A stretch of DNA of 64,000 nucleotides from Patescibacteria group bacterium (GTDB taxonomy: Bacteria > Patescibacteriota > Microgenomatia > UBA1400 > PJMF01): positions 72,333-136,332 of the forward strand of contig JAZQJV010000010.1 in the NCBI GenBank assembly GCA_045541795.1, given 5' to 3'. Numbering within the stretch: the stretch's first letter is position 1; each line of letters starts with the position of its first letter. The position numbers were made by a program, and so were the translations under genes. The notes beneath the pieces were generated by a model. That model saw only the letters and a list, made by a program, of their open reading frames with translations, was not told where the DNA came from and did not search any database. Below are positions 1-64,000 of this stretch, piece after piece.

Positions 1-804
1 GGCCTCGCTGCCGGGGTAAAAAACCATCACCTTGCCATCTGGTACGGGTCTTGTGCTTTCTACATATTTACAATAGGCCACCAAATGATGCCAACCGCTA
101 AAGGTGGCAAAAAGAAATCCCGCCAAACCGTCTACATAACCACGGTGGCGCAAATAAATACTCCAAAAAGTACAAAAAGGTTTCCAAAAACAATACTTCC
201 ACAAATTCCAGCCATTTATCGGCACTTTTTGTTCGGCAAGCTGCATTGCTTTAAAACTCGTGTAGGTGTTAAACTTGCGCCAATAACTTTCTAAATCCGG
301 ATTAGCAAAATGCAACAAATGGCCATCAGCCGTCCCGATTTTTCCTTTTACTTTCATCTGTTCATGCACGTCTTTGCCGGGCAGATAAGCCTTACCTGCA
401 TAAAAAAGCCGGATCACGCTATCTGGATATTGCCCACCTTTTTGCAGCCAACGGCGCAAAAATAAATTTTTCCGCCGGATCTGCCACGCCGCGTATTTAT
501 CTGGTTTTTCGCGGTTTATCCGGATGACAAATTCCCGTAAACTGTTATCCACTACCTCATCCGCATCTAATTGTAAAATTACATCGCCGGCGGCGGCGTC
601 AATTGCCATTTGTTTATTGATGTGAAAGTTCGCTTTATTGGTAGTATTGATCACTCGTGCTCCAAAGCCTGCTGCAATCTCCACTGTTTTGTCGCTGGAC
701 TCTCCATCTACAATTACAATTTCATCTGCCCACTCACTCACGCTCGCTAAAGAATGAGCCAACGTTTTTTCTTCATTGTGGACTGCATACACGACACTGA
801 TCAT
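1..804 (-). CDS. Glycosyltransferase family 2 (polyprenol-phosphate sugar synthase-like); partial, C-terminus runs off the window start
   Basis: My own reverse-strand translation from the ATG (rc) at 802-804 reads MISVVYAVHNEEKTLAHSLASVSEWADEIVIVDGESSDKT...QLDADEVVD, with the GT2 DXD/DAD signature. It is not in the ORF track because no stop codon falls inside the window. Its start overlaps the stop of the downstream gene in an ATGA arrangement. Confidence 0.6.
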   Translation of the reverse strand, partial: MISVVYAVHNEEKTLAHSLASVSEWADEIVIVDGESSDKTVEIAAGFGARVINTTNKANFHINKQMAIDAAAGDVILQLDADEVVDNSLREFVIRINREKPDKYAAWQIRRKNLFLRRWLQKGGQYPDSVIRLFYAGKAYLPGKDVHEQMKVKGKIGTADGHLLHFANPDLESYWRKFNTYTSFKAMQLAEQKVPINGWNLWKYCFWKPFCTFWSIYLRHRGYVDGLAGFLFATFSGWHHLVAYCKYVESTRPVPDGKVMVFYPGSEA

Positions 805-2438
805 CTCACCCTTTCCCACGCCTGCGTTTCCTCATTATACCATATCACTTGCGAATAGCTACTATCATCAAAATCTAGATCACTAAAATGATACTGTAAC
901 AAATCGCTGCCAGCTTTTATGCCTGCCAGATCAGCATTTTCTCGTGAGAGTGTCGTCCAAAAAAGCTGAGGATCTAATTTTAAAAGCCACGCGAGTTTGA
1001 TATACTCATATTGTCTTTCCGCCGTCCGGACCAAAACCGGCCGGTTATTATCAAGCTCGCTCAAGACTTTTTCCATCCCCGTGTGATAAATATTCGTTTG
1101 GGGCAGCTCAGTAAAATACCGATAAACATACATTCCTGTTTCCGCCAGTTGTACGCCCACAATTACGCCCACCGCAATCAGTATGTACTTTTGCTTTATC
1201 TGTTTTTTTAACTTCCGAAATAAGTGACAAACGGTCACTGCGCTCATCACTGTCAAAAGATAAAAAAACTCTAAGCTCCGGGTAGCATGAGGACTATCAG
1301 TCGTAATCACGCTCGGCACCAGCGCGCCAAACAATACAAAGGCCAGCACTAAATACGGCGATGTCAAAAATGACCGCCAACTTTTCTTCCTCCAAGAGGT
1401 GGCCATATCACGTACCACCATTCCCAAAAAATAAAGCAGCGCCACATATATTATCACCGTTGTCATCAGCGTCAGATGGCCGCTACCAGCCAGTTGATGC
1501 CACGGATGAGTCCCGCCTCGCCACCAAAAACCAGGTGCCAAGCTCGAGAGAGTATTGCCGGCCAGCCGTCCGGCCAAATACACATATTTGCTTCCGGCAA
1601 ACGCCCGCAGCCATCCTGGTAAATTTTCCCGGTAAATCAAGTAAAAATGATGCACAGTGGGATCAGAAAAAAGCGTAATCCCGCCTTTTTGTGCCGTCAC
1701 CGGCAAAAGAATACTCCAGCACAAAATGACGCTCACGCTCATTGTCACAAGTAGCGGCAGCCACCACTGCCAGCCTCGCTGCCAACCGCACCAGACTACT
1801 ATTATTAATAGTACACTCGTGATCAAAAGCGGCGCATTATATGTCAAAAAACTTGCAACCAACAGCACAAAAATAGTCACGAGCTGCCACAACGTCCAGC
1901 TCTTTTGACTCCTCCACGCTTTTGCAACCAAATACACTGCCGCCACCCACAAGCACATGCCCACGTTTGCCTCCCAAGCTCCACGGCTATACCAAATAAA
2001 AATCGGATTAGCGCTCACCAATAATGCACTGATGAGCCCTGCAATTTTGCCATTTTTTTGTCCACCAAATAGCTGCCCCAGCGCATATGCCAAGATGATC
2101 AGCACCGTCCCAGAAATTACAGACGGCAGCCGTACCAACAAATCAGGTTTTATATACCGATCAAGGCCAAGGCGGTATAAGCCCACTAAAAGATATGGAT
2201 ACCCCGGCAATTTTTGGTCGCCAAAGCTTTCCAAAAAAATCGGCCACACCCGCCGCCACTCGTCCATCCCCGTGTGCGAGAGCAAATATGCATTATAAGC
2301 CAGCGCTGCTTCATCACGATTGAGTCCTGCCGGCAGCTCGCCCACTTGATGTAGGCGGATGATCAATCCCGCCATCACTATCAGCGCCAACAGAAATTTT
2401 TGCCAATAAGCCGCAAAAAATTGTCGCCATTTATTCAT
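801..2438 (-). CDS. GT-C fold membrane glycosyltransferase, PMT/ArnT-like (dolichyl- or polyprenyl-phosphate-sugar dependent)
   Basis: 545 aa with many TM segments. N-terminal loop motif LNRDEAALAYNAYLL...FGDQKLPGYPYLL, typical of the PMT_2/GT39/GT83 family. Confidence 0.7.
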   Translation of the reverse strand: MNKWRQFFAAYWQKFLLALIVMAGLIIRLHQVGELPAGLNRDEAALAYNAYLLSHTGMDEWRRVWPIFLESFGDQKLPGYPYLLVGLYRLGLDRYIKPDLLVRLPSVISGTVLIILAYALGQLFGGQKNGKIAGLISALLVSANPIFIWYSRGAWEANVGMCLWVAAVYLVAKAWRSQKSWTLWQLVTIFVLLVASFLTYNAPLLITSVLLIIVVWCGWQRGWQWWLPLLVTMSVSVILCWSILLPVTAQKGGITLFSDPTVHHFYLIYRENLPGWLRAFAGSKYVYLAGRLAGNTLSSLAPGFWWRGGTHPWHQLAGSGHLTLMTTVIIYVALLYFLGMVVRDMATSWRKKSWRSFLTSPYLVLAFVLFGALVPSVITTDSPHATRSLEFFYLLTVMSAVTVCHLFRKLKKQIKQKYILIAVGVIVGVQLAETGMYVYRYFTELPQTNIYHTGMEKVLSELDNNRPVLVRTAERQYEYIKLAWLLKLDPQLFWTTLSRENADLAGIKAGSDLLQYHFSDLDFDDSSYSQVIWYNEETQAWERVR

Positions 2439-4179
2439 GACTACTTTCTAGTGGCACCCAGTGCCCTACCGCGAGCACTGGTTTGCCACCTACATCCTCG
2501 ATCACTGCTGCTTCTGGCGTCGCTGTCAGCTGTGTCGATTCTGCCATCGTCAGCACAAAAAGTTGTTCCTTTTCTTCCCAACCCGGGCCAAACTTGATTT
2601 TATCTGGTGTATAAGTAATGTATTCAGCCTGATCATAGCCCTGTTCACCGGCTATCGCTTGCAAACTCGCCGGCGCGATCTGCCGATACCAAAAATAATA
2701 AACCGCCGGCCGCCCCAGCTCACGCGTCACGTACACCGGTAGCTGAGGATATTTTTCCTGCCACGCCGCCAATTCACGGTAAGCCGCCTCATATCCGTCT
2801 TGCCAGTCACCAGCAAAAGCGCGCGGATAATAGACGTGATAATAATAAAGCCAGGCTGCCAACATGCCAACGTAAATCAGCGTGACAACCATCACCAGCC
2901 ATGGCCGCCATCTTTTTCCCACCAAGTTCATTACTTCCACCCAGCCAGCAGCCACCACCATCAGCAGTAGCGGCAGCAATGTCAGCGTCCGCAGCAAATG
3001 CGGTGTCGCTCGAGTGAAGCTGGCCGGCAAGACCGCGATCACTAGCCAAAAAAGCAGCCACGCTAGCCGTTCTTGACGACGGCGCCAATTCTTACTTAAA
3101 TACACGACACCCAAAAACAGCGCGATCATTTCTACCGGATACAGCACACCAAAAAGCCCCACACTATGGCGGCGATTTACATCTCCATGGAAGAATAAAT
3201 AATCCCAAGTGAAATGATCGCCAAAATTTTGTAAAATCTGCCGCGCAAAAAACCAGTAGCGATGACACCACCACCGAGCCAATAAACCCTCGCCTCCCAG
3301 CTGCCGGCACTGATTACTCTGTTTGATAATCTCCACGTCACTAAAAATCGACGTTTCGCTAAAGCGATTTGTCAGTGAACGCTTACTATCTAATACAAAA
3401 GGCGTCAACGCCACCATCGCCAGTATCGACATTACACCTAGACTACGCCAGATCTTGCGCCATCGTTGTGGCGCCTCCCGCGCCAGCTTATGCCAACGCC
3501 ACCACAATAAATAAATGCCTGCCAGAGGGGCAATCACCCGCAAAGAGTGATAAGTATAAAAACTCAAAAGTAAACACACTTCACCACCTACAGCCGGCCA
3601 ATCAAACTTCGGCATAAATTTTTTTTCACTTTTTTCAGTTTTGCGGTCCGCTGAAGGATAAAGTAAATACACACCGCCCAAGAAAAAAGCCGTCGCCAAC
3701 ACTGTCTCAAAACCTACATGCCCCAAATGTATAAAACTCGGATTGATCGCCACCAAAAGCATCACTAAGTTTTCCCACCACCAATATTTATTTTTTAATT
3801 CTGGGAAAACTTTTCCCGCTAGTCTCCCAGCCAGCCACACGATCATGACACTTGCAAGCAAACTCGGCACTTTGACCGCCAAAAGCTGCGGCCCTATTAC
3901 CATCATGACTAAGGCCACCGCATAAAAATAACCACTAGGCTTGTAATCACCAAAACTCACCAGTGCGCTCGCCGGCAAAAAATTACCATGCATGTCGCGC
4001 GCGGTAGTCGCCAGTGACCAACCATCGTAAGCTAAAGCCATCTCATCCCAATAAACACTCGGCGGGACTTGGCCCAAACCCCACACGCGCAGCAAAAAAG
4101 CCACAAATAAAATCAAAATACTCAAATAAAAAGGATGCTGTCGTATTTTCCTCCACCAGTTAGCAGCTACCTTCATCAT
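2431..4179 (-). CDS. GT-C fold membrane glycosyltransferase, PMT/ArnT-like, with C-terminal soluble domain
   Basis: 582 aa. VYWDEMALAYDGWSL...FGDYKPSGYFYAV loop-1 DE motif, multi-TM N-terminal half, soluble C-terminal 150 aa. Paralog of 801-2438. Confidence 0.7.
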   Translation of the reverse strand: MMKVAANWWRKIRQHPFYLSILILFVAFLLRVWGLGQVPPSVYWDEMALAYDGWSLATTARDMHGNFLPASALVSFGDYKPSGYFYAVALVMMVIGPQLLAVKVPSLLASVMIVWLAGRLAGKVFPELKNKYWWWENLVMLLVAINPSFIHLGHVGFETVLATAFFLGGVYLLYPSADRKTEKSEKKFMPKFDWPAVGGEVCLLLSFYTYHSLRVIAPLAGIYLLWWRWHKLAREAPQRWRKIWRSLGVMSILAMVALTPFVLDSKRSLTNRFSETSIFSDVEIIKQSNQCRQLGGEGLLARWWCHRYWFFARQILQNFGDHFTWDYLFFHGDVNRRHSVGLFGVLYPVEMIALFLGVVYLSKNWRRRQERLAWLLFWLVIAVLPASFTRATPHLLRTLTLLPLLLMVVAAGWVEVMNLVGKRWRPWLVMVVTLIYVGMLAAWLYYYHVYYPRAFAGDWQDGYEAAYRELAAWQEKYPQLPVYVTRELGRPAVYYFWYRQIAPASLQAIAGEQGYDQAEYITYTPDKIKFGPGWEEKEQLFVLTMAESTQLTATPEAAVIEDVGGKPVLAVGHWVPLESSHE

Positions 4180-6887
4180 TCACTTTCTTCTAATTCTGTC
4201 TCCAACGTCGTGACAGGCGCCGTCTTCGTAATGCACCAAGCCAAATGATGCCACGGCCCAAAATAATAATTGTTGGTATGAGCACACTGACTAGCAATCA
4301 TCGCTTTCATATGTTCATCAATCTCCAGTGGCGAGTAAATTACTGCCGTCTTACTTTTTTGTAAGTGACTACTTGTCAGTTTACCTGTAAACATATATTT
4401 TTCCGAAAGCTTACCAAAGCGATAGGCTTCCGGGCTCAAATGCTCAGCCAGCAAAGCATAAATGTAAGGTTGTTCCAGACTGCTTGCAAAAATAATTTGA
4501 TCAAATTCACTATTTTTTACCGATAAATCAGCAAAAACATCCAGCAAATTTACCGCAAACAAATACGCGGCGTCCTTTTGCAACTCGCCAATCCGGCCAG
4601 CGCGTACCTGTTCACCAGTCGTGACTGTCACCTGCGACACCGGCGCAAAAATCTGCTGATAATGAACCCATGCTACCATCCATTCCAGAGTAATAATCAC
4701 CATCGTCATCATCACACAGCTTGGATAATACATCGCGCGCGCACGCCACCAGCGCCGCCACGCCACCAAAGCCAATACATCCAAAATGACCACACCTACC
4801 ACCACCGGCAGCGCTTGGTTACTATGCGGGATCTGATCAGTGATCGCTGCTGGGACCAGCCCACCAAAAAATAAAGCCAGGCCCAGTAAGGCAACTTTAC
4901 CATATTGCCGGCGCCAATCGGCAAAAATCACCACTGTCGCCAAAAGAATCAGCAGTAGCGGCAATTCTGCCCACCAGAGCACGCCAAAAGTTGCATCGCC
5001 ATGTCGCACGTTTGCCGCTTGCCGGCCGTAAACTTGCGCGTCAATCGTCGCTCCGCCCCAGAGGAAATCCGGACTCAAGTACTGTCCATAGTGCTGACTA
5101 AATCGTGACCATTTCTCACCCACGCTCAAGCTCTCATCGCTCAAAAAAGAAGAACTGCCGCGCGAAAGACCCAAGCCTTTACCAGTGAGCTGTCCGTCAC
5201 CGCAAACCCCACCCTGCCAGTGCGGCTGGCCGTCTACACTTTGTGACCACGCCAGCAAGGTAAATGGCCGCTCTGGCGCCACCTCACAAAAACTATCCTG
5301 GAGTAGGGGAGTAAGCAAAACCACACCGGCCGCCACTGGTGCCAGCAAAACCCGCCGGCACCGCCACAGTCGACGGCCAAAAAGCACCGCCACCGCCAGC
5401 AAAATCAAAAACACCGTAATTTTGGCCGAGTGATAGCTATAAAGCGCCGCCACCAAAGCCAGCATACTCCCCACAAGCGGCCCGCACCACCATTTATCCG
5501 CCCAGTAATTACCATTGTCATCAGTCTCACTGGCCCCAAACTTTGCCAACCCATAAATGGCCGCCAACTGGAAAACAAGTGCCAGCCCACTTTCAAATCC
5601 CAGATGTGAAAAATGGAAATGCCACCAAGAAAGCGTCAGTAACGCGCCTGCCAAAGCCGCATACGTCAGGTGATGCTTATTTTTTTCGCGCAAAAGCAAA
5701 TCCGTCAATTTCATCACCAACCACACGCTCATCACACCGGCCAGCGCAAAAGGCAAACGCACAGCCCAAATCTGCCGACCAAGCATCAGCTGGAAAGCAC
5801 CCACCAAATACACCGCCAACGGCGCTTTATAATCACCAAAAGACCGAAACGTCACCGGTAAAAAATTCAGCCATTCATCACGTCTGGTCTCCCACACGCT
5901 GATACCATTATAAGCCAGCGCCGCCTCATCTACTGTCAGTCCGCGCGGCATCTCTAACAGACCCAAACGAGTGACCAGTGCTGCTATCAAGACGACAGCC
6001 CATAAGCGTAGTGCCGGGAATTGCTTGAGCTGCCAATACCAGTAAAAAAACAAAAATTGCCATTTCTGCCGTCCACGGGCGTGTTTCCAAGCGAACTTCG
6101 TGCCGCCCCGCCAGCTCATCGCCGCAATTTTCTCCTCACCAAAAACATCTTTGTTTGTGGTCTCATGTACGTGCTCCACCACGGCTTTGTGGCAGTAAAG
6201 CACCTGCCAGCCGCGCGCTCGCGCTGAGTATGAAATATCTATATCTTCCCAATAAGCCGGGTAAAACTTAGTGTCAAACCCGCCCAAAAGCCGCCACTTG
6301 GTGATGTCAAAAAGACTGCTGCCACCGCACGCCCACGCCGTCTCGCCCGAATGATCCAGATTATCATCGCGCCGGTGCCAAAATCTACCCTTACTCCACC
6401 AAAGCTGATTACGCCCGCTTACCTGGCTGCCATGATTGACGTCAATTTCGCACGCGCTCACCGCAAAAACACTGTCGCCATTTTGCATCATCGCCCACAA
6501 ATTGTCTCGCACTCCCGCTCTGGGGCGCACGTCATTATTGAGCAACAAAAAATAGTCATTGTCTATCAGCGCTACTGTATCATTGACATTACGCGCAAAC
6601 CGCCCACACCGGTAGCGCTGAAAAAAAGAAATGGTAATCGGCTTGCCGTGCTCACTAATCCGCGCCCGGTACAACTGCCCCGCCGCACTCACATCTGGGA
6701 TCAGCTGTAAATCATACTTTTGGCGGAAATAGCGTAAATTTTCCAAATTGCCCGCCGCATCCTCACTGATGAGTAGTTCATCTCCGGCTTGCATCTGCGC
6801 CAGCACACTCGGCAAATTTTTCTCCAGCAAATGTTTTCCATTATAGGTAGGGATTAAAAAAGTAATTGCCGTGTGTTTTTTTGCCAT
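4176..6887 (-). CDS. Bifunctional fusion: N-terminal GT2 domain fused to C-terminal PMT/ArnT-like GT-C membrane domain
   Basis: N-terminus MAKKHTAITFLIPTYNGK...LLLNNDVRP...YWEDID gives a GT-A/GT2 fold. From about residue 320, LTVDEAALAYNGISVWETRRDEWLNFLPVTFRSFGDYKAPLAVYLV plus about 10 TM helices give a GT-C fold. I prefer the start at the internal Met at 6887, which leaves 1 nt before the upstream GT4 stop codon at 6889-6891. The longest ORF start at 6938 would overlap the GT4 gene by 50 nt. Confidence 0.65.
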   Translation of the reverse strand: MAKKHTAITFLIPTYNGKHLLEKNLPSVLAQMQAGDELLISEDAAGNLENLRYFRQKYDLQLIPDVSAAGQLYRARISEHGKPITISFFQRYRCGRFARNVNDTVALIDNDYFLLLNNDVRPRAGVRDNLWAMMQNGDSVFAVSACEIDVNHGSQVSGRNQLWWSKGRFWHRRDDNLDHSGETAWACGGSSLFDITKWRLLGGFDTKFYPAYWEDIDISYSARARGWQVLYCHKAVVEHVHETTNKDVFGEEKIAAMSWRGGTKFAWKHARGRQKWQFLFFYWYWQLKQFPALRLWAVVLIAALVTRLGLLEMPRGLTVDEAALAYNGISVWETRRDEWLNFLPVTFRSFGDYKAPLAVYLVGAFQLMLGRQIWAVRLPFALAGVMSVWLVMKLTDLLLREKNKHHLTYAALAGALLTLSWWHFHFSHLGFESGLALVFQLAAIYGLAKFGASETDDNGNYWADKWWCGPLVGSMLALVAALYSYHSAKITVFLILLAVAVLFGRRLWRCRRVLLAPVAAGVVLLTPLLQDSFCEVAPERPFTLLAWSQSVDGQPHWQGGVCGDGQLTGKGLGLSRGSSSFLSDESLSVGEKWSRFSQHYGQYLSPDFLWGGATIDAQVYGRQAANVRHGDATFGVLWWAELPLLLILLATVVIFADWRRQYGKVALLGLALFFGGLVPAAITDQIPHSNQALPVVVGVVILDVLALVAWRRWWRARAMYYPSCVMMTMVIITLEWMVAWVHYQQIFAPVSQVTVTTGEQVRAGRIGELQKDAAYLFAVNLLDVFADLSVKNSEFDQIIFASSLEQPYIYALLAEHLSPEAYRFGKLSEKYMFTGKLTSSHLQKSKTAVIYSPLEIDEHMKAMIASQCAHTNNYYFGPWHHLAWCITKTAPVTTLETELEESE

Positions 6888-6888
6888 G

Positions 6889-7983
6889 CTACATTTCCAA
6901 CATTTGCCAACATCTTTTTTCAAAGTTGGCCAAATCAAATTTCTCGGCCCGCTCGCGCACCTGCAGACTCACCTCGCGGCGCATCTTCTCACTTTTGATA
7001 AATTTGCGCGTGATTTTGAGGCACTCAGCTTCTGTGAGCCAACCAAGATACCGCAGTTTATTGCCCAAAATTTCTTTTTGTCCACCCTTGGCGATCACCA
7101 CTGGCACGCAACCTGCTGCCATCGCTTCTACGGTAGAAATACCGAAGTGTTCCATTTTTTCTGGGTGGACGTTTTCGTCATCCGTCGCGCCAGTAGCGTG
7201 CCAATAAATCGCGGCGCGCGCGTAATAATCCAAAAGTTTTGCCCGGTCCACATCAGTAATTATTTCCACCGGCAAATCCCTAGCTATCGCTTGCACTTTT
7301 TGCAGATAATCCATACTCTCCACCGAGCCAATCAGTACCAATTTCCAGCCAGCCAGCAGCTGCGGATTTCTATCCCGCAAACGGCGGAAAGCTTCCACCA
7401 GCAAATGTTGATTTTTTGTATGCAAACTATCAAAAAAACGGCCTACATTCAAAATAATTTTTTCTTTCTCTACCGTCTTTTCTTGCAAAGCCTTCACGTC
7501 TACTCCTGGCTGGCATACCAAATCCACCTTGATCTGCCAAAATTTTTCCACTACTTTTTTGGTAAAAAGTGAATTCGTATTGATTACCTGGAAACGTTTA
7601 AATTTGGCTTTTTCCCGGCCTGAGCGCGGAGCTAGGGTCAGCGGCACCTGGATATGCATGATGTTACGCCTGGCCAAAGAAAAAAAAGCACTACCATCCG
7701 TCACGAAGTAAAGACAATCATACCCTCTCGTCCACCACAATTTCCTGAGCCGTCGGCCTTTCATGCCCAAAGGTGTCGCCACAAAATGTAATTTATCCAG
7801 TTTCCGGCCCAAAAAGTGTTCGTACTTTTTTTTGATCGCGTCCAAATCCGTCTTGATGCGCCCGGCGCAAATAGCGATCGTCACGTCATGTTTGCTGGCA
7901 TAAACAAGCGCTGTATCCAGCAAATACTTCTCTCCACCTCCAAAATGATCTGGTAAGTATGGTGAATAAAAAGCTATTTTCAT
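6889..7983 (-). CDS. Glycosyltransferase family 4 (GT-B fold, retaining)
   Basis: 364 aa. C-terminal EX7E-type motif HFGISTVEAMAAGCVPVV. N-terminal MKIAFYSPYLPDHFGGGEKY is typical of GT4. Confidence 0.75.
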   Translation of the reverse strand: MKIAFYSPYLPDHFGGGEKYLLDTALVYASKHDVTIAICAGRIKTDLDAIKKKYEHFLGRKLDKLHFVATPLGMKGRRLRKLWWTRGYDCLYFVTDGSAFFSLARRNIMHIQVPLTLAPRSGREKAKFKRFQVINTNSLFTKKVVEKFWQIKVDLVCQPGVDVKALQEKTVEKEKIILNVGRFFDSLHTKNQHLLVEAFRRLRDRNPQLLAGWKLVLIGSVESMDYLQKVQAIARDLPVEIITDVDRAKLLDYYARAAIYWHATGATDDENVHPEKMEHFGISTVEAMAAGCVPVVIAKGGQKEILGNKLRYLGWLTEAECLKITRKFIKSEKMRREVSLQVRERAEKFDLANFEKRCWQMLEM

Positions 7984-8000
7984 AAATTTTCTGTATTATA

Positions 8001-8825
8001 CTATACTTTTCCTGGTTTTAATGAAGCAATCACTTGCTGTTCTAGGTCCTCATATTTTTCACTTATCGTGGGTCGCTGCTGCAATTCCCAGATCTGGATA
8101 AAAACAAACGCCCGGTTGCAGGCTTGTACCAGTGCTTCCACAAAACCCACCATCCCGTCGCGGTATCCTTTTTGCCGACAATAACGCCGATAAAATTCCA
8201 TCACCATTTTGCGCAAGATCGTCCCGGGCGTGACCAGCGGCCAGCCGTCGGCGACGTAAGCCTCCGCCTCCTTGATCGTCCAGCGGCTACTTTTAGCTAA
8301 ATTAGCCGCCGTATCCCGGTGGGTAAAATGTAGTAAGGGATTACTCAAATCTCCTGTTTTACCTTCATATATAGGACTTTCATGAATAGCACCTTTCCAG
8401 CCAGTCAGCGCCCCGCGCCGGAAAATCCTAGTCACGTAGTCTTCTTGCCAGCCGCCAGCCGTCATCGCCTCACCATAATGATAATCTTGCCGGCGCGCTC
8501 TCCAAGCACTAATTTGCGGATCAGCCAGCTTGTCGCGCATCTCCGCCAGCAGGGCACCATTTACCCGCTCGTCAGCATCCAAGTAAAAAACCCATTCAGT
8601 CTGTACCTCAGCCAAAAACTCACTCCGGATCGCAGCGAAATCCTCACTAGCAGTTTCCCGCCACGAAGCACCATTTTCCCGGGCCACCTGCTCGCTTTCA
8701 TCCCGGCAATGATTGCCGACCACCCACACAGCCTGCGCCCAAAAAAGCTGAGGCAAAAGATGGCGCAAATTGGCGGCCTCATCACGGGCGATAATGATCA
8801 GTGTCACTGACAATTGATTCGTCAT
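8001..8825 (-). CDS. Glycosyltransferase family 2
   Basis: 274 aa with VTLIIIARDEAANL and YLDADERV (DXD) motifs. The extended -10 TGGTATAAT (rc of 8833-8841) lies 7 nt from the start codon. Confidence 0.75.
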   Translation of the reverse strand: MTNQLSVTLIIIARDEAANLRHLLPQLFWAQAVWVVGNHCRDESEQVARENGASWRETASEDFAAIRSEFLAEVQTEWVFYLDADERVNGALLAEMRDKLADPQISAWRARRQDYHYGEAMTAGGWQEDYVTRIFRRGALTGWKGAIHESPIYEGKTGDLSNPLLHFTHRDTAANLAKSSRWTIKEAEAYVADGWPLVTPGTILRKMVMEFYRRYCRQKGYRDGMVGFVEALVQACNRAFVFIQIWELQQRPTISEKYEDLEQQVIASLKPGKV

Positions 8826-8912
8826 GTGGGTATTATACCACAGGTGCCAACGAGTCCCAAACTACAAACTAACTAATGACAGTTGGTAATAATTAGTTAC
8901 CAGCAATTTATA

Positions 8913-9013
8913 ATTGAGTATTTATTGTATACAATAAATTAATTTAATACCTATACATCAGCATTTTTAAAATACGTTATTTTCATTAGCAGACGGAGTG
9001 TGAGACTGCTAAT
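8913..9013 (+). repeat. Copy A of a roughly 100-bp dispersed intergenic element, about 80% identical to 15652-15751
   Basis: Contains a perfect 20-bp palindrome ATTTATTGTATACAATAAAT (8920-8939) and a hairpin ATTAGCAG-N13-CTGCTAAT (8985-9013). Aligned by eye to copy B. Confidence 0.7.
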
Positions 9014-9033
9014 CATTGCGTCACAATTGCCAC

Positions 9034-9061
9034 TTGCATTTTTGCGGAAGGAGAGTATAAT
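9034..9061 (+). promoter_or_regulatory. Sigma70-like promoter for cassette 1: TTGCAT, 16-nt spacer, TATAAT
   Basis: TTGCAT at 9034-9039 and TATAAT at 9056-9061, about 18 nt upstream of the ATG at 9079. Confidence 0.5.
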
Positions 9062-9078
9062 GATCACAGAAAGTAATT

Positions 9079-9780
9079 ATGGAGAGTGAGAGCAAAAAAA
9101 CTAACCAGTTTCTCAATCAGCATCAAATTAGTATTGCAATTGTAGTCGTGGCAATTGTGAGTGTAATCATGTTTATTTGCTGGGAAGTAACAAAAAAAAA
9201 GAAATCAACATATGAACTAGCTCAAAACCCCGTCATTATCAGTAACAACTCTGAACAAATAGTACAAGCCAATCCTGAAGTCGGTATCCGCGGCGACGAA
9301 CCTACAACTACCGACCTTTACGAACAAATCGGAACACAAGAAGTCGACACTGATCATGAACTCAATCAACTTTTAGCTGGTCTCGGCATCGAATTGGAAC
9401 AAGTCTGGGATAACTCCAATCTCCAAGCCCATACAGCACTAGAAAACTATCTTGCTGAGCATCCAGAAAGCCCAATGGTTCCCCCAGGAACCTACGAAGC
9501 CTATGCTATCTATGAGGGTTCGCAAGAAAAAGATTTGGCAGCTTTACAAAACGCTGGCTACACAGTCGGCGGCAAAATTTACCCCGATGGCACTTATGAT
9601 GCCACCTTTTTGGGATTCAACTACAAGATGAAATACGATCAACATCACGTTTATTTTGATGACAATGCTAACGATGGCATTAGTGCCTGGAATGAAGCAC
9701 CGTATGTATGGGACGGCGAAGTGCTTCATATTGCTGTGCATGCAATCGACGTTTACTTGGTCAGAACAGGAGATGTCTAG
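9079..9780 (+). CDS. Cassette 1 protein A: N-terminally membrane-anchored hypothetical protein, paralog of 27388-28035
   Basis: 233 aa. TM segment ISIAIVVVAIVSVIMFICW. The C-terminal region PPGTYEAY...YDQHHVYFDD aligns with PPAGTYQAV...YDDHYLYLED in the 215-aa protein. Confidence 0.6.
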   Translation: MESESKKTNQFLNQHQISIAIVVVAIVSVIMFICWEVTKKKKSTYELAQNPVIISNNSEQIVQANPEVGIRGDEPTTTDLYEQIGTQEVDTDHELNQLLAGLGIELEQVWDNSNLQAHTALENYLAEHPESPMVPPGTYEAYAIYEGSQEKDLAALQNAGYTVGGKIYPDGTYDATFLGFNYKMKYDQHHVYFDDNANDGISAWNEAPYVWDGEVLHIAVHAIDVYLVRTGDV

Positions 9781-9789
9781 GATATAACC

Positions 9790-10887
9790 ATGTCAGAGCC
9801 GATACTAAAAAAAATAAACTTTCAAACTATCACTATTTTTAGTATTGTCCTTGTAGTTATTGTTGCAGCCGCCGGAGTGTGGCAAAATATCAACTTGTCT
9901 CATCAACAATCACCAGCAAATGTCAGTCATGAAAATGTCGATGCCGACGATTTCGTTTATCAAGATCCCACTCTCACCACAAGCAATGAGCTATTAGAAG
10001 AAATCACACCGCAAAACTTCAACGAACAGCTCGCCTACAGCTGGGCCTGGCATCAATATTATGCCAGCACCAGTCTTCCAGAAGCTAAAAGTAGGACCAT
10101 AACTGAGCTAGCAAATGCCAAAAAAATGTTTGACGCTGGTGATCAAAATGCCACCTTAAACTGTTTTTTTATGTGGGATATCATCGGTGATGAAACATTA
10201 GATGCTGACAGCCGCAATCTTGCCCGTGAACTTTGTCATAACGGCAAGCAAAACGTTGTTTACGACTCTAGTTTCAGCCAATACTGGGAGCGCCTCCAAA
10301 AAGGACAGGAACAAATCGAAAGCGAACAAGGAGCATTCTGGTACTATTACCCAGATCGTGTCGTCGAGGATTATACCTTAGAATTAGGTGAAAAATATCA
10401 AAATTACATCTCCGGCAATGCAAACATCACACCAGAACAAGATAACACCGCTGCCGCTAGACAGTTGAAAGACTATGCTCTCGTGATGATTGATAAGTCA
10501 GATCTCGCTTACGGCGTCGCTAATCCAAACTACACCAAAGACCTAAGACTCAAAAATGAAAGTCAGCTGCAATTTATGGCCCTGGGCGAAAAACTCTTTT
10601 CTTGGTATATTGCTTACGGTGACCAGAATTTTGATACTGAAAGCAAGTGTTTACTGCGTGAAGCGTTGACACTTTATTATGATCGATTCACTTCCGCCTT
10701 GGAAGAAAGTTTCCTCACTCGCCTACCAATATGTAATGAACCATCAACTTACTTAGTACAACTTGTAAATCGCGGGCATTATGATAAAATAGAAATTAAT
10801 CCTGTCTTGGTATTGGAAGATGTCCGAGCAGGTGAGGCAACAGATAATTACGAAAAAATAATTATAGCGGGACTACTAAGTCAATGA
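9790..10887 (+). CDS. Cassette 1 protein B: N-terminally anchored hypothetical protein, paralog of 20226-21713
   Basis: 365 aa. TM segment TITIFSIVLVVIVAAAGVW. The block AYSWAWHQYY aligns with AYTWAHHQYY in the 509-aa protein. Confidence 0.6.
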   Translation: MSEPILKKINFQTITIFSIVLVVIVAAAGVWQNINLSHQQSPANVSHENVDADDFVYQDPTLTTSNELLEEITPQNFNEQLAYSWAWHQYYASTSLPEAKSRTITELANAKKMFDAGDQNATLNCFFMWDIIGDETLDADSRNLARELCHNGKQNVVYDSSFSQYWERLQKGQEQIESEQGAFWYYYPDRVVEDYTLELGEKYQNYISGNANITPEQDNTAAARQLKDYALVMIDKSDLAYGVANPNYTKDLRLKNESQLQFMALGEKLFSWYIAYGDQNFDTESKCLLREALTLYYDRFTSALEESFLTRLPICNEPSTYLVQLVNRGHYDKIEINPVLVLEDVRAGEATDNYEKIIIAGLLSQ

Positions 10888-13800
10888 GGAAGGCAAATAA
10901 AACTTACCAGCTCTTCATCAAAGTCGTATTGCCGATTATCGCTTTTGTGTTTATCAGCTTTTTTGCCGCCAAAACCATACTTCAAACTGTCGATGCTAAA
11001 GGCGGGAGCGGACCAGGCAGTGCTCTCGATCCTCAAAATCCAAGCGGACCGATTACTTGTACCACAGGAGATGGACATGGAAATCCTAGCGAATGGGATG
11101 CTGTCACTCCAGCTTGGCGGCCTAGACTAAAAGAAGTCATCCAAAAATGTCGAAATTCTGATGGATACTATAACTATGATCAGCAATGGCTATTTGTGCG
11201 CAATGCAATCGTCTATCCGTATTCAGAATACAAGTCTACTAGCTATTGGGACGTAATCCCTGATAAGATTGCTCCTAGTGCCAGCGTCTACGGCAAAGAA
11301 ACTGGCTACAGAATGCATTGGTTTTACACCACCAATAATTCAGGAAGCTGTAGCGATCATAAGTATTGGAATCTCTGGATCCGTGATTTTGACTGTGATG
11401 GTGTCACTCACCAATGTAGTGAGCTAAATAACGGCAAAAACGTCTTTAAATCTGGACCAGATATCTTCAACGAAGTTTGTGAGCGAGCTTGTAATTATTA
11501 TGAACAGCTCACCAATATGGCATGTAAAAACGTCGTCAGTCAAAACTGGTCGCCAATGGGCACACTTCCCGAAGACCTCGCAAAAAGTGCTCTCACATTT
11601 GACACCACCAATCTAGAAGGAATAATGGATGATGCTGCTTCATATGCAACACTCATCAACAAAGAATTATCAGCATACACTGAATACATTATGAACTATC
11701 TCACTCCAGATAGCAAGTTTATGGTAATCCCAGATAGCGCCAACAGTCTCGAAACTGCACGTTCACAACTTGCTAACCTTGATGCAGTGATCAATACTAT
11801 CCGTAACACACATACAAATTACTCTACTCAGGCTCAGCAAAAAATCAATTCGGCCAATAGTGTGATTAGCTCGCTCACTAGTCAACTCTCCAGTGTTGAT
11901 TATAACGTCAACACTCAGTGTGGGTTTTATGCATCCAACAGGTGCTATACTTCAGGCAATCTGGACAGTAGTTGTAGTGATGCTAGGACTTATCGCTCAC
12001 AACTTGCCAACAGGCGTAGCCAGTATTACAGCTTATTAGATAGTCTCTCCACCAGTACCAGCACTATTGAATATTATGAAAGCGAAGTCAAAAAGCTTCA
12101 ATCTTACCTCAATACATCGATGCAAAACTGTGCCAGCAAAACTAAAAGCGGCTATGGATGTGACTATGCGACAGCCTGTCATCAATACATAAGTATCGAA
12201 CAAACTATAGATGGAGCAAAAGATAGTCTACAAGAAGCCAAAGAACAGTTGTGGGCTGTCAAAACCGATAAAGTTGATTTTGACGACAATACTGAAGCAA
12301 AACTGCGTGAATACGCTAAACAATTTACTCGAGCTTATAACAGCTATAAAGTCGCCGCCGGTAATACCAAAATAGACTGGACGTTTGGTTACTGTTCCGC
12401 CGACGGCTCCGGTGATAGCCCAATGTGTAATAATATCAAGATCATGCAAGGCTGTCTCGAGTTTGTCGGCAAAGCAGAAGCCCAGCTCGCTTCAGAAGGA
12501 AAAGTCAATGCTGTCACCAAAGGGTCACTAAGCGTACATATTGAATCACACAGTTGCGATACCCGCTCAGACTTCATCGACGTCAACTGTTCCATTAAGG
12601 GCTGTTATCAGACTAGAGAGTGGTGCCGTAACATCAATCAATTCTACGTTGAACCAGATGAAAAATGTCCATTGGGAGGTAATGGCCGGATCGCTTACGT
12701 GAATTCTATCCAAAATCCTGGTAGTACTCTGCGATGCCGTAAATGCAATACCTCATTTACTACCTGTGAAGAAGCAGCTAAGTACGCATGGCTTTATGAT
12801 TCCAGCGAACCAAAGGGAAGCGGCAAAAACAATGAAGTTAAAAACTGGGTAGAAGGTTACTACGACAGCAGTTTTGATGCTAAGCGTTATTGGGCCATCC
12901 GTACCAATTGTGAAGCCGACGAAGATCATCAGATCAAAAAATGGATCCAAGATGAAGACGGTCATGCACCCATCCAATGTACGGTCGCTTGTGTACAAAA
13001 CTGTGACGAGATCCGCGATCCCGATACTCAGCAATACATGGAAGAACCAGACCGTGAACCTTTCGTTAATAGTTCTAGCAAATATTATCATACCAGCAGC
13101 TGTTATCGCAAAGGCTGGAATCCAGTTATCAAAGTCGTCGAAGACATTCACGGAATTCAGACCACATGTATTGGCGGCTGTCTCGAGCCTTGCGGAGATG
13201 TACGTCAGTTACAATGGGGTGCAGTACGCAACTATACAGTGAACGGTTATACCTATAAAGACTATGCTCAAAGCACTCGAGATAAATATTTCTTACCAGA
13301 AGACACCAATTGTACCGCTGCTCAATTAGCAACCAAGACTAGCGTCAGCATTCGCGATCACTACAATCGGAGTTACAGCAAGAAATGCTACTCTGACAAA
13401 TGTCGTAAAGACTGTAAATCCATTTGTGAAGCCAGAGGGTGGAAGACTTCAGACTATGACTGCGGATCCGGTATACCCAACTACGCCAGCGTCGACGGCT
13501 GTACTTGTGTAGCAAACTGTTCTGGGGATGCTTGTCGCAATCAAGGTTACTGGCCAGCCAGTCACGTCTGTGCACCAAATGAAGAATCACTCGGCACAGA
13601 GACCATCATTGATAAAAACGGTCACTCAATTGTTTGTCACAAAGGATGCAAAGCCAAAACTCCAGGTGACGAACTTAAGTGTGCTCCAGGCGTACCAGTA
13701 TATAATGGCAGCAGTGTCACGGTTAATGGTGTGACACAAACCGATTTTGTCGGTGATGTTTATATCAACAGTGATGAAACCTTCTATAATGAGCGCAATG

Positions 13801-15644
13801 CCTGGCTTATCACCAGAGACCAAAGAAGATATCCTGCCTATACACTGTCAGGCGAATCACGGGTGCGCAACGTGATTATTTCACCGCTCGGCTATGAGAA
13901 AAAAGAAAGAACCAGCCCATATCAAATCTGTCGTTGGGGTGAGTGTCTCGTCAATGACGCTGCTGAGCGCGCAGATGAACTTAATGCCCGTAATCAATGC
14001 GATAAAAAATACAAGTATTACAGCGCCATCGACGATGGCTGCCGTCGACACTACCAATATATAAGCTACTGCTTTGACGATCCGCCGCCAAATAACTGTC
14101 ATTCGACCTCTTGTGGCCAACAATGCCGCTGCGGTAGGCAGTATTATAGTGGTAGCGATGATGACTCATGTCACTATGCTGGCTGTGTCACCTGTGTGCC
14201 TACCTGCTATACAGAATCAGATCTCGGCTTTGGCATCCGTGAGGTTCCTTGTGTCGGACCAGGTGGAGAAAGAACCCATTCAGATTTCTGTTCCACTAAC
14301 AAATACACCAGCTATGAAGCCTGCAAAGTGCCTACATGTAATAACGTTGATGATGTCCTCGATGTCATGGATCGTACCAATTTCAAAAAATGTGGTGTCG
14401 AGAACCCCAAAGATAGAATTACCCAACTCGATCAAGCGCATGAATATCTAGGTGAGCAAGCGTATGGTGTTGGTGGTATCTACCAGTGCACCGATAGAAT
14501 TCCCAACGCTCCTGACGCTATCGCATATCCAGATGAATGTACAGGTTTAGAAAACCACTGTTTCCACGTCTTACCTTGTGGAGAAGTGCAAGTTGCGGAG
14601 TCCAAAGGACAAATCGGTTCCAAAGTCAGTGCCACTCACAAGGATGAATTCGGACAAGTAACGGGTACTGGCGGACTGCTTTGCGGTGGCGGCGCATGCA
14701 AAGAAAGCGATCATTACATCTTTATCCCTGGTACAGAATCCACCAATTATCAAGTTGGTGTCGCCGGCCAACGTTGTGGACGTTATTGGGAAGTCTCAGA
14801 ACCGCAATGGTCGATGGCTGGGGGCACATCCAATATTTACACCGCAGAAGGCTCATCTAAGCGTAGTAAAGAAAAGGGAGTAACTACTGACCGTTGTGGC
14901 AACGCTAATGGTGTCGAACTCACTAGAGGTAGCTTCAAACTTGAAGATAGCGTACCGCTAACATACGAATTCTTTGAACAAGCCATGGATATTTCTAAGC
15001 TTCCCAGATGTAGTGATGTTACCATAGATACAGACGAGTTTTACATCTGTAAAGAAAACGGTGACTTTAGTACTTCCGATCTTAATCCCGACCTACTTCG
15101 TGCCGACCGCAATCTCGTAGTTTTCATGGACTCGGAAAGTGGTACTTTCACCATTGATACTCAAATAGAAACTGCCCGTGATTACTTCAAAGCCTTTATC
15201 AGTCGCGGTAAAATGGTGATCGACTGGGGCGTAGGCACCTGGCCAGAAGCAGCCTACGAACGCAACCTTGGTTGTGCTGATACCGACACCGCTGACTTAC
15301 AAGGCTTCTTTGCCGCTGATGAAATTACTTTCCCCAGCAAATTGGTAGCAGATTCTCAAGCAAATGCCTTTAACGAAAACCTGCGCTGTGATCGGCAACT
15401 TGTCATCGCTGGCAACCTTATCCAGTGGGGAGATAAGGCGCTCAATCTCACCCGTACATTCCGTGGTTGCGTCGGTGGCAATGAAGACCTTGCTGCTTGG
15501 AAAGCAGCCGAACAAAATCCAGCTGTTTACCGTGATTTCAATAAGATCATGTCACCGTATGTGTTCTACCAACGCCCCGACTTCCAAAATTCCGCTCCCG
15601 AATGGATGAAAACGAGCAATACCGAAAGAATTGAGGTAAATTAA
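10884..15644 (+). CDS. Cassette 1 protein C: giant secreted cysteine-rich protein (1586 aa), paralog of 21710-27388
   Basis: N-terminal signal anchor. More than 100 Cys in CxxC and C-x-C patterns. The C-terminal roughly 400 aa are conserved with the 1892-aa paralog: TADLQGFFAA...VIAGN(L/I)(I/V)QWG...RTF(R/K)GCVGGN...YQR(P/S)DF(Q/N)(N/S)S(A/V)P(E/N)W(M/L)KT. The start overlaps the upstream stop (ATGA), implying translational coupling. Confidence 0.7.
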   Translation: MRKANKTYQLFIKVVLPIIAFVFISFFAAKTILQTVDAKGGSGPGSALDPQNPSGPITCTTGDGHGNPSEWDAVTPAWRPRLKEVIQKCRNSDGYYNYDQQWLFVRNAIVYPYSEYKSTSYWDVIPDKIAPSASVYGKETGYRMHWFYTTNNSGSCSDHKYWNLWIRDFDCDGVTHQCSELNNGKNVFKSGPDIFNEVCERACNYYEQLTNMACKNVVSQNWSPMGTLPEDLAKSALTFDTTNLEGIMDDAASYATLINKELSAYTEYIMNYLTPDSKFMVIPDSANSLETARSQLANLDAVINTIRNTHTNYSTQAQQKINSANSVISSLTSQLSSVDYNVNTQCGFYASNRCYTSGNLDSSCSDARTYRSQLANRRSQYYSLLDSLSTSTSTIEYYESEVKKLQSYLNTSMQNCASKTKSGYGCDYATACHQYISIEQTIDGAKDSLQEAKEQLWAVKTDKVDFDDNTEAKLREYAKQFTRAYNSYKVAAGNTKIDWTFGYCSADGSGDSPMCNNIKIMQGCLEFVGKAEAQLASEGKVNAVTKGSLSVHIESHSCDTRSDFIDVNCSIKGCYQTREWCRNINQFYVEPDEKCPLGGNGRIAYVNSIQNPGSTLRCRKCNTSFTTCEEAAKYAWLYDSSEPKGSGKNNEVKNWVEGYYDSSFDAKRYWAIRTNCEADEDHQIKKWIQDEDGHAPIQCTVACVQNCDEIRDPDTQQYMEEPDREPFVNSSSKYYHTSSCYRKGWNPVIKVVEDIHGIQTTCIGGCLEPCGDVRQLQWGAVRNYTVNGYTYKDYAQSTRDKYFLPEDTNCTAAQLATKTSVSIRDHYNRSYSKKCYSDKCRKDCKSICEARGWKTSDYDCGSGIPNYASVDGCTCVANCSGDACRNQGYWPASHVCAPNEESLGTETIIDKNGHSIVCHKGCKAKTPGDELKCAPGVPVYNGSSVTVNGVTQTDFVGDVYINSDETFYNERNAWLITRDQRRYPAYTLSGESRVRNVIISPLGYEKKERTSPYQICRWGECLVNDAAERADELNARNQCDKKYKYYSAIDDGCRRHYQYISYCFDDPPPNNCHSTSCGQQCRCGRQYYSGSDDDSCHYAGCVTCVPTCYTESDLGFGIREVPCVGPGGERTHSDFCSTNKYTSYEACKVPTCNNVDDVLDVMDRTNFKKCGVENPKDRITQLDQAHEYLGEQAYGVGGIYQCTDRIPNAPDAIAYPDECTGLENHCFHVLPCGEVQVAESKGQIGSKVSATHKDEFGQVTGTGGLLCGGGACKESDHYIFIPGTESTNYQVGVAGQRCGRYWEVSEPQWSMAGGTSNIYTAEGSSKRSKEKGVTTDRCGNANGVELTRGSFKLEDSVPLTYEFFEQAMDISKLPRCSDVTIDTDEFYICKENGDFSTSDLNPDLLRADRNLVVFMDSESGTFTIDTQIETARDYFKAFISRGKMVIDWGVGTWPEAAYERNLGCADTDTADLQGFFAADEITFPSKLVADSQANAFNENLRCDRQLVIAGNLIQWGDKALNLTRTFRGCVGGNEDLAAWKAAEQNPAVYRDFNKIMSPYVFYQRPDFQNSAPEWMKTSNTERIEVN

Positions 15645-15651
15645 AAAAAAT

Positions 15652-15751
15652 ATTGAGTATTTATTGTGCACGATAAATGATTTTATACCGGTGCATCAAT
15701 ATTTTTAAAATACCTTAATTTTATTAGCAGACAATGGCCGCGACTGCTAAT
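15652..15751 (+). repeat. Copy B of the roughly 100-bp element, forming a direct repeat with copy A and flanking cassette 1
   Basis: ATTGAGTATTTATTGT... near-palindrome ATTTATTGTGCACGATAAAT, then hairpin ATTAGCAG-N13-CTGCTAAT at 15723-15751. Confidence 0.7.
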
Positions 15752-15761
15752 TTCTCCGCAC

Positions 15762-16949
15762 TCACATCCTTCCCGTCACGTACAGCAAACCGTTTTCGTC
15801 TCGCCGTCCCCAATCACCAGTCCGATACCAGCCGCCCTGCAATACTGCCGCTGTGCGCCCGCGGTCTTGATAATACCCACTCATCACTTGCGGACCGCGC
15901 ACCCAAATCTCACCCTCATTTTCATTGCTGCCGCCCACAAATTTCACTTCTATATTTGCCAGCGCTCGGCCAACGCTCGCCGACACACCTAAGTGACGGT
16001 AACCGCTAGCAATGCCCGGCGCGCATTCCGTGCAACCGTATGTGGCCAGCACTTCTATCCCGGCCAAAGCCCACTTCTCTTGTATACTCACCGGTACTGC
16101 CTCGCCGCCACAGATGATCTGATTAAGCGCCCCACCAAAATACTGCCGCCAGCTATTCTGGTCGCCGTGCTCACTGCTGGCTCTTTCCAATTTGCCTGTC
16201 AATTTTTGCAGTATCAGCGTGGGCATTACTACTACCGTCGGCCGAGCAGCCTGCAATAAGCCTTCCGGATGTCGCCAATCCAGCGGAAAAAATATCTGCG
16301 CTCCGCAACTGCACCACCACAAAAGGACTGACAGTCCCAAAATATGCTCACCCGGCAGCCACGAGAATACCGCGCGATCACCACGAAAATCATGCAAAAA
16401 TTGCCCGCCCCAAATCACGGCCAACACATTTTTTTGCGTGAGGGCCACCACTTTGGGCTGACCCGTAGTGCCAGAAGTGGTGATCAAGACAGCCAAATCA
16501 TCACCTTGAGGCTGGAAGCACGTGAGCCTCTGCCGCGCTTCAGGCCGAGCAGGGGAGTGCTCTACTGTCTGGATTACCGTATCCGGCTGGCACTTGTCAC
16601 TATCACTTACCAAGCAAACCGCTTGGCGGAGCCGCCAGGCCGCCAAAATGCTCACCAACCACCAGTAACCAGGCTCCAGCCGCAAGCTCACTTTTTGCGG
16701 CCGTTCGGGATCAAATTTTTCCTGCCAAGCTGCAGCCGTGTTTTCTACGTCGGCCACCAGCCCGTCATACGTCACTGTCCTCGTTTTCCCGTCCTCATCA
16801 GTGTAAACGCCAGCCAGCTGCCCACCGTATTCTTGCCGTAAAAAATCCAAAAACTCACTAATCTGTACATGTGCGCGCGGACAAAAAGCACGCTGTGGAT
16901 AATCACCAAGATTTACCCCAGGCGCTAGCCCCTCATACACCATGCTCAT
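15762..16949 (-). pseudogene. AMP-dependent synthetase/ligase (acyl-CoA ligase family), 3'-truncated; C-terminal subdomain missing
   Basis: TSGTTGQPK (A3 motif) and YRTGD (A8 motif) are present. The ORF ends at ...YVTGRM, directly before the conserved GRxDDxIK region. The stop codon lies 11 nt from the copy B hairpin. Confidence 0.55.
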
Positions 16950-16952
16950 ATC

Positions 16953-17813
16953 TTACAAAATTTCTTCCGTCTCTTCATCACTCTGCCACGGGATCAAGTA
17001 ATTATCCCGGCGCATCGCTTTATTTTCGCCGACTTTTTTCGCCTCACCCCGCAAAATTTTCTCAAAAGGCTCGCAGTGCGGGCAGCCGCCATGCGGGCAC
17101 TTAAAAGCATTTAGCTTCCTGGCCGTCGCGATCCGCCGCCCGGCTTCTAGCACTCGGGCACGAGCTTCATCGAGTGACGGCAGCGCCTTTGGCGTCAGTT
17201 CATTACTCCATTCCAGATACCAGTAACTCGCCGCGGCTACCGTGTACTTTTGACAGTTGACCGCCAAAAGTAAATAAATCGGCAGCTGCAGTGACTTCGG
17301 ATCTTCTTCGCTTTTGCTGGTTTTAAAGTCGATGATGTGTACCGTCTTGGCGTGCGAGTCATACTGCAGCCAGTCAAGTTTGCCGCACAAAATTATATTT
17401 TCCTCTTCACTGATCCAGTAATTGGGCAGATCGCCCTTGATTTTTACGGCCAGCTGTTTGAGCGGCCCGGGATGTTCCATCACCCGCTCCAGCATTGCCT
17501 GGCCGCGGTCATGGTATGCTTTTTCTGCATGCTCACTTGTAAATCCTCCCGCCTCGCCGTGTACCTTTTTCCAGACTTCCTCATACCGTACCAGTAAGCT
17601 TTGTCTAAAACGTTCTGCCGTAGGCAGCGTCGACAGTCCTTCCAGCACGTCGTGTACACTGATCCCCAGAGAAAGAGCCGGCGACACTATCTGGATTTTG
17701 TGCTTCGTCACCGGGTCTTTATACATGTTTTTGAGGTAATACGCCCGCGGACAAGCGAGATAGTCGCTGATACTACTGTGTGAAATCCAAGTGGCACTAA
17801 ACTTATCTGGCAT
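16953..17813 (-). CDS. PD-(D/E)XK nuclease superfamily protein with Fe-S Cys cluster (Cas4/RecB-nuclease-like)
   Basis: 286 aa. N-terminal Cys in CPRAYYLK, a GKLDWL Asp motif, IIDFKTSK (D-x-K), QLPIYLL (QxxxY) and a C-terminal CPHGGCPHC cluster. Confidence 0.6.
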   Translation of the reverse strand: MPDKFSATWISHSSISDYLACPRAYYLKNMYKDPVTKHKIQIVSPALSLGISVHDVLEGLSTLPTAERFRQSLLVRYEEVWKKVHGEAGGFTSEHAEKAYHDRGQAMLERVMEHPGPLKQLAVKIKGDLPNYWISEEENIILCGKLDWLQYDSHAKTVHIIDFKTSKSEEDPKSLQLPIYLLLAVNCQKYTVAAASYWYLEWSNELTPKALPSLDEARARVLEAGRRIATARKLNAFKCPHGGCPHCEPFEKILRGEAKKVGENKAMRRDNYLIPWQSDEETEEIL

Positions 17814-17911
17814 GACGTCATTATATCACACTCATCACCAATTATTCCCGCAATTTATGCCAAAAACCCGGCTCCTTAGAGCCGGGCTTGTCTTTTTACT
17901 TCAAAAAAGAA

Positions 17912-18874
17912 TTAATAGCGATGGCAGACAAAGCGGAAAGTATCGGACCAATCGCCGAAATCACCGCCTTCCATCCGCACCCGGTAGCGTACAAAGTACT
18001 CTTTTTCGTTGTCGATACCGATACCAAATACCACCCGATCCCGTTGCTCATAGCGGTGTGAGTGGACATCGCTGCCACCATTACTGGTACCAACGTTTAC
18101 TTCGTATTCCACCGCATCTTTGCCGTCACGGCTAAATTTTGGTAACACAATCTTGGCATCATTGAAACGATCACCGTCAGCATTACCACAAGTCTCGATG
18201 TAAGGCGTAAACGGTTTATTGTTATTGCCGTAGGAATAATTATTGTAGTAATAAGTACCCGGTACGTAATTATAATTGTAATTTGCCGGTACCTGGATCA
18301 CTTGAGGTACAGTCTGTACAGTTTGCACCGTCTTTACTACTGGTGCTGCAGCCTGGACGGCATTAGTTTTTGGCGTTTGTGCCACCGGATTGATATTGAT
18401 ATTGATGACGCTGGCGGTGGAACCGTCTGCATTTACCAGGCGGGAAGCCGGGATCGTCACGCTCTGATCACCAGAAACAATATTGATCTTGGCGTCTGCC
18501 GGTAAGGTCACTGTCTCACCAGCTACTGCTTCATTACTACCTGCCGTCTCGCCGGCATCAGTCAAGCGCTGACCAACATTGGTATTGGTAGGAGTGCTGC
18601 TGGCAATAATGCTCTCAGCCACCGGAGAAAGTTCACTCTCGCTGGTCTGGCGGGGCGCATGATTTGTCTGGCGATAATTATAAAAAGCCAAAGCACCCAC
18701 CACTATAAATGCACACAGCACCGCCGCCGGCACAAAGCGAAACTTCCGCTGCTCTGGATACATTGCCGGATTAGTTACGGCTGTCTTATAGGCATTACTG
18801 GTAGTATTTGTAGCCACATTGGCTGTATAGCGTCCCTGACGCTCATTTTCTTGATGTAATTGTCTGTCCGTCAT
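17912..18874 (-). CDS. Hypothetical membrane-anchored protein with Asn/Tyr-rich low-complexity region
   Basis: 320 aa. TM segment VPAAVLCAFIVVGALAFY. NYNYNYVPGTYYYNNYSYGNNN repeat. C-terminal globular domain. Confidence 0.45.
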   Translation of the reverse strand: MTDRQLHQENERQGRYTANVATNTTSNAYKTAVTNPAMYPEQRKFRFVPAAVLCAFIVVGALAFYNYRQTNHAPRQTSESELSPVAESIIASSTPTNTNVGQRLTDAGETAGSNEAVAGETVTLPADAKINIVSGDQSVTIPASRLVNADGSTASVINININPVAQTPKTNAVQAAAPVVKTVQTVQTVPQVIQVPANYNYNYVPGTYYYNNYSYGNNNKPFTPYIETCGNADGDRFNDAKIVLPKFSRDGKDAVEYEVNVGTSNGGSDVHSHRYEQRDRVVFGIGIDNEKEYFVRYRVRMEGGDFGDWSDTFRFVCHRY

Positions 18875-18993
18875 ATATCTTTCTATTGTTCGTTCCTTTA
18901 TCTTTCTGCCGTGACATCAACTTTTTCTGTATTAACTATGTCACAACTGTTTACATTATATCACATATAGGCTATTTTGTCAAGACCCAATTT

Positions 18994-19002
18994 CTTATTC
19001 CC
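18994..19002 (+). promoter_or_regulatory. Extended -10 element TGGTATAAT, about 16 nt upstream of the LCP start codon
   Basis: TGGTATAAT at 18994-19002; ATG at 19019. Confidence 0.5.
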
Positions 19003-19018
19003 GTGGTATAATACGCCT

Positions 19019-20191
19019 ATGCTAAAAAAGTGGTACTTCTGGCTGCTAATGAGCGTCGTTTTTTTCTTGACGGCCTTCCTTACGGTGGTTATGGGTCTAT
19101 TTTTTGCCCATCCGGTAGTCATCATCGGCTCAGGCGAAAAACTCATCCAGCTAGAACTCGCACCGGTAGCCGAAGACCCGCTCAGACCTGTCCACATCTT
19201 GCTGCTCGGGCATGGTGGCGGCAGTCATTCTGGCGGCAGCCTGGCAGATACTATCATTTTAGCGCAGATCATCCCCAAAAAACGCCAAATCAACCTCTTT
19301 AATATCCCCCGTGATTTATGGGTGGAATTACCATTTCCCGCCCGTGATGGGGGAGAGGAACTCATGCACGCCAAGGTCAATACCACTCTCGCCATCGGCA
19401 GCAGTGAGCGCCAATACACTTGGCGTAGTGAGCAATTTAAAGGCGAGCACGGCGGCGGCGCCCTTGCCAAATACGTTATCGGCCAGATTACGGACTTGCC
19501 TATAGATTATTATGTGGCCGTGGATTTTAGTGGTTTTGTGAAAGTTATAGAGACTATTGCCGGTAAACAGGGTCTCAAAATTGACGTGCCGTATTCCTTT
19601 GTAGACGAATTTTACCCGATAGAAGGACTAGAAGACGATCCATGCGGGTTTAGTGAGGAAGACATCGCCACAATGTCGGCTACGCTCACCGGCTATGAGC
19701 TGGAAAAACAGTTCACCTGTCGCTACGAAAGGCTAGAATTTACCCGGGGTACCCAGCTAATCGCCCCCGACCAACTGCTTAAATTTGTCCGTTCTCGTCA
19801 TTCTGGCACTCATGGCGGGGATTTTGGCCGCTCGCAGCGCCAACAAGTAGTAATTGAAGCCCTCAAACAAAAAATTTTCTCGGCCAGCATGATCGCCAAA
19901 GTCCCTGAGCTCATCCGTCAAGTGCTGCGCCTGGTGCGCACCGACCTTGACTATGAAATGCTCAGCTCTGTGCTTTTGGCTTACGACGGGATTGAAGATT
20001 TTCAGATCACCAGTTTTGTCTTGACCAATCAGAATTTATTGGCAGACGGACGCAGTAGTGATGGCCAGTATGTCTTGCGGCCACGGCTGGGCTTGGATGA
20101 TTACCGCCAGATCCAAGATCTGGTCAGCTGGACACTCGAGGCCACTGGCGAAGCCACGCTAGACGATTTCATGTCACTAATCGGTGAATAA
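19019..20191 (+). CDS. LytR-CpsA-Psr (LCP) family cell-envelope glycopolymer transferase
   Basis: N-terminal TM segment. LGHGGGSH...LADTIILAQI and FVRSRHSGTHGGDFGRSQRQQVVIEAL match LCP-family motifs. I prefer the start at the Met after the promoter, not the ORF-track start at 18977. Confidence 0.7.
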   Translation: MLKKWYFWLLMSVVFFLTAFLTVVMGLFFAHPVVIIGSGEKLIQLELAPVAEDPLRPVHILLLGHGGGSHSGGSLADTIILAQIIPKKRQINLFNIPRDLWVELPFPARDGGEELMHAKVNTTLAIGSSERQYTWRSEQFKGEHGGGALAKYVIGQITDLPIDYYVAVDFSGFVKVIETIAGKQGLKIDVPYSFVDEFYPIEGLEDDPCGFSEEDIATMSATLTGYELEKQFTCRYERLEFTRGTQLIAPDQLLKFVRSRHSGTHGGDFGRSQRQQVVIEALKQKIFSASMIAKVPELIRQVLRLVRTDLDYEMLSSVLLAYDGIEDFQITSFVLTNQNLLADGRSSDGQYVLRPRLGLDDYRQIQDLVSWTLEATGEATLDDFMSLIGE

Positions 20192-20198
20192 TTGCCAC

Positions 20199-20227
20199 TT
20201 GACAAGCTTCCTCCGGCATGATTTAAT
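20199..20227 (+). promoter_or_regulatory. Putative sigma70-like promoter inside the 3' end of the LCP gene: TTGACA, 17-nt spacer, TTTAAT
   Basis: TTGACA at 20199-20204 and TTTAAT at 20222-20227, upstream of the cassette 2 protein B start. Confidence 0.35.
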
Positions 20228-21713
20228 GGAGCGAGATTATAACGCAGAAACTATGACAGCAAAACAAAAGGGCACGAGTTTGTCCACACCAGATAAAAGT
20301 TGGCAGATTATAATTTGCACTGTCATTGTTACTGTCGCCATAAGTGTCATTTTTTCATTGATTTACCGGTATTTTTCCCGCAAGGCACAGCCAGGGGATT
20401 ACGTAGTAAGTAGTGATCTGCATCCGCGCGAGGTGGAAGCGCCATACCTGCAGGCCGCCAGCAAACTGCTTGAGAGCGCAAGCCGCGATCAAGCCTTTGC
20501 CAATCTGGAGACCACGCTCGCTTATACCTGGGCGCATCACCAATACTACCTTGCCACCGGTCAAAAAGAAGCCATAAACGACGTCGCCGCCGGGATTGAT
20601 CACGCGAGCACGATTATGGAACAAAAAAGCGATTTTGGCCCCAGCAGTGACATGTTGCCCGAACAATTAAAAATCGACCCGGCAAAAATTGGTCTTTTTT
20701 GCGCGATGTATCAAGATATTTACCAAGATCACACCCTACACAGTTCCCTGCGTGAAAGCACTCTAGCACTGTGTGATCAGGCCAGTGAAGATTTCTACCT
20801 CACACCCCAGATGCAAGAGTTTCACGATCGCCTCGAGCAAGGCCAAGCCAAAATGAATAGTGAAGCCAGCGCTTTGTATACCTACAATCCGGAGTACATC
20901 ATCAAGGAAGTCACCGAGCGCCTCCAAAGTGAACTGCAAAAATTCTCCCGCGGCGGCGATTTCTCATGGTATGATGACGCCTCGATAGACATGCCCACTG
21001 CCCGCGACAATCTCGCCCGGCATTTGGCGGCCACCAGTAATAAATATTACCGCCGCCAAGTTTTTCACTCAGTCTCGCCAACAGACGACGACGCCAGTAT
21101 CAAGCGGTTGCAAGCCCAAAACACGCGCGATCAGTTTGACTGGCTCTATTTGCTCGGTCAGACTTTATCCTGGTATGCTCACTATGGCGTCAGCCAAGAA
21201 GAAGAAAAATGCCTACTCCAGCAAAACCTCATCACTTATCTGCATTCCAGCTCTGCCGGCGACGTGGGGGCAGGAGAAATTTTGGCTTATGCCTCACCTC
21301 TATCAGGCACGATGTCTCCTGAGTGCCAAGTGCTAGCATTTTATAATTATCACCCCGATACGGATACCTTTAACCGGCAGCTCAATCTCGCCAGCAGTGA
21401 ATTTGTAGACGAATACACGCCCACGGCGGAAAAACTGTATTTAGCGGGCCTACTGACACAAGAGGAACAAGAGCAAACCGATCACTTAGAGCGGCTCGGC
21501 GGTGTAGACATTTCTCTGCCGGAAGGCTTTGAAAATATCTATGACGAACTGACCCAAGAAGACTTAGACGCCGTACCAGATATTTTTGACACCGCCACTT
21601 GGGAAGAAGTATCCTCAGCACCAGCAAACACAACTGTAAGCGATGAAGAACTCTACCGGCAAGCGGAAGAATATTACCAGATGTTACAGGAACATGAGGA
21701 GGCTACACCATGA
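20226..21713 (+). CDS. Cassette 2 protein B: anchored hypothetical protein, paralog of 9790-10887
   Basis: TM segment IIICTVIVTVAISVIFSLIY, then AYTWAHHQYY and other blocks shared with the 365-aa protein. The start is ambiguous: GTG at 20184, ATG at 20226 or ATG at 20253. Confidence 0.55.
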   Translation: MERDYNAETMTAKQKGTSLSTPDKSWQIIICTVIVTVAISVIFSLIYRYFSRKAQPGDYVVSSDLHPREVEAPYLQAASKLLESASRDQAFANLETTLAYTWAHHQYYLATGQKEAINDVAAGIDHASTIMEQKSDFGPSSDMLPEQLKIDPAKIGLFCAMYQDIYQDHTLHSSLRESTLALCDQASEDFYLTPQMQEFHDRLEQGQAKMNSEASALYTYNPEYIIKEVTERLQSELQKFSRGGDFSWYDDASIDMPTARDNLARHLAATSNKYYRRQVFHSVSPTDDDASIKRLQAQNTRDQFDWLYLLGQTLSWYAHYGVSQEEEKCLLQQNLITYLHSSSAGDVGAGEILAYASPLSGTMSPECQVLAFYNYHPDTDTFNRQLNLASSEFVDEYTPTAEKLYLAGLLTQEEQEQTDHLERLGGVDISLPEGFENIYDELTQEDLDAVPDIFDTATWEEVSSAPANTTVSDEELYRQAEEYYQMLQEHEEATP

Positions 21714-24700
21714 AACTTTTTGCCCGTTCCCTCACCAAACTCACCCACTGCCTCACACTAATAGCCATGTGCGCCTTTATCTTTACTAGCCGTTCTGATG
21801 CCGTCTGGTGCGCCGCTCTCAATAAAGACATCACCTGCCCCAATGGCGATCATCCGCCAGGCTCCACGCCTCATCTAGGCAATCTTTTCACGATCAATCG
21901 TACCACTCTGCGCGCCGCCATCCGTTGTTGTGGCGGCAGTGTCAACTTTGACCGTCTCTGGGTACGCGAGGAAAGCCAAAGCGGCTGGCCGGGTTTTCAT
22001 GTCCACTGGGATTATGATACCAATAGTTCTGCCAGCTGTTACACCAAAAATTTTAACCTCCACATCCTCAATGACGACTGCCCAGGCTTAGGTAAAGTCA
22101 GCTCATGCCCCAAATCCGGCTCAAAATCTTATTTAAGCGGCGCGGATTATTTTGAATATTTATGCCGTGATGCTTGTCAATTGTATGAAGGTATGACTGG
22201 TCGCTCTTGTAGTGAAATTGTCGATCAGGTCAGCTCCCCCTTAGGTACAGCTGATACAGACCTGGGACGTAATGACGTCGCTTTTGCTCTCGGTGATCCC
22301 GATCGGCGCAAAATCTTGCAAGGTGCCGTGGACGGACTCAATGAATTACTACCATATGCCAACGTAGAGCATTGTGGCCTTACTAAGGTGAGCTCGCTCA
22401 ATCTCGGCCGGGTGGACTCTCAAATTGACTATTTATTTGACCGCGGCACTGGCGATAATTTTTGTCTGGAAGGTGAGCTTTGCTGGGCCAGACGAGAAAC
22501 TGCCTACTCGCAAGCCAAACGTGACCAAATGCGTATCCAGATGGATTACACCTGTGAGGCTTACAAATATGCCTATTACACGCCACAAGCTTCTGATAGA
22601 TTTTTGGAAGAATGGAAAAGTATCTATAGTAAAACTAAAAGCAAAACTTTTTATTATGACCGCAAATACGCCTCTGGCGACAGTGTTTACTCTTCTCGCA
22701 CTAGTGGTAGCGCCTCGGTGAGCTTTAGTGAAAGCGGACTTTGCCGCATGGCTGGCGACAAATGGATTTGCCAAAACGAGCCCAGTGGTGAGTATCCCGG
22801 CAGTCTACAAGGAGCCAAAAATAATATGAACAGCGCTGCTGACTACTACCGTAATTCTGCCAATCAAGATGCCAACTGGTACAGCAGTGAGGTCGGCAAA
22901 ATGGAAGGTTATATCCGAGGCAATACTTCTTGCCGCAATAATGCCAATAATAAAATTAACTCCAACTGTCCTTACGTCGACTCCGCCTACAGTTCTTACC
23001 GATCTGCCTACAACAGTTATTCTTCCTGTTATTCTTCTTGCCGCAACCAAAAAAACGCCGACGGCAAATATAAAAGTAGCAGTGAATGTGACAGCCAATG
23101 CAATTACGGTCACGTCCAGTCGCTCTACAATACTTACAGCAACTATTCCAGTAATTGTTCCTCTGGTCGCTCCGAGTATAATACTTGTGTCAGTAATTAT
23201 AATTATGCCGTCAATAATATCGGCGATTACTCGTACCGAGCGGCCTTTTACCGTGCCCGTGCTGAGCTATATGATGAGCACAAACAAGACTACAACAACA
23301 ATAATGATTACTTCCAGTACCGTATCTACTACCGGGTGGGGCAGATCACCGCTTCCTACGGCAACATCAATTGCGCCAACAACAAGTATTACGAAGGGCA
23401 AAAATTTGGCGATGATCACTGGAAACCTTACTATACACAGTGGTACTCTCACTCATACAATCGCGATACTGCTGTCAGCAACTGCCGCAGCATTACGCGG
23501 TCTAAAGGCTACGATCATTGTATTGAGGCGATTGACGAGCTCCCACGTCAAGTAAGACTTTACAAATATTCCCGTGAATGGTCTGAGCAGACTGGCAACG
23601 ACAATTACTACTGCACCAATACCAGTACCACTGTCTGCTCTCCTTCCACCAAAAACGGTGGCTGTCACACCAATCCGGAACGCTCCTACATCAATATCGG
23701 CGGCAACTATTACTACACCAACGGCCTCACCAAGCGTACCGACGATAAAACTCCGCACACCTGGAGCTATAACGGCACCACCATGAACGTGCGCTGCTAT
23801 AAAAAAAGCCGACTGGAAACAAATGATGACATCGAATGGATGAAATCACACATTTCGCTACCAGGTTTCATCGAGTCGTATATCAAGCCGCAAGTTGCCC
23901 TGATCATAAAACGCAAAGACGCCTACTACAAAACTATTCCGGCTAAAAGTGGCGGCGGCGATCCCAGCAATGCTTGGTTTGAGTCTTGGCGCAAAGCCGG
24001 CGGCACCAATCTATGTTCAAACAAAACCAGCATCAATACTCGCGGTTGTGTCGCTGTCAACCTGCTGCAAAGTTGTCTTAATAAAGCCAACTCCATGATG
24101 CAATCCAATACTTCAGACGTCACTCATAAATCCGAAGGCATCCTCACCACTTACCAAGATAACCATGCCTGTACCGGCGATAATGATGCCGTCTCCTCCT
24201 CACGCTGTTATAAATTTGGTTGCTACGTGCAGCGGGAAACCTGCCGCAACGTCGACCAGTTCTTCGTTGACTACGATGAAGTCTGTAGTGTGGGTACTTA
24301 CGCCGGCAGTAAGAGCCCGGATATTTATTACAATCAAGGAACCAATAAAAACCTTACCTGCCGCAATTGCGCTGCCGCAAATTCTTGTAGTCAGGCAGCG
24401 GCACAAGGTTACCGCTATGATCCGCTGGCTTCTAATCCCAATAATACTAATGTCATCATGGGCTTTTTGATCGATGATAAAAACGCCTCCCGCTATAAGA
24501 CGATCCTCACCAGCTGTCCGGCTGGGCAGCACTGCGAGACAAAAACTTTGAGATATAAAGGCAAAACCATCGGCAACTGTCTCGTCGTCACCGACTCTGG
24601 TGTCACCTGTGCCAGTAACGGACTCAAAGACTTCTCTTCCAACGCTTGCGCTTACAGGAGCGACGGCCACAATACTCCGGTGCCACGCTATATTAATGAA

Positions 24701-27388
24701 TACGACACCAGTGGTAACATCATCAAAACTCACAAATGCTGGACTGGCGAATGTGTGGACTCATGCGTGGCTGCTGGCTATTACACTTGGTCGCCTGTCA
24801 ACACCACTAACTGTACCAGTACTTACCAATGTATTGACGGTAGCGGCTATTTCTACGCCACCAATGACCCCCGCAATGGTTGTGCTTATGCTGATACTCT
24901 CGCCGCTCACGCTCTCCCGAATGCGGCAAAACTTTTTTACAACCGTGTCTATCCGGGATACTGTTTTAACGCTCACTGCCGTGCTACACCGCCTGGCGGT
25001 GCCAGTATCTCCAAAAACATTTGTATCGAACACGGCTATGCGGCCATAGTCGGTGATCCTTTCTCCTGCGGACCACGAGAAACCTCTCTAGGAATCGAGA
25101 CGATTACTTACTACGAAAATGGTAGTGCTAAAACTCAGGATTGTTATATCGGCTGCCGGCTCAATATCGCCAATAATACCGAGCAGTGCACTGCTAACAC
25201 TGTCACTGGTAACAATACTCCTGACGCCGGTGCGATGCTGTGGTTTAATCACCAAGAAGACCGCTATCAGCGCCTGCCCACTTACTTGATCAAAGTCGGG
25301 GAGCGTACTTGGTGCTACGCCGATAAAGCCGGGCACAACGGTTGCTCTGCGGCCGCTTATAGAGCGTCACACTTATACCAGGTGGCCGCCAAAAACGGTA
25401 TGTTTACCCCAGCCAGCATCAATAAAGTCTCTGTGTGCCGTTTTGATCGCTGTGCACCCAGTGATGCCAGTATCACCGCCCAAGGCCTCAATGAAGAATA
25501 CGAAAAAACCGTCTGCGCTAGTCTCGGCCTCGACCCCAAATCTACCATCACTAGCAATAATGAGTACCCACAAAAAACTTACGGCCGTAGTGGCGGTAGC
25601 GTCTACATCGCTGAGGTCGGCGGTCTGTATGATAGCTGTGATGGCATTTACCTGTACAACCGCTGCGTCCGCCAAAACAATAGCTGCGCTCCGCGCTGCC
25701 GCAAAGATACAGATCTGGGATACGGTACTTATGAAGCTTACTGTCAGCATTACAACATCAACTCTCGTGCCCGCGGTCAAGACGGCAAATATATAGATAC
25801 CACCAGAGATAGCTCTGGGGCTTGGTGGACGCGCACCGATACCTGCGACGATGGCAGCTATAGTACTCAAACAGATTATCACTCCGAAATTGCTTGCAAC
25901 GTGCCCACTTGTGCCGACGGCTGGACGCTCGCCATCGACAAAAACGAGACGCTCAAGCCTACCGACACCAACGGTCACACTAATGCTGTCCGCTGTGGCC
26001 AGACGTATGACTTAGACTGCAATCATTCTGCCTTCCTCACCACTCGCTCCAGCACTACACTCACTCTACACACCGGTGTCTGCTATGGCCAAGGCGGTAC
26101 CATCCAGTGTGCGCCCAATGCTCCCGCCCCACAGCGCTCGCCAAATAGAGCCGGCTGTCACACTGGCAATACCAGCTGCTACAAGCTAGAAGGCTGTGCT
26201 ACAGAATACGACAATAACGGTAACATCAAGACATCCACTCATCCCACCGAATTTGGCCAACCCAATGAATCCGGACTGTATACCTGTGGCAATAGTACCG
26301 ATCCCCGTTGCAATATCAATAATGACTTCATCTTTATCCCCGCCGGCCGCAGTGATACCCGGGAAGCTTACCTCGCCAATTACGGCGCCGGCAACGCTCA
26401 TTACAAAGCCGGCACCAACGGCCGCCGTTGCGGGCGCTATATGCACGTCTCCGCACCCAAATGGGCTACCGCCACCCAAAATCCGGCCACTCAGGGTGCG
26501 CAAAACATCTATGTCAACAGTACTAGTGGTACCGCCACCGATCGTTGCCCGGGAGCAGTACAACCGTTTAACTCCAGCTCTTTCACGCTCGCTGGTGACC
26601 TCAAACTTGATTGGAATTACTTTAACACCTTAGTGGACGTCTCCAAACTGGAGCCATGCGCCAATATTTCAGGCTTCAATGAAGCCGCCTGGAAAACTAA
26701 AACCGCCAATATGGATGGTTACTATGCTTGCCGCGAATATGACAGCGTCGTCACTTCTAGCTCCTTGCTAAACAAAGGTCTGCTTGACGCCAGCCGCAAT
26801 GTGATCGTCTTCTTTGACGATCCCAATGCCACCTTCCGTATTGACACCAATATCGTCACCGATATTGGTAGTTTCAAGGCATTCATTTCTCGCGGCAGCA
26901 TCGTCATTGATCCCAATGTCGGCAAATTCCCCAAAGCAGCCATGAATGACCACGGTGGCTGTTCATCAGAAACTACTGCCGATTTACAGGGATTTTTCGC
27001 CGCCAAACAGATCAGATTTGATCATATGGATTATTCCGGCAGCTCAGTAAAAGAAATCAGTCGTATCGGCCTCAATCCTCAACTCGTACCTTTCAACGAC
27101 GTCACTTCATTATACTGCGATAAGCAAGTGGTCATCGCCGGCAACATTGTCCAGTGGGGAGGTGGCGGCATCCAGATGAATCGTACCTTCAAAGGTTGCG
27201 TGGGCGGCAATGCCACCACCGACGGTGAAAGCAGCCTTGACTGGGAATACGTCATCGCCAATCCTGCTGCTTATCCAGATTACAACGCCTTCCTCTCGCC
27301 GGTAATTATTTATCAGCGCTCCGATTTCAATAGCAGTGTGCCCAACTGGCTCAAGACCAACAGTACTCAGAGAATAGAAAGTCGCTAA
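21710..27388 (+). CDS. Cassette 2 protein C: giant secreted cysteine-rich protein (1892 aa) with internal Ser/Tyr/Asn-rich low-complexity insert
   Basis: Signal peptide MKLFARSLTKLTHCLTLIAMCAFIFTSRSDA. Homologous along its length to the 1586-aa protein, for example CRDACQLYEG vs CERACNYYEQ and GCYVQRETCRNVDQFFVDYDE vs GCYQTREWCRNINQFYVEPDE. The start overlaps the upstream stop (ATGA). Confidence 0.7.
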   Translation: MKLFARSLTKLTHCLTLIAMCAFIFTSRSDAVWCAALNKDITCPNGDHPPGSTPHLGNLFTINRTTLRAAIRCCGGSVNFDRLWVREESQSGWPGFHVHWDYDTNSSASCYTKNFNLHILNDDCPGLGKVSSCPKSGSKSYLSGADYFEYLCRDACQLYEGMTGRSCSEIVDQVSSPLGTADTDLGRNDVAFALGDPDRRKILQGAVDGLNELLPYANVEHCGLTKVSSLNLGRVDSQIDYLFDRGTGDNFCLEGELCWARRETAYSQAKRDQMRIQMDYTCEAYKYAYYTPQASDRFLEEWKSIYSKTKSKTFYYDRKYASGDSVYSSRTSGSASVSFSESGLCRMAGDKWICQNEPSGEYPGSLQGAKNNMNSAADYYRNSANQDANWYSSEVGKMEGYIRGNTSCRNNANNKINSNCPYVDSAYSSYRSAYNSYSSCYSSCRNQKNADGKYKSSSECDSQCNYGHVQSLYNTYSNYSSNCSSGRSEYNTCVSNYNYAVNNIGDYSYRAAFYRARAELYDEHKQDYNNNNDYFQYRIYYRVGQITASYGNINCANNKYYEGQKFGDDHWKPYYTQWYSHSYNRDTAVSNCRSITRSKGYDHCIEAIDELPRQVRLYKYSREWSEQTGNDNYYCTNTSTTVCSPSTKNGGCHTNPERSYINIGGNYYYTNGLTKRTDDKTPHTWSYNGTTMNVRCYKKSRLETNDDIEWMKSHISLPGFIESYIKPQVALIIKRKDAYYKTIPAKSGGGDPSNAWFESWRKAGGTNLCSNKTSINTRGCVAVNLLQSCLNKANSMMQSNTSDVTHKSEGILTTYQDNHACTGDNDAVSSSRCYKFGCYVQRETCRNVDQFFVDYDEVCSVGTYAGSKSPDIYYNQGTNKNLTCRNCAAANSCSQAAAQGYRYDPLASNPNNTNVIMGFLIDDKNASRYKTILTSCPAGQHCETKTLRYKGKTIGNCLVVTDSGVTCASNGLKDFSSNACAYRSDGHNTPVPRYINEYDTSGNIIKTHKCWTGECVDSCVAAGYYTWSPVNTTNCTSTYQCIDGSGYFYATNDPRNGCAYADTLAAHALPNAAKLFYNRVYPGYCFNAHCRATPPGGASISKNICIEHGYAAIVGDPFSCGPRETSLGIETITYYENGSAKTQDCYIGCRLNIANNTEQCTANTVTGNNTPDAGAMLWFNHQEDRYQRLPTYLIKVGERTWCYADKAGHNGCSAAAYRASHLYQVAAKNGMFTPASINKVSVCRFDRCAPSDASITAQGLNEEYEKTVCASLGLDPKSTITSNNEYPQKTYGRSGGSVYIAEVGGLYDSCDGIYLYNRCVRQNNSCAPRCRKDTDLGYGTYEAYCQHYNINSRARGQDGKYIDTTRDSSGAWWTRTDTCDDGSYSTQTDYHSEIACNVPTCADGWTLAIDKNETLKPTDTNGHTNAVRCGQTYDLDCNHSAFLTTRSSTTLTLHTGVCYGQGGTIQCAPNAPAPQRSPNRAGCHTGNTSCYKLEGCATEYDNNGNIKTSTHPTEFGQPNESGLYTCGNSTDPRCNINNDFIFIPAGRSDTREAYLANYGAGNAHYKAGTNGRRCGRYMHVSAPKWATATQNPATQGAQNIYVNSTSGTATDRCPGAVQPFNSSSFTLAGDLKLDWNYFNTLVDVSKLEPCANISGFNEAAWKTKTANMDGYYACREYDSVVTSSSLLNKGLLDASRNVIVFFDDPNATFRIDTNIVTDIGSFKAFISRGSIVIDPNVGKFPKAAMNDHGGCSSETTADLQGFFAAKQIRFDHMDYSGSSVKEISRIGLNPQLVPFNDVTSLYCDKQVVIAGNIVQWGGGGIQMNRTFKGCVGGNATTDGESSLDWEYVIANPAAYPDYNAFLSPVIIYQRSDFNSSVPNWLKTNSTQRIESR

Positions 27389-28035
27389 TGCCCGTCACCC
27401 GCCAAAAACCAGTTCATCAAAGTTCTCAGGTTTACGTCATCATTGCCGTCATTGCAATCGTGATTTTGCTGATCGTCAGTGTCTTGGTAGCTATGCATAG
27501 TCAGGCCACTAGCGGTCAACTCACACCTGGGTCTTTACTTGTCTCTCATCACCAAGCCGCATCTTCGCCAGACAGTTTGACCCCATCCACCGCCTACACC
27601 AACGACTCGCCGGTCACCCAAGAAATGCTTGAGCACGAAATTACTGATTTGATGATCGCTTTTGGCATTGATGATGCCAGTACTCAGTCCACGCCAGAGC
27701 CGGAAGTATTCGCCGAGACAGACGTAGAAATGCTGTCGGCCGCCAATACTACTCAAATTGCTCCCCCAGCTGGCACTTACCAGGCCGTCAACCTCTTTGA
27801 ACGCGGCATCCAAAAAAACCTCGCCGCGATCCAGGATCAAGGCTATAATATCACTATCACCTTAGACGGCGCTGGCCGGGCTCAAGTTAATTTCTTTGGT
27901 TTGGAGTTTACAGCTACTTATGATGACCATTATTTATACTTAGAAGACCAGACCCGCGTCCCTTACTATTATGATGGCGTCACAATCACTGCCGCTGCCC
28001 ACCGTATCGAGCTTGACTTACAAAAAACACTGTAA
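27388..28035 (+). CDS. Cassette 2 protein A: anchored hypothetical protein, paralog of 9079-9780
   Basis: 215 aa. TM segment VIIAVIAIVILLIVSVLVAM. The start overlaps the stop of the giant gene (TAATG). Confidence 0.55.
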   Translation: MPVTRQKPVHQSSQVYVIIAVIAIVILLIVSVLVAMHSQATSGQLTPGSLLVSHHQAASSPDSLTPSTAYTNDSPVTQEMLEHEITDLMIAFGIDDASTQSTPEPEVFAETDVEMLSAANTTQIAPPAGTYQAVNLFERGIQKNLAAIQDQGYNITITLDGAGRAQVNFFGLEFTATYDDHYLYLEDQTRVPYYYDGVTITAAAHRIELDLQKTL

Positions 28036-28039
28036 TTCT

Positions 28040-30460
28040 TTACTGCCCCTCGTGGCTGTCTCCAGGATTATCTCCTTCTGGATTTTGCGCGATTACCCGC
28101 CGGCAAACTTCACGCGGTACCGCCCCCTCTTTGAAATATTCCTCGCGACCACAATAAGCCACTTTCACAATCCCTGCCGGCACCTCAAAATGCGCCGGAT
28201 TTTCTGGATCTAAAAGCTGTAGCATAATTTTTTGCCACATTGGCGATGCACCCGTGATGCCAGAGGCGATGTAACTCATAGGCGTGTTGTTATTATTACC
28301 TACCCAAGTGCCTACCACGTAGTCATTAGTATAGCCAAAAGTCCAATTATCCCGCAAACTGTTGGTCGTCCCTGTTTTCACTGCCACCTCCTGACCAGGG
28401 ATATTGAGTACGCTATTGACGCCAAAAGCCGGCGCCCGGGCATCGTTGTCACTAAGGATACTATCTATTTGGTAAGCTGTTGCTGCTGACAAAGAACGGT
28501 GTTGACGGTTGGCACACTCGCCAAAAAGTGCACAGGTATTTTGGTAAATCGTCCGCCCTTTATAATCCAAAATCTCCAAAAACGGATCTTGTTCCACCGT
28601 CACACCAGCATTGGCAAAAGTAGAGTAGACACTCATCATATCGGTCATGCGCACTTCACCGCCACCTAGCGTCAGCGACAACCCAAACCGGCTCCTATCT
28701 TCCCAAGTAGTAATGCCCATTCTCTCCGCTTGATCAATCATGGCGTCCATACCGATCTCGTTGAGTACTTTGACTGCCGGGATATTATAAGAACAGCCCA
28801 ATGACTGGCGCAGCGTCACATTACCATGATAGCTGCCGTCATAATTTTTGGGCGCGTAAGACTGTCCCCACTGATTACGATAGACAATTGGCTGATCCAA
28901 AATGAGCGTCGCCGGCGTGAAACCGTTATATTCCATCGCCGTGGCATATGTCACCGGTTTGATAGATGAGCCCGGTTGACGCAGACGTGTGGTCACATTC
29001 ACCTGGCCATCGTTTTCAAAATCAAAATAATCACGTGAGCCTACCATCGCCAAAATCTCGCCAGTGCCAGGCTTGACCACCATCGCCGCACCATTAGATA
29101 CTCTCATCCCCGTCAGGCCGTCTACTTCTGCCGTCACGATCTTCTGGACCACATTTTGCAATTCCAGATCTAGTGACGTGCGCACCACCATCCCGCCAGT
29201 ATTGACCATGTCTTCGCCGTAAATATCCGCCAAAAGTGAACGTACATACATCACAAAATGCGGCGCCTCGATTTTCACCCGGCTCTTATTAAATACCAAT
29301 TCTTCCGCATCGGCCTGCGCTCGTTGCTCAGATGTAATATAGCCGTCTTCTTCCATCCGGCGCAGCACTTCGCTGCGGCGCTTGTACGAGCCTTCCAAGT
29401 CATTGGCATAAGGCGAGTAACGGCTCGGCGCCTGCGGCAGACCCGCCAAAAAAGCGCTTTCCGCCAACGTCAAATCCTTGGCATTTTTGCCAAAAAACGT
29501 CACTGCCGCCTGCTCCACACCGTATACCGGCCCACCGTAATTAACTTGATTAAGATACATTTCCAAAATTTGCTGTTTGGTGTAATTTTCCTCCACCAGT
29601 ACCGAAAGCACGACTTCCCGCATTTTGCGAATAAACGTTTTTTCCGGGCTCAAAAGGCGCTGCTTGACTAATTGTTGCGTAATGGTCGACGCACCCTGAG
29701 AAATCGTACCGCTTTCTTGATTGGCCAAAAAAGCCCGTACGATCGCCTTTAAATCAAAACCTTTATGTTCATAAAAAGTCCGGTCTTCAATCGCGATCGT
29801 TGCATTGATCAAATCTGGGGACACTTCGCTTAAAGCGATCGGGATCCGATTTTCATCCTCATAAATTTCAAAAAGCAAGTGATTATTCCGGTCCAAAATC
29901 TTTGTGGTCATGTTTTGTTTGCCGTATTCTAGCTGGCCAATATCTGGCAAATCCACAAATACATTTTGGTACAACCACCAAGAACCAAAAAGAATCCCAA
30001 AACTCACGCCAAAAGAAAACGTCGCCCAAAAAACCTGCACCCCTCGCCCCAACGTCCGGCGCAAGACCACACTTTCACGTCGCTTTTGGTAACGACGGAT
30101 CTTTTTAGGATTGGCGCGACGGATATGAGATTTTTTGTGAGCCAAATGATGACGGCTCATCAGCACCAGACGCCATTTTTCCCGCCAGACACGACGCCTG
30201 CGGAAATGCGTGCGCTGCGGCCACACCCAATAAAAACGGATACGCGCCCGCTGCTTAGGCACTGCTGGTCCCATCCAAAATAAATCATCTAAACGTAAAT
30301 GAGAGTCCACCACTGTCCGCCTAGCCTGGCGAGCGCGGATGTAAGCGATCAAATCGCGCCAGTCACGCTGGATTTGCTTTTGCGTCCACCACCAGCGTGC
30401 CAAAAGTTTTGCACTATAAGTTGCCATCTTTTGTCGCCAGTAGTTATAGTTCTTGTCCAT
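28040..30460 (-). CDS. Class A penicillin-binding protein (PBP1A-type bifunctional transglycosylase/transpeptidase) with long Arg/Trp-rich N-terminal extension
   Basis: GT51 motif ATIAIEDRTFYEHKGFD. Transpeptidase SSIKP (SxxK), SYN and KTGT motifs. About 150 aa of cytoplasmic R/W-rich sequence precedes the TM segment. Confidence 0.85.
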   Translation of the reverse strand: MDKNYNYWRQKMATYSAKLLARWWWTQKQIQRDWRDLIAYIRARQARRTVVDSHLRLDDLFWMGPAVPKQRARIRFYWVWPQRTHFRRRRVWREKWRLVLMSRHHLAHKKSHIRRANPKKIRRYQKRRESVVLRRTLGRGVQVFWATFSFGVSFGILFGSWWLYQNVFVDLPDIGQLEYGKQNMTTKILDRNNHLLFEIYEDENRIPIALSEVSPDLINATIAIEDRTFYEHKGFDLKAIVRAFLANQESGTISQGASTITQQLVKQRLLSPEKTFIRKMREVVLSVLVEENYTKQQILEMYLNQVNYGGPVYGVEQAAVTFFGKNAKDLTLAESAFLAGLPQAPSRYSPYANDLEGSYKRRSEVLRRMEEDGYITSEQRAQADAEELVFNKSRVKIEAPHFVMYVRSLLADIYGEDMVNTGGMVVRTSLDLELQNVVQKIVTAEVDGLTGMRVSNGAAMVVKPGTGEILAMVGSRDYFDFENDGQVNVTTRLRQPGSSIKPVTYATAMEYNGFTPATLILDQPIVYRNQWGQSYAPKNYDGSYHGNVTLRQSLGCSYNIPAVKVLNEIGMDAMIDQAERMGITTWEDRSRFGLSLTLGGGEVRMTDMMSVYSTFANAGVTVEQDPFLEILDYKGRTIYQNTCALFGECANRQHRSLSAATAYQIDSILSDNDARAPAFGVNSVLNIPGQEVAVKTGTTNSLRDNWTFGYTNDYVVGTWVGNNNNTPMSYIASGITGASPMWQKIMLQLLDPENPAHFEVPAGIVKVAYCGREEYFKEGAVPREVCRRVIAQNPEGDNPGDSHEGQ

Positions 30461-30577
30461 ATGCTATATTATACCACACTTTTTGGCATTTTATGGGGCA
30501 ATTTATAGCAAAATATATCAATTTTCACTTTTCTCGATCATAAATAACTATTTTTACCGGTGTATCGACAAAAATCT

Positions 30578-31495
30578 TCAAATCGCCACCTGCTTGCCCC
30601 AGCGTCTCGTCAAAAATCTAGTAGCCGCTAGTTTTTCTACCGGGGACCCATGACGCCACAGCCTCCAGGCTAGACGCAAAGTCCGCAGCTTTTCGCGCCA
30701 CTGGCCATAAGTAAAAAAGAAAAGAAGACGATTGCGCGTCTGGTAAAAAGTCTGTAAGTCACTACCGGCGCCGGCCGTAGAACTGCCGTTTTTGTGCCAA
30801 ATCACCGCCTCGGGCACCCAGCCGATCTGGAAACCATGAGCCACCAGCCGTCTGCTCAAATCACAATCCTCAAAGTAAAGAAAATAGCGTTCATCAAAAA
30901 CGCCCACACTTGCTAGGACTTCACGCCTGATCAAAAAACAGCAACCAGTGGCAAAATCCACCGTCTTTTCGAGAGAAAACTGTCCTCGATCTACCTCATC
31001 CACGCCGATATGCAGCGTCAACAAATTATTCCAGTCGATACTGCCACCCGCATACCAGATCACTTTGCCTTGATCTGCTTGAGCGTAACTGTCTTGATGG
31101 AACTCACAGCCGGGAGCAAAATACATCTTAGGCACAGCCACGCCCCAATCATGATGTCTGGCAAGCGCGCGATAAAGTCTCCCCAAAAATGGCGGATCTA
31201 TCAATGTATCTGAGTTAAGCAGCAAAAAGTAATCCGGATCAAAATCACGGCTAGCCGCCTCAAAGCCTAGATTATTGCCGCCCGTAAAACCCAAATTAGA
31301 GTCAGAACGCACAATCTGCACGTCATGGATAAATTTGTCATCTTTTTTGAGAGAAAACGGCTCTTTGGAGGCATTGTCCACCACGAACACTTTAACGCTC
31401 AAACCAGCATCATCAAGGCTATCCAGCGATGCCAAAGTCGCCCGCGTATCTTCATCGGTATTGTAATGGACTATAATAATCGCCACCTTATCCAT
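30578..31495 (-). CDS. Glycosyltransferase family 2 (WbbL/rhamnosyltransferase-like)
   Basis: VAIIIVHYNTDEDT, VVDNAS and LLLNSDTLI motifs. Confidence 0.7.
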   Translation of the reverse strand: MDKVAIIIVHYNTDEDTRATLASLDSLDDAGLSVKVFVVDNASKEPFSLKKDDKFIHDVQIVRSDSNLGFTGGNNLGFEAASRDFDPDYFLLLNSDTLIDPPFLGRLYRALARHHDWGVAVPKMYFAPGCEFHQDSYAQADQGKVIWYAGGSIDWNNLLTLHIGVDEVDRGQFSLEKTVDFATGCCFLIRREVLASVGVFDERYFLYFEDCDLSRRLVAHGFQIGWVPEAVIWHKNGSSTAGAGSDLQTFYQTRNRLLFFFTYGQWREKLRTLRLAWRLWRHGSPVEKLAATRFLTRRWGKQVAI

Positions 31496-31503
31496 TTTGC
31501 CCT

Positions 31504-32790
31504 CTAAGCCTTCATTTTCGGCCTTATTTCTTCAAAACCGACATACGGCACTAATACTTCCGGCACCCGGATACTACCATCTTCTTGCTGATAGTTTTCG
31601 ATGATACAGGCCAGCAGGCGCGGCGATGCTGCCATGGTGTTATTGAGCGTGTAGACAAATTTAGTCTGACCGTCACGGTCTTTATAGCGGATACCCAGGC
31701 GGATCGCTTGGAAATCATTAAAGTAACTGGCCGAATGCGTCTCACGATAACGGTCTTGACCCGGAAACCAGCTTTCAATGTCGTATTTTTTGCGCTGGCC
31801 AGCCCCAATGTCTCCCGTACACATGAGCAATACCTGATAAGCAATGCCGAGATTTTGCAGTAATTTTTCCGAATAACCCAGCATCTTTTGGTGCCAACGG
31901 CGAGTTTCCTCTTCATCAGCCACCGTATAAACTACTTGCTCGATCTTATTAAATTGATGTACCCGCACAATTCCCTGGGTATCCTTACCATAAGTGCCCA
32001 CTTCCCGGCGGAAACAAGGCGAAATACCCGCCATCTTGATCGGCAAATCCTTATAACTAAGTGTCTCACCTTGATAATAACTCGTCAGTGCCACCTCAGC
32101 CGTACCCGCCAAAATTTGCTCATCTTGAGTGTAGTAATGATCTTGTTGCCCCCATGGGAAATAGCCGGTGCCCACCATCGCCTCACGATGGACGAGTGAC
32201 GGCGCGCTCATCGGCGTAAAACCTTCTTTTACCAGCAATCCCAAGGCATAATTAAGCAACGCTTGTTCCAGCAGTACGGCTTCATTTTTGAGCATATAAG
32301 TGCGGAAACCGCCAATTTTCACGGCCCGTTTGGTATCCAGCAAATCAAGTGCTTCCATCAGTTCGCCGTGCGCTTTCGGTTTGAAAGTAAAATTTGGTTT
32401 CGTCCCTTCCTGGCGAACCACTTGGTTACCGCTTTCATCTGGACCCACCGGCACATCATCAGCCGGTACATTGGGGATCGCCAAACTCGCTTCATCCAGC
32501 TGCGACTTTGCCGCTGCTAGCTGTTCTTCTAATTGCTTGAGTTGAGTCTTAAGCTGCTTCCCCCTGGCCACGAGTTCTGGCGACGGTTTTTTATTATCTT
32601 GAACTTGTGCCTTTATTTCATCTACATTTTGATTGATAGATGAGCGTAATTTCTCAGTTTGAGTAAGAATTGTCCTCCAATTCTTATCGGCTTTCAACCA
32701 CTCATCCACGACTACGGGATCAAGTTGTTTATTGCTCGCCGCCCGGCGGACAAGATCTGGATTTTCACGGATAAATTCACTTTTAAGCAT
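31504..32790 (-). CDS. serS: Seryl-tRNA synthetase
   Basis: N-terminal coiled-coil arm. Class II motifs GISPCFRREVG and RETHSASYFNDFQAIRLGIRYKD. Confidence 0.9.
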   Translation of the reverse strand: MLKSEFIRENPDLVRRAASNKQLDPVVVDEWLKADKNWRTILTQTEKLRSSINQNVDEIKAQVQDNKKPSPELVARGKQLKTQLKQLEEQLAAAKSQLDEASLAIPNVPADDVPVGPDESGNQVVRQEGTKPNFTFKPKAHGELMEALDLLDTKRAVKIGGFRTYMLKNEAVLLEQALLNYALGLLVKEGFTPMSAPSLVHREAMVGTGYFPWGQQDHYYTQDEQILAGTAEVALTSYYQGETLSYKDLPIKMAGISPCFRREVGTYGKDTQGIVRVHQFNKIEQVVYTVADEEETRRWHQKMLGYSEKLLQNLGIAYQVLLMCTGDIGAGQRKKYDIESWFPGQDRYRETHSASYFNDFQAIRLGIRYKDRDGQTKFVYTLNNTMAASPRLLACIIENYQQEDGSIRVPEVLVPYVGFEEIRPKMKA

Positions 32791-34270
32791 TTTGCTCCTT
32801 TGGCATGTCCTTAGTAGCTTTGAGAGTGGGGAAGGCGATCACTTCTTTGATCGACCAAGTATTGGTCAAAAGCATCACTAGCCGGTCTATGCCCAGGCCA
32901 ACTCCGCCCAAGGGCGGCATCCCGTATTCCATCGCTTCCAAAAAATCTTCATCATAAGGCTGAGCTTCATCATCGCCAGCACGCATCCGCTTCTGCTCAT
33001 TTTCAAAACGAGAGCGTTGCTCCAGCGGATCAGTAATCTCGCTCCAGCCGTCAGAAATTTCCTTACCGCCGATATAAAGTTCATAACGTTCTGTGAGTTC
33101 TGGATTATCACGATGAGTTTTCGCCAGTGGCGAGACGTCTTTGGGATAATCAATGATCCAGGTGGGTTCGATCAAAAGCTTAGTCACCAGATGATCAAAA
33201 AGCGAAAACACGGCCTTGCCGCGGCTAAAACCGCCCACCGGAGACAAATTGTTATCATCCAACCATTGTTGCAGCTCGTCATCGGTCATTTGATCTACAT
33301 CCAAGCCGACGCATTCCAAAAGCGCCGTCTTCATGGTCATTTTTTTCCAGGGCTGCTCACCGTCGAGTTCCACTTGCTGCTCGCCGATCATTAGAGTAGG
33401 GGAGTCATTGATTTGGCGATGCAGATAGCGGATCAACCCTTCCACCTCACTCATCATCACCGTATAATCAGACCAGGCATGATACCACTCGATCATCGTA
33501 AATTCTGGCAAATGAGTTTGATCAATCCCTTCATTACGGAAATTACGTGCAATCTCAAAAACCTTCTCCATTCCGCCCACAATTAATCTTTTGAGGTATA
33601 ATTCAGGAGCGATACGCAAATAAAATAATTCATCATCCAAGGCCTTCATGTGTGTCACAAACGGCCTCGCATTGGTACCGCCATATAAAGGCTGCAATAT
33701 CGGCGTTTCTACCTCTGTATAGCCGAGATTATCTTGTAAATAAGTACGCACACCTTTGATGATCTGCCAGCGTTTTTGTAAAATCCCCCAAGACTTACTA
33801 TTGATCAAAAGATCCAAATAGCGCTGACGGAAACGGCTTTCTTTATCAGAAGCATTATTAAATGCCGACGGCAAAGGCCGCAATGCCTTACCTAAAAACT
33901 CTGTCTGCTGGGCGATGATTGTCACCTCGCCAGTGCGCGTTTTTTCGACCTTACCCGCCACACCCAAAAAATCACCAGGATCAGCCAGTTCGAGGATTTT
34001 ATATGCCTCACTGCCCAACCTATCCACATGACACATTACCTGGATCTTGGCTGATTCATCGCCTAAATCTAAAAAAATCACTTTGCCGTGTTCACGCAAA
34101 GCGAAAATCCGGCCGGCCGTGCGCACCAGCGTCTCAGTGTCAAGCAGTTCCCGACACTGTGCAACCGTGTGAGTTTTATCAAAAATATATGGACTAACAT
34201 TGACCCCTAATGACTCCAGCTCTTCCCGCTTCGCTTTCTTTGCACTGATTGTTTGCTCTATTCTCGACAT
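32783..34270 (-). CDS. lysS: Lysyl-tRNA synthetase, class II
   Basis: OB-fold N-domain, then EVETPILQP...ARPFVTH...FYLRIAPELYLKRL...FRNEGID and GIDRLVMLLT. Confidence 0.9.
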   Translation of the reverse strand: MSRIEQTISAKKAKREELESLGVNVSPYIFDKTHTVAQCRELLDTETLVRTAGRIFALREHGKVIFLDLGDESAKIQVMCHVDRLGSEAYKILELADPGDFLGVAGKVEKTRTGEVTIIAQQTEFLGKALRPLPSAFNNASDKESRFRQRYLDLLINSKSWGILQKRWQIIKGVRTYLQDNLGYTEVETPILQPLYGGTNARPFVTHMKALDDELFYLRIAPELYLKRLIVGGMEKVFEIARNFRNEGIDQTHLPEFTMIEWYHAWSDYTVMMSEVEGLIRYLHRQINDSPTLMIGEQQVELDGEQPWKKMTMKTALLECVGLDVDQMTDDELQQWLDDNNLSPVGGFSRGKAVFSLFDHLVTKLLIEPTWIIDYPKDVSPLAKTHRDNPELTERYELYIGGKEISDGWSEITDPLEQRSRFENEQKRMRAGDDEAQPYDEDFLEAMEYGMPPLGGVGLGIDRLVMLLTNTWSIKEVIAFPTLKATKDMPKEQNA

Positions 34271-34358
34271 CTTAAATGCCCCTCAATTCTCAAATTTTCG
34301 TATTTTCTTCGCCTTTTTTACGGATTATTTTCGTATTTATTACGGAAATATTTCGGTT

Positions 34359-34844
34359 TTAATCATTACTGAAATCAACGATTTCAAATTCTCGCACTCC
34401 GGCTGGCGTCTCCACACTGATGGTGGCTTTACCACTTTTCCCCATCAGAGCTTTACCAATTGGTGACACGGCGGAAATCGTATCTCCAGTAGCGGCCGAC
34501 TTATCGTATTCGGCAATAATGGTATAGGTAGCTTTATTGCCGCCTTTTGCCTTGAGCGTCACTTTAGAACCGATACGGATCGCATTTTCGTCTTCTTCTT
34601 CATCCACGATCTGCGCACTACCCAAAATCTTATTGATCTCACCAATGCGGACTTCCAAAAATTCCTGTTGATCTTTCGCGTCTTTATACTCACTATTTTC
34701 AGACAAATCACCTTGTTCACGCGCGTGAGCGATCCGCTCTACCACTGCTGGCAGTTGCACTTCTTCTAGATCATGCAACTCGGCGATCAAATTGTCATAG
34801 CTTTTTTTTGAGAGTTGAGTTTTTTTCGTTTGTTTTGCTTTCAT
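34359..34844 (-). CDS. greA: Transcription elongation factor GreA
   Basis: LSENSEYKDAKDQQEFLEVRIGEINKIL motif and C-terminal FKBP-like domain. Confidence 0.9.
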   Translation of the reverse strand: MKAKQTKKTQLSKKSYDNLIAELHDLEEVQLPAVVERIAHAREQGDLSENSEYKDAKDQQEFLEVRIGEINKILGSAQIVDEEEDENAIRIGSKVTLKAKGGNKATYTIIAEYDKSAATGDTISAVSPIGKALMGKSGKATISVETPAGVREFEIVDFSND

Positions 34845-34899
34845 AAGACCTCTATTATACCACCAAAAAAGGCATTTTTCCCGGGCAATTTTTGGCTCG

Positions 34900-34928
34900 T
34901 TGTCCTTGACAAGGTTTCATTTTTGAGC
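34900..34928 (+). promoter_or_regulatory. Promoter TTGACA, 17-nt spacer, TAAAAT upstream of the 34941 gene
   Basis: TTGACA at 34900-34905; TAAAAT at 34923-34928. Confidence 0.45.
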
Positions 34929-34940
34929 TAAAATGGAAAT

Positions 34941-35726
34941 ATGAAGACCCAAAAAGGACGACAACCGGCACAAATCGGGATGACTACTGTCCTTTTATCG
35001 GTAATCCTTCTTTTTATCGGGATCTCAGTTTCTTGGCGGATCATCCAGCAAACTCGCCAGGAACTAACCCGCATGGAATCCACTACTGCGCTCAACGTGG
35101 CGGAAAATATCGCCAATATTGAAGGTAGGGACACAGATAAAGAAAGTGGTCTTGGCAGCAACAGCGCTGTCAAATATATCGCCGCCACCGAAGATATGGT
35201 GTACATGAAAAAGGGAGAAACGATTACCGTAATTATTGATGACCAAAATGTTAGTGGCGGTATTCTCATATCAGGGCACTTACCAAATATTTATTACGGC
35301 CAACCAGGTATTTCGCCCAAACTTTTAATTAGAAGAATTAGATCGTGCTATAACAATGCCACTAGCAAAGACCTTCTTTCAACGAGTGTGCAGCAAGTGT
35401 ATGGACCTCCTGGTAGTTTTTCTTGTTCTGGCAGCACTAGTGGTATGTGTGGGAATGGTTTTACCAACTACTATCAACCTACTGCACTCGACGTCAAAGC
35501 TCCAGGGTATGAATCAAGCAGTTGCCCTTATCGTGAAGACCGTGTCGTCATCATGATGCTCGAAGCCGACTCTTACATCGGCATGAAAGGTCTCGCCCGC
35601 CATTACCGTGCCGCCTCTTACTCCAGCGAAAATGAAGCCCGTATCATCGAGCAAGCTGAAACCGATCCCTCTGCTCCCGGGCTTTTCCAATTCGGCATTT
35701 TGGTCAACGGTGACATTAGTTATTAA
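34941..35726 (+). CDS. Hypothetical N-terminally anchored protein, possibly pilin/pseudopilin-like (non-canonical)
   Basis: 261 aa. The N-terminus KGRQPAQIG/MTTVLLSVILLFIGISVSW resembles a prepilin leader plus hydrophobic helix but lacks the Glu at +5. It lies directly upstream of pilM/N/O. Confidence 0.4.
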   Translation: MKTQKGRQPAQIGMTTVLLSVILLFIGISVSWRIIQQTRQELTRMESTTALNVAENIANIEGRDTDKESGLGSNSAVKYIAATEDMVYMKKGETITVIIDDQNVSGGILISGHLPNIYYGQPGISPKLLIRRIRSCYNNATSKDLLSTSVQQVYGPPGSFSCSGSTSGMCGNGFTNYYQPTALDVKAPGYESSSCPYREDRVVIMMLEADSYIGMKGLARHYRAASYSSENEARIIEQAETDPSAPGLFQFGILVNGDISY

Positions 35727-35759
35727 GGAAGAAAAACTAAACAACACAAGGAAAAAATT

Positions 35760-36818
35760 ATGCCAAATCAACCAAAAATATCAATGCCTCGTCTATCAAA
35801 TAAGTCCCAGATCCCCGTGGTAGCCGTAGATCTTGGCAGCAATCTCATAAAAATTGCTGTCACCGGCTCACAAGGAGAAATCGTACAAACTCTCACTGCT
35901 GTCAACACCCTCGGCTACACTGTCCCTTCCAAAACTACCCAGATAGAACCGCTCGCCGCCATGCTCAAAGATATTTTTGACACCAATCACTTGCCAAAAA
36001 CCAATCTCGCTCTGGCCATGCCGGAGCAATTCGTCTCCACTCAAGTGATCTCTATCCCCACTCTCACCGATTCGGAGCTTGCTTCCTCTATCAACTGGCA
36101 GGCCCAACAATACATCCCGATCCCAGCCGAGCAACTCGTACTCAATTACCAGGTCCTTTTCCGCCCTGAAAAAAAAGATGCCGCCACCCAAGAAATGCGG
36201 ATCCTACTGGCGGGTCTCAAAAAAGACGACTTTGACAATCTCACCGCCACTTACAAGCAAGCAGGACTCGAACCAACAGTGCTCGAGACCGAAAGCATTT
36301 CTATCCTCCGTCACTTACCAGGCGACCTCGCTCCCGATTCCTCTAGCATGATCCTCAACTTTGGCGCCGGCGGGATAGACATCGTGATCGTGCGCGGCAG
36401 CGAAATTGCCATGGCTATTTCGCACCAGACAGGCAGTCTCATGATCACCAGAGCACTCATGAATACCTTCAATCTCACCTATGACAAAGCCGAAGAATAC
36501 AAAAAAGCTTACGGTCTTGACGCCAGACAAGCTGAGGGCAAAATCGCCCAAGCCATCGTTCCCATCATCCAGACAATTTTGGGTGACATCAAAAATACGC
36601 TCACTTTTTATAATCAAAAAAATCCTGCACAAGCGATCAATCGCATCTTTTTAGGCGGCGGCGGTTCGCAAATGCCTGGCTTCCCCGAATTACTCGCTGC
36701 CAACCTCAACCTTGAAATTAGAGCCTTAAATGTATTTGACGGCCTCACCGGCGAAATCCCAGCCGAAAACCAATTAATCCACACCATCACTAGTGGCTTG
36801 ATCAAAAGAAAGCAGTAA
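35760..36818 (+). CDS. pilM: Type IV pilus assembly protein PilM (actin-like ATPase fold)
   Basis: IPVVAVDLGSNLIKIAV, ILNFGAGGIDIVIV and IFLGGGGSQMPGF motifs. A good SD (AAGGAA) lies 8 nt upstream. Confidence 0.75.
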   Translation: MPNQPKISMPRLSNKSQIPVVAVDLGSNLIKIAVTGSQGEIVQTLTAVNTLGYTVPSKTTQIEPLAAMLKDIFDTNHLPKTNLALAMPEQFVSTQVISIPTLTDSELASSINWQAQQYIPIPAEQLVLNYQVLFRPEKKDAATQEMRILLAGLKKDDFDNLTATYKQAGLEPTVLETESISILRHLPGDLAPDSSSMILNFGAGGIDIVIVRGSEIAMAISHQTGSLMITRALMNTFNLTYDKAEEYKKAYGLDARQAEGKIAQAIVPIIQTILGDIKNTLTFYNQKNPAQAINRIFLGGGGSQMPGFPELLAANLNLEIRALNVFDGLTGEIPAENQLIHTITSGLIKRKQ

Positions 36819-37453
36819 TGTCTGATATTAATTTTCTAGCTAAACAGCAAGAAATTCATGAATCTCGGGTAGAAGTGGATCGCAAAGCCACTTGGTGGTT
36901 AATCGCCCTGATCGCCGTCACCGCTATAGTCTGGGGCACGGCTTGGGGCTTCAATTATTATTTCCGCACGCGCATTACCAGCGCCAATAAGCAAACTGAG
37001 CAAATCAAAGCCGCTATCGCGGCCAACGCCAACAGCGAGCAAGAATACCTAAACTTTTACGAAAAAATCGAGCGCTTGCGCGAGTTGCTTGATTTACGTC
37101 AGGGCGGTACTGATTCCATCGTCTACACATACGCTTATTTTGGTCAAAATCCCGCCCACAATAGCACTCTCATTAGTACTTCATATGAGTATAATTCCAA
37201 AGAACTGCAAGTAGTAATCGGCTGTAGCAATGTTTTTTGCGTCTCAGACATCCTCAAGCTCATCAATAATGATAATTTCCAAAAAACCTACCCTCAGCAC
37301 CTGATCGCCGGGTTATCGCGTACAGATACCGGCAGCTATCAAATCACTTTGAATATCACTCTGCAGGGGGGGGTAATACAAGACACCACAGACGATCAAG
37401 CGAAGGAGGAGGGACTTAGCGATTATTCACAAGAATTTGTCGGAGACACTTGA
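36818..37453 (+). CDS. pilN: PilN-like type IV pilus assembly protein
   Basis: Begins MSDINFLAKQQ (compare the INLLP motif), followed by a single TM segment and a coiled coil. Its ATG overlaps the pilM stop. Confidence 0.55.
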   Translation: MSDINFLAKQQEIHESRVEVDRKATWWLIALIAVTAIVWGTAWGFNYYFRTRITSANKQTEQIKAAIAANANSEQEYLNFYEKIERLRELLDLRQGGTDSIVYTYAYFGQNPAHNSTLISTSYEYNSKELQVVIGCSNVFCVSDILKLINNDNFQKTYPQHLIAGLSRTDTGSYQITLNITLQGGVIQDTTDDQAKEEGLSDYSQEFVGDT

Positions 37454-38505
37454 TTATGGCAAATACAGACACACTCAAGCAAAAACTAACTCTTGATATG
37501 AGCATTCCTGGCGTAGACGAACGTCAACTGCCTACCAATCAATTTTTGATTTTCTCGATCGTCTTTGTTGCGATTTATTTCATGGTAGTTTTTTACTTTA
37601 TTTACCCCGAAGTCAAAAAAATCCGCTCTACATACAACCGTATGACTAGGGCCGAGGCGGAATTAGATAAGTACCAAGCCCGCCGCAAAAAAGTCACTGA
37701 AATCCTCAATAACGAATATTATTCTGATGAAATGGTAGAAACTATCGACGGTATCTTGTATGACTCCAATCCTTATCTGGAAGTCTTACTCTCTATCAAC
37801 GAGTTGGCCGAGCAATACAATCTCAAAGTCTCCAACCTTGAATATTCGCCTGGTATCGTGGCTACGCCGTCCGCCGAGCTCGCCTCCCGCATGGAAGAAA
37901 ATTACCCCATCAAATTTAATCTCACCGGCACTTACGGCAATATCGCTCTTTTCTTAAAAGAACTTGAAATGCACGCGCCTTTTAATTCTGTCTCCAGCGT
38001 CAAGCTTTCCAATAACCTAGAAATGGGATCTGCCAGCGCCCAGGTAGAAATTCTGGCCCAATATCATTTACCAGAAATTTACCTGTCTCAAAAGACCATC
38101 AGTGCCGATCAAGCCCTACCGGAGATCGCCTACCCGCAACAAGAGGCGCTCGCCACCCTGCAAAAAATGATCCGCAAAAATTTTGGCCTCTCCCAAATGA
38201 CTCTGGCGGAAACCAGCCCCAAACTTAATCTTTTTGCTCTTGACGATCTCGGCATCACACTCGCCAGCGAGCAGGAAACCAACAAATATTATTATGATCC
38301 TACCTCTGGTGACATCTTCACTTATACGGACGCTGGCGTGCCCATCGTCATCTCTCCCGAAAACCTCCCGCCAGATACGCCGCTCTATCAAGAAATTATG
38401 GGACAAGTGGCGCCAACATCGGAAACCTACATCCAGCTTGACGAAAACGGCAATCAGGAAGCAGAAATAATCTATGCCCAGCCCGTGCCCATCACAGCCG
38501 AGTAG
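37450..38505 (+). CDS. PilO-like type IV pilus assembly protein (tentative)
   Basis: Single TM segment FLIFSIVFVAIYFMVVFYFIY, a coiled coil and a periplasmic domain. Operon position is after pilN, with a 4-nt overlap. Confidence 0.4.
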   Translation: MIMANTDTLKQKLTLDMSIPGVDERQLPTNQFLIFSIVFVAIYFMVVFYFIYPEVKKIRSTYNRMTRAEAELDKYQARRKKVTEILNNEYYSDEMVETIDGILYDSNPYLEVLLSINELAEQYNLKVSNLEYSPGIVATPSAELASRMEENYPIKFNLTGTYGNIALFLKELEMHAPFNSVSSVKLSNNLEMGSASAQVEILAQYHLPEIYLSQKTISADQALPEIAYPQQEALATLQKMIRKNFGLSQMTLAETSPKLNLFALDDLGITLASEQETNKYYYDPTSGDIFTYTDAGVPIVISPENLPPDTPLYQEIMGQVAPTSETYIQLDENGNQEAEIIYAQPVPITAE

Positions 38506-38532
38506 AGGAGACTGACAAAATTAAAGCTCATG

Positions 38533-38560
38533 AAAAATGCCCTTATACAGGGCATTTTTA
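38533..38560. terminator. Bidirectional rho-independent terminator
   Basis: AAAAATGCCC-ttataca-GGGCATTTTT lies between the convergent pilO-like and KH genes. Confidence 0.6.
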
Positions 38561-38587
38561 GTGCATAATTCAAACTGTTGCTTTGAT

Positions 38588-38923
38588 TTAAACTAAGTTG
38601 TCATCCAAAGCTTGTTCGTCCACTACGTCTTCCACACTGGAAGTCTCCACAGCGGCGGTTTCTTCGGTCTTTTTTACCGGAGCTTCGTCCTCAGTCAAAA
38701 CGCGTACCATCACCCGTTGATGCTCTTTGATCGCGCGAGCCTTCGCAATGGTGCGGATCGCTTGAATCAAATTACCACGCCGACCAATAATGCGGCCGTA
38801 ATCTTCAGCGTTGGCAGTCACGGAATACACCGTCACGCCCTCATTATCCTCACTGACGTCGATCGCAATGTCATCGGGATGATTGGCCAAACTCTTCAAG
38901 ATATATTCGATGAGTTCTTTCAT
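38588..38923 (-). CDS. KH-domain RNA-binding protein (YlqC/UPF0109 family) with acidic C-terminal tail
   Basis: GRIIGRRGNLIQAIRTIAKA is a KH GXXG-like loop. Located downstream of rpsP, as in many bacteria. Confidence 0.75.
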   Translation of the reverse strand: MKELIEYILKSLANHPDDIAIDVSEDNEGVTVYSVTANAEDYGRIIGRRGNLIQAIRTIAKARAIKEHQRVMVRVLTEDEAPVKKTEETAAVETSSVEDVVDEQALDDNLV

Positions 38924-38988
38924 ATCTTCTTGCCTTCAGCCGATCGAGTCCTGTAAGCGCTCCCAGTCCGACCGACTCTGGTTAATAA

Positions 38989-39387
38989 CTACTTCTCTGC
39001 TGATTCATTCTCAGCAGGCGCTTCTGGTTGATTTGCCTGTGCTTTTTCACTCGCCTCAGCTTCTTTCGCTGCCTGAGCTTGTGCCGCGGCGGCTTCTTGT
39101 TTTGCTTTCGCTTTCCGGCTCAAAGTGGGTTTTTTCTCTGGGAACTTACCACCATCGACAGCAATTTTGTGTAAAAAGTCTACCGTAGCTGTCGGCTGTG
39201 CACCACGAGCGATCCATTCATCATAAGCCTTGAGATCCAATTTAAGCCCCTTAGGAGTGGCTGCCGGGTGATAATAACCCAAATTGGCAATATAACTGCC
39301 ATCACGTTTATCACGCCGTTCATTCACCACGATCCGATAGCGCGGCTCTTTTTTCTTACCCAATCTCGTTAATTTAATTTTTAGCAT
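38989..39387 (-). CDS. rpsP: 30S ribosomal protein S16 with Ala/Glu/Lys-rich C-terminal extension
   Basis: MLKIKLTRLGKKKEPRYRIVVNERRDKRDGSYIANLGYYHP. Confidence 0.9.
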   Translation of the reverse strand: MLKIKLTRLGKKKEPRYRIVVNERRDKRDGSYIANLGYYHPAATPKGLKLDLKAYDEWIARGAQPTATVDFLHKIAVDGGKFPEKKPTLSRKAKAKQEAAAAQAQAAKEAEASEKAQANQPEAPAENESAEK

Positions 39388-39430
39388 GTCTGCTTTCTTT
39401 TATCCTGTCAAGATTCCCTATTATACCACA

Positions 39431-40255
39431 TCAAACCGAGGTTTGCACAGGCAATTTCTCATCTACTTCTTCCTCTATAATTCGCGGCCGGGGAGAAACC
39501 TCATAAGCGAGCATCGACTCATCTGTCGCTCCCTCCAGTAGTCCAGCCTTAAAATCCGCCGCGGCAGCCATCACTTTGGCTGCCAATTCATCGTTTTCCA
39601 GCCGCTCCAAGGCAATTTCTGCTGCTTCTTGTTGCGCCTGTTGTTTATTTTTCGCCGAACCTTCAGAAATCACATACGGGCCGATCGCCACCCGCACTGT
39701 AAAATGTTTATTGTGATCTGGCCCAATTTCGTGCAAGACGTCATAAATCGGCGTTTCGTAGCCCAAAGCCTGCACCAATTCCTGGAACAAGCTCTTAGAG
39801 TCCTTATAAGTGCCTTGCTCCATTATTTCTTCAAACTGATTTAAAATCGCCTCATAAATGAATGCTCGCGCCGTTTCAAAACCGCGATCCAGATATAACG
39901 CCCCCAAAATCGCTTCCATCGTGTCTGCTAGCAAAGCCTCATTGTCACGCCCGCCGCTCGCTTCCTCGCCTCGGCTAAGGTAAAGCATTTCCCCCAGCCC
40001 TAGCTCCCGGGCAACGTCACTTAAAGTGGTCGTTTTCACCAGCGTGGAGCGGATCGCTGTCAGCTTTCCTTCTGGCGCATCTGGCAGCTGATTATACAAA
40101 AACTCCGTCGTCACCAATTCCAGCACGGCGTCACCCAAATACTCCAACCGTTCATTGGATTCTCGAGCGGCCGTGGCATGTTCGTTGATGGCGCTGCGGT
40201 GCGTCAAAGCGGTCAAAAGCAAAAGTTTATTTTTGAAATCCGGGATTTGCATCAC
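39431..40255 (-). CDS. rnc: Ribonuclease III
   Basis: Signature ERLEYLGDAVLELV plus a C-terminal dsRBD. Confidence 0.9.
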   Translation of the reverse strand: MMQIPDFKNKLLLLTALTHRSAINEHATAARESNERLEYLGDAVLELVTTEFLYNQLPDAPEGKLTAIRSTLVKTTTLSDVARELGLGEMLYLSRGEEASGGRDNEALLADTMEAILGALYLDRGFETARAFIYEAILNQFEEIMEQGTYKDSKSLFQELVQALGYETPIYDVLHEIGPDHNKHFTVRVAIGPYVISEGSAKNKQQAQQEAAEIALERLENDELAAKVMAAAADFKAGLLEGATDESMLAYEVSPRPRIIEEEVDEKLPVQTSV

Positions 40256-40560
40256 CCTAAATCCTTTTCTTCCAGCACCAATTCTAGTAAATCGGCGACA
40301 GTCTGGCCTTCATCATTTTCTAATATCTCCTCATACAAAGACTCGCCGTTGAGCTCGTATTTACCCGCTAACTCATGGGACAGCCGCTTCAAATCATACT
40401 CGGTCAGATTTAAGTCATTATAAAGTTGAGAGTCTTCCCGGATGTCCTCCAGACGGTTACCAGTCGAATCACTCAGTAGGGTACGCAGCTCGCCCAAGAC
40501 TTCCTGCCGCTCAGCCAGTGACGCTTTATCTTCTGGTAATTGACTAATCTCATCCCTCAT
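40252..40560 (-). CDS. Hypothetical acidic protein (ACP-like spacing but no phosphopantetheine Ser)
   Basis: 102 aa. DLNLTEYDLKRL resembles the ACP DLGADSLDTVEL helix II, but the Ser is replaced. Confidence 0.4.
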   Translation of the reverse strand: MRDEISQLPEDKASLAERQEVLGELRTLLSDSTGNRLEDIREDSQLYNDLNLTEYDLKRLSHELAGKYELNGESLYEEILENDEGQTVADLLELVLEEKDLG

Positions 40561-41062
40561 GATTATCTCCTGGCGTTACAGCTTCACTCACTTCACCGGC
40601 CGGCGTCTCCTCCTTGGCCTGATCGTCTGAGATCATGATTTTTTCCAGCACGGCGTTGACAAAAGCGTAAGAGTTTTCGGCGCCAAAATCTTTAGCTAGT
40701 TCCACACCTTCATCAATCAAAACTTTTATCGGCGTATCTTTGGTGGCGTGTTCGTGCAAGATCAGCCGTAAAATTGCCAGATCTATCTTGGCCAGATCAG
40801 CCACCGGACGCTCTGTCGCTACCGCTTGGATTTGCTCATCATAAATGTGTTTTTTCTCCCGGATCTCATCCAGAAGTTTCTGGTCATAATCTACCAATTC
40901 CATATCTGACCAGCTCTGACCGGGGAACTCATCGACAAACAAGGCCTGCACCATCGCCATCCGCTCATGATGACGAGCGTCATCTTTGATGACATTTAAA
41001 CTCGGATCATCTTCGATGACAGTCTTGACTTGTGCATCATCGTCAGGAGAACTATAAAGCAT
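40550..41062 (-). CDS. nusB: Transcription antitermination factor NusB
   Basis: ARHHERMAMVQALF...ILRLILHE...VLIDEGVELAKDFGAENSYAFVNAVLEKI. Confidence 0.7.
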   Translation of the reverse strand: MLYSSPDDDAQVKTVIEDDPSLNVIKDDARHHERMAMVQALFVDEFPGQSWSDMELVDYDQKLLDEIREKKHIYDEQIQAVATERPVADLAKIDLAILRLILHEHATKDTPIKVLIDEGVELAKDFGAENSYAFVNAVLEKIMISDDQAKEETPAGEVSEAVTPGDNHEG

Positions 41063-41094
41063 AAAACCTTACCGTTGCAAATGCATTTTGTCAA

Positions 41095-41370
41095 TTATGA
41101 TTTTTTGCTGGCTACAGCCGCCTTTTTGGCGGGCTTGGCCGCCGGCTTTTTGCTGCCTTTTTTGCTCATTTTCTCCGCCAAGGCTTTCTTCGCTGCCGTT
41201 TCATCCACGCTGGGGCGGGGTGCCAAAATCATCAAGAGTTTTTGGGCAATTTTTTCTTTGTGCAAAGGCGTTTTGGCCGTTTTGATGTTTTTTATCAACT
41301 TGGGCGTATTGCCTTGACGACGTTTGCCGCGTTCTGCTCTGGTGATCTTATTTTTTGGCAGTGGTGTCAT
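41095..41370 (-). CDS. Small basic Lys/Ala-rich protein (histone-like or RNA/DNA-binding tail), function unknown
   Basis: 91 aa. The C-terminus KKGSKKPAAKPAKKAAVASKKS is strongly basic. Confidence 0.4.
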   Translation of the reverse strand: MTPLPKNKITRAERGKRRQGNTPKLIKNIKTAKTPLHKEKIAQKLLMILAPRPSVDETAAKKALAEKMSKKGSKKPAAKPAKKAAVASKKS

Positions 41371-41623
41371 AATTTCTTTCCGTTTTTTGTATTTCTTAAT
41401 TTTGTGTCAGCCGCGAAAGCTGGTCAACCCTCCTATTATATCACACTTTTGGCTAATTTCCACAGGCAAAAACCGCTAAATTGGCGCTATTTAATTATAA
41501 TATTATAGGACTTTAACCACTTTTTACAATAATTTTCCAGGCGAAAAACCAGCATAATATCCTATAATATATTTTTATGATTGAAAAAAGTCTGGAACAT
41601 TAAAAATATTATAGGATTAGAAA

Positions 41624-42016
41624 TTAGCGTTCCACGCCGCTTTGCCCAGCTTCCGGATTGATCAGTCTATAAGAAAGATTATCACTAGCTAAGCTGACAT
41701 CGCCCAAAAGCACCACTGCCGCTGACGGGATGCCATCCACCCGCCAAAAATTCTCCCGCCAGGCAGTCGCCTGTACCCATAATTTTCGAGCCAAGCCACC
41801 CTGAGCCAGCCAGACGTAAGCCCGCTCACCTTGTATATGCACGCTGTCAGCCGGCAAAATTACTTGTGTCTCACCTTCGCGAGCGTACACTTTTAAGGCT
41901 GGAATCCAAGATAAGACCGGGGAAAGCAGCGTCCGGCAGTTGCACCAAAACGAAAATGCCCAGATGACGCTCATCCAGACAGCCAATAAATGCCAGCCGC
42001 TTGCATTTTTAGACAT
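41624..42016 (-). CDS. Hypothetical exported/membrane protein
   Basis: 130 aa. N-terminal hydrophobic segment HLLAVWMSVIWAFSFW. Confidence 0.4.
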   Translation of the reverse strand: MSKNASGWHLLAVWMSVIWAFSFWCNCRTLLSPVLSWIPALKVYAREGETQVILPADSVHIQGERAYVWLAQGGLARKLWVQATAWRENFWRVDGIPSAAVVLLGDVSLASDNLSYRLINPEAGQSGVER

Positions 42017-42087
42017 AATGTAACTTATTATATCACACTATCTCAAAATGTCAAGTCTAGCTGGCATTACATCTAATAAGTAGAAAG

Positions 42088-43032
42088 TTAAGTAGTTGTC
42101 ATTACTCCAGAGTAAACTTCCCGCAGTGCCGCCAGGCTGGCTGTCATTTGTCCGCGTTCGGTCTCGTCCATATCAATATCCACCTGCTGGATCACACCAG
42201 CGCGTCCCACCACACAAGGCAGTGAGGCGTTCATCGGCGTTTGGCCATCATGAGCGTCAATGGTGACACTGACTGGAAGCACACTGCGTGCATCACTCCA
42301 AATAGTCCTCACGATCTTGGTGATACTCGCACCGATCCCATAATAAGTAGCTCCTTTAGAGTCAATAATCGCGTAAGCGGCATCCCGAGCTTTTTGGTAT
42401 GCTTCCAGCGCCTTTTCGCGTGAAAATCCTGGGAAATCCACTAATTTTTGCCCGCCGATGCTACTGCTAGAAACTACCGGGAAGCTGTGATCACCATGCT
42501 CGCCCAACACATAAGCATGGATAGAACGTGGATTGACCGGCAAAAACTCGCTCAGGTGGAAACGGAAACGGGCGGTATCCAAAAGCGTGCCGCTACCAAA
42601 AATCTGTCCGGGGCGAGCCGCTGGATAGACTTGAGTTGCTCTGTAGGTCATCAGGTCACAAGGATTGGCTACCATCAGCAGGATCGCTTCTGGCGCTGCG
42701 GCCATCAATTGCGGCACCATGCTGTCGACGATACTCAAGTTTTTGGCCGCCAGTTGTAAACGGCTCTCGCCTGGCTCTTGCGCCGCACCCGAACAAAATA
42801 CGAACACATCCGTACCAGCTAGATCATTATAATCATCGCTGATCGTGATTTTGGTCTTTTTTGAAAGCGTCATCGCGTGCTCTAGATCTAGTTTTTCGCC
42901 AATAAGTTTTTCTTTGTGACGGCCAAAAAGCGTAATTTCCTGACAAAAACCCGCCAGGACCAGAGCGTACGCCGCCGTCGCCCCCACTTTACCTGCGCCC
43001 ACCACGGTCACTCGAAAATAATCTGTCTGCAT
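42088..43032 (-). CDS. ldh: L-lactate dehydrogenase (LDH/MDH superfamily)
   Basis: VTVVGAGKVGATAAYAL Rossmann fold. Catalytic-loop motif LGEHGDHSF. Confidence 0.8.
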   Translation of the reverse strand: MQTDYFRVTVVGAGKVGATAAYALVLAGFCQEITLFGRHKEKLIGEKLDLEHAMTLSKKTKITISDDYNDLAGTDVFVFCSGAAQEPGESRLQLAAKNLSIVDSMVPQLMAAAPEAILLMVANPCDLMTYRATQVYPAARPGQIFGSGTLLDTARFRFHLSEFLPVNPRSIHAYVLGEHGDHSFPVVSSSSIGGQKLVDFPGFSREKALEAYQKARDAAYAIIDSKGATYYGIGASITKIVRTIWSDARSVLPVSVTIDAHDGQTPMNASLPCVVGRAGVIQQVDIDMDETERGQMTASLAALREVYSGVMTTT

Positions 43033-43033
43033 T

Positions 43034-44077
43034 TTACCTTTCTGCAGGGGTCAACACCCCATAATACTCCAACATTCGTGCTAGTCCCTCACGAAACGGC
43101 ACGACAGGCTCCCAGCCCAAAAGCGTTTTGGCTTTAGTAATGTCTGGCTGGCGCCGCAGCGGATCATCGGCCGGCAAGGGCTTATAATCTATCATCTCGC
43201 TATCACGGCCAGTGATCTGGTTGACGATCTGCGCTGTCTGCAAGACAGTAAATTCGCCCGGATTACCCAAGTTGACCGTCTCGCCGGCCAAATCACTACT
43301 GATAAATCTGATGATCCCCGCCACCAGATCGTCAATATAGCAATAAGAACGAGTTTGGCTACCATCACCGTAAACCGTTAATTTTGTGCCCGCCTTCACT
43401 TCACTGATAAATTGCGGTAAAATCCGCCCATCGTGCAAATCCATGCGCGGCCCGTAAGTATTAAAGATCCGGATAATTCTCGTATTTAAACCAAAATCCC
43501 GGTAGAAAACACCGCAAATCGTCTCGCCTAGACGTTTGGCTTCGTCATAACAGCTGCGGATACCGTTAGGATTGACATTACCCCAATAAGTTTCTACCTG
43601 GGGATGTATCTGCGGATTGCCATAAGCTTCACTAGTACCGGCAAAAAGCAAGCGCGCTGCGGGTGCATTGGCCGTCAACCACTGACAAATATTATGCAGC
43701 GCCCAGGTATTGACCAAATAAGTCTCCACCGGGTGTGCTTGATAACCTGGCGGTGATGCTGGTGAGGCAAAATGTAAGACTACATCCACCTGACCGTAAG
43801 TTTTTTTGATCTCATCCAAGTGCTGGAGCAACAAGGCTTGGTCATTAAGATCAAACTCCAAAAACTGAAAGCGTTCATGACTGCGGACCGCCCGCAAATT
43901 GTCTTTGTGACCCGTAATATAATTATCAATACCGATCACCTGAGCGCCAGCACTCAGGATTCGTTCCACTAAATGCGAACCAATAAATCCTGCTGCACCA
44001 GTAATAATTACTACTTTTGAGTTAAAAAATTGCTCATCTTGCATCTGTCCCTTCTTATAGCAATCTTGCTCTTTCAT
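43034..44077 (-). CDS. NAD-dependent epimerase/dehydratase, UDP-glucuronate decarboxylase (UXS)-like
   Basis: ITGAAGFIGSHLVERIL...YDEAKRLGETICGVFYRDFGLNTRIIRIFNTYGPRM matches the UXS/ArnA decarboxylase family. Confidence 0.7.
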   Translation of the reverse strand: MKEQDCYKKGQMQDEQFFNSKVVIITGAAGFIGSHLVERILSAGAQVIGIDNYITGHKDNLRAVRSHERFQFLEFDLNDQALLLQHLDEIKKTYGQVDVVLHFASPASPPGYQAHPVETYLVNTWALHNICQWLTANAPAARLLFAGTSEAYGNPQIHPQVETYWGNVNPNGIRSCYDEAKRLGETICGVFYRDFGLNTRIIRIFNTYGPRMDLHDGRILPQFISEVKAGTKLTVYGDGSQTRSYCYIDDLVAGIIRFISSDLAGETVNLGNPGEFTVLQTAQIVNQITGRDSEMIDYKPLPADDPLRRQPDITKAKTLLGWEPVVPFREGLARMLEYYGVLTPAER

Positions 44078-46394
44078 TCATTTCTGCTTCTATTTCTTCC
44101 CGATCGCGGCCGTATTTGAGCCTGGAGATTTGTTTGATCGCGGCCGCCAGTTGCGGATTCATCCTAGCCTGCACTTGCGCCATATCTTTTTCCAGCGACA
44201 TTGAAAAAGGCGGTACCGGCTCATTTTTGACGATCGTTTTCACATAGACATGATATTTTTCAATATTGGTCAGGTCAGTCTCAGTAAATATCGGGGCAAA
44301 TTCATGCTCGAGGTACTGCGCATCCGTCACTCCCACCCGGAAACTCACAATCGTCCCCACATTACCAAAGACGGCGTTGCGGATCTCATCATCTATTTGA
44401 GCAATAAACTGATTAGCGACAATCAGATTTAAACGGTACTTGCGGGCTTCAGACAAAATGGTGGCAAAATCCTCCGTGGCGTAATTTTGGAACTCATCCA
44501 CGTACAAGAAGAAATCTTCACGCTGATCCATCGGCACATCCTGACGACTCATCGCTGCCGTGAGCACTTTGGGTACCAAAATCAAACCCAAAAACTTCGC
44601 GTCCTCCTCACCCAAAATACCCTTAGATAAATTGCACAAAATGATCTTTTTCTCATCCATCGCCCGGCGGAAATTAAAGGCGGACACCGGCTGGCCGATA
44701 ATATTGCGCATCGTTTTATTGGTCACAAACCGGCCAAACTTAGAAACAATATAATCCAACACCTCTGATTTGTGGAAATCTGATGTCTGAGCCATCTGAT
44801 CTGTCCAGTAACGTTTTACCATTGGATCATCAATCTGCGGCAGCAATTCCTCAACAAATTTATTATCAGTGATAGCCCGGACTAATTCAATAAACGTCGC
44901 TCCCGGACGATACATGATCGTCAGCATCACGTTGCGGATCGCGTGTTCAAAACGAGGGCCGATAATACCTTGATGATGCGGATCATAAAGTTTATACATC
45001 AAGCCAATCACGCTCCCGACGACAAACTGTTTTTGTTCTTCGGTCTCGGCTTCCATGATATTCATCCCCAAAGGCCGAGCTAAGTCTGAAGGATTAAAAT
45101 AAATCACGTCTTCCGCTCTCTCTGGCGGGATCATCTGCAAAATATCCTCCACAAACTCACCATGCGGATCAATGGCGCACACGCCCGAGCCGGCTTCAAT
45201 GTCTTGCAAAATCATTTCTTTCAAAAATTCTGATTTACCAGTACCAGTTTTACCGATAATGTACATATGCCGACGCCGATCTGGCAGCGACATGTAAATA
45301 TTGCGCACATCGCCTCGATAAATTGATTTACCCAAAAATAAACCGCTTTCGGGAATTTCCCGCGGTGCAGGGGCATTTTTGGCATACAAAAACCGGATAT
45401 GATGCGTTTCTACCGTTTTATTGGGGAAATGAATAATGGTCGCCAGCTCTTCAGAATTAAAAGTCAGCATCCCGCTGTCGCCAAAAAAAGCCGGATAACG
45501 ATAAACAAAATCCTTCATGAACAGACGTTTAAAAGGCACGAGCGCTTTTTGTAAACCCGTATAAGCAGTATCAAACTGCGAGAAACTAGCGATGATGTTT
45601 TTGAGATGTGACTCCGCCGAGTAGCGATCAGGACTACACACGCACACACGGATGATGACCTTAAAGATGGATTTATCCACCTTAGCCAGCATTGATTGAT
45701 CTTCCTTAGACTCCGTCTCATCGTGGACGCGAGCCGTGCTTTCAGACTGACGATCTTTGCGTTTTTCGATCTGGCGGATCACACGCCGCCGGAAACGGTC
45801 GCCTGCAGGCTGGATCACAAACTGGACAATTGCTCCTTCATCCGTATTCATTTTGGACAGTGCAGACGTGAGGCCTTGCAAGCCATCATTAGCTAACTCT
45901 TTGTAAGTCTTGATCGGCATGCGATTATCCAAAGCTTTTAGCCTAGCAAATGCCACCTGGCCGGTCTTCGTCCAGATATTTGGAGACACCACCGGCATAA
46001 TATCGGCTTCGGGGTAGCTGGCGTGAATACTTTTTTCGATCAAATCACGAAGTTCCCGCGGTAAATTCACATAAAAAGCAATGTCTTCTTTTTTTGCCAC
46101 CACTTCAATCGTAAAAAACGGCGGTCTTTTAATCAGCGATTCCCAAGTAGTCAGCTGTAAAGAATGCAGCATATCAAACATCTGCTCAGCGGCTTCAATT
46201 TTCACCTCATTATCCTTCGGCAAACGGATCAGCAGCGTCTCCATTTCCTCAGATATTCGCCGCCGGCCGCGCGCGCGCCATAAATGGTATAAATAATAAA
46301 TAGTAAAACAAAAAACAGCGATATATCCAAATATAATAAGCACCCAGCTTACCAGTGCCCAAGTGTCAATATAGAAGTTAGGTTCCACTTGCAT
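44055..46394 (-). CDS. Membrane-anchored P-loop NTPase of the HerA/FtsK/TraD-VirD4 (DUF87-like) superfamily
   Basis: N-terminal TM helix. Walker A IIGKTGTGKSEF, Walker B FFLYVDEFQ, and a LNLIVANQ arginine-finger region. Confidence 0.55.
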   Translation of the reverse strand: MQVEPNFYIDTWALVSWVLIIFGYIAVFCFTIYYLYHLWRARGRRRISEEMETLLIRLPKDNEVKIEAAEQMFDMLHSLQLTTWESLIKRPPFFTIEVVAKKEDIAFYVNLPRELRDLIEKSIHASYPEADIMPVVSPNIWTKTGQVAFARLKALDNRMPIKTYKELANDGLQGLTSALSKMNTDEGAIVQFVIQPAGDRFRRRVIRQIEKRKDRQSESTARVHDETESKEDQSMLAKVDKSIFKVIIRVCVCSPDRYSAESHLKNIIASFSQFDTAYTGLQKALVPFKRLFMKDFVYRYPAFFGDSGMLTFNSEELATIIHFPNKTVETHHIRFLYAKNAPAPREIPESGLFLGKSIYRGDVRNIYMSLPDRRRHMYIIGKTGTGKSEFLKEMILQDIEAGSGVCAIDPHGEFVEDILQMIPPERAEDVIYFNPSDLARPLGMNIMEAETEEQKQFVVGSVIGLMYKLYDPHHQGIIGPRFEHAIRNVMLTIMYRPGATFIELVRAITDNKFVEELLPQIDDPMVKRYWTDQMAQTSDFHKSEVLDYIVSKFGRFVTNKTMRNIIGQPVSAFNFRRAMDEKKIILCNLSKGILGEEDAKFLGLILVPKVLTAAMSRQDVPMDQREDFFLYVDEFQNYATEDFATILSEARKYRLNLIVANQFIAQIDDEIRNAVFGNVGTIVSFRVGVTDAQYLEHEFAPIFTETDLTNIEKYHVYVKTIVKNEPVPPFSMSLEKDMAQVQARMNPQLAAAIKQISRLKYGRDREEIEAEMNERARLL

Positions 46395-46438
46395 ACCTTC
46401 CTATTATACCGCACCCGCGGGCAAATTGCCAACCGATT

Positions 46439-46930
46439 TTAAGACGAGCGCAAATTTTCACTGCTCACGCCATATCGCGCCAAGCGCGCTTCGCGTCGAT
46501 ACAGTCTCGCCACGCTCAGTCCCGCCCATGTAGACGCCGCTTTAATCGCTCCGCCGCTCATCTTTTTGGCATCCGGCTCCGCATAAAAAGGATAACCGCT
46601 TTCATTTAAACGTCTCTGGAGTACACTCAAAGTCGGCTTAAGCGTTGCTTCCGTATATTTTTGGACTTCTTCCAGGCTATCATTGGCTGGAGCGCTCTCC
46701 CGGACGAGCTGCTGCCGGGCGGATGCAAGTTCTTGCGCGCTCGTTTGCTCGATTTGGGCTTGACGGGCGGCCTCATTTCCTGCGTTTACCGTCACTTCCG
46801 GCAAGCCAGTACCCGCAGTTTTTTCCACTTCACCAGGAAATACTTCCTGTGACACCATTTCTGGTGCCACCATACCGCCCATTTCTTGGTTTACACCGCT
46901 GCCGATCTGTCCACCCGCCAAATTATTCAT
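46439..46930 (-). CDS. Hypothetical protein
   Basis: 163 aa, Gly/Gln-rich N-terminus. Sits in an operon between pheT and the ATPase. Confidence 0.4.
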   Translation of the reverse strand: MNNLAGGQIGSGVNQEMGGMVAPEMVSQEVFPGEVEKTAGTGLPEVTVNAGNEAARQAQIEQTSAQELASARQQLVRESAPANDSLEEVQKYTEATLKPTLSVLQRRLNESGYPFYAEPDAKKMSGGAIKAASTWAGLSVARLYRREARLARYGVSSENLRSS

Positions 46931-48890
46931 GATTATCCTCTAAGCTGCCCACTAACTCACCACCACATTTACTCACTGCCGCCACAATTGCTTGGCGCAG
47001 AGGCTTAACTTCCTCCGTACTCAAGCTGCCGGCCTCTTTTTGATACTGGAAATGAAAAGTATAATGATCTTGGTAAATCTCGCCCAAGCTTACAGCCACA
47101 ACCAGATCAGACACCTGCTTAATTTTTGTCATCACCTCGCCGACGGCCGGCACCTGGTCAAAAGCAAAAGTCAGATCTTCACGGACTACCCCTCCTGTGC
47201 GCAGTTTCCCGCTGATCTGTACTGGCCCGGAAGCAGCCACCAATGTGGACATATCTATTTCGGCCGCGATCAGTTTTTGGTCAGTCTGGCTCACTTGCCC
47301 AAGCTCTTGCCCACCTACATAAATTTTCCCTGATTTATCCACATTTATTTCAATATTTGCCGCTTTGGCGATCAGCTGTAGCCACAAGCGCACTTGCCGG
47401 TAGGGAACAGGGGAGAGCAGACCCAAGCGTAATTTTTCCACCACCTTATCGGCAGTTGCGCCTGGAAAATAGACATTAGCCAGCTCAAAAATCCCAGCAG
47501 TACTATTATTACTGTCGCGGTTTTCCTGCCACACAGCCTCCAGACTTGGGATTAAGCTCTGGCGCAAATAAACTTTGTCTTCTGTCAGCGGATTTTCCAG
47601 CCGCAAGTACTTTTTTTCATCACCGATTTGCTCGCGGCTGACCGTAGAGTACGTATACACTTCACTCAAACCTTTGTCCACAAGCAAATGTTTTAACCGG
47701 TTTTCCAGAACAAAATCAAATTGCTCTTGACGCGGGATCTCCACTACCCGAAAATCCGTCCGGCTTGGCAACAAATGATAACCATAAATCCGTGCCACCT
47801 CTTCTATCAGATCTTCTTGGATCGTCACATCATGAGCCCGAAAAGAAGGCGCCGTCACCTGCCAGTATAATTCCTCTGTTTTATCCACCTGGAAACCTAA
47901 ATCCGTCAAAATTTTCTCTATGCGCGCCGGCGCAATTTCTACTCCCAGATAACGATACAGCCTTGACACATCAAAACCAATCGGCTCACGGGTCTGGCGT
48001 AGCCGCTCATTTTCGTAAGTATACACGCTGCTGGCAATTTTGGCTCCGGCCTCGCGCTGCAAAATCTGGGTGCCGAGCGCTAGCACTTCATCCGTCAAGA
48101 AAGGATCGACGTTTTTTTCATTTAAAATCGCGGCCACCGTACGGATCGCGTGGCTCATACTGGCCCGGCGCACTGTGGGTGCATCCATATTTTCCAGCCA
48201 AAAAAGCACCCGAGTAGTCTCTGGAGAAATCGCGGTATTAGCCGTCCCTTTTATTGCCGGCAAATCAATAATTTCTCCCTTATCATTTTCAAAAACTACC
48301 TCGCCGCCCACGGTCTCATGCTCCTCACCGTCTAGCGTTACAAATTTTTTGCCTTTCTCCGCTTGCTTGACGATAATTTTCCCGCCTAAGGCCATAATTT
48401 TATCGTAATCAAAAGTATGGCACGGATGCCCGAGTTCGTGAGTGACGTAGTTGGACATGTCGATAATAATGCCGTGACTATTTTGACCGATTTGGTGCAA
48501 ACGCTTGCGCATCCATTCTGGCGAATCAACGTTTTTTACATTATCTAGCACTACGCATGAAATTTTGTTGACGGCAAGAGTCTCCACTTGTATTTCTGGA
48601 AGAGGTAATTCTAAAGTCTGAGCTTTCCAGTCCATTTCCCGCTGCTGGGTCAATTTTTTGGGTTTCACTTTGTCGCCGGCGATCGCTGCTAGTTCCCGTG
48701 CTAGTCCCTTGATACACATGGAATCCACCCGGTTAGTAGTGATTTCGATGTCAAATACTTTTTCGCCGTCAATTTCCTCAATCCGCTCAAAAGAAGGCCC
48801 ATGCAAAGAGCCCAAAGCCGCCAGCTCTTCGCTCGTCATCGACGTCTCCAAATACTCACCCAACCAAGTCACCGGTACTAAAATGTTCAT
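46923..48890 (-). CDS. pheT: Phenylalanyl-tRNA synthetase beta subunit, short form lacking the N-terminal tRNA-binding OB domain
   Basis: B3/4 domain, B5 domain (DVTIQEDLIEEVARIYGY) and a C-terminal FDX-ACB-like domain. 655 aa. Confidence 0.75.
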   Translation of the reverse strand: MNILVPVTWLGEYLETSMTSEELAALGSLHGPSFERIEEIDGEKVFDIEITTNRVDSMCIKGLARELAAIAGDKVKPKKLTQQREMDWKAQTLELPLPEIQVETLAVNKISCVVLDNVKNVDSPEWMRKRLHQIGQNSHGIIIDMSNYVTHELGHPCHTFDYDKIMALGGKIIVKQAEKGKKFVTLDGEEHETVGGEVVFENDKGEIIDLPAIKGTANTAISPETTRVLFWLENMDAPTVRRASMSHAIRTVAAILNEKNVDPFLTDEVLALGTQILQREAGAKIASSVYTYENERLRQTREPIGFDVSRLYRYLGVEIAPARIEKILTDLGFQVDKTEELYWQVTAPSFRAHDVTIQEDLIEEVARIYGYHLLPSRTDFRVVEIPRQEQFDFVLENRLKHLLVDKGLSEVYTYSTVSREQIGDEKKYLRLENPLTEDKVYLRQSLIPSLEAVWQENRDSNNSTAGIFELANVYFPGATADKVVEKLRLGLLSPVPYRQVRLWLQLIAKAANIEINVDKSGKIYVGGQELGQVSQTDQKLIAAEIDMSTLVAASGPVQISGKLRTGGVVREDLTFAFDQVPAVGEVMTKIKQVSDLVVAVSLGEIYQDHYTFHFQYQKEAGSLSTEEVKPLRQAIVAAVSKCGGELVGSLEDNHE

Positions 48891-49306
48891 AATGTCACTT
48901 CTTTCGTCTCAATTTCTTCTATTTTACCACAGTTTGCTTGAGTTTGGCCGCTCAATTTTACGCTTACAAACCGCTGGATCTCCTCCATCATCTGCTGATT
49001 ATGCATTACATTAATACTAGGGCGCAAGACAAAAACATAGTCGCCAGGCTGCAATAAATCCTGAGCCAAGGCTTGACTGATGACCGCCGTCGCGCGTCTT
49101 TTTGCCTGGTGACGCCGCACGCTTAAGGGAAACGTCCTTTTGCGAGCAATCACAGCCACTTTGGCGCTTTCGCGGCCAACAACCCAAAAAATGCGGGCCC
49201 AGCGCATCCCCCAGCTACAACTGGTCTCAAAAAAGCTATCATCAATCCGGCTCGTGATGCGCCGCGCGCGTGCTAACATATAGCGTATTATACCAGATAA
49301 AATCAC
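48887..49306 (-). CDS. rnpA: Ribonuclease P protein component
   Basis: RITSRIDDSFFE...AKVAVIARKRTFPLSVRRHQAKRRATAV...GDYVFVLRP matches the RnpA basic motif. 4-nt overlap with pheT. Confidence 0.65.
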   Translation of the reverse strand: MILSGIIRYMLARARRITSRIDDSFFETSCSWGMRWARIFWVVGRESAKVAVIARKRTFPLSVRRHQAKRRATAVISQALAQDLLQPGDYVFVLRPSINVMHNQQMMEEIQRFVSVKLSGQTQANCGKIEEIETKEVTL

Positions 49307-49610
49307 TTTTTGCAGTCTGGCTTTGGACTATCACGCCAACACTAATATTTACTAAATCAAATAATATCTAAAAATCAATAATCAGCGCACAGTCAATCAT
49401 ATTTTGCCAGTAAAATACCTGGCAGCTGCGCCCAGTGAGTGCCAAAAATTGCCTTGCTTACCTGGGTGGGCGGCGGGGGAGAAAAGCCATGAGACGATAC
49501 CACGAGGGTCACACCAACTACTCAAACTATATTTTTGTGTACGTTTTTGCTCTCATTTTGTGAACACCTAGCGAGAAATGACCAAAAAGAGAAAATAGAG
49601 GGGTAAAATT

Positions 49611-49653
49611 CGTGAAAGTCCTATAATATTTTAAATATTATAGGACTTTCACG
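49611..49653. repeat. 43-bp near-perfect palindrome (21-bp arms) built around the TCCTATAATAT motif
   Basis: CGTGAAAGTCCTATAATATTT-T-AAATATTATAGGACTTTCACG, checked base by base. Confidence 0.8.
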
Positions 49654-49800
49654 TAAACATCCTATAATGTTTGCGGTAATATTATAGGATTTTCACCTTA
49701 AAGACCTATAATATTTCCAAAAAATTATAGGGACTTTAGGTTAAAATCCTATAATATTCTACCTCGAGTGAGCGTTAACATCCCATAATAAGATAATTAT
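49611..49800. promoter_or_regulatory. Cluster of about 8 copies of the (G/A)TCCTATAATAT(T) motif in alternating orientation within the rnpA/gyrB intergenic region (candidate oriC or regulatory array)
   Basis: Copies begin near 49617, 49637 (rc), 49668, 49682 (rc), 49703, 49728 (rc), 49755 and 49785. Confidence 0.5.
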
Positions 49801-50135
49801 CAAAATTCCAGGTGTGGCCCTGCTATTTTTGGTCACTCACAGCGTCAACAGCCCATAGTTTGCGCCGCCGTCCCCAAACCCCTCAAATTTTGCGGAGAAA
49901 AATTACGCGCCGCCCGCCCCGCCGCGCGTCCCGCGCGTCGTGATCACCGCATATTTTGCAATATTAATTAATAGTAAAGTCGATTTTGTCATCGTTATTA
50001 ACGCAAAATTTGCGGTAATAACTGTGTCAATTCTCGTTCTCCTTATACTGTCTATTTTCTCACGAAATGCCCCATTTCCGGCCGCAAAAGCCCGAGCTTG
50101 ACAAAATCCCACATCAATGATAAAATCATGATCCT

Positions 50136-52157
50136 ATGGCAAGTAATGAATACAAAGCATCACAAATTAAAGTGTTGGAGGGTCTCGAACCAGTACGCAA
50201 GCGCCCCGGCATGTATATCGGTAGCACTGACGCCAAAGGTTTGCATCACCTTGCCCGTGAAATCTTAGATAATGCCGTCGATGAGGCCATCGCCGGTTTT
50301 GGCCACACCATCCAGCTTTTCCGCCAGAGCGTCCCAGAGAGCTACCGTCACATCGTCACCGGTAAAGACAATGCTTGGGGAGAAGAGGAGATTATCGTGG
50401 TAGATAATGGCCGCGGTATCCCGGTAGACATGCACGCCAGCGGTGTTTCTGCCCTCGAAGTTGTCCTGACCAAACTCCATGCCGGCGGCAAATTTGAAGA
50501 AACCGCTTATCAGGCTTCCGGCGGCTTGCACGGGGTGGGTAGCTCGGCCGTCAATGCTTTATCCGTGATCATGCAAGTCGTCGTCAAACGTGACGGCAAA
50601 TATTACTACTTAGCCCTTTCTCAAGGGGAAATTTTGGATCACGTGGCCGTCATCAGCGAAGAAGACTTCCGGCAAAAATTCCCGGTGGCGTGTGAATCCT
50701 TGATTACCAAGTATGATACCGGCACGCTTGTCAGTTTCGTGCCCGATAAAACTATTTTTTCGACCACCAAATTTTCCTTAAATGAGCTGGTTTCTACCCT
50801 AAAAGATCGCGCTTATTTGATGGCTCGCATTTATTTTGAGCTCAACGACAGTATCGCCCACATCAATCGTCACTATTACTTTGAAAACGGTATCCGTTCA
50901 CTCGTGGAGCATATCAACCGTTCCAAAAAACCGCTCCATGACGTTTTTTACGTCAATAAAGCCTGGTCAGATCAGGAAACCGGCAAGCACATCGGCGTAG
51001 AAGTGGCTCTCCAATACAATGACAGTTTCACCGAAAAACTCGAGTCTTACGTCAACGTCATCCCCACCCCCGATGCTGGTACTCACGTCACTGGCTTCCG
51101 GGCTGCTTTGCTCAAAGTCCTCAAAGATTACGCCGATAAAAACAAACTTCTCAAGGAAAAAGAAAACTTCACCAGTGAAGACCTCAAGGAAGGTTTGACA
51201 GCAGTGGTATTTGTGAAAATGCCCGCCAATGACCTCCAATTTGAAGGTCAGACTAAATCTCGGCTCAACAACTCAGAAGCGCACACCGCCGTCTATCAAG
51301 TCATGAAAGATGCGCTCAATGATTTCCTCGAGGAAAACCCCAAAATCGGCAAAATTATCATCGAAAAAGTAGTCATTGCCGCCAACGCTCGCCTGGCAGC
51401 TCGCGCCGCCAAAGACGCCGTGATCCGTAAGAGTGCTTTTGAGGGTGGCGGTCTCCCGGGTAAGCTCGCTGATTGTCAGTCCAAACACCCCGAAGAATGT
51501 GAGATTTACATCGTTGAGGGCGACTCAGCCGGCGGCAGTGCCAAACAAGGCCGCGATCGCAAATTCCAGGCAATTTTCCCCCTGCGCGGCAAAATCCTCA
51601 ATACTGAGCGGGCACGCTTACACAAAGTGATCGAAACCGAAGAACTCAAAAATTTGATTATTGCCCTAGGCGCGGGGATAGGGGAGACCTTCAAAGCAGA
51701 AAAATTACGGTATCACCGCATTATTTTGATGACGGATGCTGATGTAGACGGCGAACACATCACGACCCTCGGCTTGACTTTCTTTTACCGGCACTTGCCA
51801 GAAATCATCAAGGGAGGTTATCTTTACGTGGCCATGCCGCCACTTTATAAAGTCAGCGACGGCAAAACTACCGAATACACGTATACCGAAGCCGAACGTG
51901 ACGCTGCTGTGGCCAAAATCAAGGAAAAACGGCCTAATGCCAATATTTATATCCAACGCTATAAAGGCTTGGGCGAAATGAACGCCGAGCAATTATGGGA
52001 AACGACCATGAATCCCGCCAACCGGATGCTCAAGAGAATTACTCTAGACGAAGTGGAAGCCATGAATAATACTTTCTCCGTGTTGATGGGTGACGAAGTG
52101 GCACCACGCAAAAAATTCATCCAGTCTCACGCCCGGCTTGCAAACTTAGATATATAA
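50136..52157 (+). CDS. gyrB: DNA gyrase subunit B
   Basis: ATPase domain LEPVRKRPGMYIGSTD...HLAREILDNAVDE. Toprim motifs EGDSAGGSAKQGRDR...PLRGKILN and ILMTDADVDGEHI. Confidence 0.9.
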   Translation: MASNEYKASQIKVLEGLEPVRKRPGMYIGSTDAKGLHHLAREILDNAVDEAIAGFGHTIQLFRQSVPESYRHIVTGKDNAWGEEEIIVVDNGRGIPVDMHASGVSALEVVLTKLHAGGKFEETAYQASGGLHGVGSSAVNALSVIMQVVVKRDGKYYYLALSQGEILDHVAVISEEDFRQKFPVACESLITKYDTGTLVSFVPDKTIFSTTKFSLNELVSTLKDRAYLMARIYFELNDSIAHINRHYYFENGIRSLVEHINRSKKPLHDVFYVNKAWSDQETGKHIGVEVALQYNDSFTEKLESYVNVIPTPDAGTHVTGFRAALLKVLKDYADKNKLLKEKENFTSEDLKEGLTAVVFVKMPANDLQFEGQTKSRLNNSEAHTAVYQVMKDALNDFLEENPKIGKIIIEKVVIAANARLAARAAKDAVIRKSAFEGGGLPGKLADCQSKHPEECEIYIVEGDSAGGSAKQGRDRKFQAIFPLRGKILNTERARLHKVIETEELKNLIIALGAGIGETFKAEKLRYHRIILMTDADVDGEHITTLGLTFFYRHLPEIIKGGYLYVAMPPLYKVSDGKTTEYTYTEAERDAAVAKIKEKRPNANIYIQRYKGLGEMNAEQLWETTMNPANRMLKRITLDEVEAMNNTFSVLMGDEVAPRKKFIQSHARLANLDI

Positions 52158-52176
52158 GCTGACTAGAAAGGAAAAC

Positions 52177-52671
52177 ATGTCAGATTTAAAAGTTTACATC
52201 GAAATTCCCGAAGGCTCACGCGTCAAATACGAACTTGACGAGGAAACTGGGGAATTATGTATCGATCGGCTCATGCCTACGGCTATGGGTTATCCCATCA
52301 ATTACGGTCTCATCCAAGGCACACTGGGCCAAGACGGCGACGCACTCGACGCCTTAGTTTTTATCAATCAGCCCGTAATGCCAGGCGTGGTAATCAAATG
52401 CAAGCCGATTGGCGTCCTGGGAATGGAAGATGAAGAAGGTATTGACCACAAAATTTTGTGCGTCCCGGCCAAAACCAAAATTGACCCCGTCTGTGGCGCT
52501 TGGGAATCACTTGACGACATCACTCCCGCCAAAAAGGCTGAAATTAAGCACTTTTTTGAGCATTACAAAGACTTAGAAGAGGGCAAATGGGTGAAGCTTT
52601 CTGGCTGGCACGATGTCGCCATGGCACAAAAACTCATCGAAGAATCAATCAAAAGATTTGAACAAAAATAA
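52177..52671 (+). CDS. ppa: Inorganic pyrophosphatase (family I)
   Basis: YIEIPEGSRVKYE...DGDALDALVF. Confidence 0.9.
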   Translation: MSDLKVYIEIPEGSRVKYELDEETGELCIDRLMPTAMGYPINYGLIQGTLGQDGDALDALVFINQPVMPGVVIKCKPIGVLGMEDEEGIDHKILCVPAKTKIDPVCGAWESLDDITPAKKAEIKHFFEHYKDLEEGKWVKLSGWHDVAMAQKLIEESIKRFEQK

Positions 52672-52731
52672 TAAATATTGACGAATAGGTAAAATAAAGG
52701 AATAATCAAGGCACCTAGTCAGAAAGTAATT

Positions 52732-55485
52732 ATGGCAAATGAAAACGAAGCGGACATCACGATAGAAAATCTCGAGGCCGACCAAGCTACAGACGTTGGT
52801 GTGACCAACACCACAGTGTCTGCCGAGACTGCTGGTGCCGCTGCGGAATCCGCCGAAATTGCCACTCTAGGTGACCTTGATCGTTCCCAGATCGTCAAAT
52901 CCGAATACGGTCAACTGTGGAATCGCAGCATTATCCGTGAAATGGAAATGTCCTACCTTGACTATGCCATGAGCGTTATCGTCGCTCGGGCTCTTCCTGA
53001 TGCTCGTGACGGATTAAAACCGGTACATAGGCGTATTTTATATTCCATGCACCGCTCCGGCATCCATTACAACACTCCTTACAAAAAATCTGCCCGCATT
53101 GTCGGCGATGTGCTCGGTAAATATCACCCTCACGGTGATGCTTCCGTATATATGGCGCTCGTCCGTCTGGCGCAGCCATTTAGTATGCGCTATCCACTCA
53201 TTGATGGCCAGGGAAATTTTGGTAGTGTCGATGGTGATGCTCCTGCCGCCATGCGTTACACGGAAGCACGCATGGCCAAAATCACCAGTGAAATCTTAGC
53301 TGATATTGACAAAAATACCGTCCCCATGATCGACAACTTCGACGGCTCACTCAAAGAACCGGCCGTCTTGCCTGGTAAAATCCCCAATCTCCTCCTTATG
53401 GGCTCGGAAGGTATCGCCGTGGGTATGGCGACCAAAATCCCGCCTCACAACCTTACCGAAGTCGGCCACGCCATCATCAACATGATCAAAAAAGGCCAGG
53501 TAGACAATGCCGAAACCATTAATGCCGACAACATCGTCAAGGCCACTGACAAAGATTCATTGGCAGCCAATCACGAGATCATCGAGGAAGCCATTCATCG
53601 TGACGCCAAACGAATTGCCGGTCATTTTGTCAGCAGTATCAGTTTTGAGGAAATCATGAGCGACATCAAAGGACCAGATTTTCCCTCTGGTGGGCTGATT
53701 TTTGACGAAAAAGCCATCGCTGAAGTCTACCGCACCGGCAAAGGCCGGATTGTCAATCGCGCCCAAGCCGAAATCGTCGATGACGGCAAAGGCCACGTCC
53801 AGATCATTTCCAACGCCGTCCCGTATCAATGTAGCGGCGACAAAATCGTTGCCCGGATCGTAGAATTGGCTAAAGCCAAAAAACTCATCGGCATCAAAGA
53901 CGCCAATAACCACTCTGACCGCCACGGTTTCCAGATCACCATTGATCTCAAAAAAGACGCTCAGCCAAAAGTGATCCTCAATAAACTCTATCAACTCACA
54001 GAATTCCAGGTCAATTTCCCTGTCAACATGGTGGCCCTCAATGCTGATGGCGTACCGCAATTAATGAACATCAAGCAAGTCCTTCGTGAATACATTCTCC
54101 ATCGCCAGCTAGTGGTGATCCGGCGAGCACAATTTGACCTCATCAAAGCTCGTGACCGAGCCCACATCTTGGAAGGATTAATTATCGCCCTCGACAATAT
54201 TGATGCTGTCATCAAAGTTATCCGCGAATCCAAAGATATTCCGGTCGCCAAGGCTGCATTAATGGAAAACTTTGGCTTGAGCGAAATCCAGGCTACAGCT
54301 ATCGTCGAACTGCGTCTAGGACGTCTCGCCGCTCTCGAGAGGCTCAAAATCGAACAAGAATACAGCGAAATCCAAAAAACTATCAACGACCTGCTCTCAA
54401 AAATTGCCCATCCGCAATCGATTTTGGACACTATCATCTCTGAAATGGAAGAACTGATTGCCAATTACGGTGATGAGCGGCTAACCAAAGTTATCCCCGG
54501 CAAAGTGGGCGAGTTTTCACAAGAAGACCTCATTCCTGATCAAGAAACCATTATCACGCTCACCAGGACCAATTACATCAAGCGTCTCCCGCCGGACACT
54601 TTCCGCGCCCAATCACGTGGCGGTAAAGGTACGGCCGGGGTAAAAATGAAAGAAGATGACCTAGTCAAATGCATCCTTTCTGTCAATACCCATGACAATC
54701 TATTACTTTTTACCAATCTCGGCCGGGTTTTCCAGCTCAAAGCTCACGAAATTCCTGAAGTCAGCAAAGGTGCCAAAGGTACCGCTGTGGTCAATCTCAT
54801 TAACCTCAAATCAGGCGAAAAAGTGGAGTTTATCCTCAAAATCAATCTGGAAGAAAATCGCGATCAGCACATTGCCCTCATCACCAAAGCCGGTCTCGTC
54901 AAAAAGACTGCCGTCTCGCAATTTGACAATATCCGCGGCAATGGTATCATTGCCATTTCTCTCAATAGCGGTGACGAACTTGTCTGGGGACAACTAGTCA
55001 ATAAAAACGACGACATCCTCTTGGTAACCCACCACGGTATGTGTATCCGTTTCAACGAAGATCAGGTAAAAGCCACTTCTCGTGACACCAAAGGTGTGAA
55101 AGGCATTACTTTGCGCGGTGATGAAGTGGTAGATGTGGAAATCATCAAGCCAGAAGATCAAAACGCCCAACACTACTTACTCACGATCACTGAAGGTGGC
55201 ATGGGCAAAATGACCTCCATCGAGCAGTATCCACGTCAAAATCGCTCTGGTACCGGTCTCAAAGTTGCTGTGGTTAATGATAAAACCGGCCCTATCGCCA
55301 AAGCTTTCCTCATTAAAGACAAAACCCAAGAAATCATTATTTCCACCAAAGCAGGGCAGACAATCAAAATGAGCCTGAATGATGTCCCCACGCCGGCTCG
55401 CGTCTCGCAGGGCGTAATCCTCATTCGTCTCGATGCCGACGATAGCGTCGCCACTGCCACCCTAACTGGCGACAAGATAGAGTAG
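52732..55485 (+). CDS. gyrA: DNA gyrase subunit A (with about 45-aa N-terminal extension)
   Basis: [38 protein letters not shown], and a GyrA-box-like QSRGGKG. Confidence 0.9.
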
Positions 55486-55507
55486 GGGAGAGCCAAGAGT
55501 CATCTTA

Positions 55508-55531
55508 CCGCCCCAAAAGGGGCGGTTTTTC
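55508..55531 (+). terminator. Rho-independent terminator after gyrA
   Basis: CCGCCCC-aaaa-GGGGCGG followed by TTTTT. Confidence 0.7.
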
Positions 55532-55603
55532 GTGAACGGCAGCTGTAGTCTGATGTATTTCGTGCTATTTTGTAAATAAAAAGCAGACATTAGTGAATAA
55601 GGG

Positions 55604-55663
55604 CTGTATATCAGCATTTTTCTCGAGCGTAAATCATTAGCAGTCATCTGTAATGACTGCTAG
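55604..55663 (+). repeat. Copy C (partial) of the dispersed element seen at 8913-9013 and 15652-15751
   Basis: TGTATATCAGCATTTTT...CATTAGCAGTCAT-ctgta-ATGACTGCTAG hairpin with 10-bp arms. Shares the TATACATCAGCATTTTT and CATTAGCAG/ACTGCTA blocks. Confidence 0.55.
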
Positions 55664-55768
55664 CATGATGTCTTATAATCCATTTTTGCCGAGTTATTCG
55701 CACTTATACGGCTACTTTTTGCAATTTTACAGCCGTTTCACAATTCACCACGCAAAACGCTCAAAAGT

Positions 55769-55777
55769 GTGGTATAA
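55769..55777 (+). promoter_or_regulatory. Extended -10 TGGTATAAT promoter for tRNA-Ala
   Basis: About 21 nt upstream of the tRNA 5' end. Confidence 0.5.
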
Positions 55778-55798
55778 TACCCACATTAACAATTTAAG

Positions 55799-55871
55799 GG
55801 CCGTTGGCACAGTTGGTAGCGCGCTTCTATGGCATAGAAGAGGTCAGGGGTTCGACTCCCCTACGGTCCAC
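55799..55871 (+). tRNA. tRNA-Ala (anticodon GGC); CCA not encoded
   Basis: Manually folded cloverleaf. 7-bp acceptor stem with the G3:U70 Ala identity pair. Anticodon loop aTGGCAt. T-arm AGGGG-TTCGACT-CCCCT. Discriminator A73. Confidence 0.85.
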
Positions 55872-55982
55872 AACTTATTCCCGCAAAAATTGCAAGAATA
55901 ATTTCCCCATAATTAATTACCGCATAATTACCGCAAAGTGAATTTTCGCTCCTGCCCCGCCGCTATAAGAGTAGAGGAGAGC

Positions 55983-56918
55983 TCATTTTTTGAGCGAATG
56001 AAACTGCTCATGCGCCTTTTTCAGCTGCGGCTTGGTGACATGAGTATAAATTTGCGTCGTGACTACTGATTTATGACCTAGCATTTCCTGCACATCGCGC
56101 AAATTAGCCCCATTACTGATCAAATCAGTCGCAAATGAATGCCGCACTCCGTGCGGAGAAAGTTTGACTGGCAATTTTGCCCGGCGTGAATATTTATCCA
56201 CAATCCGCTGCACACTTCTAGCCGTCAAACGCATTTGTTCACCATCGCCCAACGGATTTTTCTCCTTTTTACCGCCAAAATGCACAAATAGGGGAGACCA
56301 CTCATCTTCCCTACTCCCCAACCACTGTTTGATCCAAAATTTAGCCCGTTCACTAATAAAAACCACTCGTGGCCGGCGACCTTTACCAATCACCCCCAGT
56401 TCACCAGATTCCAGATCTAGTTGTTCACGATTAAGCGCTACCAGTTCGCTTACCCGTAATCCCGTAGAATACAAAAGCTCCAAAATTGTCCGGTCGCGAA
56501 GGCCCGCCTTTGTCGTCAGATCTGGAGTTTCCAGTAATTTCAGGATATGTTCACTATCTGTATATCTCATGGGCAAAGGATCTGCCTTTGGCAACTCGAT
56601 TTTCTCTGGAGCCAGCGTTTTCACGTCATTTAGGGCCAACCACTTGAGCAGACTGCGGATGGCAATTAGATAGTAGCCTTGAGTTTTCTTTGACAGCGGA
56701 TCGCCGTTTTCTGTTTTAATCCGGCTTAAAGCCAACCTATAACTGCGCATCCCGTCCAAATCCAAACGTCCGATATTATCTATCCCTTTACGCTCCAACC
56801 AGTCTACAAAATGGTTTAAATAGTGCCGATAGTTGCGTACTGTCAACCGGCTGACATTGCGCTCAACTTCCAAATGTTCCAAAAATAATTCTTTGACAAC
56901 GACTGGTTTTGTTTCCAT
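55983..56918 (-). CDS. Tyrosine site-specific recombinase, XerC/XerD family (could be chromosomal Xer or an island integrase)
   Basis: 311 aa. C-terminal catalytic region ...RHSFATDLISNGANLRDVQEMLGHKSVVTTQIYTHV (R-H-R-Y residues). N-terminal SAM-like core-binding domain. Confidence 0.8.
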   Translation of the reverse strand: METKPVVVKELFLEHLEVERNVSRLTVRNYRHYLNHFVDWLERKGIDNIGRLDLDGMRSYRLALSRIKTENGDPLSKKTQGYYLIAIRSLLKWLALNDVKTLAPEKIELPKADPLPMRYTDSEHILKLLETPDLTTKAGLRDRTILELLYSTGLRVSELVALNREQLDLESGELGVIGKGRRPRVVFISERAKFWIKQWLGSREDEWSPLFVHFGGKKEKNPLGDGEQMRLTARSVQRIVDKYSRRAKLPVKLSPHGVRHSFATDLISNGANLRDVQEMLGHKSVVTTQIYTHVTKPQLKKAHEQFHSLKK

Positions 56919-57749
56919 AGTGCCATTGTACCACCAAAATCACGTTAAAATTGACGATTATTTGCGGCCGTGATTAATTTTAGACTAAACAACTATCATT
57001 TATAAAGTTCTAAGCCGTTTTTGGGGCATTTAAATCAATTCTGCCTGGAAACAAGATTAAAAGCCTAATATCACAGCTATCATTACGATGATTCTCACGC
57101 ACAGTTCAAATCATTCCACACTACAGCCACTGCCAACGTCACTACTGTCCGTCACCGCAAAAGTCACCCCTCTCTCCTCTCCAGGCTAAAAGGGGACGGC
57201 AGGGGAGACAATTGGAGCCGTCACGCCTGGTAAGCCAAGACCGATACCCAGAACTGATCACATTTGTAAGACCTTATAACGATATAAGCTAATTTTGGCC
57301 TCTCTCGACTGGGGAATAAGGGCCACCGTCCAGGCAAACTCGAAAAAAAAGATATTTACAAATTAAAAATTTACGTCGTCAAAAATCCCACAAATCCGTG
57401 ATTTCCAGGCAAAGTGTCGTAAAAGTTATATTGTGCGACACTCTCAAAACCCTACTCTTGAACATATTTTGCTTAAAAACGCTATTGCTGTCAGGAGAGG
57501 AGACAAGCAGACGTCCCTCTCTGAATGACAATTAAATTAGCGATCACGACGACACTATTTTGCAACTATAAAAACTAATGCAGACGGCTCTAAAAAGCTC
57601 AGGCCGCTATAACACGCCGTCACCAGGCGTAAATCAAGAGAAATCAGCCCAGTCCCAATAAGTTAATCTACCCTTCTCGAAACAAGTACCGGATAACATT
57701 CCAGAGGTAAACCGAGACGATTTCGGGTTATTTTTGCATAATTATCGCA

Positions 57750-58020
57750 AATTACTATATCAAACTATATCAATTTTAGACCAAATAAGAGTTTTCCACG
57801 GGGTGGAAAACTATATCAAACTATATCATTTCTCCAAACAAGAGCCTGTCACCAGGCAGAAGGCCATCAAGAACCCATCGATTCACACATCAACTTCTGG
57901 CCGTAAATCCGTATATTCTTGTTCGGGTTTTAATCGCTAAATTACTATAATTTACTATATCAAACTATATCATTTTCCATAGTGTCACTATATCAAACTA
58001 TATCATTTTTGTCACATTAT
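57750..58020. repeat. Iteron array: 19-mer ACTATATCAAACTATATCA (itself a doubled CTATATCA 8-mer) in 4 copies, flanking the 21-bp palindrome GTTTTCCAC-ggg-GTGGAAAAC (57791-57811)
   Basis: Copies at 57754-57772, 57811-57828, 57964-57982 and 57997-58015. Lies inside a roughly 2-kb ORF-free AT-rich region (56919-58877). Confidence 0.7.
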
Positions 58021-58861
58021 AGGCATTCTTGCCTGGAGAGCAATAATTACCGCAAAATTATCGCAGTCCTCTACTCTGTCTCCCCTCACCTACCAAAATT
58101 CACTACACTTAGTCCAGATCAACACCAAAATTTATAATTATTTGACTATTACCGCACGGCAATTATGCAAAGATATTAACTTTTGACTCTAAATACAGCC
58201 GCCAAATATCAAGTCTCACAGTACCTTTTCCAGGCGTTACTCCCCTACTTCACCAGATATACGCTACCATCTACCCGCCTTCTAACAATTTATTTACGCA
58301 CTATTGCTGCGGGACTGACTCGATTATTGCATGATTCCTATATTAATAATTATTAGTAATTATGCAATAATTAAATTCCGCAGTTTCGCCAAAACTGATA
58401 ATAGTTTTACACCACAAGAGTAATTTCTATTAAGTCCTTACAAAACACTCATAAGTACTCAAAAGTGCTAAAATTATAAATTTTAAAATTTTACCGATAT
58501 ATAGCTATTTTTTCATCACTTAAAAATTTAGCAGCGATTCCGCATGAGTGATAAAATTGGCCATTTATATCTGGAAATGACCTAATAAGTGAAAAGTAAG
58601 TTAATCATTGCTATTTTTTAGCTTTTCAGCCTAATTTTCTAGTATCCTAAAAATTTTTATTATTAATTTTATCAAACATTAAAAAATTCAATTTTCGCAT
58701 AAATGTAAGAAAAAAAATACTATATTCACGCACTATTACCGCAGATCTCAAGAAATTACCTGCTTCTGAAATTGCGCATTAATTAATTACCGCTTTTTAG
58801 CCCGTATATCGCCATCTTGCCGCAATTGCGCAAATTACTCCCCATCATCTCTTCCAAACGG

Positions 58862-58870
58862 TGTTATAAT
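58862..58870 (+). promoter_or_regulatory. Extended -10 TGTTATAAT 7 nt upstream of the ATG at 58878 (leaderless-type)
   Basis: gtgTTATAATagccgatATG. Confidence 0.45.
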
Positions 58871-58877
58871 AGCCGAT

Positions 58878-59648
58878 ATGCGTGAACGTGAACGTTTTGT
58901 CATTAGTGCCGTCTTTTTAGGTTTAGTTTTTTGGCTCACCCAACTCGTGCCGATTTCTTGGCGTTATCTCGGCATTGCTGGCTTTACGCTGATCACCTAC
59001 TTCGTCAGCGCCTGGACTTTACATAAATATCTCAAGTTCCACCACTGGGTGCTCTATCTCCCCCTCCCCGCTCTTTACTCCCTATTCATCGGCTGTTTTT
59101 ACTTTCTGCTGCCTACCAATTTCTGGAGTATGATTACCGTTTTGGGCCTTTTTTCTTTAGGCATGTACGCCCTCTTCCTTTCGGGGAACATTTTTTGTGT
59201 CGCCGAGCATGACAAAAAAATCCCGCTCACCCGTGTCGCGCAAAATATTATCCTCTTTTTTGCTATCATTATTTCTCTACTCGGCTGTCAAGTGATTTAC
59301 TCATTTTCCTGGCCGCTTTATGTCACTTTCCCGCTCGTCTTTTTGCTTCACTTTCACCTGTGTCTCACTACTGCCTGGTCCGTTGAACTTCAACCCCGCA
59401 TCTCCTTAGAGCTTTTCCAGCTAAGTTTTTTTGCCGCACTCTTAGTGGGTGAATTTGCGCTCGCCCTCTCCTTCCTACCGCTTGAAGGCTGGCATATTGC
59501 TCTACTGATCATGTCTACTTTTTACCTGATTCTAGGTATTTTGCAGGTTTTTATCGGCGATAAACTATATCGGCGTACTTTGCGGGAATACAGTTTTTTA
59601 GTCATCCTGATCATCTTAATGTACATTGCCATCTTTCCTGGCAAGTAA
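58878..59648 (+). CDS. Hypothetical polytopic integral membrane protein (about 8 TM)
   Basis: 256 aa, strongly hydrophobic throughout. No recognizable motifs. Confidence 0.5.
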   Translation: MRERERFVISAVFLGLVFWLTQLVPISWRYLGIAGFTLITYFVSAWTLHKYLKFHHWVLYLPLPALYSLFIGCFYFLLPTNFWSMITVLGLFSLGMYALFLSGNIFCVAEHDKKIPLTRVAQNIILFFAIIISLLGCQVIYSFSWPLYVTFPLVFLLHFHLCLTTAWSVELQPRISLELFQLSFFAALLVGEFALALSFLPLEGWHIALLIMSTFYLILGILQVFIGDKLYRRTLREYSFLVILIILMYIAIFPGK

Positions 59649-59662
59649 TCGATTATTAACGC

Positions 59663-59692
59663 AAAAAATGCGGTAATAATTATTACCGCAAA
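59663..59692. terminator. Palindromic hairpin TGCGGTAAT-aatt-ATTACCGCA preceded by an A6/T6 tract; likely terminator for yebC (minus), possibly bidirectional
   Basis: 22-bp perfect palindrome at 59669-59690. The T6 tract on the minus strand is 59663-59668. Confidence 0.5.
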
Positions 59693-59717
59693 TTATGCAA
59701 TAATTTATTTCTCTCCC

Positions 59718-60257
59718 CTACTCTACAGCAGCAAATACGCCTTCCACGCCTTCTACCTCAGAGAGTTTTTGGATCAGTTCATCAAGCTGAGCATGCGTCG
59801 CCTCATCAATTTCCAGCGGCATCGTCACTTTGTATTCTTGAGTTTGCTTATCAAAACTAAACATATACCCAGCCGCCCCAGGGCCAGCCATACTACCACC
59901 GCCACGGACTAGTATTGCTTTTAATTCACTACTGGTGCGATTAGTGTTATCTGTGACCGCCATGATCATCATTCCGACCCCACCAGGACCAAAAGCCTCA
60001 TAAGTTATTTCTTGCATCGCACCGCCAGCAATTTTGCCGCAACCTATATCAATCGCTCTTTGGATCTTATCTTTCGGCATATTGGCCGCTTTAGCCTTTT
60101 CTACCCACAACCTTAAAGTGGGATTAGAATTGACATCGCCGCCGTTTTTGGCGGCAATCCTGATATTTTTTACGAGTCCTGTAAAAATCTGAGCGCGCTT
60201 GGCGTCTTCAGCTCCTTTTTTATTTTTGATATTATTCCATTTACTATGTCCAGACAT
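59718..60257 (-). CDS. yebC: YebC/PmpR family DNA-binding regulator (short, 179 aa)
   Basis: MSGHSKWNNIKNKKGAEDAKRAQIFTGL...NPTLRLWVEKAKAANMPKDKIQRAI. Confidence 0.8.
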   Translation of the reverse strand: MSGHSKWNNIKNKKGAEDAKRAQIFTGLVKNIRIAAKNGGDVNSNPTLRLWVEKAKAANMPKDKIQRAIDIGCGKIAGGAMQEITYEAFGPGGVGMMIMAVTDNTNRTSSELKAILVRGGGSMAGPGAAGYMFSFDKQTQEYKVTMPLEIDEATHAQLDELIQKLSEVEGVEGVFAAVE

Positions 60258-60352
60258 ATCTTCCGTTCTATTTTGTACTACTGCCCTATTATACCCCCAA
60301 ATTGCTCCAAATTGCTCTCAAAATGAGTTTAGTTTGTGGTATAATGCAGCAC

Positions 60353-61063
60353 ATGTCAACAATCAGTAATCTAGAAACTCAAGCAATTAATGCGGCTAAG
60401 AAAGCCGACTGGGATCAGGCAATTCTCGCCAACAGTAACATCCTCAAAGATCATCCAGCCGACATCGGCGCACTCAACCGCACTGGTTTTGCCTACATGC
60501 AGGCTGGCGATATTGATCGCGCTATCGAGTACTATAAACGTACTCTCGAAGTCGAAAAAGACAATCCCATCGCTTTGCGCCAACTTGAAAATATCCGCCA
60601 AAATCACGTTAAAACCCCGCAATTTGAGGCCGAAAACTTTGTCGAAGAGCCCAGTAAATCCAAGATCATCTCTCTCCTGCGCCTCGCCAATAAAGACGTC
60701 CTGGAAAATCTCTGTATTGGCCAAAAACTCACTTTACGCCCCAAAGGACGCTTTATTTCCGTAGAAGCTCAAGATAAAACTTATATCGGCTCTTTGCCAG
60801 AAGATATTTCCTTGCGTTTAAGCCATTTGATTGAGCGCGGCAATGAGTATTTATGCCAGCTCCACTCGGCCAGCAGCAAACACATCAGCGTCTTTATCCG
60901 CGAGACTTACCAGTCACCAGCAAATCGCAATTTGCACTCATTTATCAGTAATTTCCAGCCTGGTAGCGATGACAGCATCGGAGAAGATCTACTCCTTTTG
61001 GCTGACGAGTCCCCACTCAATCTCGAGACAGAAGATACCGACAGCGACGGTGGTAATGACTAA
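60353..61063 (+). CDS. TPR-repeat protein
   Basis: TPR-like helices (GFAYMQAGDIDRAIEYYKRTLEV). Start placed at the ATG 8 nt after TGGTATAAT (60336-60344), not at the ORF-track start 60302. Confidence 0.5.
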   Translation: MSTISNLETQAINAAKKADWDQAILANSNILKDHPADIGALNRTGFAYMQAGDIDRAIEYYKRTLEVEKDNPIALRQLENIRQNHVKTPQFEAENFVEEPSKSKIISLLRLANKDVLENLCIGQKLTLRPKGRFISVEAQDKTYIGSLPEDISLRLSHLIERGNEYLCQLHSASSKHISVFIRETYQSPANRNLHSFISNFQPGSDDSIGEDLLLLADESPLNLETEDTDSDGGND

Positions 61064-62172
61064 TTTGCCAATTCTTCACCCAGGTATAAAACCGCACCTG
61101 CACGCTGCGCCCGCGCTACACTACCGCCATCTGCCACTCCAATTACCCCTTTAGGCAAGTTGTCTTGCAACAGTTGTACCAATTTCACGCAGTCTTCTTG
61201 CGTTTCGTCGTAATAAATCGTTGATTGCTTGATCTTTTCACTGGCAGTCTCCAGTTTGATCACACTCACGCCGTCCAAAGCCAGCATATCGCTCACGCGC
61301 CTGGCCAGTCCATTAGCTGTAGCCGCATTATAGACGCGCAGCTGGCAGTGCACCAGCTGCCTGGTATTGGTAGTCAGCGCACCAGCGTGAAGTTTGGCCA
61401 CATCTTCTACCGGCGTAATAGTAAAATACTTACTCGAACGCAAAGCAAAATAATCAGCCAATAAATCACGGTTAAACTCACTTGTGCGCTGCCAGTCATC
61501 CAGGGTCAAATCTTTGAAAGCTGTCTGTAAATCTGCACGTGTTGTCAGCTCTCCCAAATTCGGCACAAAATAAAATTCATCTAATACTGTCCCAAGAGCA
61601 AAATTATAAGACGCTTTCACTTCTTGTAAATCCTCACTATAGCGATATACTAGAGGGCTTACAGAAGAAAGCGGATAACGTTTATACTGCCCTACCAAAT
61701 TCACCTCCAAACTCCCCGGCAAAAGGAAAACCGTTGCCCGACTGGCAACTGGATCCAGACGAACCAGATACAGTTTTTCGGCTCTTTCATTAATACTTGC
61801 TCCCACCAGCAAGATATTTTTTTCATCAGTTAGCGCAAACTGCCGGGGAAAGTAATTATTCATCAAGATCACATATATTCCCGCAACTAATACCACTAAA
61901 AAAAGTGTCGCCAGCAAGATCGTAACCAGCGTTGAAGCGCGATCTAGTAAAAAAGCCATCCGCCTGGCTTTTTGTTGTTTTTGTTGCACCTGTCGCGCCA
62001 AAAGCGCTGTTTTACTGACCACTTTTCTTGCAGATTTTGCGTTTTTTGGCCGTGGGGAAGCAGACGGTGCCGACTTGCGAGCAGCGGTTTTGACACCCTG
62101 ACGAGCCTGACGCCTAGCCGCCTGCTTTTTATTGGCTTGCTGATTCTTTTTTTCCGTATAACGATACATCAA
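61060..62172 (-). CDS. Membrane-anchored LCP-like (LytR-CpsA-Psr-related) protein with K/R-rich cytoplasmic N-terminus (tentative)
   Basis: TM segment LVTILLATLFLVVLVAGIYVILM. NILLVGASINE...LYLVRLDPVASRATVFLLPGSLEV resembles the LCP core strands. Confidence 0.4.
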   Translation of the reverse strand: MMYRYTEKKNQQANKKQAARRQARQGVKTAARKSAPSASPRPKNAKSARKVVSKTALLARQVQQKQQKARRMAFLLDRASTLVTILLATLFLVVLVAGIYVILMNNYFPRQFALTDEKNILLVGASINERAEKLYLVRLDPVASRATVFLLPGSLEVNLVGQYKRYPLSSVSPLVYRYSEDLQEVKASYNFALGTVLDEFYFVPNLGELTTRADLQTAFKDLTLDDWQRTSEFNRDLLADYFALRSSKYFTITPVEDVAKLHAGALTTNTRQLVHCQLRVYNAATANGLARRVSDMLALDGVSVIKLETASEKIKQSTIYYDETQEDCVKLVQLLQDNLPKGVIGVADGGSVARAQRAGAVLYLGEELAN

Positions 62173-63549
62173 TCACAGTATAGCAAATTTAGACAAAAAC
62201 TGCAATACCTCACCCAATAAATAAAACGATCCTGTCACCAAAAGCGGCTCTCCAGCACTATTCGCTTCAAAAAACGCCTGACGTATCGCCAAGTCAGTTT
62301 CACCGATACAAGCAACTTTTGCCCCTTGCTCCGCAAATGCCTGCGCCAAACCTGGTAAATCAGACTTCTTGAACTCACCAGGCTTAGTCAGTATTATTTC
62401 CGCAAGATTTGCGGTAATAATTTGTGCTAGTTGCTTCATCTCCTTATCAGCCGCACAGGCAAAAAGTACCCGCCCCCACTTACCGCTACTCTCCCCTCTC
62501 CCCTGCCCAACCGGCCCAAAAAGGCGTCGCCAGGTAGCTAATGTCAATTCCAGACTGCGCGGAGTATGGGCGCCGTCCAATACCAAAGCCGGTATACCAG
62601 GAAAATCAGGGATTTTATCTATAATCTGGAATCTTCCGGGCAGTCGTACCTGACTCAAACCCTGACTAATTATTGTCGCAGGAAATGCCGGGAAAATCGT
62701 CCGTACAGCTAAAGTCGCCAAGGCTGCATTTTCTGCCTGGATCTCTCCTAATAGCGGTAATTGTGCGGTAATAATTTCCCCAGTTTTTTTATCTTCTAGT
62801 TCTATATCCATACCAGTCTGCGTCAATTGCTTGACACCCACCTCCATCATCGTGGGCACATCTGCCAATCTACACTGGCGCTCGCGTGCTGTCTTCGCAA
62901 TCACAGCCTGCACGCTTACATCTTGCCGACTAGTCACCACTGGTACTTTTTCCTTGATGATGCCGCATTTTTCCCGCGCTATTGCCTGCAAATCAGGGCC
63001 TAAATATTGTGTATGCTCTCGTTCTATCGGCGTAATCACGCTGATCACTGGTTGGATAATGTTAGTCGCATCCAGGCGGCCACCCATACCTACCTCAAAA
63101 ACCACACGTCTCACGCCTGCATTGCGGAATGTCAGCATCCCCAGCAGTGTCACTAACTCAAACCAGCCCACTGCCATCCCGATCTGTTGACATAAACTTT
63201 GGATCTCACCACGTCGACTATATAATTCCTGCATTGCTTGCAAATATAGTTCATCAGTAAAAAATCCTGCTGATGTCCGGATCCGTTCTCGCCAATCGCT
63301 CACATGCGGCGACTGGTACACACCTACACTCTCCCCCGCTCCAGCAAGGATAGCAGCAATCATCGCGCTCACTGATCCCTTGCCCTTAGAACCGGCCACA
63401 TGCCAGCACTCATAACTTTTTTGGGGATTGTCAAAAAGCAAACACAACTCCTGCATCACTTGTAGGTGTGCCGCCCGCCGTACTGGCGTCGAAGGAAACA
63501 GCAAAAACGTATCTATCCACTGCCAGTAATCTTCCAAAGTCATGCTCAT
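62173..63549 (-). CDS. folC: Folylpolyglutamate synthase / dihydrofolate synthase (Mur ligase family)
   Basis: WHVAGSKGKGSVSAMIAAIL P-loop, plus YQSPHVSDWRERI. Confidence 0.8.
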   Translation of the reverse strand: MSMTLEDYWQWIDTFLLFPSTPVRRAAHLQVMQELCLLFDNPQKSYECWHVAGSKGKGSVSAMIAAILAGAGESVGVYQSPHVSDWRERIRTSAGFFTDELYLQAMQELYSRRGEIQSLCQQIGMAVGWFELVTLLGMLTFRNAGVRRVVFEVGMGGRLDATNIIQPVISVITPIEREHTQYLGPDLQAIAREKCGIIKEKVPVVTSRQDVSVQAVIAKTARERQCRLADVPTMMEVGVKQLTQTGMDIELEDKKTGEIITAQLPLLGEIQAENAALATLAVRTIFPAFPATIISQGLSQVRLPGRFQIIDKIPDFPGIPALVLDGAHTPRSLELTLATWRRLFGPVGQGRGESSGKWGRVLFACAADKEMKQLAQIITANLAEIILTKPGEFKKSDLPGLAQAFAEQGAKVACIGETDLAIRQAFFEANSAGEPLLVTGSFYLLGEVLQFLSKFAIL

Positions 63550-64000
63550 GGGCCGTATTATAGCGAGGATGGCGCAAAAGTCAACTCCAAATTTTATAGA
63601 CCTATAATATAATTATTAACATTGCAAATTCTGCGGTAATTTTTTGCTTCCTCTCATTTCTTAGAAATTAATATTTGTAATTATCAAGATAACTAACTCT
63701 ATAAGATAGATACTAAATGCATCAATAATTTTAATTATTATCAATTAATTGCGACTATTTTGCCGTCCAAACGAGCGTCACGAGGCCGTCATCATGCCGC
63801 ATTTTTCACACTTTTTTAAAGACATTTATAATATTTTTTAATGTCTAAATTTACGCACAAAAAGCTACTTTCCTCAAGCTAACCGATCAAAAATAATCAC
63901 TTTAGGTCATATATGCTCAAATTACACCTATATATCAAGTCTTTTTTCGACCCTCTTAATTTAGCAGTCTTAACACTACTCTGCTAACGATCATTTAATT

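What the first reader, a model, noticed from the sequence alone, without database searches (positions are those of the whole stretch)
9079..28035. Two paralogous, gene-order-permuted three-gene cassettes encoding giant cysteine-rich secreted proteins
Cassette 1 (9079-15644) runs A(233 aa)-B(365 aa)-C(1586 aa). Cassette 2 (20226-28035) runs B'(509 aa)-C'(1892 aa)-A'(215 aa). All three pairs show clear blocks of identity on visual alignment: PPGTY(E/Q)A...YD(Q/D)H; AY(S/T)WA(W/H)HQYY; and a conserved C-terminal domain of about 400 aa in the giant proteins. Genes within each cassette overlap (ATGA and TAATG junctions), so translation is coupled. Every member has an N-terminal signal or anchor. 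The giant proteins carry more than 100 Cys each, consistent with disulfide-stabilized extracellular modules, and do not resemble families I can name. The locus sits inside a cell-envelope neighbourhood: the upstream PMT-like glycosyltransferase cluster, an LCP gene fused transcriptionally to cassette 2, and PBP1A immediately downstream. This points to a dedicated, duplicated surface or adhesion system, possibly host-attachment machinery of an episymbiont, for which I know no description.
Basis: partly seen in the sequence, partly recalled or inferred. Interest (0 to 1): 0.85.

Follow-up and report, generated by a model that had tools for sequence, protein, structure and literature searches.

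The report
Duplicated giant cysteine-rich surface-protein cassettes
A small gut bacterium carries two old copies of a three-gene set, each encoding a giant, probably disulfide-stabilised secreted protein and two membrane-anchored partners. None of the three belongs to a described family, the giant protein's tail domain is linked to type IV pili in distant relatives, and one copy is swapped wholesale between strains, as expected for a host-recognition device.

Summary
Both cassettes exist: A-B-C at 9079-15644 and B'-C'-A' at 20226-28035. All three protein pairs are homologous (E 9e-18, 8e-17 and 9e-96). Minor errors: the Cys counts are 78 and 91, not more than 100, and A and B do not overlap.

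A, B and C match no Pfam, NCBIfam, PHROG, PADLOC or PDB sequence family. The triad recurs in both gene orders in five related loci.

In 11 of 11 distant loci the homologous gene is followed by one orthologous type IV pilin gene, and the longer contigs carry further pilin and pilus-assembly genes. The window's clade has B instead, which models as a membrane-anchored (alpha/alpha)6 toroid.

Between two near-identical strains, cassette 1 is a sharply bounded island of 60-78% nt identity with saturated dS.

Best reading: a strain-variable surface adhesin system derived from a pilus-associated module. Function is inferred, not shown. Novelty: a new variant of a known kind.

The parts
9079..9780 (+). 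A: 233-aa single-pass membrane protein. N-terminal TM segment, a variable linker, and a conserved ~100-aa C-terminal domain (PPGTYEA...YDQHH...PYVWDG...H).
   Evidence: ORF. Homologous to A'. Alignment of six homologues. One hydrophobic segment, aa 11-40. No family or PDB match. Only 4 clusters found in 5.8 billion.
9790..10887 (+). B: 365-aa protein with an N-terminal TM anchor and an all-alpha ectodomain that models as an (alpha/alpha)6 toroid. Conserved Cys residues and a conserved C-terminal AGLL(S/T)Q motif.
10884..15644 (+). C: 1586-aa giant secreted protein with 78 Cys (4.9%). Signal or anchor at aa 6-36, a conserved N-terminal module around aa 140-240, a helical or coiled-coil-like stretch around aa 280-510, and a Cys-rich region around aa 500-1210. 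Start overlaps the B stop (ATGA).
   Evidence: Weak SMC/FliJ/JetC-type hits at aa 280-510. No internal repeats.
14514..15641 (+). C-terminal ~375-aa family-defining domain of C. Predicted beta-solenoid, ending in ...RPDF..S.P.WMK....R.E.N two residues before the C-terminus.
8850..15550 (.). Hypervariable island equal to cassette 1 plus its upstream intergenic region. It is 60-78% nt identical to the sister strain (L001), while the flanks are 95-100% identical.
   Evidence: Sliding identity and blastn. dS is saturated in A, B and C against 0.05-0.21 in the flanks.
18977..20191 (+). LCP (LytR-CpsA-Psr) glycopolymer transferase gene, 34 nt upstream of B'. A neighbour, probably not an integral part.
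   Evidence: Pfam E 1e-28, NCBIfam. Adjacent in L022, but placed differently in RGIG2556.
20226..21713 (+). B': 495-aa paralogue of B with an extra acidic C-terminal tail after the AGLLTQ motif.
   Evidence: The 495-aa form is the one on record in the protein collection.
21710..27388 (+). C': 1892-aa giant secreted paralogue of C with 91 Cys (4.8%). The C-terminal domain is about 26204-27385. Start overlaps the B' stop (ATGA).
   Evidence: Against the sister strain, the middle of the gene has dS up to 0.83 while the ends are at about 0.02-0.1.
27388..28035 (+). A': 215-aa paralogue of A. Start overlaps the C' stop (TAATG).

Best explanation
Each cassette encodes a cell-surface recognition and adhesion unit.

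C and C' are exported by the Sec pathway, because each has a signal peptide. They are probably stiffened by many disulfides. Each has a conserved N-terminal module, a helical stalk, a long variable Cys-rich region and a conserved C-terminal beta-solenoid.

The solenoid is the docking end. In a sister clade of the same domain family, the gene is paired with one particular type IV minor pilin inside pilus operons, much as ComZ pairs with PilA2 and PilY1 sits with the minor pilins. In the lineage of this window that partner has been replaced. The replacements are two translationally coupled, N-terminally anchored membrane proteins: B, an extracytoplasmic (alpha/alpha)6 toroid, and A, a small beta-rich ectodomain. 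These hold or present the giant protein at the cell surface, and the variable part contacts the target, presumably the surface of a host bacterium.

The two cassettes are ancient paralogues offering two specificities. The permuted order follows from tandem B-C-A arrays. Cassette 1 is exchanged between strains as a whole allele.

Shown: gene structure, paralogy, triad conservation, family rarity, pilin linkage of distant homologues, the sharply bounded island with saturated dS, and purifying selection.

Inferred: the predicted folds, docking by the C-terminal domain, physical interaction with A and B, disulfides, adhesion, allele exchange by recombination, and the identity of the target.
For: - Paralogy of all three pairs.
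- One N-terminal hydrophobic segment in each protein.
- Start/stop overlaps at B/C, B'/C' and C'/A'.
- Triad found in L001 and L005 (A-B-C) and in L002 and L003 (B-C-A), and in L022, with 2-3 C paralogues per genome.
- L002 shows a tandem arrangement: a further C-like gene upstream of B-C-A.
- The C-terminal domain is always terminal and is the most conserved part, while the upstream parts vary from about 340 to 1900 aa.
- In 11 of 11 distant loci with downstream sequence, one orthologous pilin gene follows directly. Further pilins, prepilin peptidase, PilC and a PilT-type ATPase lie alongside.
- A distant B homologue overlaps a 595-aa C-like gene in L009, so the B-C pair is older than the giant clade.
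- Cassette 1 is a sharply bounded divergent island with saturated dS, and C' is mosaic in its middle. dN/dS is about 0.1-0.2 where dS can be computed.
- Large Cys-rich, strain-variable extracellular proteins were proposed as attachment factors in another CPR lineage (PMC4736985).
Against: - There is no direct evidence of adhesion, surface exposure or A/B/C interaction.
- No complex prediction was possible.
- The B model comes from only six sequences (pLDDT 74) and says nothing about activity.
- The pilin linkage is seen only in the sister clade. No pilin genes lie in the window or in loci L001-L009.
- One C paralogue (L004) lacks A and B next to it.
- The organism's taxonomy and episymbiotic lifestyle were not verified.
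- The structure of A is unknown.
Confidence: 0.45

Rival explanations
1. C and C' are still type IV pilus tip proteins, analogous to PilY1 or ComZ. They dock through the C-terminal solenoid on minor pilins encoded elsewhere in the genome. A and B are dedicated membrane chaperones or loading factors rather than the final anchor.
For: The domain family's sister clade is strictly linked to one minor pilin and to pilus operons. There is fold similarity to ComZ. A pilM-type assembly cluster lies 8 kb away in the window. In cultured Saccharibacteria, pili and non-canonical 'PilX' proteins with large C-terminal domains mediate host binding (PMC12206443).
Against: No prepilin-type gene lies in the 64-kb window or in any of the seven giant-clade loci. 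The giant clade and L009 fall in a separate clade with a different C-terminal ending. A 1600-1900-aa cargo is much larger than known tip proteins. A and B are not pilin-like.
Confidence: 0.2
2. The system is enzymatic, an envelope-attacking or envelope-remodelling machine. B is an active six-hairpin glycosidase or transglycosylase, GH76-like and possibly acting on alpha-1,6-mannan-type glycans of actinobacterial hosts. C is a carbohydrate-binding or scaffold protein that positions it.
Against: B has no sequence match to any GH family. No adjacent Asp-Asp catalytic pair is evident in the B alignments, though this was not examined systematically. Only five columns are invariant once the L009 homologue is added. 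LanC, TED and epimerase toroids score nearly as well. The envelope-gene neighbourhood is not conserved.
Confidence: 0.12
3. C and C' are structural envelope components, such as an S-layer-like coat or cell-wall-spanning fibrils. Their variation reflects phage or immune evasion rather than host recognition.
For: They are large, exported, Cys-rich and strain-variable. In this genome they lie beside LCP, PBP1A and glycosyltransferase genes.
Against: The family is extremely rare, at 27 clusters, and is restricted to a few lineages, unlike a core envelope component. There are no repeats or known S-layer domains. Distant relatives are linked to pili, not to the wall.
Confidence: 0.08
4. This is a polymorphic toxin or effector system, with C as a delivered toxin and A as an immunity protein.
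For: A large secreted protein lies next to small partner genes. The locus varies between strains. One family member (P0007) carries a Hint/pretoxin-HINT-like domain.
Against: The C-terminal domain is the conserved part, not the variable part, which is the opposite of polymorphic toxins. No toxin, immunity or PADLOC family matches apart from one weak JetC/MukB-like coiled-coil hit in C. A has an extracytoplasmic topology in most homologues, judged by charge distribution on direct reading.
Confidence: 0.05

Closest known systems
ComZ of Thermus thermophilus, a competence-pilus tip protein (PDB 6qvi; PMC6561018)
   Different: ComZ is itself a pilin-like protein, with the solenoid inserted into the pilin fold, and it binds DNA. 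C and C' have a Sec-type signal, no pilin domain, a solenoid at the extreme C-terminus, and 1200-1500 further residues. There is no sequence similarity, and Foldseek is not significant.
PilY1 / PilC-type pilus-associated adhesins of type IVa pili (own knowledge; cited in PMC12206443)
   Same: This is a functional analogy for the sister clade. Both are large non-pilin proteins with a Sec signal, encoded among minor pilin genes. Each has a conserved C-terminal docking domain and a variable N-terminal adhesive part.
   Different: The PilY1 C-terminal domain is a beta-propeller. Here it is a beta-solenoid, and no PilY1/Neisseria_PilC Pfam match was found. The window's cassettes are not in a pilin operon.
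IBP-1 / DUF3494 ice-binding-type beta-solenoid proteins (PDB 7bwx, 5uyt, 6bg8, 3wp9)
   Different: There is no sequence match to DUF3494. The source is a gut organism, so ice binding is implausible. The domain carries conserved Cys residues and a conserved terminal motif specific to this family.
Large cysteine-rich extracellular proteins of Peribacteria, CPR (PMC4736985)
   Same: The descriptive class is the same: proteins averaging about 1650 aa, with signal peptides, several percent Cys, clustered genes, strain variation and a proposed role in attachment.
   Different: Homology was not tested here. That paper describes no A/B partners, no C-terminal solenoid family and no pilus link.
GH76 alpha-1,6-mannanases and other (alpha/alpha)6 six-hairpin toroids (PDB 4v1r, 6u4z, 6shm), compared with protein B
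   Different: Identity is about 8%. There is no Pfam or NCBIfam match, and the catalytic residues were not identified. B is a single-pass membrane protein translationally coupled to a giant partner.

Membership tests
Type IV pilins / minor pilins | Class III signal peptide (G|F/M-T/S-L-x-E followed by a hydrophobic helix; Pfam N_methyl) | tested here: not met
   No such motif in any frame of the window or of L001-L009. No N_methyl hit for A, B or C. hhalign of the A and B profiles against the partner-pilin profile gave probability 9% and 0.1%.
PilY1 / PilC pilus-associated adhesins | C-terminal PilY1/Neisseria_PilC beta-propeller domain | tested here: not met
   No Pfam or NCBIfam hit. The model is a beta-solenoid, not a propeller.
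PilY1 / PilC pilus-associated adhesins | Gene located within a minor-pilin operon | tested here: not met
   Not met for the window and the giant clade. Met for the sister clade of the domain family, in 11 of 11 loci.
ComZ-like tip pilins | IBP-type beta-solenoid domain | tested here: inconclusive
ComZ-like tip pilins | GspK-like pilin domain carrying the solenoid as an insertion | tested here: not met
   C and C' have a Sec-type N-terminus and the solenoid is C-terminal.
DUF3494 / IBP-1 (Pfam) | Sequence match to the family profile | tested here: not met
   No hit for the window proteins or for any of the 23 aligned members at E <= 0.1.
DUF7305 (Pfam PF23981) | Score above the gathering threshold (27 bits) | tested here: not met
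   Only sub-threshold hits in 4 of 23 distant members, best 18.5 bits. None for C or C'.
GH76 glycoside hydrolases (for B) | (alpha/alpha)6 barrel fold | tested here: met
GH76 glycoside hydrolases (for B) | Sequence family match and catalytic Asp-Asp pair | tested here: not met
   No Pfam, NCBIfam or PDB sequence hit. No adjacent Asp-Asp pair is evident in the B alignments, by inspection only; D130 and D134 are conserved but not adjacent.
Polymorphic toxin systems | Conserved N-terminal delivery region with a variable C-terminal toxin domain and a cognate immunity gene | tested here: not met
   The C-terminal domain is the most conserved region, and variation lies upstream of it. No toxin or immunity family matches.
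LCP (LytR-CpsA-Psr) transferases (for 18977-20191 only) | LytR_cpsA_psr domain above threshold | tested here: met
   Pfam 100.7 bits against a cut-off of 24.6. TIGR00350 77.9 bits against 62.3.
CPR large Cys-rich extracellular proteins (descriptive class, PMC4736985) | More than 1000 aa, signal peptide, several percent Cys, strain-variable | tested here: met
   1586 and 1892 aa, 4.9% and 4.8% Cys, signal segment, strain variation. Homology to the Peribacteria proteins was not tested.

The most novel reading that the evidence does not exclude
This is a previously unrecognised surface-display system of ultrasmall, probably Patescibacterial, gut bacteria. A ComZ/IBP-type beta-solenoid ancestrally docked variable adhesins onto one type IV minor pilin. 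Here it has been re-wired to two dedicated membrane proteins, an (alpha/alpha)6 toroid and a small beta-domain protein. The result is a pilus-independent apparatus for presenting giant adhesins, kept in two or three ancient paralogous copies and exchanged between strains as whole alleles to change host specificity.
Probability: 0.3. Interest if true: 0.8.

Novelty: new variant of a known kind. Interest (0 to 1): 0.62.

Why it matters
How ultrasmall episymbiotic bacteria recognise and hold on to their host cells is largely unknown. Beyond type IV pili, only a few candidate adhesins have been proposed (PMC12206443, PMC10633639). This locus offers three things.

1. It defines a domain family that ties a class of giant Cys-rich 'dark matter' proteins to the pilus minor-pilin machinery.
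2. It provides a conserved three-protein unit, with two testable partners, that takes about 14 kb of a probably very small genome.
3. It shows a natural allele-replacement pattern of the kind expected for a host-range determinant.

If the docking model is right, the C-terminal solenoid with A and B, or with the partner pilin, is a handle for pulling down host receptors and for predicting host range from metagenomes.

Tried and rejected
- Full-length C as a query in the word-indexed protein search was swamped by low-complexity words. It returned only itself and one orthologue, which wasted a search.
- The 23-sequence alignment was too diverse for the locus scan, so I used narrower alignments.
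- The AlphaFold database library was not available.
- Foldseek against the PDB gave no significant match for the C-terminal model.
- Profile searches of A, B and the C-terminal domain against PDB sequences found nothing.
- PHROGs, phage genomes and plasmid records gave no hit, and PADLOC gave only one weak JetC/MukB-like coiled-coil hit in C. A prophage, plasmid or defence-system origin was therefore rejected.
- A and B as degenerate pilins: rejected.
- The genes next to C-like genes in L006, L007, L016 and L020 show no detectable relation to A or B.
- B as a LanC-type cyclase acting on the Cys-rich protein was considered because of the toroid fold. I rejected it because B's domain is predicted to be extracytoplasmic and there is no sequence match.
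- Fast positive selection as the cause of cassette-1 divergence: rejected, because dS is saturated and dN/dS is low.
- Taxonomy could not be established. There is no rRNA in the window, public relatives are labelled only 'Bacterium' or dubiously 'Pseudomonadales', and literature searches for the MAG name led nowhere.

Full report
**1. What is there**

Cassette 1 is A (9079-9780, 233 aa), B (9790-10887, 365 aa) and C (10884-15644, 1586 aa). Cassette 2 is B' (20226-21713), C' (21710-27388, 1892 aa) and A' (27388-28035, 215 aa). B' is 495 aa from the ATG, which is also the form on record.

BLASTP confirms paralogy for every pair:
- A/A' E 9e-18.
- B/B' E 8e-17.
- C/C' E 9e-96 over residues 504-1584, plus a 38%-identical N-terminal block.
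- The last ~375 residues are 45% identical.

B/C and B'/C' overlap as ATGA, and C'/A' as TAATG. A and B are 9 nt apart. Each protein has a single N-terminal hydrophobic segment.

The Cys counts are 78 and 91 (4.9% and 4.8%), not more than 100. C has no internal repeats. Residues ~280-510 give weak coiled-coil-type matches.

The neighbours are as described: a PMT_2/GT2/GT4 gene cluster, an AMP-binding enzyme, a Cas4-like PD-(D/E)XK nuclease, an LCP transferase, PBP1A, and further on a pilM-type cluster.

**2. No known family, and very rare**

A, B and C match nothing in Pfam, NCBIfam or PHROGs, and PADLOC gives only one weak JetC/MukB-like coiled-coil hit in C. They match no PDB sequence and no phage or plasmid record.

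Profile searches of 5.8 billion clusters found only 4 clusters for A and 5 for B. None carries a name.

An exhaustive HMMER search of 1.84 billion representatives with the C-terminal domain found 27 proteins. In all of them the domain sits at the extreme C-terminus, behind N-terminal parts of about 100 to 1500 residues. These parts are mostly Cys-rich and begin with signal peptides.

**3. The triad is conserved**

Five related loci were recovered. A phmmer search of their ORFs gave the following.

| Locus | Source | Gene order |
|---|---|---|
| L001 | sister strain | A-B-C |
| L022 | probably the same sister strain | LCP-B'-C'-A' |
| L005 | another MAG | A-B-C |
| L002 | goat-jejunum MAG RGIG2556 | B-C-A, with a further C-like gene just upstream |
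| L003 | goat-jejunum MAG RGIG2556 | B-C-A |
| L004 | same MAG as L005 | C-like gene without A or B |

So there are two to three C paralogues per genome, and both orders recur.

The tandem situation in L002 gives a simple origin for the 'permutation'. A-B-C is what remains of a B-C-A-B-C-A array after loss of its ends. This is an inference.

The envelope-gene neighbourhood is shared with L003, in rearranged form, but not with L002 or L005. Those two sit among UvrB, RRF, RseP and ATP synthase genes.

**4. Strain-level behaviour**

Against L001, the flanking genes are 94-99.6% identical in protein, with dS 0.05-0.21. A, B and C are only 60%, 58% and 79% identical, with saturated dS and low dN/dS.

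The divergent block runs from about 8850 to about 15550, with sharp edges. It is the cassette and nothing else. This is an old allele placed in a young background, presumably by recombination, and not fast adaptive change.

Cassette 2 (L022) is 94-98% identical. However, C' is mosaic: dS reaches 0.83 in the middle and is 0.02-0.1 at the ends.

That L001 and L022 are one strain is inferred from their common metagenome.

**5. The C-terminal domain**

I built an AF2 model from a 23-sequence alignment. It has pLDDT 78 and pTM 0.80, and residues 130-360 are mostly above 80.

The ComZ paper itself notes that ComZ's solenoid is IBP-like, that ComZ caps the pilus, and that it binds the adjacent pilin PilA2 (PMC6561018).

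**6. Genomic context of distant members**

This was the most informative result. A metagenome scan with a distant subgroup gave 16 loci.

In 11 of the 11 that extend downstream, the C-like gene is followed directly by one orthologous pilin gene (GFTLIEVLV..., 210-264 bits to a common profile). On the longer contigs it faces three to five more pilin genes, a prepilin peptidase, PilC and a PilT-type ATPase.

These C-like proteins have Sec signals, not pilin leaders. Their position is therefore that of PilY1 in classical minor-pilin operons.

A neighbour-joining tree separates this pilin-linked clade from a second clade. All members of the second clade end exactly two residues after a conserved R-x-E. 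The giant proteins form one branch inside that second clade.

In the second clade, the one non-giant locus with upstream sequence (L009) has a 477-aa membrane protein that overlaps the C-like gene by ATGA and ends ...LLAGLLLE. hhalign relates it to B (probability 88%, E 3e-6). The B-C pair is therefore older than the giant clade. A was found only with the giants.

**7. Protein B**

Nothing at the sequence level supports catalysis. I treat the fold as probable and the activity as unknown.

**8. Interpretation**

The conserved end of C is a docking module, and the variable bulk is the business end.

- In the sister clade, the docking partner is most simply the adjacent minor pilin. That gives a pilus-tip position, like ComZ/PilA2 or PilY1.
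- In this lineage, the partners are A and B. Both are N-terminally anchored and translationally coupled, so the giant protein is probably presented on the cell body.

Whole-allele exchange and paralogue retention fit a specificity determinant. I put this at 0.45.

| Rival | Weight |
|---|---|
| C still rides the pilus | 0.20 |
| An enzymatic, envelope-directed system centred on B | 0.12 |
| A structural coat | 0.08 |
| A polymorphic toxin | 0.05 |

**9. Comparison with what is known**

Large Cys-rich, strain-variable extracellular proteins were noted in Peribacteria and proposed to mediate attachment (PMC4736985). Pilus-associated adhesins with big C-terminal domains were studied in Nanosynbacter, but those have jelly-roll and propeller folds (PMC12206443). 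The Tn-seq study of Southlakia mentions none of these families.

Membership of the pilin, PilY1, ComZ, DUF3494, DUF7305, GH76 and polymorphic-toxin families fails on at least one defining feature each (see table). I found no description of three things: the A-B-C triad, the C-terminal domain family, and that family's split between pilin-linked and B-linked forms.

**10. Limits**

- Adhesion, surface location, disulfides and the A/B/C contacts are all inferred.
- A has no model.
- The organism is not identified. There is no rRNA, and the relatives are ruminant-gut MAGs with uninformative names.
- The gene content (pilM, LDH, LCP, PBP1A, a VirD4-like ATPase, many tRNA synthetases) is compatible with Saccharibacteria, but this was not tested.

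Noticed in passing
window 17912-18874 (- strand): A 320-aa protein of unknown family with one TM segment (aa 44-68). It is transcribed divergently from the LCP gene, behind a perfect TTGACA-17-TATAAT promoter-like site with a TG extension (18983-18955). It is clearly more variable between strains than its neighbours: 87% aa identity and dN/dS 0.31, against 98-99.9%. It is only 52% identical in RGIG2556, where it keeps its place next to the LCP gene. It could be another surface component.
   Followed up: partly
window 15762-17813 (- strand): An AMP-binding enzyme of 395 aa whose Pfam match ends at the end of the AMP-binding domain, so it may lack the usual C-terminal subdomain. Next to it is a Cas4-like PD-(D/E)XK nuclease. 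Both sit between the two cassettes. The nuclease is 99.6% identical in the sister strain and 86% in RGIG2556, where it directly follows the B'-C'-A' cassette.
   Followed up: partly
window 55798-60000: tRNA-Ala(GGC) at 55798-55871 is followed by a tyrosine recombinase/integrase gene (55983-56918, - strand). A stretch of lower G+C (0.40-0.43 against about 0.47) follows. This may be an integrated element.
   Followed up: no
window 35760-38505 and 44055-46394: A pilM-type type IV pilus assembly gene is followed by three ORFs without family matches, possibly pilN/O-like. Further on is a 779-aa HerA/TrwB/VirD4-like ATPase. No pilin gene occurs anywhere in the 64 kb.
   Followed up: partly
P0007 (787-aa member of the C-terminal domain family), residues 64-213: One distant family member carries a Hint/intein-like domain (Hom_end_hint, Hint, PT-HINT) just after its signal peptide and a Gly/Cys-rich stretch. 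This suggests autoprocessing in some members.
   Followed up: no
L002 1-4345: RGIG2556 has a third C-like gene, at least 1202 aa with 6.0% Cys, ending at 3609. A 194-aa ORF without a TM segment or family match (3761-4345) follows, immediately upstream of a complete B-C-A cassette. This is a tandem arrangement that could explain the two gene orders.
   Followed up: partly
alignment of C-terminal ends: Every member outside the pilin-linked clade ends exactly two residues after a conserved W-M-K-x5-R-x-E motif. Pilin-linked members instead end with ...H-E-W-R-E-V-x-P plus 4-6 residues. The fixed distance to the C-terminus hints at a terminal recognition or capping element.
   Followed up: no
L001 7625-7966 and window 8850-9079: The intergenic region upstream of A belongs to the divergent island. 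In the sister strain it contains an extra 113-aa ORF on the opposite strand that is absent from the window.
   Followed up: no
L009 598-2664 (- strand): A 688-aa Beta_propel (PF09826) protein with a signal anchor lies divergently upstream of the distant B-like/C-like gene pair. Whether it belongs to that system is unknown.
   Followed up: no
window 801-8825 and L003 11055-16334: The glycosyltransferase cluster (PMT_2-like GT-C, two large paralogous membrane proteins, GT4, GT2) stays near the LCP gene in both genomes but is inverted relative to the cassette. A PMT-type enzyme next to Ser/Thr/Asn-rich giant secreted proteins raises the possibility that they are glycosylated.
   Followed up: no

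Follow-up and report, generated by a model that had tools for sequence, protein, structure and literature searches.

A gene-free chromosomal locus of Patescibacteria with direct repeats beside a DnaA box: a possible protein-binding control site

Described systems with similar parts

Iteron-type origins, such as those of pSC101, RK2, P1 and Vibrio ori2, contain direct repeats of about 19-23 bp in a single orientation, an adjacent DnaA box and AT-rich DNA nearby. The same parts are found in the locus described here, a gene-free gap of about 2 kb in a 64,000-nucleotide stretch of Patescibacteria DNA (the window). Unlike the iteron origins, the locus has no adjoining rep or rctB-like gene, its position is on the main chromosome, with synteny kept throughout the clade, no plasmid or phage record is similar to it, and its repeat has a 10-bp substructure instead of a 22-bp register. 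In distant relatives, the 15-bp sites number only one or two.

E. coli datA and DARS1/2 and the DnaA-box clusters of B. subtilis are likewise non-coding, lie off the skew switch and combine consensus DnaA boxes with sites for a second protein, which are putative in our locus. The locus differs from datA and DARS in having one or two canonical boxes compared to 3-5 or more, and in that the partner sites are direct repeats and not demonstrated IHF or Fis sites. By analogy, it may also be compared with the Caulobacter Cori and the mycobacterial oriC, where response-regulator-type sites, for CtrA and MtrA, respectively, occur next to a DnaA box, although the present locus is not at an origin and has no linked regulator gene.

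In the XerS/difSL, XerH/difH and cer/psi systems an Xer-family gene or site is associated with an imperfect dyad with a 6-bp centre and with extra protein-binding DNA, the latter being putative here. Our locus is not at the terminus, and its dyad is 0.5-3.7 kb from the recombinase gene or has no such gene. The arm symmetry is unlike that of dif, and a much greater distance separates the core from the putative accessory region. Short direct repeats that are clustered and spaced by helical turns are also known from ParR/parC centromeres. However, there is no parM, parR, parA or parB gene nearby, and no parS-like sequence was found in the gap within 3 mismatches.

The gap and its conserved islands

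The sequence-only reading of the window had reported a region without a credible ORF, and this was confirmed, the longest internal ORF being 68 aa. Reading TGA or TAG as sense opened nothing long (at most about 90 aa), and the long frames obtained with TAA as sense are a mere effect of G scarcity on the plus strand (14 % G, in a gap with GC below the genome level), so an alternative genetic code was rejected. Six-frame fragments of the gap gave no Pfam matches. Elsewhere in the window the genes do broadly abut, as had been claimed, apart from a second long gap at 49307-50135. The features of the locus are as follows.

55983-56918, minus strand: gene of a 311-aa Xer-like tyrosine recombinase (Pfam Phage_integrase and SAM_1)
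56919-58877, no strand: gene-free gap, between the Xer-like gene (minus) and the DUF5656 gene (plus)
56925-56933, minus strand: extended -10 element TGGTACAAT, 6 nt upstream of the recombinase ATG
57163-57209, plus strand: CT-rich/G-rich inverted repeat GTCACCCCTCTCTCC...GGGGACGGCAGGGGAGAC, conserved in closer relatives (alignment; blastn block 246-553)
57416-57439, no strand: 24-bp imperfect dyad GTCGTAAAA-GTTATA-TTGTGCGAC (9-6-9), conserved more strongly than any other island
57722-57734, plus strand: TTCGGGTTATTTT island of module A
57754-57772, plus strand: iteron pair 1, two CTATATCA units 10 bp apart, with the deep core TATCAAACTATATCA
57791-57811, no strand: palindrome GTTTTCCAC-GGG-GTGGAAAAC, two inverted DnaA-box-like 8-mers (TTTTCCAC) between iteron pairs 1 and 2
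57810-57828, plus strand: iteron pair 2, at a spacing of 56 bp from pair 1
57922-57931, plus strand: TTCGGGTTTT island of module B, at the start of the duplicated module
57954-57972, plus strand: iteron pair 3, an exact ACTATATCAAACTATATCA copy
57987-58005, plus strand: iteron pair 4, at a spacing of 33 bp from pair 3
58043-58065, plus strand: ATAATTACCGCAAAATTATCGCA, two 11-bp-spaced copies of the window-wide motif ATTAYCGCA
58066-58094, plus strand: pyrimidine (CT)-rich tract, following the final iteron, also in those relatives that were read at this point
58300-58720, no strand: most AT-rich part of the gap, poorly conserved
58862-58870, plus strand: extended -10 element TGTTATAAT, 7 nt upstream of the DUF5656 ATG
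58878-59648, plus strand: gene of a DUF5656 membrane protein, always adjoining the conserved locus

The window was compared with related loci from uncultivated Patescibacteria (Microgenomates-like), and an equivalent gene-free gap of 0.7-2.85 kb was present in all 15; the sequences all come from related genomes and such counts are not independent events. Four near-invariant islands occur in fixed order: the 24-bp dyad, TTCGGGTT, the DnaA box TTTTCCACA and the iteron core TATCAAACTATATCA, which comes about 12 bp after the box. An unbiased k-mer census of the gaps recovered only these. The rest of the gap drifts like third codon positions (4.1 % divergence from L007, against 2.7-9.3 %). On these alignments, the islands are kept almost unchanged throughout this clade of Patescibacteria, and they stay beside the DUF5656 gene even when the recombinase gene is absent or distant (L034, L039). 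The flanking DUF5656 proteins are 28-99 % identical across the 15 loci. Patescibacteria genomes are very compact, yet this non-coding locus of 0.7-2.9 kb has been kept in place, and since its islands are frozen while proteins diverge to 28 % identity, the locus must have some function. Pseudogene remnants or a lack of conservation, which had been named in advance as counter-evidence, were not found.

The 24-mer of the dyad is present once in the window (0 expected) and in 15 of the 15 loci with at most 5 changes, the consensus being GTCGYAAAA-GTWATA-TTGTGCGAC. The motif TTCGGGT of the second island is 27 times more frequent inside the gaps than outside. The 55-nt module at 57922-57976 is a duplicate of that at 57722-57776, with 78 % identity (repeat family D3).

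Four exact copies of ACTATATCAAACTATATCA, at 57754, 57810, 57954 and 57987, lie on the plus strand, where 0.01 would be expected by chance. There are 9 copies of the 8-mer CTATATCA in the whole window, 8 of which lie in the gap, compared to 1.6 expected. The four direct 19-mers and at least eight 8-mers of the sequence-only reading are thus real and far beyond chance. The spacing from pair 1 to pair 2 is kept at 56-57 bp in L008 and L011, and that of 33 bp from pair 3 to pair 4 is conserved in both. The window, L008 and L011 have four iteron copies of 19-23 nt, while distant relatives have only one or two 15-mers. Eleven metagenome contigs contained the double-iteron pattern, and six of them (L017, L018, L020, L022, L023 and L026) were set aside, as they have neither the flanking genes nor the remaining islands and look like unrelated 10-nt tandem repeats. 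In the CT-rich tract, CACTCCTCTACTCT is conserved (alignment A3), and tracts of the same kind come after the iterons of distant relatives.

Two of the 19-mers are indeed arranged around the palindrome, the second overlapping it by 2 nt. The left arm of the palindrome is the box AG-TTTTCCAC, conserved throughout the clade. Both arms had been said to fit TTWTNCACA; in the window the left arm, TTTTCCACG, is one mismatch off, whereas most relatives have a perfect match at this position, TTTTCCACA or TTATCCACA. TTTTCCACA is an established DnaA-box variant that is used in origin prediction. The box is exact in nine lineages (L011, L021, L027, L029, L031, L032, L034, L036 and L037; L038 is a repeat of L037), in most of which it is 12-13 bp from the iteron core. 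Perfect TTWTNCACA occurs at 7 sites in the 64 kb, as expected by chance, and at none in the gap, and TTWTCCAC is found at one or two sites per gap across the loci. In L008 and L011 the right arm has mutated without compensation while the box arm is intact, which argues that the box is selected and not a hairpin; distant relatives have a single box only. On this comparison, conservation does not extend to the palindrome as such. "Iterons plus DnaA box" remains a fair description of the anatomy, with repeats beyond chance conserved in the 15 loci and a box that is exact in most relatives.

Putative protein binding at the iterons and the box

The gap looks like a previously undescribed protein-binding control site. 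The explanation that we consider best, with a probability of about 45 %, is a clade-wide, vertically inherited cis-acting locus, at which a putative repeat-binding protein and DnaA would assemble side by side at a site other than the origin. Binding of proteins at the islands, DnaA as one of them, and the role of the complex are inferred from the conservation pattern.

The iteron has the form TATCA-N5-TATCA, i.e. direct half-sites one helical turn apart. This is the geometry of OmpR/PhoB-type winged-helix dimers, a likeness of geometry only. In L036 the 15-mer is perfectly kept but inverted, from which it follows that the iteron is probably read as duplex DNA. In L034 both pentamers are kept and the spacer has changed, and the copy number among the loci varies from 1 to 8. 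Together, these three observations are what would be expected of a protein that recognises duplex DNA, not of an RNA motif. When the iteron core was compared by eye with the IHF consensus WATCAANNNNTTR, WATCAA was present and TTR was absent.

A long spacer that drifts at approximately the rate of third codon positions carries the four short, ordered islands, of which the iterons are most likely duplex-DNA sites for a highly conserved putative protein. Roughly two helical turns separate the first iteron site from a consensus DnaA box, and by the proposed mechanism the putative repeat-binding protein and DnaA would form a side-by-side nucleoprotein complex away from the replication origin. The module was duplicated and the sites doubled in the clade of the window, from one or two copies of the 15-mer to four double copies, and this multiplication would strengthen cooperative binding. 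The complex would most plausibly act in chromosome maintenance. It is possible that it binds or titrates DnaA away from the origin, as do datA, DARS or the B. subtilis DnaA-box clusters, or that it supports, as an architectural element, the 24-bp recombinase-type dyad nearby. Control of DnaA is argued against by the number of canonical boxes, one or two per locus and thus fewer than in datA or DARS. Against a protein site in general, the reverse complement of the iteron, TGATATAGT, resembles an extended -10 element and may have a promoter role.

The locus provides a concrete DNA target, i.e. the 15-mer beside a DnaA box and the 24-bp dyad, for finding replication, recombination or segregation proteins, which would be useful in organisms that are not yet genetically tractable. 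It also calls for caution in automated origin prediction, as box-plus-iteron anatomy here occurs apart from the skew switch.

Alternative explanations and further motifs

One or more unannotated non-coding RNAs, though unlikely, are the alternative that survives best. Such an RNA could, for example, be transcribed from the plus strand, over about 250-450 nt, from upstream of the 24-mer hairpin to a TTCGGGTT(T)n terminator, or could be longer and span several islands. The TTCGGGTTATTTT island was flagged as terminator-like on the plus strand, and in most loci a hairpin is closed by CGGG and a variable partner upstream of it, with large loops and with a T-rich tail after the CGGG. The 24-mer could form a hairpin with a 16-nt invariant loop, of which the outer flanking pairs covary (score 0.229 compared to 0.138 in shuffles, 3 of 500 shuffles being as high). 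Terminator-like TTCGGGTT with its T-run and the covarying flanks would together fit an RNA gene between the recombinase gene and the iterons. In the inverted repeat at 57163-57209, T-G oppositions would, as read by eye, pair only in plus-strand RNA, and the order and orientation of the locus are fixed. However, the dyad stem pairs equally well on either strand, and the choice of strand by wobble pairs was a tie (100 and 101 paired cells). Folding-energy z-scores were inconsistent across homologues and strands (+2.4 to -6.6), and a global RNA structure of the gap was rejected. No consistent sigma-70 promoter was found upstream of the 24-mer, the low GC and G contents given above also speak against an RNA, and the inverted 15-mer of L036 is left unexplained. 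A known structured RNA, which had been suggested, was not found either: with Rfam 15 only tRNA-Ala was detected in the window, the best match in the gap (E = 1.5) was far below the gathering score, and the gaps of 12 relatives gave nothing.

It is also rather unlikely that the locus is an Xer module, in which the adjacent single recombinase would act on the dyad as its core site, dif-like or of an integrative element, with the iterons and box as accessory sequences. Accessory sequences of this kind are the ArgR/PepA or ArcA/PepA sites of cer and psi. The 9-6-9 dyad is built like a tyrosine-recombinase core, with 7-8 of 9 arm positions matching around the 6-bp centre, as in the two-arm layout of dif/Xer sites, where the centre is 6-8 bp long. 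An Xer-like gene is found 0.5-1.2 kb from the dyad in 13 of the 15 loci, and in the window its product matches XerC/XerD models over the full length, with scores of about 230 bits that do not reach the equivalog cut-offs. An ancestral yebC-ruvC arrangement of the neighbouring operon also favours an Xer module. In the single-recombinase systems XerS/difSL and XerH/difH the site is kept beside the recombinase gene (PMC5357621), comparable to the Xer-like gene near the dyad. On the other hand, the locus shows no skew switch in the window or in most relatives and is thus not at the terminus, and dyad and iteron are retained in L034 and L039, where the recombinase gene is absent or 3.7 kb away. For dif, validation has relied on more than 4 of 6 pairs between the inner arms, positions 7-12 and 17-22 (PMC3025954), while direct reading of the 24-mer gave only 3-4 of 6. 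The iterons are 300-700 bp from the dyad, further than the accessory arms of cer or psi. A second copy of the 24-mer, as needed for an invertible segment, was not found in the window.

The iterons could also be tandem extended -10 promoters on the minus strand, giving a leftward transcript with the DnaA box just downstream of the start as operator, but we consider this improbable. TGATATAGT comes close to the consensus of extended -10 elements in this organism, fitting the TGnTAnAAT elements 6-18 nt upstream of xer, DUF5656, tRNA-Ala and gyrB, and a promoter scan gave several minus-strand matches on the iterons. However, the fifth hexamer position is an invariant G, where the gene promoters of the window have A, conservation covers the whole 15-mer and not the -10 alone, and in L036 the motif has the opposite orientation. 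The recombinase gene has a proximal promoter of its own, probably a leaderless one, judging from an extended -10 that is conserved in position in L008, L011, L014 and L029. With an extended -10 element close upstream of each, the two flanking genes can be transcribed without the distal islands.

The locus is quite improbable as a replication origin, whether a chromosomal oriC, a resident plasmid-type oriV or a one-direction origin, and the earlier proposal of a chromosomal, plasmid or phage origin was not upheld. The anatomy is of origin type: the window has four direct repeats of 19-23 nt, where an iteron origin would call for three or more of about 17-22 bp, these repeats are AT-rich and lie beside the box, with AT-rich DNA in the vicinity (a DnaA-trio register was not seen by eye), and the origin-proximal genes rnpA, gyrB and gyrA are at most 8 kb away. 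However, all genes to the left and right of the gap have negative top-strand GC3 skew, bulk GC skew is negative throughout the window, and in relatives both flanks have the same sign, save for a weak hint in L034. The constant sign of GC3 skew across the gap argues against an oriC or a terminus under ordinary bidirectional replication. With one or two boxes per locus there is no cluster as in a chromosomal oriC. No dnaA, dnaN, rep or par gene was found among the scanned ORFs, which were those of the window other than 40252-40560, 44055-46394, 46439-46930, 46923-48890 and 48887-49306, the last two being pheT and rnpA by the L007 gene calls. No initiator gene adjoins the gap, the neighbours being the Xer-like recombinase and DUF5656 genes. 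Blastn against plasmid and phage collections gave no match, composite patterns had none in plasmid, phage or viral sequences, and viral contigs contained only single chance matches to the 19-mer.

A chromosome that replicates in one direction only, with the locus as both origin and terminus, would be expected to combine a box and AT-rich repeats for the start, a dif-like dyad and Xer gene for dimer resolution at the finish, and flanks with the same sign of skew. This is very improbable. To our knowledge, no bacterial main chromosome replicates unidirectionally. In PMC7858055, circular chromosomes are described as replicating bidirectionally and only plasmids as possibly unidirectional.

Decayed DNA, from old pseudogenes or a dead mobile element and with repeats by chance, is hardly credible and is already contradicted by the conservation pattern, as four near-invariant islands keep a fixed order across very divergent relatives and translated matches to relatives fall only on these nucleotide islands, in several frames at once and with no Pfam match, even though most of the gap diverges about as third codon positions do, its length varies from 0.7 to 2.85 kb and many metagenome contigs break inside it.

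Some features of the gap are of narrower distribution. An island bounded by the tRNA was considered and rejected, as no direct repeat of the tRNA-Ala 3' end was present and only the window-wide ATTACCGCA recurred. The ATTACCGCA motifs pointed out earlier are present in the gap, at 58046, 58148 and 58735 together with variants, but they occur throughout the window, mostly between genes, and are not specific to the gap. The AT-rich part at 58300-58720 is restricted to the clade with an inverted DUF5656 gene. Further copies of ATTAYCGCA are located at 58148-58156, 58735-58743 and 58786-58794, and this motif is limited to the window's own clade.

The gene-free gap and its repeats

The gene order around the gap is rnpA, gyrB, ppa, gyrA, tRNA-Ala, xer, gap, DUF5656, yebC. 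By its GyrB the genome falls among uncultivated Patescibacteria, with the Microgenomates group and Woesebacteria as the nearest named relatives.

55983-56918, minus: Xer-like tyrosine recombinase gene (xer)
56919-58877: gene-free gap
58878-59648, plus: DUF5656 membrane-protein gene

The recombinase aligns over its full length with the XerC and XerD models at ~230 bits, under the equivalog cut-offs. The sequence-only reading had described a gap free of credible ORFs with iterons and a palindrome, and this anatomy was correct, because the longest ORF is 68 aa, the 19-mer ACTATATCAAACTATATCA is present in exactly four copies (57754, 57810, 57954 and 57987, all on the plus strand; 0.01 expected), the 8-mer CTATATCA in eight, and the palindrome GTTTTCCAC-GGG-GTGGAAAAC lies at 57791-57811, flanked by the first two 19-mers. 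No long ORF appears in the gap when TGA or TAG is recoded as sense. The ATTACCGCA motif, reported by the same reading, is real but not gap-specific: further copies are scattered over the window, chiefly between other genes and partly as terminator-like hairpins. It was absent from the distant relatives among the loci compared and is left out of the conserved element proposed here.

TGnTAnAAT extended -10 elements were seen at the genes examined, xer (56925-56933, minus), DUF5656 (58862-58870, plus), tRNA-Ala (55770-55780, plus) and gyrB (50118-50126, plus). In xer and DUF5656 just 6-8 nt separate the element from the ATG, a distance suggestive of leaderless mRNAs. GCCTGG/CCAGGC (CCWGG core, often CCAGGCWAA) occurs nine times in 1.2 kb (57043-58235), a density of 4.6 per kb compared to 0.87 per kb elsewhere in the window, even though GC is lower here. 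The gaps of the related loci L008, L011 and L032 show a similar enrichment, and the motif might serve in methylation or binding. A 7-nt core within conserved flanks is inverted between 57217-57240 and 57616-57639, a small inversion comparable to that of the 15-mer core in L036.

Related loci and their conserved islands

Related loci were gathered by fetching the contigs that carry a homologue of DUF5656 (protein identities from 99% to 28%) and by a metagenome scan for the double-iteron pattern. All 15 loci obtained by the two routes share a stretch of 0.7-2.85 kb without genes at the same place. Compared to the nearest relative, L007, 4.1% of gap sites differ, while the third codon positions of the flanking genes differ by 2.7-9.3%, which argues that the bulk of the gap is weakly constrained spacer. 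With more distant relatives the gap is alignable over short blocks only. A k-mer census of 13 loci gave four islands, each common to at least 10 loci.

57416-57439: island 1, the 24-mer GTCGYAAAAGTWATATTGTGCGAC
57722 and 57922: island 2, TTCGGGTT, then a T-rich run
57790-57799: island 3, AG-TTTTCCAC, the DnaA box
Island 4: iteron core TATCAAACTATATCA
L036 7000-7010 region (gap position 1294): inverted 15-mer core

Apart from this single inversion of a 15-mer in L036, the islands keep the same order and orientation across loci. The box matches TTWTNCACA exactly in nine lineages, mostly 12-13 bp from the core, and the literature on origin prediction recognises TTTTCCACA as a variant of the DnaA box. 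Distant relatives carry one or two 15-mers, 23-25 bp apart. The TTCGGGTT-iteron module underwent duplication in the window's clade, with every site turned into a double 8-mer; the copies (57722-57776 and 57922-57976) are 78% identical, and in L008 and L011 the pairs remain 56-57 bp and 33 bp apart while the inter-module distance varies.

Many metagenome contigs (L009, L010, L012, L013, L015, L028, L030, L033, L035) end inside the gap, and L012 and L015 break off precisely at an iteron. The probable cause is that assembly failed on the repeated 23-mers and AT-rich DNA; alternatively, the breaks may reflect strain-level variation or insertions at the site. Arrays of the 10-nt unit AACTATATCA occur on two unrelated-looking metagenome contigs (L017 1245-1410, L022 1646-1710) with few ORFs and neither the other islands nor the flanking genes.

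In distant relatives yebC, (ruvC), DUF5656, gap and xer are all co-oriented, with ruvC lying between yebC and DUF5656 in L034 only, and the iterons lie 50-280 bp beyond the DUF5656 stop codon. The window's clade has DUF5656 inverted, with ~0.9 kb of extra AT-rich DNA between it and the iterons, and convergent with yebC (58878-60257 for the pair), whereas the two are co-directional in L021, L027, L031, L032, L036 and L037. In L034 the 24-mer, the box and an iteron are present and a recombinase gene is absent within 6 kb; in L039 the 24-mer, box and iteron are present with the recombinase 3.7 kb off, behind three genes. The retention of islands in these two loci argues that the locus is bound to the chromosomal position beside DUF5656 and not strictly to xer. 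YebC is shortened to about 180 aa in the window's lineage and many relatives, and is 244-259 aa in L034 and L039.

Possible functions of the locus

Most economically, the gap is read as a conserved cis-acting DNA locus, at which a putative repeat-binding protein and DnaA would assemble side by side at a non-origin site. The iteron half-site geometry presumably resembles that of sites for OmpR/PhoB-type regulators. The predicted complex, with a recombinase-type dyad a few hundred bp away, might serve in DnaA titration or control, as an architectural aid to recombination, or in control of an unseen transcript. Searches of Rfam and of plasmid, phage and viral collections found no counterpart of the element, and the literature searched gave no description of it.

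Several points favour recognition of the islands as duplex DNA. The 15-mer of L036 is perfectly kept but inverted beside an otherwise standard box and CT-rich tract, and in L034 the spacer is altered (TATCATTCTATATCA) with both TATCA pentamers retained. Iteron copy number varies eight-fold across loci. In L008 and L011 the right arm of the palindrome is mutated without compensation while the left arm is intact, and distant relatives have a single box only.

As a serious rival or companion function, the 24-mer would be a dif or other recombinase site. Its two inverted 9-bp arms (7-8/9 matching) and 6-bp centre share the layout of tyrosine-recombinase core sites, and dif adjoins the recombinase gene in single-recombinase Xer systems (PMC5357621). 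However, the 24-mer is not at a skew switch, two lineages retain it without a nearby recombinase, and the inner-arm symmetry, a criterion for validating dif (PMC3025954), is just 3-4/6 pairs.

The gap may instead encode an RNA, as some RNA-like signals persist: the flanks of the 24-mer covary, and TTCGGGT usually closes a hairpin, followed by T's, on the plus strand. Those flanks, however, pair equally well on either strand, no consistent promoter was found for such an RNA, folding-energy z-scores were inconsistent and the gap is GC-poor (14% G on the plus strand). The known structured RNA earlier proposed as an alternative was not supported, as no known RNA family was found in the window or in 12 relatives.

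The replication origin suggested by the sequence-only reading was not supported either. Bulk GC skew is negative across all 64 kb, and top-strand third-codon-position skew is negative in every gene to either side of the gap, irrespective of gene orientation, and also across the rnpA-gyrB gap. In relatives the GC3 skew sign is equal on both flanks, with a weak hint of change in L034 alone (6784-12783; top-strand values of +0.17 to +0.44 on the flank with DUF5656 and about -0.08 on the opposite flank); this signal is uncertain because the genes opposite DUF5656 are without Pfam domains and may be foreign. The gap has no skew switch, perfect DnaA boxes are unclustered and at chance rate in the window, no dnaA, dnaN, rep or par was found among the ORFs scanned, and the locus had no similarity to plasmid, phage or viral-contig collections. 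On this evidence it was rejected as an oriC or terminus of ordinary bidirectional replication and as a recognisable plasmid or phage origin.

Other repeats and features of the window

49307-50135: second long gap without genes, between rnpA and gyrB, carrying repeats of its own

This region has no GC3-skew switch. It contains a perfect 43-bp palindrome, CGTGAAAGTCCTATAAT...ATTATAGGACTTTCACG (49611-49653), several further CCTATAAT/ATTATAGG pairs, a very GC-rich block (about 49850-49940) and, at 49522-49532, TCAAACTATAT, an 11-nt match to the iteron core. Its CGTGAAA and CCTATAAY motifs also adjoin the DnaA box in the iteron loci of distant relatives (L031, L036 and L037).

No Pfam domain at E < 1e-5 was found in two very large ORFs, 10884-15644 (1586 aa) and 21710-27388 (1892 aa). 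Nearly identical units, each a palindrome of about 28 nt, TTATTAACGCAAAA(N)TGCGGTAATAA, lie at 49995-50025 and 59652-59690. They belong to the ATTAYCGCA family, which occurs in the window's own clade only, and are similar to dispersed repeats of the REP kind; the unit at 59669-59690 would provide a terminator hairpin for yebC. An iteron-like ATTATATCACACTATCTCA (3 mismatches) is found at 42027-42045, where a short intergenic region separates 41624-42016 from 42088-43032.
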